Shown here: positions 1-64,000 of the stretch, piece after piece | How positions within the stretch are numbered: the first letter of the stretch is position 1 | Layout of the letters: each line of letters begins with the position of its first letter | Source of the DNA: Eledone cirrhosa | Taxonomy: Eukaryota | DNA: 64,000 bases | Direction of reading: 5' to 3' | NCBI GenBank assembly: GCA_964016885.1 | Contig: OZ024741.1 | Location: 42,904,001-42,968,000 of the forward strand | Position numbers and translations under genes: made by a program | Notes under the pieces: generated by a model | The model's database searches: none | Told to the model about the DNA's origin: nothing | What the model saw: only the letters and a program-made list of their open reading frames with translations

Positions 1-364
1 TGGCTGCTTATACTTATTTTAAGATATTGTTCTCAAAATAAATAATATCAAAATCTCATAGATTCGATATTATGTGTGATAATTATGTGAGGTAAAGCCT
101 TTGCTGTGAAAATACTATAGTAAATATAGAGTAATCTAAATGCTAAAGGGTTAAAGGAAACTAAAAGAAAGCAAAGAACCCAATTTTCCAGGTCGGGCCG
201 AGGAAACTTCTTCTATTCGTCTTTTCATTGCTGATACTATCACTCGTTTGCAACTCCTGACAGAAGCTTCATAGATATTCCAGTGTCATGAAGCGGGATT
301 TTAACTCAAAACCCTCAGAGACGCAATATGTAACTTTCAGAAATTCTGCTAATCCAGGGTCTTG

Positions 365-470
365 AACTGACGCCTTATTTATCGACTCCAAAACTATGTA
401 AAGTAAAGTTGGCTACTCTAGGGTTTGAATTAGAACATAGATGGTCATAACAAATACTGCAAAATATTTT
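365..470 (-). mobile_element. Degenerate SINE remnant
   Basis: ttattttatcgactcc...aaagtaaagttg...tttgaattagaac resembles the reverse complement of the SINE core at 12353. Confidence 0.5.
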
Positions 471-1241
471 TTGTCACACAAACTATTATGCCTACTCATC
501 GCAATCCTCATTTTTGAAATGACTGAGGCTGGATTCATACTTTATGCGTAAATCATCCAGCATCTGTTGCATATGAATTTCCTTTAGTTGCACATTCTAA
601 AAGAAATGAGATTGGAAAAAAGACGATACTGAGCTAACGGTGTGAGAAGTATTTATACGAAATTTCATTTAAGAACTGAAAACCGAGCCACGGCATGAAT
701 GAAAGTAGGGACATAAATAATGTGTCGTTTTAGATGAAAAGCAAAGATAAGTAAATTAGAACAAACGTAAGTTAGCCATATTTATGAATTCATTACCAAG
801 CTATGGAACTGACACTGTAGCTAAAGTTAGAAAGGAGTAGCATAGACATATAAATAATTAAATAGAGCTAAATACAAGAGGGAAAATGCAAGGTCACAGG
901 TACCAATGCAGCATCTGTTCTGGTAATATGTTATAATTATAATGTTCTCAAGTGGGAACTTATTTAATTATTTAAAAAGGAGAAAACAAGAAATATATTT
1001 ATTATCACATGTCCAACCTAACACATATTATTTTTACTACAATTACAGGGCTTCTTGACGATTTCTGAAGCGTAAAACATTCTTATAGAATACTGTATAC
1101 CTACAAAATATGTAAGCAAAATGTATCCAGTGAAAAATAAAACAAGCATAGAAAATATGAACAAAAAATATGAACAATTGTTTCTGTTAACAAACAATGT
1201 ACGTAGCCGAATTCTGAGACTTTTAAGCGTTGAGAATATAT

Positions 1242-1321
<80 letters not shown>

Positions 1322-1328
1322 TAAAATA

Positions 1329-1404
1329 ACAGATTAATGTTTAAGCAAAGAATCGCTGCTTTCACCCTTAACGGGATATTCTGAAACTAACAAAGTCAAT
1401 CTGT
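1329..1404 (-). ncRNA. Degenerate copy of the variant hammerhead (core CAGAAUA)
   Basis: Reverse complement of 2759-2834 with the G8 position changed to U. Confidence 0.5.
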
Positions 1405-2758
1405 AAACGCAGAAGTGGATATTTCAAAAAACGTTGCAACCGAAGGAAAACAGGAAGACGATACTTTGGTTCGTGGAAACGTTCGCTGGCAAAGAACGGG
1501 AAAAAAAACGAATATAATACGTCATTAATAGGAGCGGTGAAAACAATTACGCGCAAAGAGAGAACCACGTTTATGGTATAAAAGAGGTCGTAGACTAATG
1601 TTCTCTTAGGTGGTTCATAGAGACGTTCTCTGGCAATAAACGAAAAAAAACGAAGATAATACGTCATATGTGGAGCGTGGAGAACAATAGCACGCAAAGA
1701 CAAAACCACGTAAATGGTATAGCAGAAGTCGCAGACTAAAATTCTAATTAGGAGACCGAATGAATCTCCGCTACAGAGTTAAGGACAAAGTAAATAAATA
1801 CAATACAGAAGTAATCGAAATAAATAAATACATACACGCAAACAAATACGTACATACACAAGCATATGCAAAACACTTACCATAGGTATACAAAGCCACG
1901 TACATATAAATATGTGTGTGTGTGTATGCGTGTATACAAATAAATAAATAATTATATAAACATATATAAATAAATAAATACGTATATAACAAGCGCACAC
2001 ACATACCTACATGTAAATACAATGTTTGGCTATGTGTATACGGGAGTTTTGCGTCTGTGTGAGTATGCAGGTTCGTACGTATGTAGGGTGTGTGTATATG
2101 TGTACTTCATGTTTGGTTGACTTACGTCTCCGAACATTCGTATATTTACATGTAGGTATATGTGTGCGCTTGTTATATACGTATTTATTTATTTATATAC
2201 GTTTATATAATTATTTATTTATTTGTATACACGCATACACACACACACATATTTATATGTACGTGGCTTTGTATACCTATGGTAAGTGTTTTGCGTATGC
2301 TTGTGTATGTACGTATTTGTTTGCGTGTATGTATTTATTTATTTCTATTACTTCTGTATTGTATTTATTTACTTTGTTCCTTAACTCTGTAGCGGAGATT
2401 CATTCGGTCTCCTAGTTAGAATTTTAGTCTACGACTTCTGCTATACCATTTACGTGGTTTTGTCTTTGCGTGCTATTGTTCTCCACGCTCCACATATGAC
2501 GTATTATCTTCGTTTTTTTCGTTCATTGCCAGAGAACGTCTCTATGAACCACCTAAGAGAACATTAGTCTACGACCTCTTTTATACCACAAATGTGGTTC
2601 TGTATTTGCGCGTAATTGTTTTTCACCGCTCCTATTAATGACGTATTATATTCGTTTTTTTTCCCGTTCTTTGCCAGCGAACGTTTCCACGAACCAAAGT
2701 ATCGTCTTCCTGTCTTCCTCCGGTTGCAACGTTTTTTGAAATATCCACTTCTGCGTTT

Positions 2759-2834
2759 ACAGATTGACTTTGTTAGTTTCAGAAGATCCCGTTAAGGGTG
2801 AAAGCAGCGATTCTTTGCTTAAACTTTAATCTGT
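2759..2834 (+). ncRNA. Type I hammerhead ribozyme candidate with variant core CAGAAGA
   Basis: Stem I ACAGAUUGA/UUAAUCUGU plus AGUUU/AAACU with a 7-nt bulge; core CAGAAGA; stem II CCC-GUUAA-GGG; GAAA; stem III AGCAG/UUGCU; CUU triplet ending at 2820. Confidence 0.65.
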
Positions 2835-2936
2835 TATTTTAATAAATATTTGCTCTACGGTTCTTATATATTTGATATATATTTATCCTTATCGAGCGCT
2901 CTTTGGATTTTAGTCTTCAAATTTATTATTATTACT

Positions 2937-3016
<80 letters not shown>

Positions 3017-3117
3017 TATATATATATATATATATATACAATATATATATATATATATATTTCGTTTCTGAATTTGTTTAGCAACATTCTTTATCTGAAA
3101 ACATCTGTTGAAACCGA

Positions 3118-3554
3118 TATTGTTATGCTTTGGGAGGGTCATATTGCCAATAAGAAACACACGCACCAGGGCTTTCACTCCAATTTATTATAAATTAAAT
3201 TAATAAATTTAATTCATAATAAATTGGTGTTCACACACAAAAACAAGATGGCACCAAAACAAAATTTATAAATTTAATTTATAATAAATTTTTGTTCACA
3301 CACAAACACAAGATGGCGTAGGACAGAACAAAGGAGAGGCACAAAACAAAGAAAAGAATCCCAGTCACTGAAGAGGTCACAGAATGTGTGACGAAAGAAC
3401 TTTGACAATATATGAACAACCGTCCGGTTATGGAACCAACCAACCAACCGGAAATTTATAAATTCTTAAATTTATAAATTTAATTTATAATAAATTGGAG
3501 TGAAAGCAACTGGTGCGTGTGTTTCTTATTGGCAATATGACCCTCCCAAAGCAT

Positions 3555-3561
<7 letters not shown>
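3118..3561 (+). mobile_element. Penelope-like pseudo-LTR with ~85-bp inverted ends
   Basis: 3118-3202 is inverted at 3477-3561; internal hammerhead motif and AATAAA; internal direct repeat 3219-3252/3283-3318; (TA)n on the right. Confidence 0.65.
3364..3406 (+). ncRNA. Minimal PLE-type hammerhead ribozyme candidate
   Basis: GUCA-CUGAAGA-G-GUCACA(GAAUG)UGUGAC-GAAA-GAAC-UU-UGAC: stems I and II pair, stem III is rudimentary. Confidence 0.6.
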
Positions 3562-3603
<42 letters not shown>

Positions 3604-3604
<1 letters not shown>

Positions 3605-4234
3605 CAACCAAAACTAAAAGCTCTTCCATACATCTCCACACACAACCCCCTCAACAACGAGGCCTTTGACACCATCCTCCAGAACATCCCTGTATTGAAA
3701 AAGGACCATAGAATGAACCAAATTCTACGAACACACGATATCATAAAAAGCAAAAGACAATCCAAGTCAATGAAAAACATCTTAACACATGCCAAAGTAC
3801 TGCCAACCACAACAACGAAACCCACAGTAAAAAAATGCGATAGACCCAACTGTGGCATTTGCATCAACCTAATAGAGGGTTCGGAATTCTATTTCAAAGA
3901 TGGACAACGTTTTATAGTAAAACACAATTTCACATGTGCATCGGAAAATTTAATATATGTATTAACTTGTTCAGGTTGTCGAGAACAATACATAGGCCAG
4001 ACCAAAAACAGCCTCCGCCAACGCATGACTGTCCATAGATCCCAAATTAAAATACGGGAATACAGGAAAATACCACTGAGTGAACACATTGATACCTGCG
4101 CCGCCCAAAATCATCCCAACTTCAGAATCTTTCCCCTCTACAAATTTAAAGATAATGCCACCCACACCCAGCGCATCAGCAAGGAATCTTACTTCATTAA
4201 CAAATACGGACCCCGTCTAAACACTTCTCCCTAA
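3604..4234 (+). pseudogene. 5'-truncated Penelope-like element, GIY-YIG endonuclease C-terminal region
   Basis: ORF 3695-4234 has CDRPNCGIC, NLIYVLTCSGCREQYIGQTKNSLRQRMTVH, LSEH and ESYFINKY..LN, i.e. a PLE GIY-YIG with Cys/His motifs. It begins abruptly after (TA)n. Confidence 0.88.
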
Positions 4235-4412
4235 GACGAACCCACAACATACACACGTCAACATACATACCTACATCAGCACACATCTCTACCCACATAT
4301 AAACACAATGACACACGTAAACACACATGCTCTATGGTGCAATACAAAAAAATATATGTGCATATATATGTATGTATATATGTATATATGTATATATATG
4401 TATGTAGTGAAA

Positions 4413-4450
<38 letters not shown>

Positions 4451-4865
4451 ATATATGTGTATATAGTGAATATCATTTCACACCTTTTATTGTTAAGATT
4501 GTTGATGTTCTATTAAGAGAACCGATTTTACTGAAAAAATCGAATAATGTACACCATTTTACCAGGGGGGGAAAAAAATACTGGTCCACCCACACACGCA
4601 CACACACACACACACACATATATACACAGACACATACACACGCGTACATCAACATACAAAGAGACTTATACACACACACACACACACACACGCACTTCTC
4701 CGTATAAGACAAAAGCTGAAAAATATCTTTTGACCTTCGAATGACTCTGCTGTGTGTATGTACGCACACACACACACACACACACACACACTTATCTTAA
4801 TAGCCATTTGACACACATCGCTGGTGGCTATTGTCGCAGCATCGAATACCTTACTACTACTACTA

Positions 4866-4915
<50 letters not shown>

Positions 4916-4939
4916 TTGTTGTGAAAGAGTCATTTCTCA

Positions 4940-5172
4940 ATCTTGGCGCAAAACCAATTTTTTATCCACATGACCTCTACCGACCAATCAAAATTGTTTT
5001 GACCATAATCTTTGCTGGAGCCACTTTTCTAACATTTTAACATAAAAACAGTCTTGGCGCAAAATCAACTTTTTACATTCACATGACCTCTACCGACCAA
5101 TCAAAATTGTTTTGACCACAAGCATTTTTACAACACAAAAATAACGCTGGAGCCATTTTTTTAACATAAAAA
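4940..5172 (+). repeat. Two-copy ~112-bp tandem repeat downstream of the PLE endonuclease
   Basis: tcttggcgcaaaa...cacatgacctctaccgaccaatcaaaattgttttgacca occurs at ~4941 and ~5052. Confidence 0.8.
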
Positions 5173-5391
5173 CAGGTAGAATTCCCAAAACTAATCAGAT
5201 CAGAGCAAACAGCACGGACACTCTATCTCAAAATTATTTTTGAAAAGCATTTAGAAATGCGCAACCGGTAAAAACTTAAAAACTTAAAACCACAACTGAA
5301 TACTAACCCATACAATCACTAATACTCTTTTATTCCTAATTAAACCATTTTTCAACTGTGAACAATTTGTCAGCATTTTCTATTCCGTTTA

Positions 5392-5445
<54 letters not shown>

Positions 5446-5724
5446 ATGATGTGTTCAAGTCAGAGATGCTTTAAATTTGTTTATAAAATAGGCTTTGCAG
5501 CAGATGGCTACTTCTTTTCCCGTTTTTTAAGGGTCTCACCCTATTTTCTAGGTTATTTTATAGCATCTATTTGCTTGAGCATATCATCCTTTCTACTTAC
5601 TTATATAAATGTTTTTGCCTTCGTGGAAACCAGTTAATTTAGTGTTTTTCAATCCCAGACTGCTGTTTATCCCGGTTTAATTGGCATTAGATTACTAAGC
5701 GATCAAATCTCGAAGGAATGCCAT

Positions 5725-5848
5725 TCGTCTCCGAAAGGGTGAAATGCAAAATTGAGGTCGATTGAACTTGAACTCAAATCGTAGAAAGTCGTAACTAAAT
5801 ACCGTATTTTGTTAGACTCTCTAACAATACTGCAAATCCAATGCCTTT
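5725..5848 (-). mobile_element. Degenerate SINE remnant
   Basis: ccgaaagggtgaaatgcaaaattga...ttgaactcaaatcgtag resembles the reverse complement of the SINE core and head. Confidence 0.5.
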
Positions 5849-6464
5849 ATATTTGTCACTAATAATGTTACGAAAGTGCTTATTTGATATTAGCGGTCTT
5901 TACAAGACGGCATTTATATGACATTCTATATAATCGTATGACAAACTGTTCACGTGTTTCTCCGTATGTGTGATTGAATATTACTAGCTGGAATGCACTC
6001 GTTATTTCTTTAATGTTTAGTCAGAGAAAAAAGGGTGTGCTCATGACACTTATCAGTGAGTCTCTGAATCGAGTGGGATCAAGAGGAATATCCACGAACT
6101 ATAGGTATTATATGTCCAAGTAGTAGTGTTAAGCTGGGTGATAGATTAAATCTACCACCATACTGACAAATAATAATTAAAATAAAAGAACAACACATAT
6201 CACGAGAACGAAGATAAGGTGAGGGTCAGAAAAGAAGACTAGTTAGAAAAGTGCTTAACATATTAGTCTCAACAAAATAGTATTTTCATGTGATAGCTAA
6301 TGATAAATTACTTGATATTACAAGCCATAATAAAGTAAATGTAGTTAACAAGTTAACGACTTTTATTAGTTTATGGGTTGTAAAGGTCTGTTCCTTCTAT
6401 CAAAGCTGATCTCTCGGCAACGCTACGACAATATCACATTACTATCACCATACAATTCCATATA

Positions 6465-6930
6465 TACCACCACCACCACCACCACAACTAGCAGAAGCAC
6501 CATCACCACCACAAAAAACAATATCCCACACTACCCGCAACACCCTCATCATCAAACCCACCACTCACCCCATCGCCATCACCACTATTGCTACCTACCA
6601 TCAACAATCACCCCACACCACTACAATAAAAACCAGTACAACCACCAGCACCAGCATCAAACCCACCACCCCACCACGACCACCAGCACCACCACAACTA
6701 GCAGCAGCAGCACCACCACCACAAACACATTCACCGTCATCACCACCACGATCACCAACACCAGCACCACGACCACCCTCACTTCCACGACCAACAGTAT
6801 CCCATTCTACCCCCAACACCCCCACCATCAAACCCACCACGAACCCCATCACCATCACCACAATTACTACCTACCAACAACAATCATCTCCCACCACTAC
6901 CACCAAAATCAACATCAACAACACACAACC
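6465..6930. repeat. CAC/CAT-rich low-complexity tract with internal ~100-bp duplication
   Basis: (ACC)n-like sequence; 6522-6624 is similar to 6799-6900. Confidence 0.75.
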
Positions 6931-7116
6931 AATAATAACTGTTTCTACTTTTGGCACAAGGCCAGCAATTATCCAGTGCATTACTGGTACTTTATTTTAT
7001 CGACCCCGTAAGGATGAAAGGCAAAGTTAACCTCGGCGGGATTCGAACTCAGAATGGCAAGGGCCGTAACTCTATGCGTCAAAGCATAGCGTCCGACCCT
7101 CTACCGATATTGCCAA
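6931..7116 (-). mobile_element. tRNA-derived SINE (octopus OK/OR-like, Meta-domain-like core)
   Basis: Reverse complement shows A-box-like TGGCAATATCGG, B-box GAGTTCGAATCC, core GCCTTTCATCCTTACGGGGTCGATAAAATAAAGTACCAG and tail GGCCTTGTGCCAAAAGTAGAAAC followed by (TTA)n. Confidence 0.85.
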
Positions 7117-7154
7117 AAACCCACGCTTTCACCAACGTATTCGCCACTAACATT

Positions 7155-7655
7155 TCCGTCACCATCACCGTCACCATCACCACCACCATCACCGTCACCA
7201 CAACCACCACCACCAACATCACCATCACCAAGACAACAACCATCACCCATCACCATCACCACCACCATCACTACCAACCATCACCACTACCAAGGCCACC
7301 ATCACCACCATCATCACCATCACCATCACCATCACCATCACCAACACCACCACCATCACCATCATCACCATCACCACCACCATCACCACCATCACAATAA
7401 CCATCACCATCACCGTTATAGTATCATGATCTTACTAGTGTCATCATGGCTACCATTATCATGATAACTACCAAATAACTAACCAACTACACCATTGGTT
7501 AATTGGTGAAATCATTTCACCGTCAACATCACCATCACCACCACCATCACCATCACCACCATCACTATCACCACCATCACCACCATCACCATCACCACCA
7601 CCATCATCACCATCGCCATCACCATCACCATCACAATAACCATCACCATCACCGT
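7155..7655. repeat. (CAC/CAT)n microsatellite tracts
   Basis: Visible triplet repeats. Confidence 0.9.
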
Positions 7656-7684
7656 TATAGTTTCATGATATTACTAGTGTCATT

Positions 7685-7873
7685 TGGTGAATTAGCAGTA
7701 TCGGTAGAGGGTCGGGCGCGATGCTTTGATGCATAGAGTTACGGCCCTTGCCATTCTGAGTTCAAATCCCGCCGAGGTTAACTTTCGCCTTTCATCATTA
7801 CGGGGTCGATAAAATAAAGTACCAGTAATGTACTGGTTATTTGCTGGCCTTGTGCCAATAGTAGAAACAATTA
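7685..7873 (+). mobile_element. tRNA-derived SINE, near full length
   Basis: TAGCAGTATCGG A-box, GAGTTCAAATCC B-box, same core and tail as 6931-7116. Confidence 0.85.
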
Positions 7874-8340
7874 TCATGATTACTAGCAAATAACTAACCA
7901 ACTACACCATTGGTTAATTGGTGAAATCATTTCTTTTCTTTTTCTCGTTAATAAATTCATCAATGGTACATTAACATTCTCTCTCTACTTTCGTTTTCCT
8001 CAATTTCCTATTTTAATTTCTTCTCGGCGGGGAACAACAAAAACAACAAAAACAACAAAAACAACAAAAACAACAAAAACAACAAATATATCAACAAATA
8101 AAATAAAAATTATAATAAATAAATATATACATAAAAAAAAAAAATTAAATCTGTGTAAAACAGAATAGAAGAACACATCAATACATAATCTTTGTGTTAG
8201 TCTTGGACTTTTGCTGGCAGACTTAAGTAATTTATTTCACTAAAATGATTTTTATTTGCAAGATTAACCTTTTGACATTCCAACGAAATCGTTTCTTTAT
8301 ATATCACTGAACATTTATTACCGTTATTGATGTCATTGTC

Positions 8341-8812
8341 GTTTGTGTTGTTGTGGCTGTGGTTGTTGTTGTTGTTGTTGTTGTGTTTGTTGCGGTTGTT
8401 GTTGTTTTTCTTGGTGTTGTTGTTATAGTTGCTGTAATTGTTGTTGTAGATGTTGTTGTTGGTGGTGTAATTGTTGTTGGCGTTGTAGTTGTTGTTGTTG
8501 TTATTGTTGGTGTTGCTGTTGTGGTTGTTGTTGTGGTTGTTGTTGTTGGTGTTGTTGTTGTTAGTGGTGTTGTTGTTGTAGTAGTAGTTGTTGTTGTTGG
8601 TGGTGTTGTTGTTGTTAGTGGTGTTGAAGTTGTTGTTGTTGGTGGTGTTGTAGTTGTTGTTGTTGGTGGTGTTGTAGTTGTTGTTGTTGGTGGTGGTGTT
8701 GTTGTTGTGGTTGTTGTTGTGGTTGTTGTTGGTGGTGTTGTTGTTGTTAGTGGTGTTGTTGTTGTAGTAGTTGTTGTTGTTGTTATATTTGTTGTTGTTG
8801 TTGCTGCTGCTG
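8341..8812. repeat. Degenerate (GTT)n microsatellite
   Basis: Visible triplet repeat. Confidence 0.95.
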
Positions 8813-9083
8813 TGATGTTTCTTTAAAGTCGTCTTATCATCATCGCCACACTCGTCTTCATTGTTACCTTGTTCATCATTCTTTCGTATACATATTGACA
8901 TTTACCTAACTCATACACACGCGGACACACACACACATACACACACACACAAACATACACACACACACACAAACATACACACATATATATATGTTTGTAA
9001 AAGGTAAACAGAAATAATAACACAATCGGTACAGTATATGGAAGGGATATACTAGGTTAACGCTTGAAATAGCAGGAAGAGCG

Positions 9084-9119
9084 TCTTAACGTTTCGGACG
9101 CTAGTCCTTCACCAGAAAA
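9084..9119 (-). ncRNA. Degenerate minimal hammerhead motif
   Basis: Reverse complement reads CUGGUGA-A-GGAC(UAGC)GUCC-GAAAC-GUU; the A6 position is G; palindromic AACGUU at stem III. Confidence 0.4.
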
Positions 9120-9534
9120 AAATGAGTATATATACTCATGATCTGGATGCATTTATGTTAAGGTGAAGATAATTACATTTGTTAATCAGCTACTATTGAA
9201 TTCATTCTTAGGAATAAGGGGACAATTTGAATTCAACCCCCAACGATGGAGCTGGAATTCTTCCAATATTGGTTATTCCAATGTGTTCGCATTGCCGATG
9301 TTGTTTCTTGAGTTCCAGAAACCATGATCGTGGTATCATATAAGGAAATAAAGCGAAGTTTAATATATTTTATTACTTCTCCGAGTTGATAACTTAGTAG
9401 TATATCTTATCATTCTATTGAGATACTTAGAGGTATTAGAGACAGTTAACCTAATAAAATTATGAATTAATATATATATATATATATATATATATTTCGT
9501 TTCTAAATTTGGCAACATGACCCTCCCAAAGCAT

Positions 9535-9609
<75 letters not shown>

Positions 9610-9711
9610 GAAGGGTGCGATTAAAATGCGTTCACAGATGGTATGACAAGATGTGCACTCGATGCTATTGGGGAGCAGAGTATCAATAATAATTAGGGGA
9701 CACACAATCAT

Positions 9712-9996
9712 TGTTGCATCATATACATATTTAATCACATATTACACATGTTTCACTGCCGATTAGCTCGAGGGACGATCGCTTATGTTCGTTACTGACT
9801 AGAAAGCTCCTTCGATAGATGCTTTCACATGTAGTCACACATACAAATGAACGTTTAGACGTGTATCTAGATGTGAAAGCTCATGTCTCCGGAGCTTTGG
9901 ATTTCAGAGTCAGGAACGAACATAATCGATGGTTCCTCGAGCTGATCGGCAGTGAAGCATATGTAATATGTGATTAAATATGTATATGATGCAACA
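9712..9996. repeat. Fold-back (~120-bp inverted arms), probably PLE-derived
   Basis: 9712-9830 is inverted at 9871-9996; the outer ~60 bp are nearly perfect; the arm carries GAAAC-AUGU-GUA, the 3' half of a hammerhead. Confidence 0.7.
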
Positions 9997-10039
9997 TTGA
10001 TTCTTTGTTCTCTAGTTATTTTTATTATTATTATCATTA

Positions 10040-12350
10040 CTCTACGCAAATAGGGTAAATGATCCTTTCTCCCCTATCCTATTCCTCACCAAACATGCCC
10101 CTACTCAGAATAGACAACATAAATGCACATGGCCTGGGGTCGTCATGGAAGCAGGGTCACTTGCTCAACAACCTCAGCTCAATGAACAAAGATGTGGTGG
10201 TCATCAGGGAGACCAGAATTTCTGAAGCACGAGCCATCGCACCGATCTTCGGCGGCTACAATGCGTATGCATCTCCCAGCCATCCGGGAGCGGGGGTGAA
10301 GTTGCTGTTCTTTTCCGGAGAGGCTTGGATATCGCCGTACGGGCCACCTTCCTGGACCCAGAAGGTAAGTCGGTGGTGCTAGACGTGACCGGCAGCGAAG
10401 TTAATGTTTTCAGGCTAGTAGCCGTCTACGCCCCAACAGGGACAGGACGGTCAGATTTCTTCAGATGTCTAGAGACCTTTCTAGGAACGTCCCACTCTTT
10501 AGTGTTAATGGGCGACTAGAACGGTATATTAGATGTACACTGGGATTATGTGGGGCTAGTATACAGGGCAGGAGGGTGTAAAAGCCTCAGCAAGCTGCCC
10601 AGACCTTTCGAACTGTCTGACAGGTATCGACTGAATTATCCGAATGTGCCAATGAGGATATGAGCACACCGCATCGGGTTATCCAGATCGTATCTAGATA
10701 GGGTATTCTGTAGGGAAACAGATAAGGCTAGTGAAGGTTGTCCACAATTTAAAGTAATCGACTAGACGGACCACAAATGTGTGATATGTGAAATTGACTT
10801 AGGTAGACTCCATAGCCAGGGCGCGGTTACTGGAAGCTGAGCGCGCAAAGCTTACAGAGACCGGATTAGCAAATTAGTTAAGCGTGCGTTGACGGGTGCG
10901 ATCGTCAACAACAGGTGGTTTACCCTGAAAAGGGCAATTAGAATAGAATCGATAAGGTTTAGCAAAGGAGTAGCGATAGAGGAAAACGGAGTAGAGGGAG
11001 TGCTATTTAGAAGGCTAGAAGAGGCGTTTAGGTAAGGGATCATAACGGATATGCTTGTGGTGAGATTGGCACTCAACCAATTCTTCACTGCAAAGCACAA
11101 AGGCTGCGTTGTCAGAGCCTGAGTACGTGGTCTGAGACACGATGGGACGAAAGCCGTCCAATGAGTCCGGGTGGTAGAGGCGCGATGTTTCAACAAACCC
11201 ACAATTCGGTCTTTGCCTGACCCAAAACGGGCGCATGTTGCTCGAACCCGAGCAGATATATGAGGCTTTTCAGCAGCACTTTGTTCAACTTTTCGGGAGT
11301 AGCGGTGGGCCAGATCGGAGTATTAACTTCGGTGCATACTTCGACGGACTGCTCTGGCTCTCGACGACCGCAGCGCAGTGTTGCGAAAAGCCGATAACAG
11401 CAGGTGATATACGGGAAGCGATATCTGATCTCACGAGGGGTAAATCGCCATGTTTGGATGGTCTGCCCTACGAGTTTGATGCGTACATATCAGACTTGTT
11501 CAGTGACCTGTTGGTAGACGTCTACGGGGAGACCCTGGGCGTCGAAGATCATCAGCCGTTCGCTCTCTTCGGGAGAACCTTCAGGCCGTGGGCTATGTAT
11601 AACTTCCAGAAATACCTGGCCTGGCAGTGCCAGGTATATAAATACCGGGTAGCGTTGCCGGTTCGAGATAAGCTCTACAGGCACGGAAGTGCCGTCAGCC
11701 AAACCTGTCGGAGATAAGCGCAGGGCGACGAAACCGTCGTGAACGCACTCGTTCAGTGCCCGAGCATTGCTGACTTGTGGGACTATGCCGACCTGTTGCT
11801 GTTGCGTGCAGCACGGATCCGGTTATCGACTGAGTCCACTGTGCAGAGAGCCCCACCGTCCTCCTTTAAGGAGCAGGAAGGGCTAGAAGTTTTCATTTGT
11901 GGGCAAGGTTGAAATGATTGAAGACGGACACTTTCCTCTCCGGGGAATCCCCGATAAACTTTTTCAAATTTCACCCGAAGAAGAAAATCAGGGTGGAGAG
12001 GAAATTGCTGTCTTCTAGTAAGTTTGTTGAAAGGTGGGTAAAAGTGGCGACTCTGGTCCGAGTGAACGGCCTCGCTCTGAGTATGCGCCTGTAAACTGAG
12101 GAGTGGGAGAACTGACAGAGGGCTCTTTACCTGGTGGTCAGGGTGGCCGTGGTATTTTGTGAGGTTTTCGCCACGTGTAACGACCTATTGGGGCATTTTT
12201 GTTGATTAAATTTCTTAATTTTTATGTTATTTTTTAATGTTATATTCTTTTTTGTACACGACTAAGACCAAATCTGTATCATTCTATACCGTTCTGTGTC
12301 GTCTGCAATGTCTTTCTTCGTGTTAGCCCTTGTGGCCAATAAAGAAACCA
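10040..12350 (+). mobile_element. Tx1-clade LINE copy T1, 5'-truncated, RT core deleted
   Basis: APE motifs INAHGL, ETR, VYAPTG, MGD; fused at ~11525 to the C-terminal YRVALPVRDKL..C..C region; 3' end gcccttgtggccaataaagaaa; (ATT)-rich 5' flank. Confidence 0.85.
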
Positions 12351-12352
12351 TT

Positions 12353-12535
12353 GTCAGTATCGGTAGAGGGTCGGACGCCATGCTTTCCAGCATAGTTAAG
12401 TCCCTTTACGATCTGAGTTCAAATCCCGCCGAGGTTGACTTTGCCTTTCATCCTTACGGGGTCGATAAAATAAAGTACCAGTAATGCACTGGGTAATTTG
12501 CTGGCATTGTGCCTAAAGTAGAAACAATTATTATT
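12353..12535 (+). mobile_element. tRNA-derived SINE
   Basis: Same head, B-box, core and tail; directly abuts the T1 3' end. Confidence 0.85.
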
Positions 12536-12550
12536 TGTATTATTATTATT

Positions 12551-13578
12551 GTTCTTTGAGTCTCAGTCATTGATGCTATTTAACTGGAAGGTTTGTTGAA
12601 ATGGATATCAAACCACTACCTGCAGCCTCAGACATTCAGGACGTATCGGAGGCTTCTTGCTGTTCACAGCAAGCATGCCTTTTGAAGTGTTCCAAAAAGC
12701 GGGGCTGGACTAATCATCTTTAACCATCCTTGGAAACTCTTTGAGATAGTACCTAGTGCGCCTATGTCAATCGGGACGACCGTGATTTCATGGCAGTTCC
12801 AAATCCTTTTTAACTCCCACTTTAGATGCTGGTGTCGATTAATTATCTCCCTCTCCTTTTCTTGCACTCTCGTGTCAAATGGGCATGCTACATCTACAAT
12901 CAGGCACGATCTTTTTTCCTTGTGCAAAACCACCAGGTCAAGCCTATTGTGTTCTAATTTCTCGTCCGTCTGTATCCTAAAATCCCATATCACCTTCACC
13001 TGATCGTTTTCTATCATCGACTCTGGCTTATGCTCATACCACTTTTCAGAATGTGGTAAATTGTTTACTTTGCATAGATTCCAGTGGATCCCCCTGCCTA
13101 TCACATCATGTCGCCAGCCTTTATAGTGAGTCTGGGCTAGGTGTTTACACTCGGATACAATATGAGCTATATTCTCCTCTCTCCAGATTTTCTCCTCTTC
13201 CCAGCTTGTATCCTGCTCTCACTTTTCGCAATATGACGGACAGGGGTATTAGATCAAGTACAAACAACATAGACGACAAAATATCTCCCAGGAAGATACC
13301 TCTCTTGATCTTGACGTCATCAAAAGGATTCTCCACCTGATGTTAACTCTGTTTCCCAGGACTTCATACTTTTGCTTAATAGCTGTCTGATGTTATTCTG
13401 CCACCTTGAGGATCTCTAGACTTTTGGTTATCCAAGAATGAGGTACCATTTAGAATGCCTTTTTGTAATCTATCCATCCCATGGCAAGACCAGTGTGCCT
13501 TCTCTTGCAATTCCTCATTACCATCTTATCAATAAGTAACTGGTCTTTGTACCACGGGACTTCTTTCGGCATCGTTCA
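12551..13578 (-). mobile_element. Dong/R4-clade family A fragment with internal deletion
   Basis: ORF 12664-13104 has WDFRIQTD..HNRLDLVV..IVDVACP..PIDIGALG (RLE); RT piece IKRGIFLGDILS is fused at ~13180; family A 3' UTR present. Confidence 0.85.
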
Positions 13579-13581
13579 ATC

Positions 13582-13835
13582 CTCTTGCTTTATGTTCATA
13601 CGAGTTATCTCCAAGTCACAACGAGGTCCGCCATGTTCAAAAAAGAACATACATACTCACACATGCATCTTTAGTGTTTAGACTTGTGATGTACATATAT
13701 TGACAGAATCTTCCTTAGTATATGGGTAGTTCCCATTAGTACTATCTTTTGATAGGATAAGATGGGATTTGGGATAAGTAATCATTAGACCCCTTAGGTA
13801 TCATTCCTAGAGCGGCTACAACCACTGGTATTGTT
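13582..13835 (-). mobile_element. Dong/R4 family B 3' fragment
   Basis: Matches 30869-31155 (3' UTR and ORF end) with deletions. Confidence 0.8.
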
Positions 13836-13839
13836 TGGG

Positions 13840-14005
13840 CGGACACCATGCTTTGAAGCATAGAGTTACGTCCCTTTATGATCTGAGATCAAATCCCTCC
13901 GAGGTTAACTGTGCCTTTCATCTTTGCGGGGTCGATAAAATAAAGTACCAGTAATGTACTGGATAATTGCTGACTTTGTGCTAAAAGTACAAACAATTAT
14001 TATTA
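13840..14005 (+). mobile_element. SINE, slightly 5'-truncated
   Basis: Core and tail followed by (ATT)n. Confidence 0.8.
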
Positions 14006-14040
14006 TTTTTAATTTTTTTAATTTTTTATTATTATTATTA

Positions 14041-14156
14041 TATACGTGTGTGTGTATGTGTGTGTGTGTGTATGTGTGTGTGTGTGTGTGTGTATGTCTG
14101 TCTGTCTTCGTATTGCTGAAATTGAAAGACAATTTTCTACGATACTTGTTGTAACG
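14041..14156 (+). repeat. Left copy of the direct duplication bracketing the retroelement cluster
   Basis: tatac-(GT)n-ttcgtattgctgaaattgaaagacaattttctacgatacttgttgtaacg; recurs at 46133-46258. Confidence 0.85.
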
Positions 14157-14178
14157 TAGAAACAATTATTATTATTAT

Positions 14179-14295
14179 TAAATCCCGTCAAGGTTAACTT
14201 TGCCTTTCATCCTTACGGGGTCGATAAAATAAAGTACCAGCAATGTACTGGGTAGTTGCTGGCTTTGTGCTAAAAGTAGAAGTAATTATTATTAA
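14179..14295 (+). mobile_element. 5'-truncated SINE
   Basis: Begins inside the B-box region; core and tail present. Confidence 0.8.
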
Positions 14296-14299
14296 TATT

Positions 14300-17200
14300 A
14301 CAGTTGCATTTATCTTGCTTTATGTTCATACGAGTTATCACCAAGTCACAACCAGTGACCTCAAGAGACAACAAGGTCCGCCATGTTCAAGAAAGAACAT
14401 ACATACACACACATGCATCTTTAGGTGTTTAGACTTGTGATGTACTTATACTGACAGAATCTTCCGTAGTATATGGGAAGTTCCCATTAGTACTATCTTT
14501 TGTATTTCTCCTATACGCGGGTTTACTGGGATGTGCGATAAATAATCATTAGACCCCTTAGGTATCATTCCGAGAGCGCCTACAACCACTGGTATTGTTT
14601 TAGTCCTCAATTTCCACATTTTTCCAATTTCTATCTCCAAGTCCTTATACTTGCTCAATTTTTCAAATGTTTTTATAGATACATTCTTGTCTATTGGAAC
14701 GGACATATCAATTAGCAGGCATACCCTCTTTTTAAAGTCCTTCAGTATTATATCAGGTCTATTTGCATCTATTTTTCGGTCTGTTTGGATGCTAAAGTTC
14801 CACAAGATTGAGATGTGATCTTTTTCAAGTATGGGAGGTGGTTGATGCTCCCACCAATTCCCACCAGATGGGGCAGGTCAAAATGCTTACACATTATCCA
14901 ATGTATGTATTGTGCAGCTCTGTCATGTCTGTTTAGGTATTCGGTTGGAGCTATAGGACTGCACATTGAAATTATATGATCAATGGTCTCTGGTTGTTTT
15001 TTATATACACGGCATAATGGGTTGCGTCCATTTTTTTTATTATGTTGGCTTGGTAATTTTTTCTTGTGCTGATATAATCAGTCCTTCAGTCTCCGATTTC
15101 AGTCCAGAGGATGCCAACCACTGATGGGTTAAAGTTTTGTCAACATCAGGATTGTTAGCTCGCTCTGGGTATTTTCCATACAGAGGCTTTTCTTGCCATT
15201 TCTTAGCCAGTATCTGTAGCAGTTATTTCTTTGCAGTTACTTTTACCTGCTTTGCTTTTTCTGTGTTTTCCATTTCAGCAGTAAATGGGACTGCCGAAAT
15301 TTGTAGTCCATTACTGTATCTTTGTGCATCTTTTGTAATGGAATATGATCTTTTGATGCTTTCGTGTTTCAACACGAGTTTGATCATCCAATCATGTGAT
15401 TCCCTTAGATATGTAGATAATCCAATTGTTGCAGTTTTCAACGCAATATCTAACTGGATTAACCCACGTCCTCCTTCTTTCCTAGGGAGATATATTCTAT
15501 CTGTATCTGCTTTAGGGTGATTGATATATTCTGTGCATGGTTAAGAATTTTCGAATTTTTGTATCGAGCCTACGGATCTCTGTGCTTGACCAGTTGATCA
15601 CATTTTAACTGTAGGTTACTACTGGTATGACAAACGTGTTTATGGCATCGATCCTATTCCTTGCATTCAATTCCGTACTTAAGATTGCTGTTACTCTGCG
15701 GTAACATTCCTTCCTTATCTTTTCCCTCATTGTCGAGTGCTAGATTCCGTCTCCTTCACAAACACCTAGATATTTGTAAGTTTCCTCTTGATCAAGTTCT
15801 CTTATCACATTCCCCCGATCAAGATTAATGTCTGAACTTTTCAGCAGCTTTCTTCTGGTGAACGTTGCTTTGGCGCATTTATCTTGTCCAAACACCATTT
15901 TAATGTCATCACTGAACTGCTCCACAGTGGATAATAGTGGACAATTGTTCATCCTTTTTTGCAAATTGTTTCAGGTAATCCATGTAGAACAAGTGATTAA
16001 TGGTTTTGTCATAGACTTTATATCCATGTTTTGTTTCATTGAGCATTTTACTTAATGGTATAAGTGCGATGCAGAATAAAAGCGGTGATAAAGAGTCACC
16101 CTGAAAAATTCCACAATTAATATTAACTTCTCCAGCTTCCAGTGATTCATTTTCACTATTCAAAAGGAGTGTCGTTTTCCATGGCTTCATACTGAATGAC
16201 AAGATTCCTGACAACGGGAGATATTTTGAAAATCTCTAAACATTATTCAATCCAACTGTGTAACAAACTATCGAATGCTTTTTTATAATCTATCGAAGCA
16301 ATTGATAGATTTTTGTGTCTATTATGACAATCTTCCAGTATCATTTGTTAACCAAAAGCTTATCCTTACAACCATATGAGCCATAACTTTTCTAAGTTTA
16401 GTTTGTTCAACATGGTCACCTACTTTGTAGTTTCTTAAAATGTCTATGTCAGATCGGAGAAAGTTTATTTGGCGATTGATGTTCTCTTGCCAAGTAGATT
16501 TCTTGTGGGAATTCCTTTGTTTTTTCATTTTCACTCCACATAAGTGAGTGGTGACTTTAGCCGATGCATAATAGAGATGATTTAAATCAGTAATGTTTAG
16601 TTTGTTTGTGATGATAATGTTTTTGAGAATTATGTTAGTGTTATGTATTATCTTTTGGTTCTGTTTGGAGTTCTGGATCTTAGGGAGGGTGTCAGATTCT
16701 TTCATTTTCATCCATTCGATCATAATTTCATCCTTCAAGTTGGCAAGTTCATTCTCATTCATTTCCTTATCATTTACGATCTCATTGTTTTCATTTTGAG
16801 TTTCATCTTGAGCATGCACTCCCTCCACTTTTTCGATCCTTTGTTTAATTTGTTCTGTTGTCAGTGATTCTGCTACAACCCTGGGATTCGAAGTGTTACA
16901 ATTTACCTCGTTTTCACTGACACATGTTTCATTTTCCCTTCGCTGACTTTGTGCTAATAGCCAGATCTGATCAATTTCTATATCAGTTAGTAACTTTTTT
17001 TTTACAATATTTCTTCGTATATTGACTAGTTTGTTACTGTCAATATAGCCTCTGTTTTCGGGATGTTTCTTTTTCCAGTTGATATATATCTGTTCTGTAT
17101 TGGGTCTATTTGATGGGTAGTACAAGGACTTCTTTATTATCTTTCCTTGACCATTTTTCTCTCTTTTTCTTTGGATTTCTTGGTGGTGAGCATGGAGGGC

Positions 17201-18418
17201 CAACCGTAGGAGTATTCCGGCTATGGGAGGTCTCCAGCTCCGAAGTGATGGGTAGGTTTGAACCATTAGCTGATTTTTCGACCCCAGTCTGGTTCCTCTC
17301 TGACGGACGCGGCCCTTTTTGACAAGGGTGACGCCCGATCCGGTATGAGATTTTATCATTTGACATTTACTTTATTTTGTCGCGTTTTATCCTTAACGGC
17401 CAAGGGGTAATCATATCATGCTACCACTTCTAGGACGAGTGTCAACCAAGACTAGAGGGGTCGTCCTCCACTAGAGACACGGCTATTATCCGCCGGCCGC
17501 CATCCCGGTATTTCTTGGTCACGGGGTTTTCTTTTTTGTTGTTTTTTAAATTGTTATTATCATGAGTGGTTCCTTAATGTGTGCATTGCGAGGCTTATGA
17601 ATGAAATTATTATTAATAATATAATATATTTTTTGCTGAAGTTGCCTGTTTTTGTTGTTGGCTATGTCGGTGGTGGTGCTGGGGCTTTTTACATTGTTGG
17701 TGGGGAAGGGGGGAGTCAGCAGTCCCATAGTCGTTGACATTTTACCGAGTCACTAAGTCAATCTATTTATATCTTTTGCTAGCCTCTCCCTTGTCTAGTG
17801 ATACCGCCACCTTCCTCTTTCTTAAGTTAACAGAAGGTAATAGGGGAAATAGTGGTGGTAGCAATGAAGGAGTGGTGGCAGCGGTGATGGGATAGTGGTA
17901 GCAATGATGCATGGAGTGGTGGCGGCGGTGACTATAGTGATGGCGTTGTCGTTACTCAATGTTGTTGAATATACTCTAGTAGTATGCGTTTGTTTGATCT
18001 GTGTATCTATGCGGTTTGTCGCGTATGTTTAATATATGTGTTGACATATTTCCATAATATTTGAATTAAACATTTTGAGAAAACTTGAGATACAATAATA
18101 GTAATTATTATTATGCTGGGACGCCATGCTTTGCAGCAAAGAGTTACGGCCCTTTATGGTCTGAGTTCAAATCCCGACGAGGTTAACTTTGCCTTTCATC
18201 CCTACGGGGTCGATAAAATAAAGTACCAGTAATACACTGGGATAATTGCTGGCCTTGTGCCAAAAGTAGAAACAATTGTTATGCTGGGATTGGTGGTGGT
18301 GAAATTGCCATTATCTGGCTGTTGTATTTAGTGTACACAGAAGGGTGAAGTGATAGGTGGTGTATCTAGTTTGTGGTGTTGGTGAGATTGCTGTTATTTG
18401 GCTGTTCTGTATAGTGTA
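14300..18418 (-). mobile_element. Dong/R4 family B copy B1, near full length, decayed, internal deletion at ~16385
   Basis: N-terminal KREKWSRKDN; RT GIFQGDSLSPLLF and HLFYMDYLK; RLE RHD, NRPDIIL, LIDMSVP, KLSKYKDLE; GGT-rich upstream region; 5' end abuts a TAA tract. Confidence 0.85.
18119..18280 (+). mobile_element. SINE inserted in the B1 5' region with a short target-site duplication
   Basis: Flanked by ttatgctggga on both sides; absent from the homologous block at 30395-30410. Confidence 0.85.
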
Positions 18419-18439
18419 TTATTGTTATTATTATTGTTT

Positions 18440-21400
18440 TTTTTCAACGTTTTACCTCGATTTCAACCGTTCTAAACCTTTTATTCAAGTTTTAAATTTG
18501 ATAAAAGTTTAGAAGAAGTGACCCACCTAATACAGGGGTTCACTCGTAAATAATACAGCACCACTTTACGGGGTGTCGCATTCGTATTTGTGTAAAAATA
18601 TATATTTTTTTGAAAAAATTTCAACATGGATAACACAAGAAACAGAGAGAGCGCTGTCAGACAACACAGAGAGAGGGAGACTTTATCAGCATGTCAACAA
18701 GACAGCGTTCCAGCGGAGGTAAATATAAACGAAAATATTACAAAGGAAAAGAAGATTGTTACAGATTTAAAATTAACAAATATTTCTAACACAAACAACA
18801 CCAACAATAACACCAACAACAACACCAACAACAATAACATCAGCAACAACACACATAACAGCGGTAAAGTCGAGAACGACAATAACAATGACAATAACAA
18901 CAGTCACAACAATAATAGTAGGAACAGTATAAACAAAAACAACAATAATAACAACACCCACAATAACAGTAACAACAGCAACAGTATCAACGAAAACAAC
19001 AACAACACCAACAACTGTACCAACGAAAACAACAACAATGACACCGATAGCTGTAATAGCGATCTCAGCACCACCAGTAAGACCAGTAGCGGCAGCAATA
19101 GTGGTGCTACTGAAAAGGGGACCATTTCTTTTGCAGGTGTCGCCCGAAATATCGAGACAGTGTTAGCCACAGAGGAGGAGATGGCAGTCGCAAAGGCCAT
19201 GGTGACAAGAAGCGCCAATAGAGTCTCCCTGAAACCTCCACCCGATTTTTTCAAGGACCAGCAGTTACGGACGGTGACTTACCGCACCGTAAGCAAACTC
19301 TCACATCAGGTGAAGAGAGCCAGGAAGGCTCAAATCCAAAAGGCCTTGGGGTGCGACTGGGCACGCAAAACCCACATCACCCGAGGCAGAAAGTACGCCA
19401 CAGTAGACGTACTTTTCGCCACCCCCCAGGAAGCAAAGTCTCACTCTTTGGAAACCCTAAAGAGTGAGGAGATAATCTTGGTGCCCTCCTACTGCGGGCA
19501 GAAAATTGTGAGGGTCAAAGTAACCCAGGTCCCACCCGAGGTGCCCATACCTTGGCTGGGTGCGTCTGTCCTTGCTGGAATTGAGAACATGGTCTGCTGC
19601 AAGTAGAAAAAATAGGGAGAGAGAACTGGTCAGGTATAGGCATGAAAATGCTTATACAAACTGACCAGGAATGTATCGACGCTATCCCCGATATCATAGA
19701 CATCGAGGAAGGACTCTAACTCCCTATAAGTGTAGAAAGAAGACGGCCAAAATGTTATCTCTGTGGGTCGAAGGGTCACCTCAGGGCCTTTTGCCCGCAG
19801 AAGACAGCGAAGAAGGCCCCTCTCCTTCCAATACCTGCTACGCTACTACCAATAGCCCCTTCCACGGTGAGTAGGAGGGCAACGTCCGTAGCACCCGTAC
19901 CAAGGCCACGGACAACTAAAGCAGCATCATCAGTGGCGGCAACACCAATAGCTACATTTGAAGTAGCTACAGCAGCAACAAAAATGCCGAAGAGGGCTCC
20001 ACTACCACCACCAACAGCCGTGGAGTACATACCCCTCCCAGACGCCAAAGAATCCGACATGGAGTTTGAGGCGGGAGTGAAGTGGTAAACGGTCTGCTAC
20101 AAAAAAACAAAAAACAAAAACCCTTAGATTCACCCTCCAAAAGCGAAGGCATACAAAGACGGGTAAAGGCAGCAAGGAAACTTGCAGCAACACCACCCCC
20201 ATCACCACCACAAGCACCACTGACAACAACAACCACACCACCACCAGCATCACCAAAAACACCAACAACGCAAACACAACAAGACACACACATCAAACAG
20301 CAACAAGAAGAAAACAGCAACAAAATCACCCCTCCCCCCTAAAAAGTACACAGACATAAACATGGCAAAAAAAGAACTCATACAATATATAAAGCAGCAC
20401 ACAAACATCACAGAAAAAAACTACTACACCCCACCAACACCAAGAACTCTCCCGACAAACATAAGCATCATCGAAATCTCAATAGAACAGTACAAACAAT
20501 TAAAACAAAAATTCCTCAACGCAGTTGGAGACTTCAGAGTGTCGGTTACCAAGAGGATATACACTGACATCCTCTTGGAAACACCCATGACCAGCGAAAG
20601 GGATGGTTCAACTGTCCCTTGACCACACGATCAAGGTAAGTGACCCTTTCTCACTTTCCCCGTTTCTCAGCCAACATTGCCGTACTCAGAATAGGCAGTA
20701 TAAATGCACGTGGCCTGGGGTCATCTTGGAAGCAGAGTCACCTGCTCAACGACCTCAGGTCACTAAACATAGATGTGGTGGCCATCAGTGAAACCAGAAT
20801 CTTCGAAGAACAAGCCTTCGCACCGATCTTCGGCGGCTACGATGTATACGCATCTCCCAGCTGTCCAGGATCGGGGGGAGGGGTTGCCGTACTATTTCGG
20901 AGAGGCTTGGATCTCGGGATACGGGCCATCTTCCTGGACCTAGAAGATAAGTCGGTGGTGCTGGACGTGACCGGCAGCGAAGGCAATGATTTCAGGCTAG
21001 TAGTCGTCTACGCCCCAACAGGGGCAGGACGGCCAGATTTCTTCAGAGGTCTAGAGACCTTTCTTGGAACATCCCGCTTTTTAGTGTTAGTGGGCGACTG
21101 GAACGGGAGGAGGGTGCAAGAGCCTCATCAACCTGCTCAGATGTTTTGAACTGCCTGACAGGTACCGAGTGGATCACCGAATGTGCCAATGTGGACATGT
21201 ACAAACCGCATCGGGTCATCCAGATCGTATCTAGATAGCGTATTCTGCAGAGAACTCGATAAGGCTAGTATAAGTTATCCACAATTTAAAATAGTCGACT
21301 TCACAGACCACAAATTTGTGATCTATGAGATCGAGATAGACAGACTTCATAGGCAAGGGCCTTGTTAATGGAAGCTGAACGCGTCTTTCCCAGCGCGCAA

Positions 21401-24136
21401 AGCCTACAGAGACCGGATTAGCGTATCAGTTAAGCGGGCGTTGACGGGACCGGTCGTCAACAACCGGTGGTGGTTCGCCCTGAAAAGGGCAATTAAAGTA
21501 GAGTCGATTAGGTTTAGCAAACGAGTAGAGATAGAGGAAAATAGAGTAGAGGGAGAGCTAGTCAGAAAGCTAGAGGCGGTGTTTGTGACAGGCATCGCAA
21601 CCGACGTACTTGCGGCGAGATTGGCACTCGACCAATTCTTCAACGCAAAACACGAATGCTGCGTTGTCAGAGCTAGAGCGCTTGCTCTGAAACACGAGGG
21701 GACAAAAGCCGTCCAATGGGCCCGGGTGCCAGTGGCGCGACGTGGCAACAAAGCCACAATTCGATCTTTGTCTGACCAAAACGGGTGCGAGATGCTCGAA
21801 CCCGAACGGATGTGTGAAGCTTTTCAGTAGCACTTTGCTGAACCGATCGGGAGCAGCGGCGGCCCGGATTGGGGCATGGATTTCAGTGCATACCTGGACG
21901 TACTGCCTCAGCTCTCGACGACCGCAGCACATTGTTGCAAAAAGCCAATAACAGCCGGTGAAATACGGGAAGCGTTGGCTAACTGCACATGGGGTAAATC
22001 GCTAGGTTTGGATGGTCTGCCCTACGAGCTTTATGCATTTATGCCAGACTTATTCGGTGACCTCTTTGCAGACGTCTACTGCAACTGGCAGCAGAACGGG
22101 AGCATTCCCAGTTTTGTGAGCCGGGGAGCAGTGGCGCTGCTGAGAAAAGACCCGAACAAGGGGGATGTTATCGATAATTTCAGGCCCATAACCCTGCTAA
22201 ACGCAGAGTTCAAGATTTTGGCCAAGGTGGTAGCAACGAGTTTGGCGCTTGTCGTCAAGGGTCTGGTGGGAGAGGCGCAGACATGCGCCATTCCTGACAG
22301 ATCCATACACGACAACCTCCACCTCATGCGATAAATCATAGACAGGTTGTTTAAGGAACCTGGCACGGGTGCGGCCTTGATCAAGTTGGATCAATCCAAA
22401 GCATTCGATTGGGTCGACCATCGGTACTTGGCGGCGGTCCCCGAGGCAGCCGGTTTCGGGCCCGTTTTCAGGGGTTGGATCACAGCAATGTACAGCGACA
22501 TCTACTCAGTTGTGAGGGTGAACGGTCACCTGTCGCAGCCGTTCAGCATCATGCGCTCAGTCCGCCAGGGTTGTCCCCTCTCGACCCTCTTGTACGTATT
22601 GGCTCTCGAGCCGTTACTGCACAAACTGGGTGCGATGAGGGGCGTCCCACGCGAACCAGGATGCGGGAAATCCGAGTCGGCTTACGCTGACGATGTCACC
22701 GTGGTGGTGTCGAGCACCTGACACGTCCAGATGCTCGGCACCGCTCTCAAGGAATACGAAGCGGTGACAGGAGCAAAAATAAACCAGGAAAAGTCGGTGA
22801 GCTTGCAGCTCAGCACCTTGAGAGGCAAGTCCATGCCGTCCGACAGCGTTTTAGGGCGTTGGATGGACGGACCGGTTAAATTGCTCGGGGTCTTGTTCGG
22901 ACCGGAACTCCAGATGGAGAAAAACTGAAACGAGGTGACGAGCAGGGTGGCCACCCTCACCCAGAAATGGGCCGAGAGGAAGCTGTCCCTGAAAGGCCGG
23001 GTGGAGTTGGCGAATTCGTACATCGCATCCGTCATCTGCTACCGCCTCACCGTTGTCCTTTGCTCCAGCCCAACTCTCACCAAAATGGAGCGCCTCCTCT
23101 TCCGCTTTTTGTGGAAGGGACGCGCTCCCATGTTCAGACGATCCATCTGCTGACAACACCCGTTGCGTGGTGGACTGGGAATGCTATGGCTGATGATGCG
23201 CAAACATGCGCTGAGGCTGCGACATCTCTGGTGCTTCCTTGATGGTGAACAGGTGTGGTCGCCGTTCGCCAGGCACGTTTTACCACAGCTCGTGTCCTTG
23301 ACGGAGCTGCAGTCCTGGGTCATAAAACGACCAAGGAATAGCGCTTGGAAACTGGAATTCTCCAGGCGCTCACTGCCCTCTGCCAGCTGGGCACAGTATC
23401 GGTGGAACATCCACCTCGGCGTTCTATGGAGGACTAGTGGAGGGGAAAAGCGACGACATTCTCATTCAGTGCCCGAGCATTGCTGACTTGTGGAGCTATG
23501 TCGAACTGTTCCTGGCGCGTGTGGGACTGATCCGGTTGTCGACTAAGTCAATTGTGCAGAGGGTCTCACCGTCTTCCTTCGAGGAGGAAGGGCACGCAGT
23601 TTTCATCTGCCTGGTGGCCATGGGGAAAGAGATTGTGTGGTGGACAAGGTTAAAAGTGTTAAAGACAGACACTTTCCTCTTCGGCGAATCCCTAATTAAC
23701 TTTTTCAAGTTTCACTTGAAGAAGAAAATCAGGGTGGAGAGGCAAGTGCTGCCTTCTAGCAAGTTTGTTGAAAGGTGGGTGAATGTAGCGAGAATGGTCC
23801 GAGTGAACGGGACCACTCTGAATATACGTCTGTAGTTTGAGAGATGGAAACATTGAGATAGTGCACTTGCCCTGGTGGTCAGGGTGGCAGTGGTCAATTG
23901 TGTGGTTGTCGCCATGAGTAACCCGCGGAGGTTTCCCCCCTATTGGGGAATTTTTCATTGTTTCAATTTTCATTTTTATTGTTTATATATATATATTTCT
24001 ATGTTAATTTTTTTCTTTTTCTTATATAAATAATAAAAATATTTACACGCACAAAACCCACATCGTAACGTCTTGTACCGTCCTGTGCCGTCTGTAATGT
24101 TTTTCTTGATGTCAGCCCTTGTGGCCAATAAAGAAA

Positions 24137-24138
<2 letters not shown>
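18440..24138 (+). mobile_element. Tx1-clade LINE copy T2, full length, decayed
   Basis: ORF1 (18626-20639, Asn-rich N-terminus, frameshifted); ORF2 APE INARGL/SETRI/VGDWN/SYLD/TDHK, RT NFRPITLLN, SVRQGCPLS, AYADD, C-terminal Cys region; ATT repeats on both flanks. Confidence 0.92.
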
Positions 24139-24168
<30 letters not shown>

Positions 24169-24174
24169 GTTATT

Positions 24175-24468
24175 GTTATTCCTTGAATCTCAGTCATTGA
24201 TGTTGGTTAACTGGAAAGTCCGTTGGATTGAATATCAAGCCACTACCTGCAGCCTCAGATATTCAGGACGTATCGGAGGGTTCTTGCTGTTCCAAGCAAG
24301 CATGCCTTTTGAAGCGTTCCAAAAAGCGTGAAGGGGCCGATTTTCTTTAACCATCCCTGGAAACTTTTGGAGATAGTCCCCAGTGCGCCTATGACAATCG
24401 GGATCACTTTGACTTCATGGCAGTTCCAAATCCTTTTCACCTCCCACTTTAGGTCCTGGTATCGGTTA

Positions 24469-24470
<2 letters not shown>
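24175..24470 (-). mobile_element. Dong family A ~300-bp 3' fragment
   Basis: RYQDLKWEVKRIWNC...LRYVLNI* plus 3' UTR, between two (ATT)n tracts. Confidence 0.9.
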
Positions 24471-24513
<43 letters not shown>

Positions 24514-25752
24514 GTTTTTTGAGTCTCAGTCATTCATGTTATTTAACTGGAAAGTTTGTTGAAATGAATATCAAGCCGCTACCTGCAGCCTCAGATATTC
24601 AGGACGTATCGGAGGGTTCATGCTGTTCCCAGCAAGCATGCCTTTTGAAGTGTTCCAAAAAGCGGGCTGGACTAACTTTCTTTAACCATCCATGGAAACT
24701 CTTTGAGATAGTACCTAGTGCGCCTATGACAATCATAGTGCGATTCTGACTTCATGGCAGTTCCAAATCCTTTTTACCTCTCACTTTAAGTCTTGGTATC
24801 GGTTAATTTTCTCCTTCTCCTTTTCTTACACTCTCGTGTCAAATGGGCAGGTTACATCTACAATCAGGCACGATCTTTTTTCCTTGTCCAAAACCACCAT
24901 GTCAAGTCTATTGTGTTCCAGTTTCTTATCCGTCTGTATCCTAGAATCCTATAGTACCTTCACCTGTTCATTTTCTATCACCGACTCTGGCTTATGCTCA
25001 TACCACTTCTCAGAATTAGGTAAATAGTTTACTTTGCATAGGTGAGGGTGGATCACTCTGCCTACCACACCATGTCTCCAGCCTTTATAGTGAGTCTGGG
25101 GTAGGTGTTTACACTCTGATACAATGTGAGCCACAGTCTCTCTCTCTCTCCACAGATCCTACACAGTAGGCTAGCCTCCACCTTGTAAATATGGTGTTTC
25201 ACCCACTTCGTTTTGAGTGCCTGCTCCTGCGCAGCCATTAGCATTCCTTCTGTAGCCTTTTTAAGTTCTCCTCTTTTTAACCAGTTCCATATCTGTGGAT
25301 CTCAAAATTCAGTTTTCTCAAACAAGGTACTATGAAGGGATTTTTCATGAAGGTTGGTCTTCCTCCTTGTTGTTATTTCCTCCTTGGAATTCCCTGGTCT
25401 ATTTTCCTCTCCCTCAGTACAATTCTGAGCATTGGCTTCTTACTATCAGTCACGTATTTGTGTAGGTTGTTTTTCTTCATCTGAACACAGTCCTCTATGC
25501 TGATAAGACCTCTTCCACCTTCAGATCTCCTTAAGTAGAGTTTATCGACATCACTCCTCTTGTGGAACATGTTGTAGATAGTCAATAGCTTCCTAGTTTT
25601 CCTATCCATTTCTTTTTGTTCAGCAACATTCCATCTCAGAATTCCCGCACTGTACCTAATAATAGAGACTGCTCGGGAATTTACTGCACTTATGGATTTC
25701 CTACTGTTCAGATGTGACTTTAAAACGCTCCTTACTCTCTGAATGTATTCAG
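24514..25752 (-). mobile_element. Dong family A 3' fragment, decayed
   Basis: LYLRRSEGGRGL, AAQEQAL, CRIC..AHIVSEC and RLE pieces. Confidence 0.9.
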
Positions 25753-25772
25753 ATCAGATTATTATTATTATT

Positions 25773-25820
25773 ATGTACTGGGTAATTGCTGGCCTTGTGC
25801 CTAAAATAGAAACAATTATT
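25773..25820 (+). mobile_element. SINE tail fragment
   Basis: atgtactgggtaattgctggccttgtgcctaaaatagaaacaattatt between ATT tracts. Confidence 0.75.
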
Positions 25821-25844
25821 GTTATTATTATTATTATTAGTGTT

Positions 25845-28800
25845 GTTATTACTCTTTGAGTCTCAGTCATTGATGTTAGTTAACTGGAAAGTTTGTTGAA
25901 ATGAATATCAAGCCACTACCTGCAGCCTCAGATATTCAGGACGTATCGGAGGCTTCTTGCTGTTCCCAGCAAGCATGCCTTTTGAAGCATTCCAAAAAGC
26001 GTGAAGGGGCCAACTTTCTTTAACCATCCTTGGAAACTTTTTGAGATAGTCCCTAGTGCGCCTATGACAATCGGGATCACTTTGACTTCACATGGCAGTT
26101 CCAAATCCTTTTTACCTCCCACTTTAAGTCCTGGTATCGGTTAATTTTCTCCCTCTCCTTCTCTTGCACTCTCGTGTTGAATGGGGAGGCAACATCCACA
26201 ATCAGGAACGATCTTTTTTCTTTGTCCAAAACCACCAGGTCAGGTCTATTGTGTTCCAGTTTCTTGTCCGTCTGTATCCGAAAATCCCACAGCACCTTCA
26301 CCTGATCGTTTTCTATCACCGCCTCTGGCTTATGCTCATACCACTTCACAGAATGTGGTAAATTTGTTACTTTGCATAGGTGCCAGTGGCTCACCCTGCC
26401 CATCACATCATGTCTCCACCCCTTATAGTGAGTCTGGGCTAGGTGTTTACACTCGGATACAATGTGAGCCACAGTCTCCTATCTCTCTCCACAGATCCTG
26501 CACAGTGGGCTAGCCTCCTCCTTGTAAATGTGGTGTTTCAACCACTTCGTTTTGAGGGCCTGCTCCTGCACAGCCATTAACATTCCTTCTGTAGCCTTTT
26601 TAAGGTCTTCTCTTTTCAACCAGTTCCATGTCTGTGGATCTCTAAATTCAGTTTTCTCAAAGAAGGTACTATGAAGGGATTTTTCCTGAAGGCTGCTCTT
26701 TCTCCTTGATGTTATTTCCTCCTTGGACATCCCCTGGCCTATTGTCCCCTCCTTCAGTACAGTTCTGAGCATTGGCTCCTTACTATCAGTCACGTATTTG
26801 TGTAGGTTGTTTTTCTCCATCTGAACACAGTCCTCTATGCTGATAAGACCTCTTCCACCTTCAGATCTCATTAAGTAGAGTCTATCGACATCACTCCACT
26901 TGTGGAACATGTTGTAGATAGTCAATAGCTTCCTAGTCTTCCTATCCATTTCTTTTTGTTCAGCAACATTCCATCTCAGAATTCCCGCACTGTACCTAAT
27001 GCCATTCCTACTGTTCAGATGTGACTTTAACACGCTCTTTACTCTCCGAAGGTATTCAGTTCTTATCAAGTCCTTCATTTTTTTGTTCTTGATGTCATCA
27101 GCCTCCAGAACGCCCAAATACTTGTATCCTTCCTCAGAGTCAATTTCCTTTATCATCTCACCTGTTGGTATCTGGATTCCGTTACTTCTGCTCAAATTAC
27201 CCTCCTCATCACAATGACTCCACACTTACTAATACCAAATTGCATACATATATCATTGCTGAAAATACGGACAGTGTCAACAAGCACATCCAACTCCTTC
27301 TCACTCTTCCCGAAGAGCTTAAGATCGTCCATGAAGAGGAGGTGATTGATGGTAAGCCCTCCCTTTCCCAACCTGTATCCTGCTCTCACTTTTCGCAGTA
27401 CACTGGTCAGGGTCATCAGGGCAAGGACAAACAACAGAGGAGACAGACTATCTCCCTGGAAGATACCTCTCTTGATCTTCACGCTTCCCAAGGTTTCTCC
27501 AGTTGATGTTAACTCTGTTTCCCAGGACTTCATACTTTTGCCCAACAACTGTCTGATGTTATCTGCCACCTTGAAGATCTCTAGGCTTTTGGTGATCCAA
27601 GGATGAGGCACCATGTCAAATGCCTTTTTGTAGTCTATCCATCCCATGGCAAGACCAGTGTGTCTCCACTTGCCATTCCTCATTACCATCTTATCAATAA
27701 GTAACTGATCCTTTGTACCACGGGACTTCTTTCGGCATCCTTTCTGTTCGTCCGGTAACAAGTTGTTTGTGTGGAGGTGATGGTAGATTTCCTCAGACAT
27801 AATGCTTGTGAACAGTTTCCACATTACGGACAGACATCTGATAGGTCTATAGTTGGTAACATCATTACCCTTGATTCGGTCTTTCATTATCAGAACTGTG
27901 GTACCTTTTGTCAACCACTCTGGTACCTCACCTGACATCAAGCAGTCATTGAACATGGTTGTCAGTTTCGGGTGGAGGGATGTTATATTTTTAATCCAAT
28001 ACCCCTGCACACCATCTGGGCATGATGATTTCCAGTTGGTTAGTTATTTGGCCTGCCCCTTAAGAGTTTCAACTGTGATACTCAAATCAGTTTGTTGGTG
28101 TGCCTGTTCACTAATCTCCTTTTGTACTGTCTCAATCCACACTGTCTGGTCATTATCTTTAACATCCTTCTCCCATATTCCTCTCCAGAATGTTTTATAT
28201 TGTTCCGCCTCAGGGATCAAGTCGCTGCCTCTTTCTTTCCCTTCAAGCTGTCCAAACAATATCTTCTGGTTGTTGTCAAACATGCGGTTCTGTCTATACT
28301 GACTGACTCTGCTCTCGTATCGCCTAATTTTTGCACATTTTGCTACAATGCGTTGCTTCAGTTCCTCTATGATAATATTTAGCTTTTTCCTCCTAGTTTT
28401 GTACTTTATTTCCAGTCTATTTTTAGTGTCTATGTTTTTTAGTGTCCCATTCAGTAGGGACACAAGCTTTCCAATGTCATTTCTCATTCTCCTGATTTGA
28501 CCACTCAGTCGTTTCTTCCACCAAGGCTCCGATCTTTCTTGTTTGTTGTTTCCTCTCGCTTTTATACCAAGTAATTTCCTCACCGTATTTGCTGTTGCTT
28601 TGATGATATTGTTGCACTGGTGAAGGCTCCTCGCCTCAAGGTATGGGATGACTTTGTTTACCTTAGCTGTTGTTTCTTTTAACTTTTTCCTGTCTACAAA
28701 TCTTAGGTTCATAGGTTTCTCACTATCATTGTTCAATTCATCTACCATTAAGTTTAGGATATCAACCAAATCTTGTCCTAGCCCGTCAGCATTCATCTCC

Positions 28801-30065
28801 TCAATGGCCGTATCTTTGTTCCAGGTATTATTTATTTCAGCATTCAGATCATTGTCTGCTTCGGATGGTTCCTCCGTTCTCTCAACCTCTTCACCTTCAT
28901 TTCCCACTGGCTCGTTTGCCTGGCATACTCCACTCTCCATTTCCAAGCTAATCTCTCTGCTCAGTTCCTCCAGTTCCTGCTCGCTTATCCACCCATTAGT
29001 TCTTATTACCCGAGCCTGCCCGGCCAATATTTGTTCATCTAATTTAAATAGACCAATCTCGTTCCAGATGTTATGCATCCGTTTCCTATAGCCTTTCTCC
29101 TTGGGGTTACCCTTCAGGTAACATTGCATAACAGTTCTATTCAATTCTTCCGTCCAGTTGGTTCTGGTCCCTTTCATTCTTCTTCTTCCTCCGACACCAG
29201 CAATATTTGGTTGACAGCCAAGACCCTGCTGCTGAGCCAGGGAGCACCTGCTGGGTGAGAGTCTGTCACATGACATTCTAGTCTCCACTTCACCGTTATT
29301 CGAACTGTTTAGGTTCGACATTTAAACACTCTTATCGAGGATTGGTGAATGTATGGTTACATAACCACCTGTGATTTCATCACTTCCGGTGATTTCGTCA
29401 CACCCGGTGATTTTTGTGTGGTACTATCACGCTGTAGACTAAAATAAATAAACAAACAAACAAACAGGCAAAAAACCCCCAAAAAGAGAATAAGCATAAG
29501 TTTCATTGTAATGTAATGTTTGAATGTCTGACTTAGTTTTTCCATTCCCTTCTCTGTCCATCTGTTTGTTTTTATTTTCATTTTTATTTTCTTTACGTTT
29601 TTCCTTGTTGCTGTGCTGCTTTGATTTTGATTTTTGGTTTTTTGATTTTTTGACCGGGTCATCAAATCAGTCTATTTATATATTTTGATGCCTTCCTCTT
29701 TTAGTTGGGACACTGCGATGTAGCAGGAGGTAGTGGGAGAGAATAGCGGCGGTAGTGATAATGAGGCAGTGGTGGTGGTGGTGCTGTGCTAGTAGTACTT
29801 AGCAGGAGGTAGTGGGAGAGATAGCGGCGGTAGCGATAATGAGGCAGTGGTGGTGGTGATGTGATCGTAGTACTGTAGTGATGGTGTTGAAGTAGAAATA
29901 GAAGTTGATGTAACTTGACTAGAGTTTTTAGCGTGGTAGTGGTGGTGGTGTTGGTGGTGAAATTATCTTCTCTGTCCACTTAGCCATTTAGCTATTTAGC
30001 TATTTAGACATTTTGCCATTTTCCTCCTTTTCGACTCTAACATTCCTGATACAAAATTAAGTATT
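25845..30065 (-). mobile_element. Dong family A copy A1, apparently full length, frameshifted
   Basis: ORF pieces from 29321 (MSNLN..RTNWTEELN) through RT ([24 protein letters not shown]) to RLE ending at 25928; ~740-bp 5' region. Confidence 0.9.
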
Positions 30066-30082
30066 AATATTGTTTATTAATA

Positions 30083-30615
30083 ATGTCTAGTGATACCGCC
30101 ACCTTCCCCTTTCGTAAGTTAACAAAAGGTAATGGGGAAATAGCGGTGGTAGCAATGAAGGAGTGGTGGCGGCGGTGATGGGATAGTGGTAGCAATGATG
30201 GATGGTGTGGTGGCGGCGGTGACTATAGTGATGGCGTTGTCGTTACTGAGTTTTGTTGAATAGACTGTAGTTTGTTTGATCTATGTATCTATGCGGTTAG
30301 TCGCGTATGTTTAATATATGTGTTGACAAATTTTCTTAATATTGGAATTAAACATTTTGTGAAAATTTGAGACAATAATAATAGTAATTATTATTATTAT
30401 GCTGGGATTGGTGGTGGTGGTGGGGAAATTGCCGTTATCTGGCTGTTGTATTTAGTGTACACAGAGGGGTGATGGGATAGGTGCTGTATCTAGTTTGTGG
30501 AGTTGGTGAAATTGCTGTTATTTGTCTGTTCTATATAGTGTAGACAGAGGAGATTTTCTTCCATTTATAACCATTTTCTTTTTTGAATATAAAATGTATA
30601 ATACAAAATTAAATA
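30083..30615 (-). mobile_element. Solo family B-type 5' region
   Basis: 30083-30542 aligns with 17792-18418 once the SINE is removed. Confidence 0.75.
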
Positions 30616-30787
30616 TTTGAGTGATATAACAGAATATTATGGATCCGAATTTTCTGATAGTTGAGTCTGGAGCTTTATGTATCATTTGTACTAAGAATTG
30701 TTATTTCACGATTGATTTAAATATGTTAAAAATCAAAAACTTACGGGAGCGATTTCATGACCTTCTCTCCACCACGTGCGTCTTCCC

Positions 30788-30855
<68 letters not shown>

Positions 30856-30857
<2 letters not shown>

Positions 30858-33391
30858 AGTTGCATTTATCTTGCTTTATGTTCATACGAGTTATCACCAA
30901 GTCACAACCAGTGACCTCAAGAGACAACAAGGTCCGCCATGTTCAAGAAAGAACATACAAATTCACACATGCATCTTTAGTGTTTAGACTTGTGATGTAC
31001 TTATACTGACAGAATATTCCTTAGTATATGGGCAGTTCCCATTAATACTATCTTTTGTATTTCTCCTATACGCGGGTTTCCTGGGATTTGCGATATGTAA
31101 TCATTAGACCCCTTAGGTATCATTCCCAGAGCGCCTACAACCACTGGTATTGTTTTAGTTCTCAATTTCCACATTTTTCCAATTTCTATCTCCAGGTCCT
31201 TATACTTGCTCAATTTTTCAAATGTTTTTATAGATACATTCTTGTCTATTGGAACAGACATATCAATTAGCAGGCATACCCTCTTTTGAAAGTCTTTCAA
31301 TATTATATCAGGTCTGTTTGCATCTATTTTTCGGTCTGTTTGGATGCTAAAGTTCCACAAGATTGAGATGTGATCTTTTTCAAGTATGGGAGGTGGTTGA
31401 TGCTCCCACCAATTCTTTTGATGGGACAGGTCAAAATGCTTACACATTATCCAATGTATGTATTGTGCAGCTCTGTCATGCCTGTTTAGGTATTCGGTTG
31501 GAGCTATAGGACCGCACATTGAAATTATATGGTCAATGGTCTCTGGTTGTTCGTTGCATACACGGCATAATGGGCTGCACCCATTTTTTATTATGTTGGC
31601 TTGGTAATTTTTTGTTGGCAGACACTGATCTTGTGCCGATATAATCAGTCCTTCAGTCTCCGATTTCAATCCAGAGGATGCCAACCACTGATGGGTTAAA
31701 GTTTTGTCAACATCAGGATTGTTAGCTCGCTCTGGGTATTTTCCATACATAGGCTTTTCTTGCCATTTCTTAGCCAGTTTCTGTAGCAGTTCATTCTTTG
31801 CAGTTACTTTTACCTGCTTTGCTTTTTCTGTGTTTTCCATTTCAGCAGTAAATGGGACTTCTGAAATTTGTAGTCCATTACTGTATCTTTGTGCATCTTT
31901 TGTAATGGAATATGATCTTCTGATGCTTTCGTGTTTCAAAACGAGTTTGATCATCCAATCATGTGATTCCCTTAGATATGTAGATAATCCAATTGTTGCA
32001 GTTTTCAACGCAATGTCTAACTGGATTAACCCACGTCCTCCTTCTTTCCTAGGGAGATATATTCTATCTATATCTGCCTTAGGGTGATGCATTCTGTGCA
32101 TGGTTAAAATTTTCGAATGTTTGTATCGAACCTACGGATCTCTGTCTTTGACCAGTTGATGACATTGTAACTGTAGGTTACTACTGGTATGGCAAGCGTG
32201 TTTATGGCATCGATTCTATTCCTTGCCTTCAATTACGTACTTAAGATTGCTCTTACTCTGCGGTAACATTCCTTCATTATCCTTTCCCTCATTGTCGAGT
32301 GCTTGATTCCGTCTCCTTCACAAACACCTAGATATTTGTAAATTTTTTCTTGATCAAGTTCTCTTATCACGTTCCCCCGATCAAGATTAATGTCTGAACT
32401 CTTCAGCAGCTTTCCTCTGGTGAACGTTGCTTTGGCGCATTTATCTAGTCCAAACTCCATTTTAATGTCATCACTGAACTGCTTCACAGTGGATAATAGC
32501 CCTTGCAATTGTTCATTATTTTTTGCAAATAGTTTCAGGTCATCCATGTGGAACAGGTGATTAATGGTTTTGTCATAGACTTTATATCCATGTTTTGTTT
32601 CATTGAGCATTTTACTTAATGGTATAAGTGCGATGCAGAATAAAAGCGGTGATAAAGAGTCACCCTGAAAAATTCCACATTTAATATTAACTTCTCCAGC
32701 TTCCAGTGATTTTGTTTCACTATTCAAAAGGAGTGTCGTTTTCCATGTCTTCATACTGAATGACAAAAACCTCCTGACAACGGGGGATATTTTGAAAATC
32801 TCTAAACATTTTTCAATCCAACTGTGTGGCAAACTATCAAATGCTTTTTTATAATCTATCCAAGCAATCGAAAGATTTTTGTGTCTATTATGACAATCTT
32901 CCAGTATCATTTTGTTAACCAGAAGCTGATACTTACAGCCATATGAGCCTCGTTTACACCCTTTCTGCTCAATGGGAAATGGATCATTTGTTATCAGGTG
33001 GTCATATGTGTATTCAGTTAGGACTGATGTTAAAATTTGATACATTGTGGTCAAGCAAGTTATCGGTCTGTAATTTTTGGGATTGTTTGTCTCATCATTC
33101 TTCGGAAGCAGGAATGTAATGCCGTTAATTAGCCATGAAGGTATCTTTTCTGGCTCCTTAACTATTTCATTGTAAAGTTGGGCTAACAGCTCATGAGACT
33201 CTGTGAAGGCATTTATCCAAAAGTTTTGTATTTTGTCTTTTCCTGGGGATTTCCATTTGCTGGTTTTTCTTAGAGCCAAGCGCAACTGTTCAGCTGTTAT
33301 ATTTTCCCATGTTTGTTCCTCAAGGTGAGCTGTATCTTTCATTTGTCTGTCTATCCATGGGGCATGTATGCTATGAACCTTTTGTTCGGCC
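30856..33391 (-). mobile_element. Dong family B copy B2, 5'-truncated, few lesions
   Basis: ORFs 32233-33391 (RT) and 31001-32101 (CRVC..DHIISMC, RHD, RPDII, KYKDLE); long (ATT)n on both sides. Confidence 0.93.
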
Positions 33392-33392
33392 C

Positions 33393-33442
<50 letters not shown>

Positions 33443-33444
33443 GT

Positions 33445-36400
33445 TGTTGCTATTCCTTGAATCTCAGTCATTGATGTTGGTTAACTGGAAAGTCCGTTGG
33501 AATGAATATCAAGCCACTACCTGCAGCCTCAGATATTCAGGACGTATCGGAGGGTTCTTGCTGTTCCAAGCAAGCATGCCTTTTGAAGCGTTCCAAAAAG
33601 CGTGAAGGGGCCGATTTTCTTTAACCATCCCTGGAAACTTTTGGAGATAGTCCCCAGTGCGCCTATGACAATCGGGATCACTTTGACTTCATGGCAGTTC
33701 TAAATCCTTTTCACCTCCCACTTTAGGTCCTGGTATCGGTTAATTTTCTCCCTCTCCTTCTCTTGCACTATCGTGTCGAACGGGCAGGCCACATCCACAA
33801 TCAGACACGATCTTTTTTCTTTGTCCACAACCACCAGGTCAGGTCTATTGTGTTCCAGTTTTTTGTCCGTCTGTATCCGAAAATCCCACAGCACCTTCAC
33901 CTGATTGTTCTCCATCACCGCCTCTGGCCTATGCTCATACCATTTCTCAGAATGTGGTAAATTGTTTACTTTGCACAGGTGCCAGTGGATCACCCTGCCC
34001 ATCACATCGTGTCTCCAGCCCTTATAGTGGGTCTGGGCTAGGTGTTTACACTCGGAGACAATGTGAGCCACAGTCTCCTCTCTCTCTCCACAGATCCTGC
34101 ACAGTGGGCTAGCCTCCTCCTTGTAAATATGGTGCTTCAACCACTTCGTTTTGAGGGCATGCTCCTGCGCAGCCATTAGCATTCCTTCTGTAGCCTTTTT
34201 GAGGTCTCCTCTTCTCAACCAGTTCCATGTCTGTGGATCTCTAAATTCAGTTTTCTCAAAGAAGGTACTATGAAGGGATTTTTCCTTAAGGCTGATCTAC
34301 CTCCTTGATGTTATTTCCTCCTTGGACATCCCCTGGCCTACTGTCCCCTCCTTCAGTACAGTTCTGAGCATTGGCTCCTTACTATAGGTCACGTATTTGT
34401 ATAGGTTGTTTTTCTCCATCTGAACACAGTCCTCTATGCTGATAAGACCTCTTCCACCCTCAGATCTCCTTAGGTAGAGTCTATCGACATCACTCCTCTT
34501 GTGGAACATGTTGTAGATAGTCAATAGCTTCCTAGTCTTCCTATCCATTTCTTTTTGTTCAGCAACATTCCATCTCAGAATTCCCGCACTGTACCTAATA
34601 ATAGACACAGCTCGGGAATTTACTGCGCTTATGGCATTTCTGCTGTTCAGATGTGACTTCAATACGCTCCTTACTCTCCGAATGTATTCAGTTCTTAACA
34701 ATTCCTTCATTTTTTTGTTCTTTATGCCATCAGCCTCCAGAACGCCCAAATACTTGTATCATTCCTCAGAGTCAATTTCCTTTATCATCTCACATGTTGT
34801 TATCTGGATCCCGTTACTTCTGCTCAACCTACCCCTCCTCATCACAATGGCTCCACATTTACCAATACCAAACTGCATACATATATCACTGCTGAAAATA
34901 CGGACAGTGTCAACAAGCACATCCAACTCCTTCTCACTTTTCCCGAAGAGCTTAAGATCGTCCATGAAGAGGAGGTGATTGATGGTAAGCTCTCCCCTTC
35001 CCAACTTGTATCCTGCTCTCACTTTTCGCAGCATAATGGTCAAGGGCATCAGGGCAAGGACAAACAACAGAGGGGACAGGCTATCTCCCTGGAAGATACC
35101 TCTCTTTATCCTCACGCTTCCCAAGGATACTCCAGTTGATGTCAACTCTGTCTCCCAGGACCCCATACTCCTGCCCAGCAATTGTCTGATGTTATCTGCC
35201 ACCCTGAAGATCTCCAGGCTTTTGGTGATCCAAGAATGAGGCACCATGTCAAATGCCTTTCTGTAGTCTATCCATCCCATGGCAAGATCAGTGTGTCTCC
35301 TCCTGCAATTCCCCATTACCATCTTATCAATAAGTAACTGGTCCTTTGTACCACGTGACTTCTTTCGGCATCCTTTCTGTTCGTCCGGTAACAAGTTGTT
35401 TGTGTGGAGGTGATGGTAGACTTCCTCAGACACAATGCTCGTCAACAGTTTCCACATTACGGACAGACATGTGATAGGTCTATAGTTGGTAACATCATTA
35501 CCCTTGATTCGGTCTTTCATTATCAGAACTGTGGTACCTTTTGTCAACCACTCTGGCACCTCACCCGACACCAAGCAGTCATTGAACATGGCCGTCAGCT
35601 TCGGGTGGAGGGATGTTAAATGTTTAATCCAATACCCCTGCGCACCATCTGGGCCTGGTGATTTCCAGTTGGTTAGTTTTTTGGCCTGCCCCTTAAGAGT
35701 TTCAACTGTGATACTCAAATCAGTTTGTTGTTGTGCCTGTTCACCAACCTCCCTCTGTACTGTCTCAATCCACCCTGCCTGGACATTATGTCTAACATCC
35801 TGCTCCCATATTCCTCTCCAGAATGTTTTAGTTTGTTCCGCCTCAGGGATCAAGTCGTTGCCTTTTTCTTTCCCCTCAAGCTGTCTAAACAGCATCTTCT
35901 GGTTGTTGTCGAACATGCGGTTCTGTTTATACTGACTGACTCTGTTCTCGTATCGCCTGATTTTTGCACTCTTTGCTACAATACGTTGCTTCAGTTCCTC
36001 TATGATAATATTTAGCTTTTTCCTTCTAGTTTTGTATTTTATTTCCAGTCAATTTTTAGTGCCTATGTTTTTTAGTGTCCCATTCAGTAGTGACTCAAGC
36101 TTTCCTATGTCATTTCTCATTTCCCCGATTTGCCCACTCAGTCGCTTCTTCCACCACGGCTCTGCTCTTTCTTGTCTGTTGTTTCCTCTCGCTTTTATAC
36201 CAAGTAGTTTCCTCACCGTATTTGCTGTTGCTTTGAGGATATTGTTGCACTGGTGAAGGCTCCTCGCCTCAAGGTATGGGATAACTTTGTTTACCTTAGC
36301 TGTTGTTTCTTTTAACTTTTTCCTGTCTACAAATCTTAGCTTCATAGGTCTCCCACTATCATTGTTCAATTCATCTACCTCTAAATTTAGGATGTCAACC

Positions 36401-37160
36401 GAAACTTGTCCTAGCCCGTCAGCATTCATCTCCTCAGTGGCCGTATCTCTGTTCCAGGTATTATTTATCTCAGTATTCAGATCATTGTCTGCTTCGGGTG
36501 GTTCCTCCGTTCTCAGGACCTCTTCACCTTCATTTCCCACTGGCTCGCTTGTCTGGCATACTACACCCGCCATCTCCAAGCCATTCTCTCTGCTCAGTTC
36601 CTCCAGTTCCAGCTCGCTCATCCACCCATTAGTTCTTATTACCCGAGCCTGCCCGGCCAATTTTTGTTCATCTAATTTAAATAAACCAATCTTGTTCCAG
36701 ATGTTATGCATCCGTCTCCTGTAGCCCCTCTCCTTGGGGTTACTTTTCAGGTAACATTGCATAACAGTTCTATTCAATTCTTTCGTCCAGTTGGTTCTGG
36801 CCCCTTTCCTTCTTCTCCTTCCTCCAACATCAGCAGTATTTGGTTGACAGTCAGGTTCCTGCTGCTGAGCCAGGGGGCACCTGTTGGCTGAGAGTCTGTC
36901 ACATGACGTTCTAGTCTCCATTTCACCGTTATTCGAACTGTTTATGTTCGATATTTAAACACTCTTATCGAGGATTGGCGAATGTATGGTTACATAGCCA
37001 TCTGTGGATCCGCCATTCCACTTGGCCCTTGTGTGGCATTATCACCACGCTGTATACGAACACACATAAACAAACAAACACACAGGCAGAAAGGGCCCCC
37101 AAAATGAATAAGCATAAGTTTCATTGTAATGTAGTGTTCGAATGTCTGACTTAGTTTTTG

Positions 37161-37165
<5 letters not shown>
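33445..37165 (-). mobile_element. Dong family A copy A2, complete ORF region with a few stops
   Basis: ORF segments 36049-36921, 34759-35916, 34297-34749, 33700-34218; (ATT)n flanks. Confidence 0.93.
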
Positions 37166-37223
<58 letters not shown>

Positions 37224-40200
37224 GTTGTTATTCCTTGAATCTCAGTCATTGATGTTGGTTAACTGGAAAGTCCGTTGGATTGAATATCAAGCCACTACCT
37301 GCAGCCTCAGATATTCAGGACGTATCGGAGGGTTCTTGCTGTTCCAAGCAAGCATGCCTTTTGAAGCGTTCCAAAAAGCGTGAAGGGGCCGATTTTCTTT
37401 AACCATCCCTGGAAACTTTTGGAGTTAGTCCCCAGTGCGCCTATGACAATCGGGATCACTTTGACTTCATGGCAGTTCCAAATCCTTTTCACCTCCCACT
37501 TTAGGTCCTGGTATCGGTTAATTTTCTCCCTCTCCTTCTCTTGCACTCTCGTGTCGAACGGGCAGGCCACATCCACAATCAGACACGATCTTTTTTCTTT
37601 GTCCACAACCACCAGGTCAGGTCTATTGTGTTCCAGTTTTTTGTCCGTCTGTATCCTAAAATCCCACAGCACCTTCACCTGATTGTTCTCCATCACCGCC
37701 TCTGGCCTATGCTCATACCATTTCTCAGAATGTGGTAAATTGTTTACTTTGTACAGGTGCCAGTGGATCACCCTGCCCATCACATCGTGTCTCCAGCCCT
37801 TATAGTGGGTCTGGGCTAGGTGTTTACACTCGGACACAATGTGAGCCACAGTCACCTCTCTCTCTCCACAGATCCTGCACAGTGGGCTAGCCTCCTCCTT
37901 GTAGATATGGTGCTTCAACCACTTCCTCTTGAGGGCCTGCTCCTGCGCAGCCATTAGCATTCCTTCCGTAGCCTTTTTGAGGTCTCCTCTTCTCAACCAG
38001 TTCCATGTCTGTGGATCTCTAAATTCAGTTTTCTCAGAGAAGGTACTATGAAGGGATTTTCCCTTAAGGCTGCTCTTCCTCCTTGATGTTATTTCCTCCT
38101 TGGACATCCCCTGGCCTACTGTCCCCTCCTTCAGTACAGTTCTGAGCATTGGCTCCTTACTATAGGTCACGTATTTGTATAGGTTGTTTTTCTCCATCTG
38201 AACACAGTCCTCTATGCTGATAAGACCTCTTCCACCCTCAGATCTCCTTAGGTAGAGTCTATCGACATCACTCCTCTTGTGGAACATGTTGTAGATAGTC
38301 AATAGCTTCCTAGTCTTCCTATCCATTTCTTTTTGTTCAGCAATATTCCATCTCAGAATTCCCGCTCTGTACCTAATAATAGACACAGCTCGGGAATTTA
38401 CTGCGCTTATGGCATTTCTGCTGTTCAGATGTGACTTCAATACGCTCCTTACTCTCCGAATGTATTCAGTTCTTAACAATTCCTTCATTTTTTTGTTCTT
38501 TATGCCATCAGCCTCCAGAACGCCCAAATACTTGTATCCTTCCTCAGAGTCAATTTCCTTTATCATCTCACCTGTTGGTATCTGGATCCCGTTACTTCTG
38601 CTCAACCTACCCCTCTTCATCACAATGACTCCACATTTACCAATACCAAACTGCATACATATATCACTGCTGAAAATACGGACAGTGTCAACAAGCACAT
38701 CCAACTCCTTCTCACTTTTCCCGAAGAGCTTAAGATCGTCCATGAAGAGGAGGTGATTGATGGTAAGCTCTCCCCTTCCCAACTTGTATCCTGCTCTCAC
38801 TTTTCGCAGCATAATGGTCAAGGGCATCAGGGCAAGGACAAACAACAGAGGGGACAGGCTATCTCCCTGGAAGATACCTCTCTTGATCTTCACGCTTCCC
38901 AAGGATACTCCAGTTGATGTCAACTCTGTCTCCCAGGACCCCATACTCCTGCCTAGCAACTGTCTGATGTTATCTGCCACCCTGAAGATCTCCAGGCTTT
39001 TGGTGATCCAGGAATGAGGCACCATGTCAAATGCCTTTCTGTAGTCTATCCATCCCATGGCAAGATCAGTGTGTCTCCTCCTGCAATTCCCCATTACCAT
39101 CTTATCAATAAGTAACTGGTCCTTTGTACCACGTGACTTCTTTCGGCATCCTTTCTGTTCGTCCGGTAACAAGTTGTTTGTGTTGAGGTGATGGTAGATT
39201 TCCTCAGACACAATGCTCGTCAACAGTTTCCACATTACGGACAGACATCTGATAGGTCTATAGTTGGTAACATCATTACCCTTGATTCGGTCTTTCATTA
39301 TCAGAACTGTGGTACCTTTTGTCAACCACTCTGGCACCTCACCCGACACCAAGCAGTCATTGAACATGGCCGTCAGCTTCGGGTGGAGGGATGTTAAATG
39401 TTTAATCCAATACCCCTGCACACCATCTGGGCCTGGTGATTTCCAGTTGGTTAGTTTTTTGGCCTGCCCCTTAAGAGTTTCAACTGTGATACTCAAATCA
39501 GTTTGTTGTTGTGCCTGCTCACCGATCTCCCTCTGTACTGTCTCAATCCACCCTGCCTGGGCATTGTGTCTAACATCCTGATCCCATATTCCTCTCCAGA
39601 ATGTTTTAGTTTGCTCCGCCCCAGGGATCAAGTCGTTGCCTCTTTCTTTCCCCTCAAGCTGTCCAAACAGCATCTTCTGGTTGTTGTCGAACATGCGGTT
39701 CTGTTTATACTGACTGACTCTGTTCTCGTATCGCCTGATTTTTGTACTCTTTGCTACAATGCGTTGCTTCAGTTCCTCTATGATAATATTTAGCTTTTTC
39801 CTCCTAGTTTTGTATTTTATTTCCAGTCTATTTTTAGTGCCTATGTTTTTTAGTGTCCCATTCAGTAGTGACTCAAGCTTTCCTATGTCATTTCTCATTT
39901 CCCCGATTTGCCCACTCAGTCGCTTCTTCCACCACGGCTCTGCTCTTTCTTGTCTGTTGTTTCCTCTCGCTTTTATACCAAGTAGTTTCCTCACCGTATT
40001 TGCTGTTGCTTTGAGGATATTGTTGCACTGGTGAAGGCTCCTCGCCTCAAGGTATGGGATGACTTTGTTTACCTTAGCTGTTGTTTCTTTTAACTTTTTC
40101 CTGTCTACAAATCTTAGCTTCATAGGTCTCCCACTATCATTGTTCAATTCATCTACCACTAAATTTAGGATGTCAACCGAATCTTGTCCTAGCCCGTCAG

Positions 40201-40279
40201 CATTCATCTCCTCAGTGGCCGTATCTCTGTTCCAGGTATTATTTATCTCAGTATTCAGATCATTGTCTGCTTCGGGTGT
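37224..40279 (-). mobile_element. Dong family A copy A4, 5'-truncated, uninterrupted ORF
   Basis: Nearly identical to A2, arranged head-to-tail across (ATT)n. Confidence 0.95.
37307..40207 (-). CDS. R4/Dong-clade RT + CCHC zinc knuckle + restriction-like endonuclease (966 aa, N-terminally truncated)
   Basis: KSPGPDG, NYRPI, WIDYRKAFD, GIFQGDSLSP, FMDD, YKYLG, CRIC-x8-H-x4-C, RHD, RPDLVV..IVDVACP..K..RYQDL. Confidence 0.93.
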   Translation of the reverse strand: MNADGLGQDSVDILNLVVDELNNDSGRPMKLRFVDRKKLKETTAKVNKVIPYLEARSLHQCNNILKATANTVRKLLGIKARGNNRQERAEPWWKKRLSGQIGEMRNDIGKLESLLNGTLKNIGTKNRLEIKYKTRRKKLNIIIEELKQRIVAKSTKIRRYENRVSQYKQNRMFDNNQKMLFGQLEGKERGNDLIPGAEQTKTFWRGIWDQDVRHNAQAGWIETVQREIGEQAQQQTDLSITVETLKGQAKKLTNWKSPGPDGVQGYWIKHLTSLHPKLTAMFNDCLVSGEVPEWLTKGTTVLIMKDRIKGNDVTNYRPIRCLSVMWKLLTSIVSEEIYHHLNTNNLLPDEQKGCRKKSRGTKDQLLIDKMVMGNCRRRHTDLAMGWIDYRKAFDMVPHSWITKSLEIFRVADNIRQLLGRSMGSWETELTSTGVSLGSVKIKRGIFQGDSLSPLLFVLALMPLTIMLRKVRAGYKLGRGELTINHLLFMDDLKLFGKSEKELDVLVDTVRIFSSDICMQFGIGKCGVIVMKRGRLSRSNGIQIPTGEMIKEIDSEEGYKYLGVLEADGIKNKKMKELLRTEYIRRVRSVLKSHLNSRNAISAVNSRAVSIIRYRAGILRWNIAEQKEMDRKTRKLLTIYNMFHKRSDVDRLYLRRSEGGRGLISIEDCVQMEKNNLYKYVTYSKEPMLRTVLKEGTVGQGMSKEEITSRRKSSLKGKSLHSTFSEKTEFRDPQTWNWLRRGDLKKATEGMLMAAQEQALKRKWLKHHIYKEEASPLCRICGEREVTVAHIVSECKHLAQTHYKGWRHDVMGRVIHWHLYKVNNLPHSEKWYEHRPEAVMENNQVKVLWDFRIQTDKKLEHNRPDLVVVDKEKRSCLIVDVACPFDTRVQEKEREKINRYQDLKWEVKRIWNCHEVKVIPIVIGALGTNSKSFQGWLKKIGPFTLFGTLQKACLLGTARTLRYVLNI

Positions 40280-40280
40280 C

Positions 40281-40313
<33 letters not shown>

Positions 40314-40314
<1 letters not shown>

Positions 40315-43300
40315 GGCGACCTACGCAGTTAATCGTATTATCGTGAGCTCCGCAAAGGTTTGTTAATTTCAGTTGTTTAAAATTGCCATTTATGGAACAT
40401 TTTTATTGTTAACTGTATATAAGTGAACATACATTGATTTCTGAAAAGGACACTCATAAAGATTGGGGCCTTGAGCCCAAAGTTTAAACTTTTTATAATT
40501 ATCAAACCAAAAATATTTCTTGGAAAAATCATGGCCGACTCAGAGCTGAACCCAGTAGCTGAGAGCCTTCCTCACAAACTAACACCTCACACCGACACCA
40601 CCATTGTAAATACTACTAGGTTTGCCAACACTAAAAAGATAAGCAATAGCAATATTTTTAATTTGTCTCAGGCAGACATTCATTTCCGGCCATTACCAAT
40701 GACTGCGGTGTTGAAGCCGCCACCCCCACCACCACCACAGCGGCAACAGAAACAAAAGAAAATAAAAATTAATTATTATCGTGATATGGAAACGAATTCA
40801 GCCAAAATGAACTCTTCCACACCGAACACCACTAACGCCAGCACCACGACAACTGAAACTAAAATTAACAATAACAAAAATAACGATAACAACAACAGCA
40901 ACAATGAGAATAAGAAAACCCTGTCTTTTGCCAGAGTAGCAAAAAAAGTGCGAAGTATTCCAACTAACTCAGGAGGAATTAGAAGAAGCAAAAAAAATGG
41001 TAAAGAAAGATGGGTACAGGGTCAGCTTCACCCCCCCCCCCCCCCGCCTAATAAAATGGAACATCGGCGCCTATGCACCGTGTCTTATCGGACGATTAAC
41101 ATAAAATCGCACCGAGTGGAACGGGCATCCGAGTCCCAAATCCAAAAAGCTTTGGGACATGTGTGGGCAAAAAAACCCACATCAGAAATGGGCAGAAATA
41201 TGGAACCGTAGACGTGTTCTTTGAAACACCACAGGAGGCCAGAGAACACTTCATGGCCCCCATTAAGAAGTGACGACTTCACACTCGTCCCAAGCTATTG
41301 TGGCCAGAGACTCGTAAGATCAGGGTGAGTCACGTACCACCGGCCATCAAAATTCCCTGGCTAATAGCTGCCGTCCTCGCCGGCATCGAAGCCAACACCA
41401 AGATAAACGAAATAGCGAAAGAAAAGCAGGAGAACTGGTCCGGATCTGGGATGGAGCTCCTGATCCAAGCGGACCACAAACACATTGAAGGGATCCCAGA
41501 GGTAATATACCTCACTGACGGCAGCCACCTCACCGTAATCGTCGAGGGCAGAAGGCCTAGGTGTGTCGTTTGTGGTGAAGGAACCCACCTAAGGGCTTTC
41601 TGCCCTCAGGCTAAAAGGTTGAGGCCACCTCTCTTAACCAACTCAGTGACTCAACCATCAACACCACCAGCCGCAGAAATGGCAGCAACAACTGTAGCAG
41701 CAACAACAGAAGCAAATGTAACAGCAACAACCCCAGCAACAGTAGCAAAACCAACACCACCACCACCCAACGCGCCAGAACTAGCACCAACGCCTACACC
41801 ATCCACCACGCCACAACCAACACCAACGCCTGTGGAGGATTTTCCACTCCCCGACCTATCGCAACTGGAGATAGATTGTGACGACGAGGAGTGGGAAACG
41901 GTATCAGGAAAAAAGAAAATAAGAAAAAGAAACCAAAAAAGAAAAAATTCTCTTCCTTCCCCCTCCAAAAACAAAATACAGAGGGAAACAAATAAACTAT
42001 CAAACAAAAAAGTTAGGACAGCTATGCCACCATCCACACCAGCATCACCAACCCCATCACCACAAACACCAACACCATCACAATCATTAACCCCAACACC
42101 ACCATCAACAACACCACAAAAGTCACCAAAAAGCGAAACAGAAACAAACCCACAACAAACGCAGACAAAACAAAACACCCCAAAACGATACACACTATAC
42201 AGCATTAAATTTGAACAACAACCAATTATTACACCACATCCAACACAACACCACCATCACAGAAAAAGACTACACAACAACCCAAAAGTTCACACCACCT
42301 CCAAACATACAGATCACTCGCATCAGACAGAAAACGTACACGACACTGAAACGAAAATTCCCCAAAGACATCGGAGACTTCCGACAGGCACTCTCCAGGA
42401 GGATTTATAAGGACATCTTTCCAGAGGAGGCCACGAGCAGTGAAAAGGATGGAGAAACCATCCTTCCTCTACGAGAAGTAAGGTAAGTGGTCTTTCCCAT
42501 CTTTTCCACTCCTTTTCAACATGACCTCACTCGGAATAGGCAGCATAAATGTGCGTGGCTTGGGGTCGTCATGGAAGCAGGGCCACCTGCTCCAACGACC
42601 TCAGGTCACTAAACATAAATGTAGTGGCCATCAGCGAGACCAGAATCTCCGAAGCACGGGCCTTCGCACCGATCTTCGGCGGCTACGATGTGTACGCATC
42701 TCCCACCCGTCCTGGATCGGGGGAGGATATTCTGTCCTTTTTCGGAGAGGTTTGGATCTTGCCATACGGGCCATCTTCCTGGACCCATAAGGTAAGTTGG
42801 TGGTGTAAGAAGGTAGTGTTAGTGGGCGACTGGAAAGGGTTCTTAGATGCACGCTGGGACTGTTTGGGATTAGCGGATATGGGAGGAGGGTGCAAGAACC
42901 TCACCAACCAGCTCAGGAGTTTTGAACTGTCTGACAGGTACCGATTGGATTTCCCGAATGTGCCAATGTTGACTTGGACAAATCGCATAGGGTCATCCAG
43001 ATCATATCTAGATAGAGTATTTTGTAGGGAAATAGATAGGTCTAGCATAGGCTGTCCACAATTCAAGATAGTCAGCTACACGGACCACAAATTCGTGATC
43101 TGTTGTTTATTTAGATAGGCTTCATAGACGATGATCCGGCTACTGGAAGCTAAAGGGCATCCTTACCAGCGCGCAAGGACTACAGAGGCCGGATTAACGA
43201 ACTAGTTAAGCGGGCGTTGACGGGGATCATCGTTAACAACAAGTGGTGGTTTGCTCTGAAAAGAGCGATTAGAATAGAGTCCATTAGGTTTAGTAATGCT

Positions 43301-46068
43301 TTAGCAATAGAGAAAAATAGTGCAGAGGGAGAACTAGTTACAAAATTAGACGAGGCGCTTAGCAAAGGCATCGCGACCGACGTACTTGCGGCGAAATTGG
43401 CCCTTGACCAATTCTTCAAATCAAAGCACGAAGGCTGCGTTGTCATAGCTAGGGTGCGTGCTCTCAGACACGAGGGCATGGAAGCCGTTCAATGGGCCCG
43501 AGTGGCGGAGGTGCGTCGTGGCAACAAAGCCACGATCCGGTCTATGGTGGACCACGACGGGCGCATGCTACTCGATCCCGGGAAAATATGTGAAGTTTTT
43601 CAGCGACATTTCGCCCTGCTGTTCGTGGGCAGCGGCGGGCTGGATCGAGGGATGGACTTTAGTGTCTATCTCGACGGACTGCTGCGGCTCTCGGCCACTG
43701 AGGCGGAGTGTTGCGAAAAGCCGATAACAACCGCTGAAGTACGGGAGGCAATGACTGGCTGCACAGGGGGTAAATCGCCTGGTTTGGATGGTCTGCCCTA
43801 TGAACTTTACGTACAGATGCCAGACATGTTCGGAAGCCTCTTGGCGGACGTCCACTGCAACTGGCAACAGAACGGGAGAATTCCCACCTCTGTGAGCCGA
43901 GGAGCTGTGGCGCTGCTGAGAAAGGATCCGAACAAGGGGGATAACATACATAATTTCAGGCCCATAACTCTGCTAAACACACAGTTCAAGATTTTGGCCA
44001 AGGTGCTAGCAAAGAGGTTGGCGCTTGTCGTTGGTAGTCTGGTGGGAGAGGCGCAGATGTGCGCCATTCCCGACAGTTCCATACACGACAACCTCCACCT
44101 CATGCGATACATCGTAGAGAGGGTAGCTAGGGAACCTGGCACTGGTGGGTCCTTGATCATTTTAGCTCAGTCGAAAGCTTTCGATAGGGTCAACGATCGT
44201 TACCTAGCGGCAGTCCTGAGGGCGGCTGGCTTTGAGCCCGTCTTCAGAGGCTGGATCGCTGCCATGCACAGCGATATCTGCTCTATGGTGAGAGTGAACG
44301 GTCACCTTTCGGAACCGTTAAACATCATGCGCTCGGTCCGCCAAGGATGTCCCCTCTCCTCCCTCTTGTACGTATTGACTGTCGAGCCATTACTGCACTA
44401 ACTGGAGCCGTTGAGGGGGGTCCCGCGCGAACTAGGATGCGGAAGATCCGTGTCAGAATATGCGGACGATGTCACCGTAGTAGTGTCGAACGCCAAACAC
44501 ATCGAGGCGATCAGCGCTACAGTAAAAGGATACGAAGCGTTGACAGGAGCAATGATCAACCAGGAAAAGTCAGTGGGCCTGCAGCTCGGCACTTGGAGAG
44601 GCAGGTCTATGCCGTCCAACAGCGTCGTCGGGCGCTGGACGGACGAACCGGTTAAATTGCTCGGGGTCTGGTTCGGTACGGACCTCCAGACGGACAAAGA
44701 CTGGGACGAGGTGACGAGCAGGGTTGCTGCTCTCACCCAGAAATGGGCCGAGAGGAAGCAATCCCTGAAAGTCGAGCGGAGGTGGCTAACGCGTACATCA
44801 CGTCCGTCATCTACTACCGCCTGACCGTCGTACCTTGTCCTAAGCCCCTCCTGACTGCGCTGGAGCGTTTGCTCTTTCGCTTTTTGTGGAAGGGACGCGC
44901 TCCGATGGTCAGGCGGTCTATCTGCTGTCAACACCCGCTACATGGAGGGTTGGGCATGCCGTGGCTGATGATGCGCAGACACGCGCTCAGGCTACGACAT
45001 CTCCACCTCTTCCTCGACGGTGATCAGGTGTGGTCGCCGTTTGCTAGACACGTATTTCCCCAGCTCGTCTCCTTGACGGAGCTGCAGTCCTGGGTCAAGC
45101 GAAGACCGAGAGGGAGCGCTTGGAGACTGGAATGTCTTCAGGCGCTCACAGCCCTCTACCAATCGGGCAATGTGATCGGTGGAAACTCCACCTTAGCGTT
45201 CTATAGAGGATTAGTGGAGGGGGAGAGCGACGACGTACTTGGAGAAACTCTAGCCGTCTACGAAAATCAACTAGCCAATCTCTTCGGAAGAACTTTCGGG
45301 CCGGGGTCTATGGACAACTTCCAGAAATCCCTGGCCTGGCAGTGCTACCGAGGAGCTTTACCAGTTCGGGATAAACTCTACAGGCATGGACGTGACGTCA
45401 GCTGTGCATGTCCGAGATGCGCGCAGGGCGACGAAACCGTCCTGTACGCACTCGTCCAGTGTCCGAGCATTGCTGACTTGTGGGTTTATGTCGAACACCT
45501 GCTGTCACGTGTAGGACGGATCCAGCTATCAGCTGAATCCATCGTGAGGATTGCCTCGCTCTTTACCTTTAGCCGGGAAGGGCAGGCAGTTTTTATCTGT
45601 CTGGTGGCCATGGCGAAAGAGATAGTATGGTGGATGCATCTGAAAGGGCTGAAGATGAGCACTTACCTCTTCGGTGATGCCCTGATTAACTTTTTCAATT
45701 TTCAATTGAAAAGGAAAATCAGGGTATAGAGGGAAGTGCTCTCTTCCCAGCATTTTGTTGAAAGATGGGTGAGAGAAGTAAGTATGGCCCGAGTGAATGG
45801 GCCTACTCTGAGTACGTATCTGTAAATTAAAGGTGGAAAACTGGGAGAGGGCACTTGCCTTGGTGGTCAGGGTCACTGTGGCCTTTTACTGGGCTTTTTC
45901 CACAAATGTCCCTCGGAAGTCTCCCCCCTATTGAGGAATTTTTTCTTTGTTATTTTATTACATCCTCTGTTTTTTACACGCAGAAATGCCCATTTGTACC
46001 GTCCTGTATTGTCCTGTACTGTCCTTAATGTCTACTTTATGTAAACCCTTGTGGTTAATAAAGAAAAC
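40314..46068 (+). mobile_element. Tx1-clade LINE copy T3, full length, decayed
   Basis: ORF1 with CVVCGEGTHLRAFC knuckle and Pro/Thr-rich tail; ORF2 APE-RT (EYADD) and CPRC..ETVLYAL..C; pure (ATT)n on both flanks. Confidence 0.92.
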
Positions 46069-46077
46069 ATTATTATG

Positions 46078-46124
<47 letters not shown>

Positions 46125-46132
46125 CATTATTA

Positions 46133-46138
46133 TATACA

Positions 46139-46210
<72 letters not shown>

Positions 46211-46258
46211 CGTATTGCTGAAATTGAAAGACAATTTTCTACGATACTTGTTATAACG
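46133..46258 (+). repeat. Right copy of the bracketing direct duplication
   Basis: 46209-46258 matches 14107-14156 at 49 of 50 positions and has the same (ATT)n-tatac-(GT)n prefix. Confidence 0.85.
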
Positions 46259-47035
46259 GAGACCTAGCAGTTATTAAAGATAATAGTGGTTTGAAACAGA
46301 GCTTCTGGATATTGTATTTGACGTACAAAGTATGAATTACGGTGTAGGAGACTAAATTCCATGGCACATTAAAGCCTAAAATCATAATTATTGAGAAATG
46401 CTTCCACGTTTACACATTCTTTGAAGCATTAAAAAATTTGTATGAATTAAGGACACTTACAACGAGATTTTTTGTAAAACGATAAGTGGCTGAGAATATC
46501 ATAGGCTGACTATGAAGGGTAATGCAGCAGCTGTGAAATTTTACATGCATTAATTTTAACACTTCTTATTAATAACTTCAATGTTATCCCAGGAATTATG
46601 TCGAAAGTAAACCTCATTTGGCCATTCCATGAGAGTATCTTGGTAGGCGTATGAAATTTTCAGCCTATGAACATTTCAGCTGTTACGATATTTACGAAGA
46701 TGGAGAGGATAATTGAAATATATAGAAATATATTAATACAACGCTCGTATGTTAGCTACTAAATAAAAGTCAGAAAACAATAAGTGTGAACATTATAACA
46801 ATTATATGGAGAACCTTCCATTTAAGCTTAAGTACAGTTTAATAAACGTTGTTGAGAGCGAACCCAGAGGAATGTATAGTCGTACTTTAAATGATATCAA
46901 TTTGAAAAGTAGGAAAGCCATTAGTCTTCGTTAATGAAATAATAGTAATCTTGAAGTTACGATGTTTAATGGAAGTATATGTAGTTTTAATCAAATTCAT
47001 ATTACTATGCTCTATCTCTTTATTATTTTAAATCC

Positions 47036-47160
47036 AAATTTGCCGGTTTGTTAGAGCATCTAATTGAGTGCTTTGTGATATTTGTTCCATTACTCTGTAC
47101 TCTGAGTTCAATCCTACCGAGGTTAACTTCATCTTTCATCCTTACGTAGTCTATAAACAC
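47036..47160 (+). mobile_element. Degenerate SINE
   Basis: tctgagttcaatcctaccgaggttaacttcatctttcatccttacg. Confidence 0.65.
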
Positions 47161-47417
47161 AGTGTCGGCCCAGAGCGGTGGATCAGAGGTATTGATAGAG
47201 GATCGGATGCGACACTGTGTCACGATATATTGGTCTTTTCTTTGCTCCAACATGGGCTTCGATATATATATGCATATACATCAAAGGTATATATTGAGTT
47301 AGAAACTCAAAATAGTCTCTTACAATAAAATAGCTCTATGAAAGAGATTTTTCCGAGCCGTATATTATAATTGAATATCTGTGTTCGTCTTTCTTTTATA
47401 TATATATATATATATAC

Positions 47418-47524
47418 ATCATGATGGCAGCCCCCTCGTTATCGAGTATGGCCATTGCACGAGGGGAAAAAAAAGAATATTAATAGATAAATAAAATAAA
47501 ATAAAATAAAATAAAAAAAAAGAA

Positions 47525-47555
<31 letters not shown>

Positions 47556-50500
47556 CATATACATATATACACACATACATATATATACATACACACATAT
47601 ACATTAATAACAATAATAATAATAATAATAATATACATATACATATATATATACACACACACGCGCACACATAAACATATCTATACACACACACACACAT
47701 ACACACGATAGCAACTAACAGCGCTGCGATCGAATGTGGCTTTTTAGCCCAGCCAATGATCTAAAATGTCTTGCACAGAGTCGGCAACCAAAACATTCAC
47801 TGGGAATAGCCGGCTGTGGTTGGAGTTCATGTACTTTTGCATGTCGCTTGAGCTCTCCTGCTGATTTACATTCTCTACCACATGTTTGGCAAGCATGATG
47901 AGTAGCATCTCCAACAGCAGCCTGGTAGTCAACCACTGGTCTTACTTTATGACTGCGAAGATGACTTTCGAGTCCAGCTTTGCTTAGGCAGAGTCTCGCA
48001 CAGACGCTGCGTGTCAGCACCATAGGAGGACCCTCGCCGTCTGGAAGTGTAACAGCAATGCCCTTCCTCACATCCCGCTTTACTTTCTCGTATGCGATTC
48101 GAGATGCCTCAAAGGCAACTTTTCCCTCATATACAGTCTTTCTCCATTTATTACGATCAGCAGCAATATTTTCCCATGTATCAGCAGAGATGTTAGCGTC
48201 TTTCAAAGAGGCTTTCAAGGAATCCTTATACCTCTTTTTTGGTTTATGTGGCGGTCGTTTTCCTTTAACCAACTCTCAATAAAAGAGTTGTTTTGGTATT
48301 CTAGAATCCTTCATCCTGGCAAGGTGACCACTCCAACGGAGTCGTTGCTTAAGCACAAGAGCTTCTATACTGTCACACAGAGAACTTTCCAAAATCTCGA
48401 CATCACTGATGTGGTCCCCCCAGTGAACGCCATGGATCCGTCTGAGACATATCTGATGGAAACGCTCCAATTGCTTAAGGTGGTGTCGATATGTGACCCA
48501 GGTCTCGCAGGCATAAAGAAGACAAGAGAGCACACATGCCTTGTACACCTTTACCTTTGCCGTCCTGCATATGTCTCGCCGACCCCAGACTCGCCTTTCT
48601 AGCTTTCCGAAAGCATCACTTGCTTTCCTAATCCTAAGTGAGATTTCACTGTCAAAGTTGCTGTATCGATTGACAGTGCTTCCCAGGTAGACAAACTGAT
48701 CAACCACTCCAAGTCGTTTACCATACACATAGATATTTGGTTCAGTGTACTGTTTACAAGGGGCAGGTTGGTACATGACGACGGTTTTCTTGAGACTGAC
48801 AGTCAATCCTAGGGCAGTGCAAGCGTCAGAAAATGCATTCAAAATGTGCTGCATATCACTCACTGTGTGCGCTACAAGATCGCAATCATCTGCATACAAG
48901 AGGTCTCTTATGATTGATGTAAATACTTTTGGCTTTGCAGCAAAGCGCCTGATGTTAAATATGCTGCCTGAGGTTCGATATCGGATGTAAACACCATGCT
49001 CGCAATTCCTGAATGCAATACAGAAAACCATTGCAAAGTATATGGCAAACAGGGTCGGTGCTGGAATATATCCCTGTTTTTTTACTGAGATAGGCTCCGA
49101 CATGTTACCTCCAACATTAACCCAAGCCTTCATGTCGTCATGGAAAGACCTAACTAAAGCAAGGAACTTATCAGCGCAACCAAGTTTCTGGAGAACCTTC
49201 CATAATGCATCTCTGTTAACAGTATCGAAAACGTTTGTCAGATCGACAAAAACATGATACAGATCCAAACCTTGTTCCATGCACTTCTCCTGGAGCTGTC
49301 TAGCTGAAAAGATCATATCTGTAGTGCCGCGTCCAGCACGAAAACCAGATTGACTTTCAGGGAGAACACAATCTGTAATGTGTGTCAGCAGACGGTCCAG
49401 AAGCACCCTACATAAAACTTTCCCTACGACAGAAAGCAATGATATACCTCTGTAGTTCCCACAACCATTCCTGTTACCCTTTCCCTTGTACAAGACCACC
49501 ATTACTGCATCTCTCCAGTCCTCAGGTACGGATTCATTAGCCCATATCCTGCCAAACAAAGAGTGAACATGTTGCAGAAGTCTCTCACCACCATATTGTA
49601 GGAGCTCAGCATGTATGCCATCCATACCTGGAGACCTTCCACTGTTCAGCTTCGAGATAGCCACTGCAACCTCCACAAGCGTCGGAGGTTCTGCGAGAGC
49701 TACTTTCACAGGACTTTCTGGAATGAGATTGAGGAAATCTTCACTGACGACAGACGGCTGATTAAAAAGATCATCAAAGTGCTCTCGCCACCTTCGTAGA
49801 ATTCCTTGTGAGTCACGAAGAAGTTCTTTGTCATCCTTGCTGCGAAGCGGTGTCACCAGAGAAGAACACGGTCCATAAACCTCACGCAAGAGACTGTACA
49901 ACAGCTTTGTGTTATTGGAATCTGCGCAGTATCTCACCAGCCTTCTCACTCCTCCACTAATCGTTCATCTGAGAAAGACTCCGCCTAACACGTGATTTTA
50001 CATCCTTGAGTTCCTCACGCAACTTATTCCTCTCCTGTGGTTTTGCCGTCAAGTAGCGTGACAGAGCACGCCTCTTATCAGCCAACAATTCTTCTATATG
50101 TACATCATACTCATTAAACCAGTCCTGATGTTTTCTCTGCACCAATCCCAGAACACCTACATCATAAACCGACTTTTTAAGGGTTGGCCAATCCTCACCA
50201 AGATCTGCAGCCTGCATCTCTTCTTCCAATGTCCTCTTCACATTTTTATCCTTAAGACGAGCAGCATTCAATCTTTTGGGCAGGGCAACACCAGGAGCCC
50301 AGTTTTACGTTTAGTGATTAGTTTCACTTTTGCGCGTACCAGGCGGTGGTCCGTCCAGCACTCAGCTCCACGAAGAGCACGAACACACTGCACATCCTGT
50401 CTGTCACGCATCCTGACTAGGACGTAGTCCAAAAGAAGCAATTCCTTAGATGCAGGATGCATCCATGTGGTCTTGAATGTGTTCTTGTGTTGGAACATGG

Positions 50501-51240
50501 TGTTGGTAACACACAGATCCAGCTCCTCACACATCTTCAGCAGGAGCATACCATTGTTGTTACACTTTCCCACCCCATGCCTTCCGATTACATTCCATGT
50601 GTTAAAATCCCTACCCACTCTAGCATTAAAGTCACCAAGCACGATGACTTTGTCTGCTTAGGGATATTTCTTAAAACACCTTTCAAGGCATGGTAAAAGG
50701 ACACTTTTTCTTCATCGACAGAATTCATAGTTGGAGCATACACACTCACCAGGGTCGCATATCTTCCTTTGTCCAGCGGAATTCTCATGGACATAAGACG
50801 CTCACTAATACCTACTGCGAATTCTTATAATTTATTCACAAGAACAGTCTTAACAGCAAATCCTACCCAGCCTCTCTTCTGGTTCCTTCATCTCTTCCTT
50901 TCCAGAAAAATCTATATTCTCCACAAAATTCTGTAAGATGACCATCTCCAGCTAACCTCGTCTCAGATAAAGCCACGATGTCAAGCTCGTAACGTCGAAG
51001 CTCCTTTGCAACAAGAGCGGTCCTTCGTTCAGGACGCTCCAAGGAATCCCTGTCAAGCAGCGTCCGTACGTTCCAGCAGCCAAGACTAAATGCCTTGTTT
51101 GGCTCTATTACAATGGCACGATGACGAGCCGGCCCAGGCTGTGATAACCTGGGGCCCCTGCCCTTATTGCCAATTATCCTTTTTGTTCCAGAACCTAAAT
51201 TGCCAATTATCTCTTTTATATTGTTCTGGAACATCATTGA
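47418..51240 (-). mobile_element. RTE-clade LINE, near full length, decayed
   Basis: WNVRTLLD..PERRTALVAKEL..IVALSETRL, VYAPT, GDFNARVG, TDHRLV; RT NYRGISLLS, QSGFRAGRGTTDMIF, LLYADD; LRWSGHLARM..RIPKQL; C-terminal C2H2 motifs; 3' stem-loop at 47420-47460 separated by microsatellites. Confidence 0.92.
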
Positions 51241-51305
51241 ATTGGAATAATAATAATAAAAATTAAAAAAGTAATAATAATAGTAACAATAATAATAATA
51301 ATAAT

Positions 51306-54300
51306 GATTTCTTTATTAACCACAAGGGTTTACATAAAGTAGACATTAAGGACAGTGCAGGACAATACAGGACGGTACAAATGGGCATTTCTGCGTGTAA
51401 AAAACAAAAACAGAGGATGTAACAAAAAATACCAATGAAAAATTCCCCAGTAGGAGGGAGACTTCGGAGGGACAATTGTGGAGAAAGGCCAGTAAAAAGC
51501 AACAATGACCCTGACCACCAAAGCAAGTGCCCTCTCCCAGTTTTCCACCTTTAATTTACAGATATATACTCAGAGTAGGCCCATTCACTCGGGCCATTCT
51601 TGCTTCTCTCATCCATCTTTCAACAAAATGCTGGGAAGAGAGCACTTCCCTCTCTACTCTGATTTTCCTTTTCAAATGAAATTCGAAAAAGTCAATCAGA
51701 GCATCACCGAAGAGGTAAGTGCTCGTCTTCAGCCCTTTCAAACGTGTCCACCATACTATCTCTTTCGCCATGGTCACCAGACAGATAAAAACTGCCTGCC
51801 CTTCCCGTCTAAAGGAAGATGGCGGGGCAATTCTCACGATGGACTCAGCTGATAGCTGGATCCGTCCTACACGTGACAGCAGGTGTTCGACATAAACCCA
51901 CAAGTCAGCAATGCTCGGACACTGGACGAGTGCGTGCAGGACGGTTTCGTCGCCCTGTGCGCATCTCGGACATGCCCGGCTGACGGCACCTCCATGCCTG
52001 TAGAGTTTATCCCGAACTGGAAAAGCACCCCGGTAGCACTGCCAGGCCAGGGATTTCTGGAAGTTGTCCATAGGCCCCGGCCCGAAAGTCCTTCCGAAGA
52101 GATTGGCTAGTTGATTTTCCCCGATTGGTCGAGGGCTGTGAGCGCCTGAAGACATTCCAGTCTCCAAGCGCTCCCTCTCGGTCTTCGCTTGACCGAGGAC
52201 TGCAGCTCCGTCAAGGAGACGAGCTGGAGAAAAACGTGTCTAGCAAACGGCGAGCACGCCTGATCATCGTCGAGGAAGAGGTGGAGATATCGTAGCCTGA
52301 GCGCGTGTCTGCGCATCATCAGCCACGGCATGCCCAGCCCTCCACGTAGCGGGTGTTGACAGCAGATGGATCGCCTGACCATCGGAGCGCGTCCCTTCCA
52401 CAAGAAGCAAAAGAGCAAACGCTCCAGCGCAGTCAGGTGGGGCTTAGGACAAGGTACGACGGTCAGGCAGTAGTAGATGACGGACGCCATGTACGCGTTA
52501 GCCACCTCCGCTCGACCTTTCAGGGATAGCTTCCTCTCGGCCCATTTCTGGGTGAGAGAAGCCACCCTGCTCGTCACCTCGTCCCAGTTTTTGTCCGTCT
52601 GGAGGTCTGGACCGAACCAGACGCCTAGCAATTTAACCGCTCCGTCCGTCCAGCGCCCGACGACGCTGTTGGACGGCATGGACCTGCCTCTCCAGGTGCC
52701 GAGCTGCAGGCCCACTGACTATTTCTGGTTGATCATTGCTCCTGTCACCGCTTCGTATTCTCTTAGTGTAGTGCCGATCGCCTCGATGTGTTTGGCGTTT
52801 GACACCACTACGGTGACATCGTCCGTATATGCTGACACGGATCTTCCGCATCCTAGTTCGCGCGGGACCCCCCTCAACGTTTCCAGTTTGTGCAGTAATG
52901 GCTCGAGAGTCAATACGTACAATAGGGACGAGAGGGGACATCCTTGGCGGACCGAGCGCATAATGTTTAACGGTTCCGAAAGGTGACCGTTCACTCTCAC
53001 TACAGAGCAGATGTCGCTGTGCATGGCAGCGATCCAGCCTCTGAAGACGGGCCCAAAGCCAGCCGCCCTCAGGACTGCCGCTAGGTAACGATGGTCGACC
53101 CTATCGAAGGCTTTCGACTGATCTAAATTGATCAAAGACCCACCCGTGACGGGTTCCCTAGCTACCCTCTCTACGATGTATCGCATGAGGTGGAGGTTGT
53201 CGTGGATGGATCTGTCAGGAATGACGCTTGTCTGTGCCTCTCCCACCAGACTACCAACGACCAACGCCAACCTCTTTGCTAGCACCTTGGCCAAAATCTT
53301 GAAGTCTGTGTTTAGCAGAGTTATGGGCCTAAAATTATCTATGTTATCCCCATTGTTCGGATCCTTTCTCAGCAGCGCCACCGCTCCTCGGCTCACAGAG
53401 CTGGGAATTCTCCCGTTCTGTTGCCAGTTGCAGTGGACGTCCGCCAAGAGACCTCCGAACAAGTCTGGCATTTGTACGTAAAGTTCATAGGGCAGACCAT
53501 CTAAACCAGGCTATTTACCCCTTGCGCAGCCAGTCATTGTCTCCCGTACTTCAGCGGTTGTGATCGGCTTTTCGCAACACTCCGCCTCAGTGGCCGCCGC
53601 GGCAGTCCGTCGAGGTAGACACTAAAGTCCATCCCTCGATCCTGCCCGCCACTGCCTCCGAACAGTTGAGCGAAGTGTCGCTGAAAAGCTTCACACATTT
53701 CCCCGGGATCGAGTAGCATGCGCCCGTCGTGGTCCACCAAAGAACGGATCGTGGCTTTATTGCCACGACACGCCTCCGCCACTCGGGCCCATTGAACGGC
53801 TTTCGTCCCCTCGTGTCTGAGAGCACGCACCCTAGCTCTGACAACGCAGCCTTCGTGCTTTGCATTGAAGAATTGGTCAAGGGCCAATTTCGCCGCAAGT
53901 ACGTCGGTCGCGATGCCTTTGCTAAGCGCCTCGTCTAATTTTCTAACTAATTCTCCCTCTGCCCTATTTTTCTCTATTGCTAAAGCCTTACTAAACCTAA
54001 TGGACTCATTTCTAATTGCTCTTTTCAGAGCAAACCACCACTTGTTGTTGACGATGGCCCCCGTCAACGGCCGCTAAACTAGTTCGCTAATCCGGTCTCT
54101 GTAGGCCTTGCGCTGGTAAGGACGCGTTTAGCTTCCAGTAGCCGGGTCCTCGTCTATGAAGCCTATCTAAGTCAAGCACAGATCACGAATTTGTGGTCCG
54201 TGTAGCTGACTATCTTGAATTGTGGACAACCTATGCTAGACCTATCTATTTCCCTACAAAATACTCTATCTAGATAAGATCTGGATTACCCTATGCGATT

Positions 54301-57146
54301 TGTCCAAGTCCACATTGGTACATACGGGAAATCCATTCAGTATATGTCAGACAGTTCAAAACGCCTGAGCAGGTTGGTGAGACTCTTGCACCCTCCTTCC
54401 CTATCCACTAATCCCACACAATCCCAACGTGCATCTAAGATACCGTTCCAGTCGCCCACTAACACTAAAGAGCGGGACGTTCCAAGAAAGGTCTCCAGAC
54501 GCCGGAAGAAATCAGGCCGCCCTGCTCCTGTCGGGGCATAGACGGCCACTAACCTGAAAGCTTGCCCTTCTCCGCTGGTCACGTCCAGCACCATCAACTT
54601 ACCTTCAGGGTCCAGGAAGATGGCCCGTATGGCAAGATCCAAACCTCTCCGAAAAAGGACAGCAACTCCTTCTCCCGATCCCGGACGGCTGGGAGATGCG
54701 TACACATCGTAGCCGCCGAAGATCGGTGCGAAGGCCCGTGCTTCGGAGATTCTGGTCTCGCTGATGGCCACTACATCTATGTTTAGTGACCTGAGGTCGT
54801 TGAGCAGGTGGGCCTGCTTCCATGACGACCCCAAGCCACGCGCATTTATGCTGCCTATTCTGAGTGAGGTCATGTTGAAAAGGAGTGGAAAAGATGGGAA
54901 AGACCACTTACCTTACTTCTCGTAGGGGAAGGACGGTTTTTCCATCCTTTTCACTGCTTGTGGCCTCCTCAGGAAGGATGTCCTTATAAATCCTCCTGGA
55001 GAGTGCCTGTCGGAAGTCTCCGATGTCTCTGGGGAATTTTTGTTTTAGTGTCATGTACGTTTTCTGTGTAATGCGAGTGATTCGTATGTGTGGAGGTGGT
55101 GTGAATTTTTGGGTTGTTGTGTAGTCTTTTTCTGTGATGCTGGTGTTGTGTTGGATGTAGTGTAATAATTGCTTGTTGTTCAAATTTAATGCTGTGTAGT
55201 GTGTATCGTTTTGGTTGTTTTGTTTTGTTTACGTTTGTTGTGGGTTTGTTTCTGTTTCTCATTTTGGTGACTTTTGTGGTGTAGGTGATGTTGGTGTTGG
55301 GGTTAATGATGGTGATGGTGTTGGTGTTTTGGTTGATGGGGTTGGTGATGCTGGTGTGGATGGTGGCATATCTGTCCTAACTTTTTTGTTTGTTAATTTA
55401 TTTGTTTCCTTCTGTATTTTGTTTTTGGAGGGGGAAGGAAGAGAATTTTTTCTTTTTTGGTTTCTAATTTTTTTTCCTGATACCGTTTCCCACTCCTCGT
55501 CGTCACAATGTGTCTCCAGTTGTGATAGGCCGGGGAGTCGAAAATCCTCCACAGGCGTTAGTTTTGGTTGTGGCGTGGCGGATGGTGTAGGCGCTGGTGC
55601 TAGTTCTGAAGCGTTGGGTGGTGGTGGTGTTGGTTTTGCTGGTGGTGGTGGTGTTGGTTTTGCTGGTGGTGGTGGTGTTGGTTTTGCTACTGTTGCTGGG
55701 GTTGTTGCTGTTATAGTTGCTTCTGTTGTTACTGCTACAGTTGTTGCTGCCATCTCTGCTACTGGTGGTGTTGATGGTTGAGTCACTGGTGTGGGTAGGA
55801 GAGGTGGCCTCAACATTTTAGCCTGAGGGCAGAAAGCAATTAGGTGGGTTCCTTCACCACAAACGACACACCTAGGCCTTCTGCCCTCGACAATTACGGG
55901 GAGGTGGCTGCCGTCAGTGAGGTCTATTACCTCTGGGATCTCCTCAATGCTTTTTTGGTCCGCTTGGATCAGGAGCTCCATCCCAGATCCGTACCAGTTC
56001 TCCTGCTTTTCTTATGCTATTGCTATTATCTTTGTGTTGGATTCGATGCCGGCGAGGACGGCCGCTATTAGCCAGGGAATTTCGATGGCCGGTGGAACGT
56101 GGGTCACCCTGATCTTTACGAGTCTCTGACCACAATAGCTTGGGACGAGTGTGAAGTCGTCACTTCTTAATGGGGCCATGGAGTGTTCTCTAGCCTCCTC
56201 TGGTGTTTCAAAGAACACGTCCACGGTTCCATACTTCTGCCCACGTCTGATGTGGATTTTTTCTTGCCCACACATGTCCCAAAGTCTTTTGGATTTGGGA
56301 CTCGGATGCCCGTTCCACTCGGCGCGATTTTACATTAATTGTTCGATACGACACGATGCACAGGCGCCGATGCTCCATTTTATTAGGTGTGTGTGTGGGG
56401 GGGGGGGGGGGGGGCGGTGAGGCTGACCCTGTACCCATCTTTCTTGACCATTTTTTTGGCATTTTCTAATTCCTCCTGAGTTAACGTAAACGCTTCGCAC
56501 TGTCTTGCTACTCTGGCAAAACTCAGGGTGTTTTTTTTAATGTCATTGTTGCTGTTGTTGTTATCGTTATTTTTGTTATTATTAATTTTAGTTTCAGTTG
56601 TGGTGGTGGTGACGTCAGTGGTGTTCGTTTTGGAAGTGGAAGAGTCCATTTTGGTTGAAATTATTTCGACATCACGAGTTGATTTATTATTTCCTTTTGT
56701 TTCTGTTGTCGCGGTGGTGGTGGTGGTGGAGGCTTTAACACCTGCAGTCATTGGTAATGGCGGGAAATGAATGTCTGCCTGAGACAAATTTAAAATATTG
56801 CTACTGCTTATATTTTTTTTAGTGTTGGCAAACGTAGTAACATTTACGATGGTGGTGTCGGTGTGAGGTGTTAATTTGTGAGGAAGGCTTTCAGCTGCTT
56901 GGTGCAGAGGTGAATTAGCCATTTCTTTTTCAAAGAAATTTTTTGATAATGATAAAAGTTTAAATTTTGGGCACAAGGCCCCAATCTTTTTGGGTGTCCT
57001 TTTCGGAAAACAATGAGTTAACCCAGTTTCCTGAGATGCCTTCTCCTAGAAGAATGCCCTGACAAGGGCTAGGGTTTCTTCACTCCCAGTGGTTTAATTG
57101 CGCGATCGGGCATCCAGCCCGATTATTTTTATGTCCCCGTGCGCAA
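51306..57146 (-). mobile_element. Tx1-clade LINE copy T4, full length, decayed; same subfamily as T3
   Basis: Reverse complement aligns with T3 from ~40431 to the 3' end; AYTDD at the RT active site; tail runs into (AAT)n at 51245-51305. Confidence 0.92.
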
Positions 57147-57293
57147 AAAACAACAACAAAAAAAGTCACTTATTGACACTTATAGGTACGACATACACAC
57201 ACGCGCATACATACGCGCGCACACACACGCATACATACGCGCGCACACAGCAACACTCATACATACAAACAAACACACACACGCTACTCACTT

Positions 57294-57381
<88 letters not shown>

Positions 57382-57471
57382 CCGTCATTACTGATACAAG
57401 ATTACAAGATTATGACAACTGTTGACTTTCAAGAGTTTGTATAGTTGAAGCCGTTCGTATTACAGTCCAGT

Positions 57472-57815
57472 AGGCAGTATCAGTAGAGGGTCGGACGCCA
57501 TGCTTTCCAGCAGAGTTACGTCCCTTTACGATCTGAGTTCAAATCCCGCCGAGGTTGACTTTGCCTTTCATCCTTACGGGGTCGATAAAATAAAGTAACA
57601 GTAATGCACTGGATAATTGATGGCCTTGTGCCTAAAGTAGAGACAATTATTATAATTGCTTTACAGCATAGAGCTATGGCTCTCCACGCTCTGAGCTTAA
57701 ATCCCGCCGAGGTCAACCTTGCCTTTCATCCCCACGGAGTCAACAAAAGAGAGAACCAGTAATGCGCTGGACCAGTCGCTGGATCCGTGCCAAAAGCAGA
57801 AAAATTATTATTATT
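57472..57815 (+). mobile_element. Two tandem SINE copies
   Basis: 57472-57652 is near full length; 57653-57815 is truncated and more diverged. Confidence 0.8.
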
Positions 57816-58106
57816 AAAGTTGTTTTCTTAAGGCACGGTCGCTGGTGATGGTGATGGCAGTTTGGTGGTGGTGGTGGCAGTTGGTGTTGTTGTGTTGTGT
57901 GCGTGTGTGTTTTGTTATTTTGAGTTTTTTTGTTTGTTTGTGGATTGTTTTTTTTTTATCGTTTGATGCCGCTGTTGTTGTTGTTGTAAATGTTCATTTC
58001 AATTCATTCTGAAGCTGTAAACATTAGTGCCGGGGTTGTTGTTGTAGATGTTAGCGTTGAAATCTGGTCGTTTGACTGAGTGATGTATATACACACATAT
58101 ACATAC

Positions 58107-58142
<36 letters not shown>

Positions 58143-58770
58143 ATATAAAAGACGTAAAATAAGAAAATTTTAAAAAAATCTTTTAAAAATTAACTTACTT
58201 ACTTAAATTTTCACTCCAACTAATTAGTTTCTGCAATGGGATAAAGACAGTTACGTAATGAACTGTTGAGAATTTCATTGCGTCATCAGGGAGGTCTATT
58301 CTCAGCCAAGTCTCCAGGCAACGCGCGGACACTGGGGACTCATATAAAAATAATAATAATTCGGTAAATGGAACAGCTATCGTGGACTGGATTCCAAGCA
58401 CTGAAAATTCTCGCTGCCACTGGACAAAGGGCCGATTTTAAAGAATCAATCACGTGACACTGAGGCTACTCAGTAGGAATGGGATGGTAAGATGACAGAC
58501 GCCTACTAACACCCCCAAAATTTAGTAGTGGTTTTGGCAGGTTTGCTCGACAATTTTGTGATTTGGAGATAAATATAGATAATTTAATATATCTACTAAC
58601 ATAAGCGAACAGATGTACGCCGATGCCAGCAAATACACAGGTTATGTCATAGTACCTAGGTGGTTCAATGCAGGAGGATACAGAACAATAATATAAAAGA
58701 CGTAAAATAAGAAAATGTTGCTGGCATTGGCGTACATCTGTGCGCTTATGTTAGTAGATATATTAAATTA

Positions 58771-58775
<5 letters not shown>
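58143..58775. mobile_element. Penelope-like pseudo-LTR remnant with inverted segment
   Basis: 58577-58632 is inverted at 58718-58773; atataaaagacgtaaaataagaaaat occurs at 58143 and 58691; contains a hammerhead; (TA)n flanks. Confidence 0.6.
58214..58293 (-). ncRNA. Hammerhead ribozyme candidate, canonical core, extended stem II
   Basis: CUCC-CUGAUGA-C-GCAAUG[...ACAGUU..AACUGU...]CAUUGC-A-GAAAC-UAAUUA-GUU-GGAG; stem III is the palindrome AACUAAUUAGUU. Confidence 0.72.
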
Positions 58776-58809
<34 letters not shown>

Positions 58810-59419
58810 TCAACACAGAGTAGAGAGTTTGACAACAGGTCGATGACTGTAGTCTAGATAGGGTAATATCATGTGATGGTGGGGAGAGAGTGTAGACGTT
58901 ATTGTGGTGGCGGGGGACAGTGAAATGTATCTAGTTCATTTGTCCGTTTTCTTCTATTTGCAAAATTTGAATTTTAGCCATGTAAGTAAATGTAAAATAT
59001 AAAATATATATATACATGGTGGCTGCCAACTCGTTTTCGAGAACGGTCACTACCTTATATGCATGTAGGGGAACCCCTACCGATGCGCTGAGCAAGTGTG
59101 ACTTTTTAGTCCAGCCAGCGATTTTAAAACTCTGCTACAAACACTACACTTGTGACAATTATTGATACATAGTGCTGGGCCCATGGAACCATGTGATGAC
59201 AAGTGCAGAGAGATCTCCAGATATAAAGCAATGCCGTGAAGCTTTTATAGTGAGCAAGGGCACTGCACAAAGCCAGTCCCACTCTCTTAACCAAGATAAT
59301 ATTTACCAAAAAGAAGAACAAGTCAACATCATTGGATACCATCAGGGTTGCAGGTGTTATATCAGTTTTCCTTCTCCTAGAATTCTGCCTTAACAAAGGC
59401 TAAGGGGTCATCTCTCCCG

Positions 59420-60160
<741 letters not shown>

Positions 60161-60232
60161 AATCAACTTTTTAAATGGAAGTTGAAGTTGTAAGGTATGT
60201 CAAATCTATCTATTTATAAGACTGTTTATATT

Positions 60233-60305
60233 GTATTTTGTCTGATGAAGGCATACCATATTTTCAATATGATATCCCTGAAATATATATAATGAAATAA
60301 ATATC
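60233..60305 (+). ncRNA. Hammerhead-like motif, partly decayed
   Basis: CUGAUGA, a 13-bp imperfect stem II (AGG..CAUAU/AUAUG..CCU), GAAAUAUAUA, then AATAAA; stem I is weak. Confidence 0.45.
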
Positions 60306-60410
60306 GTTTTATAAATATAGTTTCCATTTATTTAATATACTTGTTGAGTGCTTTTATATCAGTTATAAATATTTACTCGTTGTAACCCAACAATTTAAAT
60401 AAAACTTTGC

Positions 60411-60453
<43 letters not shown>

Positions 60454-61084
60454 TAAAGATGTTACATGCAATCACAGGGGACTCTGGCCTCCCATAAGAC
60501 AAAATATTGCCTATACCACCGCCTTCGAAATGAATTATCCTGGTGGAGATCCTTACCTTCAAAAGTCATAGAGACCATTGAATCTCTGTACGTCACATTG
60601 CTTTATTAACTGCTGTGCTATTGGAATCATTGTGTGTGCCAAAATATTGTTGTGTCTTGAAATTATTTTGAATCAACTGGCGACATTAATTACATCTTTG
60701 ATACTAGCATAGGTTCTTATATTAATTATAAACTGAGTGAGCTGTTTTGACTTATATATGCTTGAATTACTGAGAATTGAACTCAACACACTAAAACTAA
60801 TATTGTATAATGTATGTAAAAGTATTGTTACGAGCAATTAAAGAAATTACGAATATGTGTCTTATCAACAATTAAACGTAATCTTATATCGTGAAGTTGG
60901 TAGATCCTGACAAATAAATGTCAGAAAAAGCTTGTGTATTGATAATTTTTGTTTCGTAGTAAAGTTATATAAACAAATAGAAAAAGAGATCAGTATTAGA
61001 AAGGACTATAAAGGAGAGGGAGTGCTAGGGCTACTACTCAAAGGAAGAAAATAAGGAGGAAGGAGAGAGGATGAAATACTCTAC

Positions 61085-61320
61085 ACCTAGGTCAGTGTGG
61101 TGTTTCGGCTGCGCTCCGCGTACAAACTGGTGAAGGCATTTTTGCGGACAATGGCAAACGATACAACAACCACTCCACCTCGCGGGGCTCCTTCCTCAGA
61201 GGGGTTGCTATCGATCCAATTGTACGGAGGTGTTCTGTTGTACGAGATCCGAGGAGGCCTGAGGTCTCGACAGCGACCGATGCAAACAGGAAGTGGCTGG
61301 ACAAAATTATATATTTAAAC
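61085..61320 (-). pseudogene. CRE-clade non-LTR retrotransposon endonuclease C-terminal fragment
   Basis: KY..L...FLFASVAVETSGLLG...L..IG.....EPREVEWLLYRL resembles the PxAVETxG..WLxQRLS pattern of CRE-type RLE ends. Confidence 0.65.
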
Positions 61321-61389
61321 ACATTTTTATTCTTGTAAGTAAAATTTACGCAATATTTAATAATTTATGTAATATACGCATGAAGCCGG

Positions 61390-61565
61390 TTGGAAGTGGA
61401 AAGACGATTATATCGATTCCAATATTTAACTGGTACGTTATTTTATCGACTCCAGAGAGATGATAGGCAAGATTTACAGTGGAGAGATTTGAACACGATA
61501 AGAGCAGACAGCCAGAATGAATATAGAAAAGAAATTCTATCTGACGCTCTGAAAATTCTGTCAAC
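61390..61565 (-). mobile_element. Degenerate SINE
   Basis: actggtacgttattttatcgactcc..atgataggcaag..atttgaac. Confidence 0.6.
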
Positions 61566-61759
61566 CCTGTCAGTTATTATAATAATGCTTTCTTTATTTA
61601 TTATTTAAAGAAAGCATTATTATAATAATGTATTGGGAAGAGGGGATTTATAGGAAAAAGTATTTCTTTCTATTTGGACGGCAACATTATTCTAAGAATA
61701 TAAGAAAATGTTATTTTAATTTCTTTAATTCTCATTTTAGAAAATATGTATATACGTAC

Positions 61760-61817
<58 letters not shown>

Positions 61818-62016
61818 CCACCAATTAATAGATAAATCCACCAATTAATGGTAGGGTCCAAGCCGTATGAAGAACTCAATGTAATCCGTCTGTAGAAGAT
61901 GTCGTGAAGCAAAGTTTAAAATACCAAATTTCAACGATATAATTCATTGGAAGCAAAGTCAAAATAATACAAATAGTGAAAACAATGAAATTAACCAAAA
62001 TACGGGTAATTCATAG

Positions 62017-62173
62017 TAAAACTCATTATTTTACGATCGTTTCTGGGGGGGGGGGGTAGTTCTCCGTATGTTCATTCTATTAGAGATCTATCTAAAATAT
62101 ATTACAAATTATCAAAGTAAGAGAATATACATACGTCTTCCCTACCCGGCGTCTTCAGAAATAGTGAGTTTTA
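62017..62173 (-). ncRNA. Hammerhead ribozyme candidate with ~108-nt stem II domain
   Basis: Stem I UAAAACUCACUAUUU/AAAUAAUGAGUUUUA (14 of 15 pair); CUGAAGA; GGGUAG..CGUAUG / CAUACG..CUACCC; GAAAC-GAUC-GUA with palindromic ACGAUCGU. Confidence 0.7.
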
Positions 62174-62840
62174 TTTATTGAAGAATATAAAAACATGTAT
62201 GAATAAGTAACCTTTTAAGAACAAGATTGAGATTGACCAATAGTAAAAATAGGAAAGGGCAATATAACTGGTAGTAGTTGATGAATAAATTAGCAGTCAG
62301 GGGATGAGGTATCGAATGACCTTTAAGAAAAAAAAAGAAAGTTGCGAGTGTAAAGGAATTTAGACAGATTGTATAGAAAAGTGTGGACGGTCAAGGAAGA
62401 TTAAAGTTGGAGGAAAAGGGGTGCGGATATCAGTGTGTTATATCTAGTAGAATAGTATAGAACAATCCTAAATGTTTGTTATTTCTTTGTTCAAGAGGAA
62501 TAATTTGTTCTTAAAATAGAACAAGTAGAGGAATATAGATGGAACCAAAGAAAAGTAAAATTTAGATAAAAAAATATATAGGTAAGAAAATAATAAAGTT
62601 TGTGTAAGTATTGTATTGTGGTAGAGTGGTCAGAATGAAGTTTTACCTATAAGAAATTTTATTTTTGAATAAGAAATCTCATTAATAATCTGGTTTTTAC
62701 TTAATAGGTTTAAATGCATGTCTGTTAAAATTTTGTTAGAGTATTGAATATAATGTAATATATAGTGCACATTAGTAGTTAATTATTTAAAACAGTTATA
62801 GGGATGAGATATAGTATTGAATCTATGGATTAATTCTAAT

Positions 62841-62914
<74 letters not shown>

Positions 62915-62915
<1 letters not shown>

Positions 62916-63562
62916 TTTTTCTTTTATATTTTTTCTTTATTTGTTTAGTTGTATTTATAATACTTGAATGTCTTTCTAATTCTATGGTTACATGCGATAA
63001 ATAATTCCTGTCTTTTATTTAATAGAATGTCTTTCGATTTAGTAATTTCAAAAATTTCTTCCGAACATAGTCCACATTCCTTTCTATTGCCCTGATAAGA
63101 AATGGTTCTTTTGAGAATCTTCCAAGTTAGGTTATAATTAATGTTATTCTTTTTACAATTATTAACTGCTTCCGCTAAAGAAGTGGTATTAGCTAATCTT
63201 GTATTTCGAATTATAACCTAACTTGGAAGATTCTCAGAAGAGCCATTTCTTATCAGGGCAATAGAAAGGAGTGTGGACTATGTTCCCAAGAAAGCTTTGA
63301 AATTACTAAATCGAAAGACATGCTATTAAATAAAAGAAAGGAGTTTAATATCGCATGTAACCATAGAATTAGAAAGACATTCAAGTAAACAAATAAAGAA
63401 AAATATAAAAGAATATATATATATAAGATTCCGTTAAGGGTGAAAGCAACGATTTTTTGCTTAAACTTTAATCTGTTATTTTAATAAATATTTGCTCTAC
63501 GGTTCTTATATATCTGATATATATTTATCCTTATAGATTTATCCTTATAAATTTATTATTTT

Positions 63563-63570
<8 letters not shown>
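62915..63570. mobile_element. Fold-back Penelope-like 3' end (Naiad-like endonuclease C-terminus) plus truncated hammerhead and tail
   Basis: 62920-63139 is inverted at 63209-63416. The arms translate to TSLAEAVNNCKKNNINYNLTWKIL...Y...KECGLC..E..EI....LLNKR.E...ACNH. Followed by the same pLTR end as 2785-2938. Confidence 0.72.
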
Positions 63571-63602
<32 letters not shown>

Positions 63603-64000
63603 AGAAGAAGTTTATGAAACGGAAATGCAGGTATAAAGAATTTATTAGGTAACAATTGTTTCTATAGTGTATGGGTTACCTATACGTCGCTATTTGAATA
63701 ATATAAAAATATTATCATAAATCGTAGGTACACTGTAAGAAAACATACCATGTCGTCAGACTTTTGTAGTAGAATGATATGAAAATATGTTATACACTAG
63801 ATATAATATAAAGAAGAGGTAGGAAGGGAAGGGGAAGAGGGGAGCGAGTAAGGTGGAGGGAGTCTTAGGATTTAAGACTGTCAGAGTTGTAGAGATTGTA
63901 AGGAGAGAATGCTTTGGCAGCAGTTAGATTAATGAGGCGTGTTAGGGTTGGCGGGGAAGAAAATTCTTCTAGTGGTGTTGTTTGGACAAAATTTAGTTAA

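What the first reader, a model, noticed from the sequence alone, without database searches (positions are those of the whole stretch)
2759..2834. Repeated hammerhead variant with CAGAAGA core (U4 to A) and a full stem III
Seen: complete type I hammerhead topology with a bulged stem I, but the core reads CAGAAGA instead of CUGANGA. The CAG start is shared by all copies with an intact 5' core (2780 +, 59717 +, ~1383 -), so it is a family trait rather than decay of one copy. Positions 10.1/11.1 are U-U and the triplet is CUU. Established: PLE pLTRs carry hammerheads, usually minimal ones with a tiny stem III. Inference: a natural core variant that canonical CUGANGA searches would miss, possibly acting as a monomer.
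Basis: partly seen in the sequence, partly recalled or inferred. Interest (0 to 1): 0.7.

Follow-up and report, generated by a model that had tools for sequence, protein, structure and literature searches.

The report
Conserved U4A hammerhead in Penelope retrotransposon
About 20,000 copies of a jumping gene in this animal genome carry a hammerhead-shaped RNA motif with A in place of a normally fixed U, kept through the family's long history, so it is likely a slowed-down self-cutting RNA, though cutting is untested.

Summary
Confirmed: window 2759-2834 (+) reads as a type I hammerhead with A at core position 4 (2781). It lies in the pseudo-LTR of a Hydra-clade Penelope-like element whose full copies hold a 713-codon RT-endonuclease frame. 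A4 is the family state: 19,051 exact 23-mers versus 193 with any other base. It is derived: 54 of 78 related metagenome loci show U4 hammerheads, none A4, and an older family here has U4. It is old and constrained: against an ancient subfamily 27% diverged upstream, 0 of 52 stem and core positions changed versus 9 of 20 loop, bulge and N7 positions. The U-U pair, the U before the cut and a 3-4 bp stem III are ordinary in Hydra hammerheads; monomer action is unsupported because stem III is a near-palindrome. There is no cleavage evidence: no RNA data, no junction pile-up at the cut, covariation not above shuffles, and published position-4 mutants are weak. Best reading: an attenuated ribozyme (0.55). 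I found no natural U4A in the papers searched; this scan noted the family twice before on other DNA of the same genome.

The parts
2759..2834 (+). Type I hammerhead motif with A at core position 4
2780..2786 (+). 5' core strand C3..A9; position 4 = A at 2781; N7 = 2784 (varies between subfamilies)
2768..2774 (+). Stem I bulge; changes between subfamilies; candidate partner of loop II (inferred)
2787..2799 (+). U10.1, 3-bp stem II, 5-nt loop II, U11.1
2800..2820 (+). G12-A15.1, stem III (interrupted palindrome centred on 2811), triplet 2818-2820; predicted cut after 2820
   Evidence: cut site by established hammerhead numbering, untested
2024..2937 (+). 5'-truncated PLE copy: pseudo-LTR, hammerhead and tail, ending at the +111 to +116 end site in (TA)n
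   Evidence: 95.8% and 97.6% identical to full element L049
1314..2021 (-). Inverted partner copy; core at 1383 with A4 and G8 to U; ends at the +28/29 site in (TA)n
59599..59786 (+). Short copy: inverted tail (59599-59707, - strand) joined to a + strand hammerhead, core at 59717 with A4
63425..63568 (+). 5'-truncated copy starting inside the core (no C3, no position 4)

Best explanation
This is the hammerhead motif of a high-copy Hydra-clade Penelope-like retrotransposon, in which position 4 changed from U to A long ago and the rest stayed constrained, and it likely works as an attenuated self-cleaving RNA. Shown: the motif lies 156 nt upstream of the start codon and again after the ORF in tandem copies; genomic copies end mostly 28-29 or 111-116 nt downstream of the predicted cut and read straight through it. 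Inferred: those ends are the reverse-transcription start sites, so a fast cut in the downstream hammerhead would sever them from the body of the RNA. U4A would lower the rate enough to leave uncut template, while keeping occasional, perhaps dimer- or protein-assisted, cutting that trims or circularises the transcript.
For: Element identity and layout. A4 fixed: 19,051 vs 193; 10 of 10 inspected U-form 28-mer loci were inversion junctions. Copies chosen without the hammerhead in the query: A4 in 26 of 26 (87% subfamily), 25 of 26 (ancient subfamily; 1 C, 0 U) and 4 of 4 copies with 76-77% endonuclease DNA identity. Constraint has hammerhead shape: 0 of 52 stem/core positions vs 9 of 20 loop/bulge/N7 and 27 of 99 upstream positions changed (Fisher p 2e-6 and 3e-6); the one core position free in hammerheads, N7, did change. 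Derived state. Weak activity expected: single mutants of this core strand show low activity (PMC9901934); U4C is weak in vitro yet supports viroid infectivity (PMC3088659). Anole PLE inserts with a dead hammerhead and uses uncut RNA (PMC11167929).
Against: No cleavage data. Catalytic-core constraint alone is thin (0 of 11 positions); stems could be kept for protein binding. Covariation is not above shuffles (433 of 500 shuffles reach the score). No pile-up of junctions at the cut (179 vs controls 144 and 330; 0 of 35 ORF-bearing 5' ends). The predicted MFE is not the hammerhead. Three related copies share a broken stem II (L135, L141, L154). PMC9901934 found no double mutant that rescues this strand except the C3-G8 swap.
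Confidence: 0.55

Rival explanations
1. Catalytically dead hammerhead fold kept as a structural element: a binding site for the element's protein, a guide for the two RT start sites, or part of the internal promoter or 5' UTR.
For: Most of the constraint signal is in stems (0 of 38). No genomic footprint of cutting. Hammerhead-dead anole PLE RNA still inserts in vitro; Naiads thrive without canonical hammerheads. Position-4 mutants are weak.
Against: All 11 core positions including G8 and G12 are unchanged while N7 changed, the pattern expected of a catalytic fold; U4C is tolerated in vivo in a viroid.
Confidence: 0.25
2. Fully competent ribozyme: A4 is compensated by bulge-loop II contacts, dimer formation or the element's protein, giving near-canonical rates in vivo.
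For: No reversion to U4 in any A4 subfamily sampled across 27% upstream divergence; bulge and loop II differ visibly between U4 and A4 families; tertiary contacts are proposed to offset core variants.
Against: Loops and bulge also drift within the A4 lineage, so no fixed compensating partner is evident; no rescue seen in pairwise mutagenesis of another hammerhead; copies read through the cut site.
Confidence: 0.15
3. Neutral passenger: a knock-out mutation in one master copy, amplified by chance, with no constraint since.
For: High copy number alone proves nothing; many loci were selected with hammerhead patterns.
Against: Sets chosen on upstream or endonuclease DNA still show 0 of 52 and 0 of 68 structured positions changed against 27 of 99 and 27 of 182 upstream.
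Confidence: 0.05

Closest known systems
Hydra-clade Penelope-like elements and their pLTR hammerheads (Craig et al. 2021, PMC8557442; section 11 and Files S1/S2 read)
   Same: Single ORF with C-terminal endonuclease, RW(K/R), DKT, CxCX5C, CxxC and CxH motifs, (TA)n targets, type I hammerhead in the pLTR, frequent U10.1-U11.1 and U before the cut, near-palindromic stem III.
   Different: All 26 listed Hydra rows have U4; this lineage has A4. Stem III spans 15 nt between A15.1 and U16.1 rather than 5-8. It is not the published Hydra-1_Obim family (different protein and hammerhead).
Minimal and dimer-type PLE hammerheads (Cervera and de la Pena 2014, PMC4209133; parts 1-2 of 4 read)
   Same: pLTR location, thousands of dispersed single copies, inverted pairs, low expected activity.
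   Different: Reported core variant is U3-A8, not position 4; stem III here can form a hairpin on its own.
Natural hammerhead core variants (Perreault et al. 2011, PMC3088659; passages and part 3 read): U4C, A6C, U3-A8, U10.1-U11.1, insertions
   Same: Natural deviation at an otherwise fixed core position; U4C is the direct precedent at position 4.
   Different: U4A is not named in the text or in the supplement text searched; those variants are single or rare, whereas this one is fixed in about 20,000 copies and several subfamilies.
PAc Poseidon element of Anolis (Frangieh et al. 2024, PMC11167929; part 1 and passages read)
   Same: Two internal RT start sites define a tail downstream of the hammerhead cut; uncut RNA is the template.
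   Different: Different clade; canonical core with shown cleavage; its cut lies inside the ORF, here 156 nt upstream of it.

Membership tests
Type I hammerhead ribozyme | Three stems around the core, open end in stem I | tested here: met
   88% of cells paired in 17 aligned copies vs 18-54% for slid controls
Type I hammerhead ribozyme | Invariant core C3, G5, A6, G8, A9, G12, A13, A14, A15.1-U16.1 and NUH triplet | tested here: met
   unchanged between subfamilies
Type I hammerhead ribozyme | U at position 4 | tested here: not met
   A in 19,051 of 19,244 exact 23-mers; hence filed as a variant, not a canonical member
Type I hammerhead ribozyme | Stem covariation | tested here: inconclusive
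   2 pairs with two-sided changes, not above shuffles; stems are conserved rather than covarying
Type I hammerhead ribozyme | Match to an Rfam hammerhead model | tested here: inconclusive
   No hammerhead hit at E<=1 in the window, but the canonical-core motifs at 3368 and 60242 were missed too
Type I hammerhead ribozyme | Site-specific self-cleavage | not testable with these tools
   Needs bench assay or RNA end data
Hydra-clade PLE | Single ORF, RT followed by C-terminal endonuclease, partial tandem giving pLTRs | tested here: met
   L049 unit 3259 bp; 713-codon open frames in 12 of 12 fetched copies. No Pfam hit for two partial ORFs, so the assignment rests on motifs and homologs
Hydra-clade PLE | RWK-like, DKT, CxCX5C, CxxC and CxH motifs | tested here: met
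   RWR, DKT, CxCX5C, CxxC, CxH read in the L121 protein against the clade description
Hydra-clade PLE | Insertion into (TA)n | tested here: met
Hydra-clade PLE | Canonical hammerhead in the pLTR | tested here: not met
   Hammerhead present but A4; U4 in the older sister family
Hydra-clade PLE | RT phylogeny within the Hydra clade | not tested
   No tree was built; visual match to the published alignment only
Non-LTR retrozyme | Short non-coding tandem repeats each with a hammerhead | tested here: not met
   Copies are truncated or inverted ends of a protein-coding element

The most novel reading that the evidence does not exclude
A natural, working hammerhead with a purine at position 4, fixed because it acts as a brake: the lineage first gained a longer stem III with U4, then swapped to A4, and the A4 subfamilies went on to amplify to tens of thousands of copies. 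This would widen the hammerhead core consensus and show selection tuning a retrotransposon's ribozyme down but not off.
Probability: 0.3. Interest if true: 0.75.

Novelty: new variant of a known kind. Interest (0 to 1): 0.52.

Why it matters
What PLE hammerheads do is an open question: they are near-universal yet dispensable for insertion in vitro. This family gives a dated natural series (U4 family, ancient A4, recent A4) in one genome for measuring rate against amplification success. If A4 cleaves, the core consensus used in all descriptor searches is too narrow and abundant ribozymes are being missed; if it does not, the fold has a non-catalytic job that selection has kept.

Tried and rejected
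Rfam scan: no hammerhead hit, uninformative because canonical motifs in the window were missed too. RNA evidence: no RNA holder listed. Contigs of four coded runs showed no variant of 5% or more at 2781; runs X5 and X6 hold few contigs (11, 47) and are not used as evidence of other hosts. Idea that the family consensus is U4: rejected; the 624 U-form 28-mers were inversion junctions in 10 of 10 inspected. Genomic footprint of cleavage: none, but no positive control with a canonical family was run and the anole element also shows none, so this does not separate slow from dead. Covariation: not significant. Per-position profile of 136 copies was set aside as biased, because most loci were chosen on hammerhead patterns. 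Pfam gave nothing for the element's ORF. Upstream search from L309 found only itself. A second unrelated U4A family was not found in 310 sequences, 1.15 Mb. Hairpin-versus-dimer energies for stem III were not computed, so the monomer question rests on reading the palindrome. Lunse et al. 2016/2017 on PLE hammerhead variants, Scott et al. 2013 and one recalled PMC id were not held; Perreault Fig. S7 was unreadable as text; per-mutant values of PMC9901934 were not read.

Full report
Observation. The motif is in the sequence as described: outer stem I 2759-2767/2826-2834, a 7-nt bulge, inner stem I 2775-2779/2821-2825, the 5' core strand at 2780-2786 with A at position 4 (2781), U10.1 and U11.1, a 3-bp stem II, G12-A15.1, stem III and a triplet ending at 2820. 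Four copies lie in the window against 0 in 100 shuffles. The copy at 1383 (-) also has G8 changed to U, the copy at 59717 has an inversion junction for its 5' arm, and the copy at 63425 lacks C3 and position 4. Prediction does not favour the hammerhead fold: -13.0 versus -15.1 kcal/mol, inner stem I probability 0.05-0.08, z = -0.63. Rfam gave no hammerhead hit at E<=1, but it also missed two canonical-core motifs in the window.

What it belongs to. The own genome is 3.0 Gb in 1796 contigs; a cephalopod host is my untested guess. Fetching paired hits showed a protein-coding element: in L049 two hammerheads 3259 bp apart flank an ORF, with the start codon 156 nt after the predicted cut. Many copies hold a 713-codon open frame (12 of 12 fetched). 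The protein has RWR, DKT, CxCX5C, CxxC and CxH motifs and copies end in (TA)n, which matches the Hydra clade of Penelope-like elements (PMC8557442 section 11). No tree was built, and Pfam gave no hit. Homologs reach 57% identity at best, most 38-44%. Window 2024-2937 (+) and 1314-2021 (-) are a truncated copy and its inverted partner, a usual PLE arrangement. Of 242 copies, 97 end 28-29 nt and 58 end 111-116 nt after the cut (20 more stop at +64 in a gap-free extension and were not examined). This resembles the two RT start sites of the anole PLE.

A4 is the family state. An exact 23-mer with A occurs 19,051 times; with C, G or T 193 times in all (8, 12 and 10 among the first 30). A 28-mer occurs 20,026 times with A and 624 times with T; 10 of 10 inspected T loci were inversion junctions.

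A4 is derived. All 26 Hydra rows of File S2 in PMC8557442 have U4. Among 78 metagenome loci encoding relatives at 38-46% identity, 54 had a descriptor hit with U4, one of them also a C4 hit, and none had A4; five rounds of shuffles gave 4 hits. In this genome a rarer, more decayed relative with a different tail has U4: 6 U, 1 C, 0 A of 7 with position 4 left free, 2 of them seeds of the pattern and 2 possibly junctions. A search with upstream DNA only gave 30 loci, 10 with an alignable motif: the seed, 4 with that tail (all U4), 1 further U4, 1 C4 and 3 A4.

A4 is old and the motif is constrained. Sets chosen without the hammerhead in the query: an 87%-identical subfamily, where 26 of 30 loci carry the motif and all 26 have A4 (4 are chimeras with another repeat); 60 endonuclease-selected loci, 21 with a mapped motif, all A4, including 4 distinct copies at 76-77% identity (2 rows were query seeds, 1 a duplicate); and an ancient subfamily, where 26 of 30 loci have an alignable core with 25 A, 1 C, 0 U. 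Comparing majority letters of 25 ancient copies (5 loci without a complete motif dropped) with the window: 0 of 52 stem, core, 10.1/11.1 and H17 positions changed, versus 9 of 20 loop, bulge and N7 positions and 27 of 99 upstream positions (Fisher p 2e-6, 3e-6). For the 87% subfamily the figures are 0 of 68, 2 of 7 (bulge) and 27 of 182 (p 1.5e-4); some upstream differences may be alignment noise from an internal repeat. Limits: the core alone is 0 of 11, which is weak; covariation is not above shuffles; three related copies share a broken stem II.

What is not special. U10.1-U11.1 occurs in 14 of 26 and U before the cut in 10 of 26 published Hydra rows, most with 3-4 bp stem III; the U-U pair is a known tolerated variant. 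Stem III here is longer, but it is an interrupted palindrome around 2811 (2810-2812, 2809-2813, a mismatch at 2808/2814, then five pairs), so dimer folding remains possible. Monomer action is not shown.

Does it cut? Not testable here. No RNA holder was listed. None of 35 ORF-bearing 5' ends (one duplicate) lies at the cut; 18 run upstream past it and 13 cluster at +102 to +147. Junction counts at the cut (179) do not exceed two controls (144, 330). Published data say single mutants of this core strand have low activity and are not rescued, except by the C3-G8 swap (PMC9901934, passages). U4C is weak in vitro but supports viroid infectivity (PMC3088659). A PLE with a dead hammerhead still inserts in vitro, from uncut RNA (PMC11167929).

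Mechanism. Shown: position, fixation, derived state, hammerhead-shaped constraint, read-through of the cut site. Inferred: the element is transcribed through tandem copies; reverse transcription starts 28-29 or about 111 nt past the downstream cut site, so fast cutting there would destroy the template; U4A slows the ribozyme while residual cutting is kept (0.55). Rivals: dead fold kept for protein binding or RT start (0.25); fully compensated ribozyme (0.15); neutral passenger (0.05).

Novelty. A new variant of a known kind. Searches for U4A or this core in the held papers found no hammerhead report (main text and supplement text of PMC3088659). The gaps are real: Lunse et al. on PLE hammerhead variants was not held, Perreault Fig. 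S7 could not be read, and subscription journals and bioRxiv supplements are not covered. What I saw of each paper: PMC4209133 parts 1-2 of 4; PMC8557442 passages, section 11, supplement part 2 and search passages; PMC3088659 passages, part 3, supplement search; PMC9901934, PMC6765202 and PMC11014351 passages; PMC11167929 part 1 and passages; bioRxiv 10.64898/2026.07.22.740005 part 1. Hammerhead numbering is from my own knowledge. This scan has two unreviewed notes on the same family elsewhere in this genome; they are not independent evidence.

Noticed in passing
L001:1282 (+), L056, L167, L197, L205 (two), L256: An unrelated minimal hammerhead family with C at position 4 (U4C) in 7 places among the fetched loci; position 4 seems loose in more than one repeat family of this genome.
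   Followed up: no
window 3368 (+) and 3557-4234 (+): Canonical-core minimal hammerhead next to a GIY-YIG fragment (Pfam PF01541, E 1e-6): a second, different PLE family inserted beside this one.
   Followed up: partly
window 60242 (+): Canonical-core hammerhead with a short palindromic stem III, of a family also seen in L050, L054 and L056.
   Followed up: no
L133, L134, L139, L152: A chimeric repeat that keeps this pLTR up to the outer stem I arm and then continues into unrelated shared sequence (4 of 30 loci; same loose end in run X5).
   Followed up: no
L135, L141, L154: A small lineage of this family with shared changes that break stem II and alter the tail; possibly amplified as a passenger.
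   Followed up: no
L042-L090 (ORF-bearing copies): 5' ends cluster at +102 to +147 from the cut (13 of 35), close to the +111 3'-end site one unit away; fits a full round on a circular template or a protein roadblock. Unexplained.
   Followed up: partly
L050:4412-6274 and L053:2982-4326: Fragments of other Hydra-like families at 37-39% identity to this element's protein.
   Followed up: no
window 10000-57000: Dense nest of non-LTR retrotransposon fragments, including a 990-codon RT frame at 37307-40279 (-) repeated in tandem.
   Followed up: no

What the first reader, a model, noticed from the sequence alone, without database searches (positions are those of the whole stretch)
10020..46130. 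A 36-kb retroelement community on (ATT)n with strict strand polarity
Seen: about 18 insertions or fragments, mostly separated only by (ATT)n. Every Dong copy (A and B) is minus, so its tail reads (TAA)n; every Tx1 and SINE is plus, so its tail reads (ATT)n. Where the repeat is flipped (51245-51305, 6931) Tx1 and SINE flip too. Established: Dong/R4 elements target TAA repeats and several Tx1 lineages are sequence-specific. Inference: unrelated RLE and APE endonucleases have converged on opposite strands of one microsatellite, and each insertion regenerates the target, giving a self-amplifying array.
Basis: partly seen in the sequence, partly recalled or inferred. Interest (0 to 1): 0.75.

Follow-up and report, generated by a model that had tools for sequence, protein, structure and literature searches.

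The report
Opposite-facing retrotransposons stacked in ATT repeats
In this animal genome (likely an octopod), two unrelated kinds of jumping gene sit in the same three-letter ATT repeat facing opposite ways and form mixed stacks such as this 36-kb one, likely because each insertion leaves a fresh landing site, while a short passenger element that lands on just five letters likely borrows the enzymes of one of them.

Summary
Observation confirmed. 10035-46068 holds 17 insertions: 9 Dong/R4-like LINEs (all minus), 3 Tx1-like LINEs and 5 SINEs (all plus); 15 of 18 junctions carry (ATT)n. The rule is genome-wide: 1532 of 1687 full-length Tx1a 5' ends follow an in-phase (ATT)4; 24 of 30 full-length Dong 5' ends follow (AAT)n, 0 of 30 (ATT)n. 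Corrections: the SINE is not microsatellite-specific. It lands on ATTAT (47 of 57 unbiased copies), its 'tail' is a ~18-bp target duplication, and it shares a 3' hairpin with Tx1, so there are probably two machines, not three. The flipped tract at 51246-51305 is an RTE's own 5'-UTR repeat. Opposite-strand priming follows from target-primed reverse transcription, but whether nuclease preference or RNA-primer pairing sets it is untested. Dong on (TAA)n, microsatellite-specific Tx1, antiparallel sharing (TRAS1/SART1) and target regeneration are each published; an (ATT)n-specific Tx1 sharing Dong's target was not found in the papers searched. This scan has reported the same system on other DNA of this genome (8 notes shown).

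The parts
10016..10034 (+). Left-edge (ATT)n tract, at the right end of an inverted-repeat element (9685-10023)
10035..12350 (+). Old, 5'-truncated, internally deleted Tx1-like LINE (83% best identity to other copies)
12350..12526 (+). Young SINE inserted 3 nt after the Tx1 3' end
12553..13576 (-). Dong A-like fragment with an internal deletion
13583..13836 (-). Dong B 3' fragment
13837..13995 (+). SINE
13996..14165 (+). Local duplicate of the array's right flank (ATT tract, (GT)n, ~65 bp of otherwise unique DNA), followed by a ~10-nt SINE 3' stub
   Evidence: the unique part occurs only here and at 46208-46276
14180..14281 (+). 5'-truncated SINE
14300..18418 (-). Dong B, internally deleted, truncated within its 5' UTR
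18119..18274 (+). SINE nested in the Dong B 5'-UTR ATT run, with a ~15-nt target duplication
18440..24138 (+). Tx1b LINE, nearly full length with an internal deletion; ORF1 with CCHC knuckle, ORF2 with APE and RT
24169..24468 (-). Young 5'-truncated Dong A (100% best identity to another copy)
24514..25755 (-). 5'-truncated Dong A-like copy
25773..25814 (+). SINE 3' fragment
25852..30787 (-). Likely one full-length Dong (A2-type ORF, B-like first 0.7 kb of UTR); its 5' end abuts a 69-nt tract
   Evidence: L058 spans the UTR junction
30857..33393 (-). 5'-truncated Dong B
33443..37160 (-). Dong A truncated in the 5' UTR; ORF with in-frame stops
37224..40280 (-). 5'-truncated Dong A with an open 990-aa frame (RT, CCHC, PD..D..K nuclease motif)
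40315..46068 (+). Full-length Tx1a LINE with an in-phase ATT|G 5' junction and no poly(A)
46069..46133 (+). Right-edge (ATT)n tract
51246..51305 (-). Internal (ATT)n tract of the RTE (47715-51245) 5' UTR, carrying a Tx1a insertion (51306-57015, minus)

Best explanation
Dong/R4-like and Tx1-like retrotransposons sit in the same (ATT/AAT)n repeat facing opposite ways throughout this genome, and they likely pile up because each target-primed insertion splits a tract and leaves tract on both sides for the next one. Shown: the shared target, the polarity, tract on both sides of Dong inserted in a known empty site, the SINE's ATTAT target and ~18-bp duplication, and different truncation points for every copy in the window. 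Inferred from established TPRT: Tx1 (APE nuclease) primes from a nick in the AAT strand, at AAT/AAT, a TpA step; Dong (restriction-like nuclease) primes from the ATT strand. Inferred: a second Tx1 nick at the ATT/ATT TpA step about 15-18 nt away gives the in-phase 5' junction; Dong leaves the longest tracts at its 5' side, by slippage synthesis or by choosing long tracts; and the SINE is mobilised by Tx1 proteins through a shared 3' hairpin, with relaxed specificity. The array is thus two selfish machines feeding one substrate pool, with no partnership needed.
For: Tx1a 5' ends: 1532 of 1687 exact copies follow in-phase (ATT)4; background 1.2e-4. Tx1 3' ends: 90 of 98 start ATTATT and none has poly(A). 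Dong 5' ends: 24 of 30 follow (AAT)4+ within 40 nt, 2 more behind a (GAA)n run, 0 follow ATT. All 62 truncated Dong 5' ends that touch a tract are AAT-sense; a truncated end cannot carry an element-encoded head. Across the tract, 28 of 28 independent full-length Tx1a 5' ends meet another retroelement (my reading, leaving out the window's own copy and one duplicate), and 18 of 30 Dong 5' ends meet Dong or Tx1. Empty-versus-filled test at the RTE 5'-UTR tract: 11 of 20 copies are empty; Dong insertions leave tract on both sides (about 9+13, 21+21 and 30+45 nt) against 9-36 nt in empty copies; a SINE there made an exact 18-nt duplication (L287). Tract medians: Dong 5' side 39 nt (n=92), other junctions 24.5 (n=94), free tracts 13.5 (n=24). 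In 600 kb of unselected DNA, 6 of 8 tracts of 30 nt or more touch Dong or Tx1. SINE: ATTAT at 47 of 57 unbiased and 39 of 49 young-set 3' ends; duplication found in 29 of 57 and 31 of 49, mode 18. A hairpin with loop CTTGT and compensatory stems occurs in Tx1a/b/d/e/g and the SINE, but not at Dong ends.
Against: Direct Tx1 target duplications are few: L230 about 17-18 nt, L007 14 nt, L250 9 nt. For 35 Tx1 3' ends with an imperfect flank, no convincing matching 18-mer was found upstream (many loci lacked the 5' end). In L220, L263, L267, L269 and L347 both ends were seen and the 5' flank was pure ATT while the 3' flank was imperfect; this fits an (AUU)n head or later mutation better than a plain duplication. 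Only 14 of 26 clearly truncated Tx1 5' ends have ATT upstream (manual count; 22 of 48 rows dropped as internal deletions, SINE interruptions or library gaps), though 5 of the 9 clear negatives abut a truncated Dong that may have eaten the flank. One Dong insertion in the RTE tract shows no net gain (L305) and one shows loss (L309). The polarity counts are conditioned on touching a tract, and most loci were best BLAST hits, so they are biased to young copies. The SINE-Tx1 tail match is only about 25 nt. Nothing was tested biochemically.
Confidence: 0.8

Rival explanations
1. Polarity is set by RNA, not by nuclease strand choice. Both nucleases nick either strand of an AT-rich TpA repeat, but read-through transcripts end in (AUU)n for Tx1 and (AAU)n for Dong and can pair with, and be primed by, only one strand.
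For: The Tx1 AATAAA signal lies 5-9 nt before the element end, so transcripts would be expected to run into the tract, and 0 of 98 3' junctions carry poly(A). Dong A ends in degenerate AAC/AAT units. Both strands of the repeat offer TpA steps, and the in-phase 5' junction itself implies an ATT-strand cut.
Against: SINE duplications beginning GTTAT, ACTAT or ATTAC carry the variant in both copies, and one Tx1 insertion at a non-repeat site added no ATT (L230), so the RNA tail is not copied in. Published swaps show that the nuclease sets the target for SART1/TRAS1 (PMC7265360, passages).
Confidence: 0.35
2. The elements carry and create the repeats (microsatellite heads and tails) and only weakly prefer ATTAT-like sites. 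The long tracts are a product of insertion, and clustering follows because new tracts are the densest source of such sites.
For: Long tracts are mostly next to LINEs; tract length rises with youth of the flanking copy (rho 0.24, n=255, rows not independent); full-length Tx1 5' flanks are purer than their 3' flanks; (GAA)n and AGGG-AAT stutters at Dong 5' ends suggest slippage synthesis.
Against: Truncated Dong ends still abut (AAT)n (62 of 62 tract-touching ends). A pre-existing tract in the RTE UTR is hit by Tx1, Dong and SINE (7 of 20 copies). The SINE, which truly has a 5-bp target, is scattered and rarely touches tracts, unlike the LINEs.
Confidence: 0.2
3. The array arose by tandem duplication or unequal exchange of a few inserts, or is an assembly artefact.
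For: Two adjacent Dong A copies are 98.3% alike, and a ~175-bp local duplication brackets the core.
Against: Every copy has its own 5' truncation point; identities to other genomic copies span 83-100%; no higher-order repeat unit appears; the same junction types recur on many chromosomes.
Confidence: 0.04

Closest known systems
Dong (R4 clade; Bombyx mori Dong and (TAA)n-inserting relatives in insects, molluscs, cnidarians and the ostracod Darwinula; PMC7998251 and PMC3774820, passages read)
   Same: One ORF of about 1140 aa with RT, CCHC and a PD..D..K restriction-like nuclease; sense strand flanked by (TAA)n.
   Different: No difference in target. Here two families only 38% alike in protein share the site with an APE element. 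No HDV-like ribozyme was detected by Rfam.
Kibi (TC)n, Koshi (TTC)n and crocodilian Tx1 (TTCC)n/(TTTC)n families (PMC4494074, passages and section 15 read)
   Same: L1-group LINE with APE nuclease that is specific for a microsatellite.
   Different: The target is (ATT)n, the host is a mollusc, there is no poly(A), and the site is shared with an RLE element. A related family in the same genome ends in (ATCT)n instead.
TRAS1 and SART1 in (TTAGG)n of Bombyx mori (PMC7265360, passages read)
   Same: Two LINE families insert into one simple repeat in opposite directions.
   Different: Both of those are APE-type (R1 clade, recalled) and telomeric. Here the nuclease classes differ and the target is a dispersed interstitial microsatellite at thousands of sites.
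Tandem TE dimers by double insertion, including R1 arrays (McGurk and Barbash, 10.1101/158386, passages read)
   Same: Site preference plus target duplication preserves the target and makes a new one.
   Different: Those are mostly same-family dimers that expand by unequal exchange. Here arrays are mixed, antiparallel and built by independent insertions.
SINE-LINE pairs with a shared 3' stem-loop, including SINEU with Tx1-Mar (PMC3747384, PMC4494074, passages read)
   Same: Shared 3' hairpin with compensatory changes and a shared insertion signature.
   Different: The SINE here is much less specific than its probable LINE partner: a 5-bp motif against a tract.

Membership tests
R4 clade / Dong | Single ORF with RT and C-terminal CCHC plus restriction-like (PD..D..K) nuclease, no APE | tested here: met
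   1141-aa ORF (L211): RVT_1 is the only curated-level Pfam hit; best structures are R2 proteins, with a weak second match over the PD..D..K region; motifs visible.
R4 clade / Dong | Insertion into (TAA)n | tested here: met
   24 of 30 full-length 5' ends; 192 of 193 tract-touching ends AAT-sense.
R4 clade / Dong | RT phylogeny groups with Bombyx Dong / R4 | not testable with these tools
   No named Dong or R4 protein among the 120 hits listed; the original paper is not held.
R4 clade / Dong | HDV-like ribozyme at the 5' end | tested here: inconclusive
   No Rfam ribozyme match on two full-length copies; no dedicated pseudoknot search was run.
R4 clade / Dong | Diverged N-terminal Myb/SANT domain | not tested
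   Described in PMC7998251; no profile-profile search was run.
L1 group / Tx1 clade | ORF1 plus ORF2 with N-terminal APE, RT and C-terminal zinc finger | tested here: met
   Exo_endo_phos, RVT_1 and zf-RVT; best structure is human L1 ORF2p, E 1.7e-49, against R2 5e-19; ORF1 has a CX2CX4HX4C knuckle.
L1 group / Tx1 clade | RT phylogeny inside Tx1 rather than other L1 lineages | tested here: inconclusive
   The only TX1-named hit (Frankliniella, 26%) is unresolved in the tree; Xenopus Tx1L, Kibi and Koshi were not available.
L1 group / Tx1 clade | Sequence-specific insertion | tested here: met
   1532 of 1687.
L1 group / Tx1 clade | 3' poly(A) tail (typical of L1, recalled; not known to me to define Tx1) | tested here: not met
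   0 of 98 3' ends.
tRNA-derived SINE mobilised by Tx1 | tRNA-like head with A and B boxes | tested here: inconclusive
   Box-like motifs seen by eye against a recalled consensus; no Rfam hit on L123.
tRNA-derived SINE mobilised by Tx1 | 3' end shared with the partner LINE, and the same insertion signature | tested here: met
   CTTGT-loop hairpin plus GAAA-C end; both join at ATT in the same phase. In 600 kb of unselected DNA the tail motif occurred 56 times: 51 SINE, 4 Tx1, 1 unexplained. The match is short.
tRNA-derived SINE mobilised by Tx1 | Mobilisation in trans shown | not testable with these tools
   Needs a cell assay.

The most novel reading that the evidence does not exclude
An octopod Tx1 lineage with an undescribed (ATT)n specificity and Dong/R4 elements form a two-nuclease feedback loop on one microsatellite. 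They nick opposite strands, synthesise new repeat at each insertion and so make most of the genome's long (ATT)n tracts. The same Tx1 machine drives a SINE present at roughly 1.5 copies per 10 kb through a relaxed ATTAT target, and a related family has switched to (ATCT)n with changes in the nuclease hairpin loop, which offers a natural swap experiment for how APE nucleases acquire microsatellite specificity.
Probability: 0.4. Interest if true: 0.68.

Novelty: new variant of a known kind. Interest (0 to 1): 0.5.

Why it matters
It gives a concrete rule for retroelement hotspots in a large cephalopod-type genome, where Dong-R4 and L1-Tx1 are among the recently active LINEs and hotspots have been mapped without a mechanism (PMC13282606, parts 1-2 of 3 read). 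It adds (ATT)n, and probably (ATCT)n, to the targets of Tx1-like elements, and names a likely partner LINE for an abundant SINE. It makes an old question testable on one substrate: how much of non-LTR target choice and orientation comes from the nuclease and how much from RNA-primer pairing. Each ingredient has precedent, so it extends rather than overturns current views.

Tried and rejected
A genome search with the Dong A 3' end returned nothing (the tool skips very common words), so Dong 3' flanks were tallied only from neighbouring loci. Rfam found no ribozyme or tRNA head (8 chance-level rows). The sequencing-run search listed no RNA holder; this says nothing on expression, and no reads were laid. 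The ESM Atlas gave only unnamed RT clusters. The RT tree did not place the elements relative to a named Tx1. The first tree nested the (ATCT)n family among the ATT families (99/100), but a longer alignment left it unresolved; monophyly of the six ATT rows was rejected (p-AU 0.009), which may reflect the Argonauta row instead, so the direction of the switch is open. I first read the SINE at one site in four Tx1a copies as an inherited passenger; differing SINE variants and 5' junctions point instead to repeated insertion. I considered RTE as a third ATT-targeter and rejected it: the tract is internal to its UTR. A search for Tx1 18-bp duplications mostly failed. Kojima and Fujiwara 2004 and Xiong and Eickbush 1993 are not held, and Repbase and Dfam could not be searched. 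Literature searches behind 'not found described'. No supplements were read; the target figure and supplementary figures of PMC4494074 could list an (ATT)n Tx1.
Full report
Setting. The window lies on a 416-Mb contig of a 3.0-Gb genome. The closest named relative of the Tx1-like protein is from Argonauta hians at 68% identity, so the host is likely an octopod; this is an inference. The elements are non-LTR retrotransposons.

Observation. Self-comparison and annotation with natural copies resolve 17 insertions in 10035-46068: 9 Dong-like (all minus), 3 Tx1-like (all plus) and 5 SINEs (all plus), plus a ~10-nt SINE stub. Fifteen of 18 non-nested junctions carry (ATT)n, and no AAT-phase tract of 12 nt or more lies inside. 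Each copy has its own truncation point. Best identity to other genomic copies runs from 83-92% for four of the five elements left of 13995 to 91-100% to the right, so the array was built by separate insertions over time. About 175 bp of the right flank is duplicated at 13996-14165, and its unique part occurs only twice in the genome. The simplest reading, an inference, is that the 32-kb core grew inside what was once one short tract.

What the elements are. An intact Dong A copy encodes 1141 aa with RT, CCHC and a PD..D..K nuclease and is closest to R2 proteins among solved structures. Dong A and Dong B are 38% alike. Intact Tx1-like ORF2s (about 1150 aa) have APE, RT and zf-RVT domains and are closest to human L1 ORF2p. 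Placement inside the Tx1 clade is unresolved. At least six distinct Tx1 5' starts occur; all begin with G and follow ATT units.

An exact 21-mer at the Tx1a 5' end occurs 1687 times, and 1532 of these follow a perfect in-phase (ATT)4, against 1.2e-4 per position in 600 kb of unselected DNA. Of 98 distinct Tx1 3' ends, 90 continue ATTATT and none has poly(A). A Dong 5' motif occurs 1551 times. Of the first 30 on contig 1, taken without regard to flank, 24 follow (AAT)4 or more within 40 nt, 2 more do so behind a (GAA)n run, 4 have at most three units, and none follows ATT. Among element ends touching a perfect tract of 12 nt or more in the loci held at that point, Dong was AAT-sense 192 times against 1, Tx1 ATT-sense 185 against 2, and SINE ATT-sense 89 against 3. 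Of the six exceptions, one is an inverted fragment, three sit at ATT-to-AAT switches where the element has its own short run, and two are unexplained. These counts are conditioned on touching a tract and lean to young copies. Truncated Tx1 ends are less tidy: 14 of 26 have ATT upstream (manual count, 22 of 48 rows dropped), and 5 of the 9 clear negatives abut a truncated Dong. Mixed polar arrays appear in many fetched regions, including one of reversed polarity immediately left of the window (L225).

The SINE is different. Among 57 unbiased copies with an intact 3' end, 47 continue with ATTAT but only 1 has a 3' tract of 12 nt or more and 3 have a 5' one. The element ends at GAAACA. What follows is a duplication that starts at that base and peaks at 18 nt (found in 29 of 57 unbiased and 31 of 49 young-set copies), and variant starts appear in both copies, so the letters come from the target. 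Its polarity in a tract follows from a 5-bp motif. Its last 25 nt share with Tx1 a hairpin with loop CTTGT and compensatory stems (GGCC/GGCC, AACC/GGTT, TGGC/GCCA) followed by GAAA-C; Dong ends lack this. One truncated Tx1 at a non-repeat site shows the same ~18-nt duplication (L230). I infer, at about 70%, that Tx1 proteins move the SINE.

Regeneration of the target. The RTE element's 5' UTR has its own (ATT)n: 11 of 20 copies are empty, 7 are filled by Tx1, Dong or SINE, and 2 are otherwise altered. The window's 51246-51305 tract is this site. A SINE there duplicated exactly 18 nt (L287). Dong insertions left tract on both sides: about 9+13, 21+21 and 30+45 nt against 9-36 nt in empty copies; one case lost target and one gained a long (GAA)n. 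Tracts on Dong's 5' side (median 39 nt, n=92) exceed other junction tracts (24.5, n=94, p=1.5e-4) and free tracts (13.5, n=24). Six of 8 tracts of 30 nt or more in unselected DNA touch a LINE. All 28 independent full-length Tx1a 5' ends examined meet another retroelement across the tract, as do 18 of 30 Dong 5' ends by library match. Against a plain duplication for Tx1: five full-length copies have a pure 5' but an imperfect 3' flank, and a systematic search found no convincing 18-mer pairs among 35 informative ends. An (AUU)n head or slippage may therefore contribute. Preference for long tracts cannot be separated from synthesis of new repeat without empty alleles.

Mechanism. By established target-primed reverse transcription, the primer strand is the one complementary to the element's sense strand: AAT for Tx1 and the SINE, ATT for Dong. 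The Tx1 junction phase puts both nicks at TpA steps; the L1 TT/AA preference used for comparison is recalled. Dong's exact nick cannot be read, because its ends overlap the repeat. Whether nuclease preference or pairing of read-through RNA fixes the polarity is open; I put about 0.35 on RNA pairing being the main determinant.

A related family. Two 3' ends in L184 and one in L241 run into (ATCT)n, and one in L170 into a degenerate version; they keep the same hairpin. The L184 nuclease is 61% identical to Tx1a and reads WTWSNRSGTSRSY where the ATT families mostly read WTWTNRIGSSRSY, in the region aligned to the L1 hairpin loop (loop identity recalled). It falls in the same clade as the ATT families and the Argonauta protein, but the order of the switch is unresolved.

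Comparison with print. Dong on (TAA)n is stated for insects, molluscs and cnidarians (PMC7998251, passages; PMC3774820, passages). Microsatellite-specific Tx1 families are known for (TC)n, (TTC)n, (TTCC)n and (TTTC)n (PMC4494074, passages and section 15). TRAS1 and SART1 enter one repeat in opposite directions (PMC7265360, passages). Target regeneration by duplication is argued in 10.1101/158386 (passages). Cephalopod repeat papers list Dong-R4 and L1-Tx1, with no target described in what I read (PMC13282606 parts 1-2 of 3; PMC8967140 and PMC9115989, passages). Passages of PMC4640811, PMC4758252, PMC4824008 and PMC3747384 gave background and no octopus SINE-Tx1 pair. Nine searches found no (ATT)n-specific Tx1 and no RLE/APE pair sharing a microsatellite; Repbase, Dfam, the 2004 survey and supplementary figures were not seen. 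Earlier notes of this scan describe the same system elsewhere in this genome (8 shown); they are unchecked and not counted as evidence.

Verdict. A real, genome-wide, well-supported pattern; a new variant assembled from known parts. Interest 0.5.

Noticed in passing
L184 (3757-4016 and 9627-9716), L241, L170: A related Tx1-like family with the same 3' hairpin ends in (ATCT)n and forms its own tandem array; its nuclease loop differs from the ATT families.
   Followed up: partly
L216, L263, L272, L277; site homologous to the ORF1 region of window 40315-46068: A SINE sits at the same ATTAA site in four Tx1a copies, with different SINE variants and 5' junctions; likely a recurrent hotspot.
   Followed up: partly
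window 47715-51245; L281-L300: An RTE element with C-terminal C2H2 fingers and a microsatellite-rich 3' UTR; its 5'-UTR (ATT)n acts as a mobile landing pad (7 of 20 copies filled).
   Followed up: yes
window 13996-14165 and 46087-46276: A ~175-bp local duplication of the right flank, joined to a SINE 3' stub at a short microhomology; mechanism unexplained.
   Followed up: partly
L310, L320, L343, L213, L230, L333: (GAA)n runs and AGGG-AAT stutters at full-length Dong 5' junctions; possible slippage by the reverse transcriptase at the template end.
   Followed up: no
L223, L347, L349, L356: Tx1f copies join a different 5' region and ORF1 to a Tx1a-type ORF2: a recombinant subfamily.
   Followed up: no
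L225 (immediately left of the window): A second array of reversed polarity with a nearly intact Tx1g (601-aa ORF1, 1150-aa ORF2).
   Followed up: partly
window 3557-4234: A GIY-YIG ORF fragment, probably a Penelope-like element.
   Followed up: no
window 1314-2849, 9685-10023, 58569-58781, 62907-63425: Long inverted repeats or palindromes (one 708 bp at 97%), probably MITE or foldback elements.
   Followed up: no
L166, L169, L179, L182, L188, L189: More distant RLE-type LINEs (26-45% to Dong A) in unselected DNA; their targets were not examined.
   Followed up: no

What the first reader, a model, noticed from the sequence alone, without database searches (positions are those of the whole stretch)
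14041..46258. Whole 32-kb cluster bracketed by a ~120-bp direct duplication (giant TSD?)
Seen: (ATT)n-tatac-(GT)n plus a 50-bp non-microsatellite segment occurs at 14041-14156 and 46133-46258 (49/50 identity). The left copy is followed at once by tagaaacaattatt, the last bases of the SINE tail; the right copy continues into unique DNA. The SINE at 18119 has the same geometry with an 11-bp TSD starting in the ATT tract. Established: very long TSDs are rare but known (R9 of bdelloid rotifers, some RTEs). Inference: a tiny founder insertion with a ~116-126-bp TSD seeded a new ATT tract that then absorbed 32 kb.
Basis: partly seen in the sequence, partly recalled or inferred. Interest (0 to 1): 0.7.

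Follow-up and report, generated by a model that had tools for sequence, protein, structure and literature searches.

The report
Long target duplication around retrotransposon chain
A 120-base stretch, whose 50-base non-repetitive part occurs only here in the genome, sits on both sides of 32 kb of stacked jumping genes; it was likely doubled when a tiny scrap of a short jumping repeat inserted with an unusually wide cut, and the fresh ATT tail it left likely became the landing pad for the later elements, a rare natural case of a known kind of insertion accident.

Summary
The duplication is real: a 50-mer at 14107-14156 and 46209-46258 (49/50), with TATAC-(GT)n; its 44-base core occurs exactly twice in 3 Gb. 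It does not bracket the whole cluster: 4 kb of older elements of the same families lie to its left (10033-14007). Best reading (0.6): a SINE stub (TAGAAACA plus ATT tail) inserted with a 116-130-bp target-site duplication (TSD), and later insertions filled the new ATT tract. Support: the junction has 5-bp microhomology (TAACG) to a common SINE subfamily that the neighbouring SINE does not belong to; such stubs recur with 11-21-bp TSDs; one full-length SINE elsewhere has a 144-160-bp TSD (1 of 446; usual median 16 bp); elements left of the duplication are older (branch lengths 0.05-0.15) than those inside (0-0.052). Against: 1/50 divergence is low for that age (P 0.03-0.19); short-read contigs showed only the right copy; no empty allele could be tested. 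Rivals: plain tandem duplication, late repair copying, misassembly. Large TSDs are known from L1. The scan noted ATT chains, and one long TSD, elsewhere in this genome before. Modest interest.

The parts
10033..12360 (+). Old Tx1-like LINE fragment, part of the older chain left of the duplication
   Evidence: 70-81% to other Tx1 copies in the window; terminal branch 0.15
12350..12534 (+). SINE with ATT tail (older chain)
12527..13576 (-). R4/Dong-like family C 3' fragment (older chain)
   Evidence: terminal branch 0.050-0.083
13583..13836 (-). R4/Dong-like family D fragment (older chain)
   Evidence: terminal branch 0.063
13837..14007 (+). SINE whose ATT tail was the likely target; not of the AACG subfamily
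   Evidence: best identity 90-91% to AAAG-type copies, 85% to AACG-type copies
14026..14156 (+). Left copy of the duplication: (ATT)n, TATAC 14041-14045, interrupted (GT)n 14046-14106, 50-mer 14107-14156; start within ATT is ambiguous
14152..14156 (+). TAACG: 5-bp microhomology between the target end and the AACG-subfamily SINE 3' end (GTGCCTAACG-TAGAAACA)
14157..14179 (+). Inferred founder: SINE stub TAGAAACA plus (ATT)5
   Evidence: comparable stubs
14180..14300 (+). 5'-truncated SINE
14285..18418 (-). R4/Dong-like family D copy with internal deletion
   Evidence: terminal branch 0.021
18119..18283 (+). SINE inside family D 5' region, 11-15-bp TSD starting in ATT
18430..24140 (+). Tx1-like LINE (APE endonuclease, ATT tail), degenerate
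   Evidence: Exo_endo_phos E=3.8e-8; terminal branch 0.041-0.047
24136..24471 (-). Family C 3' fragment, young
   Evidence: 98.6% best match
24472..25755 (-). Family C 3' fragment, among the oldest enclosed
   Evidence: terminal branch 0.049-0.052
25773..25826 (+). Short SINE fragment
25815..30787 (-). Family C, probably full length; 29545-30787 is its 5' region
   Evidence: RVT_1; 5' region adjoins C body in 11 of 11 other loci
30841..33392 (-). Family D, 5'-truncated
   Evidence: RVT_1, zf-RVT; terminal branch 0.012
33393..37164 (-). Family C
   Evidence: RVT_1; terminal branch 0.006
37165..40280 (-). Family C with a 990-aa open frame (RT, CCHC, RHD, PD..D motifs)
   Evidence: terminal branch 0.011
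40314..46070 (+). Tx1-like LINE with ATT tail
   Evidence: RVT_1, zf-RVT; terminal branch 0.041
46123..46258 (+). Right copy of the duplication: ATT end, TATAC 46133-46137, pure (GT)n, 50-mer 46209-46258, then single-copy DNA

Best explanation
The 120-bp repeat is likely an abnormally long target-site duplication, made when a SINE RNA was likely reverse-transcribed for only about 8-13 bases beyond its ATT tail at the ATT tract ending at 14041, and the new pure ATT tail then likely attracted the 32 kb of Tx1-like, R4-like and SINE insertions now lying between the copies. Steps: (1) shown: this SINE inserts at ATTA with short TSDs, and four families insert in each other's ATT tails genome-wide; (2) inferred: a Tx1-type APE endonuclease nicked the ATT tract of SINE 13837-14007 and priming started there; (3) inferred from the junction: the short cDNA ending in TAACG annealed to TAACG about 120 bp downstream, at a distant second nick or break, and fill-in doubled the interval; (4) inferred from ages: later insertions split the new ATT tract and pushed the copies 32 kb apart. 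It is a rare accident of the insertion machinery, not a programmed long stagger.
For: Unique 44-mer, two copies. Geometry matches plus-strand priming: duplication starts in ATT and ends at the stub; 66 of 81 called SINE TSDs start ATTA. AACG/AATG-TAGAAACA(ATT)3 pattern has 3,466 matches; among 30 fetched loci GTGCCTAACG is a recurrent SINE end, giving a perfect TAACG microhomology. The neighbouring SINE differs from the stub at one base, ends its body differently and is closer to other subfamilies. The interrupted T-rich middle of the left ATT tract has no match with up to 4 edits between the copies, as expected if only the last ATT units were doubled. Stubs cut at the same point recur: visible TSDs at L046 (21 bp), L157 (18 bp) and L164 (12 bp by eye); 7 of 18 other TAACG-TAGAAACA sites are AACG stubs directly after an ATT tract, L264 with an 11-bp duplication. 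L297 carries a full-length SINE between 144/160-bp copies that start at ATT and end at the SINE 5' end (10 mismatches in 144 columns, one 16-bp indel); other copies of that repeat lack the shared distal flank. Ages: left of the duplication 0.050-0.152, inside 0-0.052. L1 gives TSDs over 100 bp in up to 10% of HeLa events (PMC5223499, passages).
Against: If the duplication predates the oldest enclosed copies (d about 0.03-0.05), 3-5 differences are expected in the 50-mer; 1 is seen (P = 0.19 to 0.034); microsatellite differences soften but cannot date this. Both steps are rare: long TSD 1 of 446 copies (95% CI up to 1.2%), and none of the roughly 20 stubs seen had a long TSD within 1.5-2 kb. 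Small tandem duplications are common here (about 10-18 per 400 kb by eye). Assembled contigs of three short-read runs of one sample showed only the right-type copy and no left junction. L297's duplicated block is mostly a dispersed repeat (801 candidates), so that example carries a caveat. 0 of 10 truncated Tx1 copies showed a non-ATT TSD.
Confidence: 0.6

Rival explanations
1. Plain tandem duplication: a unit of about 170 bp running from the last 8 bases of SINE 13837-14007 through its ATT tail, (GT)n and the 50-mer was doubled by slippage or microhomology-mediated repair with no RNA; the second ATT tract then filled with 32 kb.
For: Gives the same order of parts in one step, because the bases upstream of the left ATT tract are themselves a SINE tail. 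Two-copy near-tandem duplications of 45-250 bp are common: about 10-18 isolated cases counted by eye among 209 rows in 400 kb of random sequence, most other rows being satellite arrays. Imperfect microhomology exists at both breakpoints. Fits the age layering equally well.
Against: Needs the one-base difference in the neighbouring SINE tail and all interruptions of the left ATT tract to arise afterwards or be lost, and a chance perfect TAACG match to a different SINE subfamily.
Confidence: 0.18
2. Late repair-mediated copying: a break in an existing SINE chain was repaired by priming on the long ATT tract at the chain's right edge, copying TATAC-(GT)n-50 bp and returning through TAACG to a resident AACG-type SINE tail; or a large tandem duplication was followed by an ATT-to-ATT deletion.
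For: Explains the low 1/50 divergence and the TAACG match. Repair duplications in human average 162 bp and often show microhomology (PMC2671141, passages). Gapped local duplicates exist in this genome (L058, L019, L068).
Against: Most donors in that study lie within 5 kb (824 of 1,136) and junction deletions were 1-15 nt; here the donor would be up to 32 kb away and must be exactly the edge tract among about ten. It does not predict that older elements lie left and younger ones right of the left copy. At least four differences between the copies argue against a very recent event.
Confidence: 0.14
3. Assembly artefact: an empty haplotype and a filled haplotype were joined in tandem.
For: The left junction was absent from contigs of three runs, whose contigs ran unbroken through the shared 44-mer.
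Against: Those contigs show two right-flank haplotypes, and both have the right-type sequence (pure GT upstream, 2 differences from the left copy), so the left copy is not one of them. Depth was 3-5 and contigs show presence, not absence; a short path between two high-copy repeats is easily pruned (my inference). No N in the window. An assembler would not create a match to a non-local SINE subfamily.
Confidence: 0.06
4. The 50-mer is a dispersed repeat or chance match beside microsatellites.
For: None beyond the repeat richness of the genome; the DNA search warns that it skips very common words.
Against: Exact pattern count 2, control 0; DNA search 2 candidates, 2 scored.
Confidence: 0.02

Closest known systems
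Large TSDs of human L1 insertions (PMC5223499, passages; bioRxiv 10.1101/2024.12.14.628481, passages; PMC7058536, passages)
   Same: APE-type priming at the normal target, distant second nick or break, duplication over 100 bp as a minority outcome; short microhomology at the 5' junction; small tandem duplications described as large TSDs.
   Different: Here a germline, fixed-looking event in an invertebrate; the insert is a SINE stub of 8-13 bases; the target is ATT; the new tail was then filled by 32 kb of other elements.
R9 of Adineta vaga, 126-bp stagger (PMC6895275, passage; the original paper was not held)
   Same: Similar duplication length.
   Different: R9 is an rDNA-specific restriction-like-endonuclease element whose long stagger is its rule; this SINE's TSDs have median 16 bp and long ones are about 1 in 446. 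The R4-like families here cannot have made it: on their strand the first nick would fall at 14157, outside any TAA tract.
Repair-mediated duplications (Pace et al. 2009, PMC2671141, passages)
   Same: Size of about 120-170 bp, microhomology, sits inside transposon sequence.
   Different: Donor usually within 5 kb; here the second copy is exactly the chain's edge and ages are layered around the left copy.
Microsatellite-targeting LINEs: Dong (TAA)n, Kibi (TC)n, Koshi (TTC)n (PMC3812793, passage)
   Same: The enclosed families sit in ATT/TAA tracts (23 of 24, 24 of 24 and 24 of 24 copies; the tails themselves supply part of this signal).
   Different: Four families share one tract on opposite strands; clade names Tx1 and R4/Dong rest on domain content and recalled motifs, no tree against reference elements was built.

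Membership tests
Target-site duplication of a target-primed insertion | Direct repeat of otherwise single-copy target DNA on both sides of the insert | tested here: met
Target-site duplication of a target-primed insertion | Repeat starts at the element's nick motif next to the 3' tail | tested here: met
   starts in ATT; 66 of 81 SINE TSDs start ATTA
Target-site duplication of a target-primed insertion | Inserted bases come from element RNA rather than local DNA | tested here: inconclusive
   TAACG match to a non-local subfamily and a one-base difference from the neighbour favour RNA, but only 8 bases are informative
Target-site duplication of a target-primed insertion | Empty allele or orthologue holds one copy | not testable with these tools
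   no relatives held for this genome; runs of one species label only
Target-site duplication of a target-primed insertion | Copies at least as diverged as twice the age of the oldest enclosed element | tested here: inconclusive
   1/50 observed, P 0.03-0.19
R9-type programmed long TSD | Long TSD at essentially every insertion of the family | tested here: not met
   median 16 bp, 80 of 81-29 bp; 1 long case in 446
R9-type programmed long TSD | Made by a site-specific restriction-like-endonuclease element at its target | tested here: not met
   junction is a plus-strand SINE tail; R4-like copies are on the minus strand with their tails on the left
Repair-mediated duplication (Pace et al.) | Acceptor flanks are contiguous parts of one interrupted element | tested here: not met
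   left flank is a complete SINE tail and right flank is a second SINE tail; needs an extra deletion
Repair-mediated duplication (Pace et al.) | Microhomology at the junctions | tested here: met
   ATT on the left, TAACG on the right
R4/Dong clade (enclosed families C and D) | RT followed by CCHC zinc knuckle and PD..D endonuclease; TAA target | tested here: met
   motifs read by eye; RVT_1; 33% identity between C and D; clade name recalled, no tree
Tx1 clade (enclosed plus-strand LINEs) | Two ORFs, N-terminal APE endonuclease, RT, C-terminal zinc finger; placement in the Tx1 branch | tested here: inconclusive
   APE, RVT_1 and zf-RVT present; phylogenetic placement not tested

The most novel reading that the evidence does not exclude
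The ATT-targeting Tx1/SINE machinery of this genome makes 100-160-bp target duplications in the germline at about 0.2-1% of insertions, which would mean hundreds to thousands of such events genome-wide, and the copies act as dated brackets around chains that then grow by tens of kb from a tail laid down by an insert of a dozen bases.
Probability: 0.4. Interest if true: 0.5.

Novelty: new member of a known kind. Interest (0 to 1): 0.3.

Why it matters
If right, it is a natural germline record of a distant second-strand cut, an outcome mostly described from cultured or tumour cells with human L1, and it shows that an insert of about a dozen bases can reset a landing pad that later takes 32 kb. 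The brackets separate an older from a younger layer of the chain, so they give an internal clock for chain growth. It is one neutral locus with a known class of mechanism and no sign of function, so the interest is modest.

Tried and rejected
Dispersed-repeat origin: rejected. R4/Dong elements as makers of the duplication: rejected on strand geometry. L179 as a second long TSD (83 bp, 77%): rejected, because the same two-unit block flanks a SINE at L301 too, so it is an internal repeat of a dispersed element. L144 (minisatellite), L167 (tandem amplification of a SINE piece), L202 and L327 (SINE pieces) also rejected; 71 of 80 gapped candidates were dropped as dispersed repeats, which could hide true long TSDs made of transposon sequence. 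under-called short TSDs through a masking fault and was redone; one search was an earlier run on 275 copies (51 calls, 11-34 bp). Read evidence covers only 14104-14164: inconclusive; the RAD run had no reads there. Tx1 TSD lengths could not be measured: 10 of 24 copies had both ends in the fetched DNA and none showed a non-ATT duplication. Literature: no paper held all of 'long target site duplications, LINE, truncated, cleavage, second strand'; a search for Tx1/ATT/Dong/nested gave only two conference books; some searches gave the papers cited; none of the listings or passages seen describes long TSDs for an octopus SINE, but most subscription papers are not searched. No supplements were read.
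Full report
Observation. The window reads TATAC-(GT)n-50-mer at 14041-14156 and 46133-46258. The 50-mers differ at one base. The 44-base exact core occurs twice in the 3.0-Gb genome with 0 control matches, and a longer query from the right copy finds only these two places. The (GT)n parts differ: interrupted on the left, pure on the right. The repeat is real and not dispersed.

Anatomy. Self-comparison, Pfam and translations show a chain of four families joined by ATT tracts: plus-strand Tx1-like LINEs with ATT tails, a plus-strand tRNA-headed SINE with an ATT tail, and two minus-strand R4/Dong-like families (C and D, 33% identical in the C-terminal part). Clade names rest on domains and recalled motifs. 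The animal is likely an octopus: my recall of these repeats, the earlier notes, and PMC13282606 (passages), which lists Dong-R4 and L1-Tx1 among recently active families. Such chains are ordinary here: ATTATT lay within 25 bases of the 3' end in 23 of 24 Tx1, 24 of 24 D and 24 of 24 C copies, often abutting another family, and the scan had noted chains elsewhere. The chain starts near 10022, so the left copy lies inside it, after 4 kb of older elements.

What made the duplication. Upstream of the left ATT tract is itself a SINE tail, so the structure parses two ways: ATT-started TSD plus an 8-base stub, or a tandem duplication starting at the SINE tail. Four tests lean to the first. (a) A SINE subfamily ends GTGCCTAACG-TAGAAACA (pattern with AACG/AATG variants: 3,466 matches; contexts; against 17,294 for the AAAR form with four ATT units), so the target's TAACG is a perfect 5-base microhomology; the neighbouring SINE is not of that subfamily (best 85% versus 90-91%) and differs from the stub at one base. 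(b) The interrupted middle of the left ATT tract is not found between the copies with up to 4 edits. (c) Stubs cut at this point exist. Of 55 sites lacking the usual upstream bases I examined 50 loci; about 13 had no SINE body directly upstream, most others being SINEs with small deletions; L046 and L157 show 21- and 18-bp TSDs and L164 a 12-bp one by eye. Of 18 other TAACG-TAGAAACA sites not preceded by CC, 7 are stubs directly after ATT. (d) Long TSDs occur. Among 446 3'-complete SINE copies (40 random 10-kb stretches plus pattern- and similarity-selected loci and the window, so not a random sample), 81 had a callable TSD: median 16 bp, 80 of them 9-29 bp, 66 starting ATTA. A gapped search for 40 bp or more left one accepted case, L297: a full-length SINE flanked by 144/160-bp copies from the ATT tail start to the SINE 5' end. 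That block is largely the end of another ATT-seeking repeat, but the two copies share private bases, the same truncation point and a distal flank that other copies lack. Rate 1 of 446, upper bound 1.2%.

Timing. Terminal branch lengths against fetched relatives were 0.050-0.152 for the three LINE fragments left of the duplication and 0-0.052 for ten enclosed segments (only 40 candidates per search were scored, so these are upper bounds). This layering fits duplication first, fill later. The 50-mers should then differ at about 6-10% of sites; 1 of 50 has probability 0.19-0.034. At least three further differences in the microsatellite part ease this but are not a clock. The test is inconclusive with mild tension.

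Against. Small tandem duplications are frequent (about 10-18 per 400 kb by eye), so the plain tandem reading has a good prior; my rough frequency estimate put the two near even before tests (a) and (b), and that estimate is uncertain by an order of magnitude. Contigs from three short-read runs of one sample held only the right-type copy, in two haplotypes, with no left junction; depth was 3-5 and such contigs show presence only. No orthologue was available.

Mechanism and comparison. A distant second nick giving TSDs over 100 bp is known for L1: at most 10% of events in HeLa and most events in NER-deficient cells (PMC5223499, passages); small tandem duplications at L1 sites are described as large TSDs (bioRxiv 10.1101/2024.12.14.628481, passages); 1-5-bp microhomology marks L1 joins to distant breaks (PMC7058536, passages). 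R9's 126-bp stagger (PMC6895275, passage; PMC12203849, passages) is a rule of that element, not an accident, so this is not R9-like in kind. Repair-mediated duplication (PMC2671141, passages) is the rival for a late origin. Dong, Kibi and Koshi targets are from PMC3812793 (passage). An earlier scan note reports a 67/97-bp duplication at an RTE in this genome (not checked).

Verdict. Real duplication; likely a large TSD from a SINE stub (0.6), followed by ordinary ATT-chain growth. New natural member of a known kind; interest 0.3.

Noticed in passing
L297 (reverse strand, about 1560-2060; G000:C1 near 24.212 Mb): Full-length SINE with a 144-160-bp duplication starting in ATT; the duplicated block is the 3' end of a further minus-strand repeat family that sits after SINE tails (801 candidates, 6 of 6 fetched copies follow a SINE tail).
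   Followed up: partly
window 17792-18418 and 30084-30542: R4-like families C and D, only 33% identical in protein, share a 5' module at about 89% DNA identity; L014 shows the same module on a D copy. Possible 5'-region swap.
   Followed up: partly
L046, L157, L164, L262, L264, L265, L268, L269, L277, L278: SINE stubs of 8-13 bases plus ATT tail are a recurring insertion class that repeat annotation would miss.
   Followed up: partly
L179 and L301: Two copies of one dispersed element with an internal 80-bp two-unit repeat each carry a different SINE at the ATT between the units.
   Followed up: partly
L167 2248-2540: A 96-bp unit made of SINE head, SINE 3' part and tail is amplified in tandem at 100% identity.
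   Followed up: no
window 1314-2849: Near-perfect palindrome, 708-bp arms at 97%, 123-bp spacer, between TA tracts.
   Followed up: no
window 51246-57015 (-) and 47467-49964 (-): A Tx1-like copy in the opposite orientation (88-93% to the 40314 copy) and another RT element (RTE-like by recall) lie outside the chain.
   Followed up: no
G000:C8 39.1-40.1 Mb (L238-L240, L243): Five near-identical Tx1-SINE-R4 chains within 1 Mb, probably segmental duplicates of one chain.
   Followed up: no
L157 (G000:C11 near 5.747 Mb): The stub insertion with its TSD is present twice in inverted orientation about 2 kb apart.
   Followed up: no
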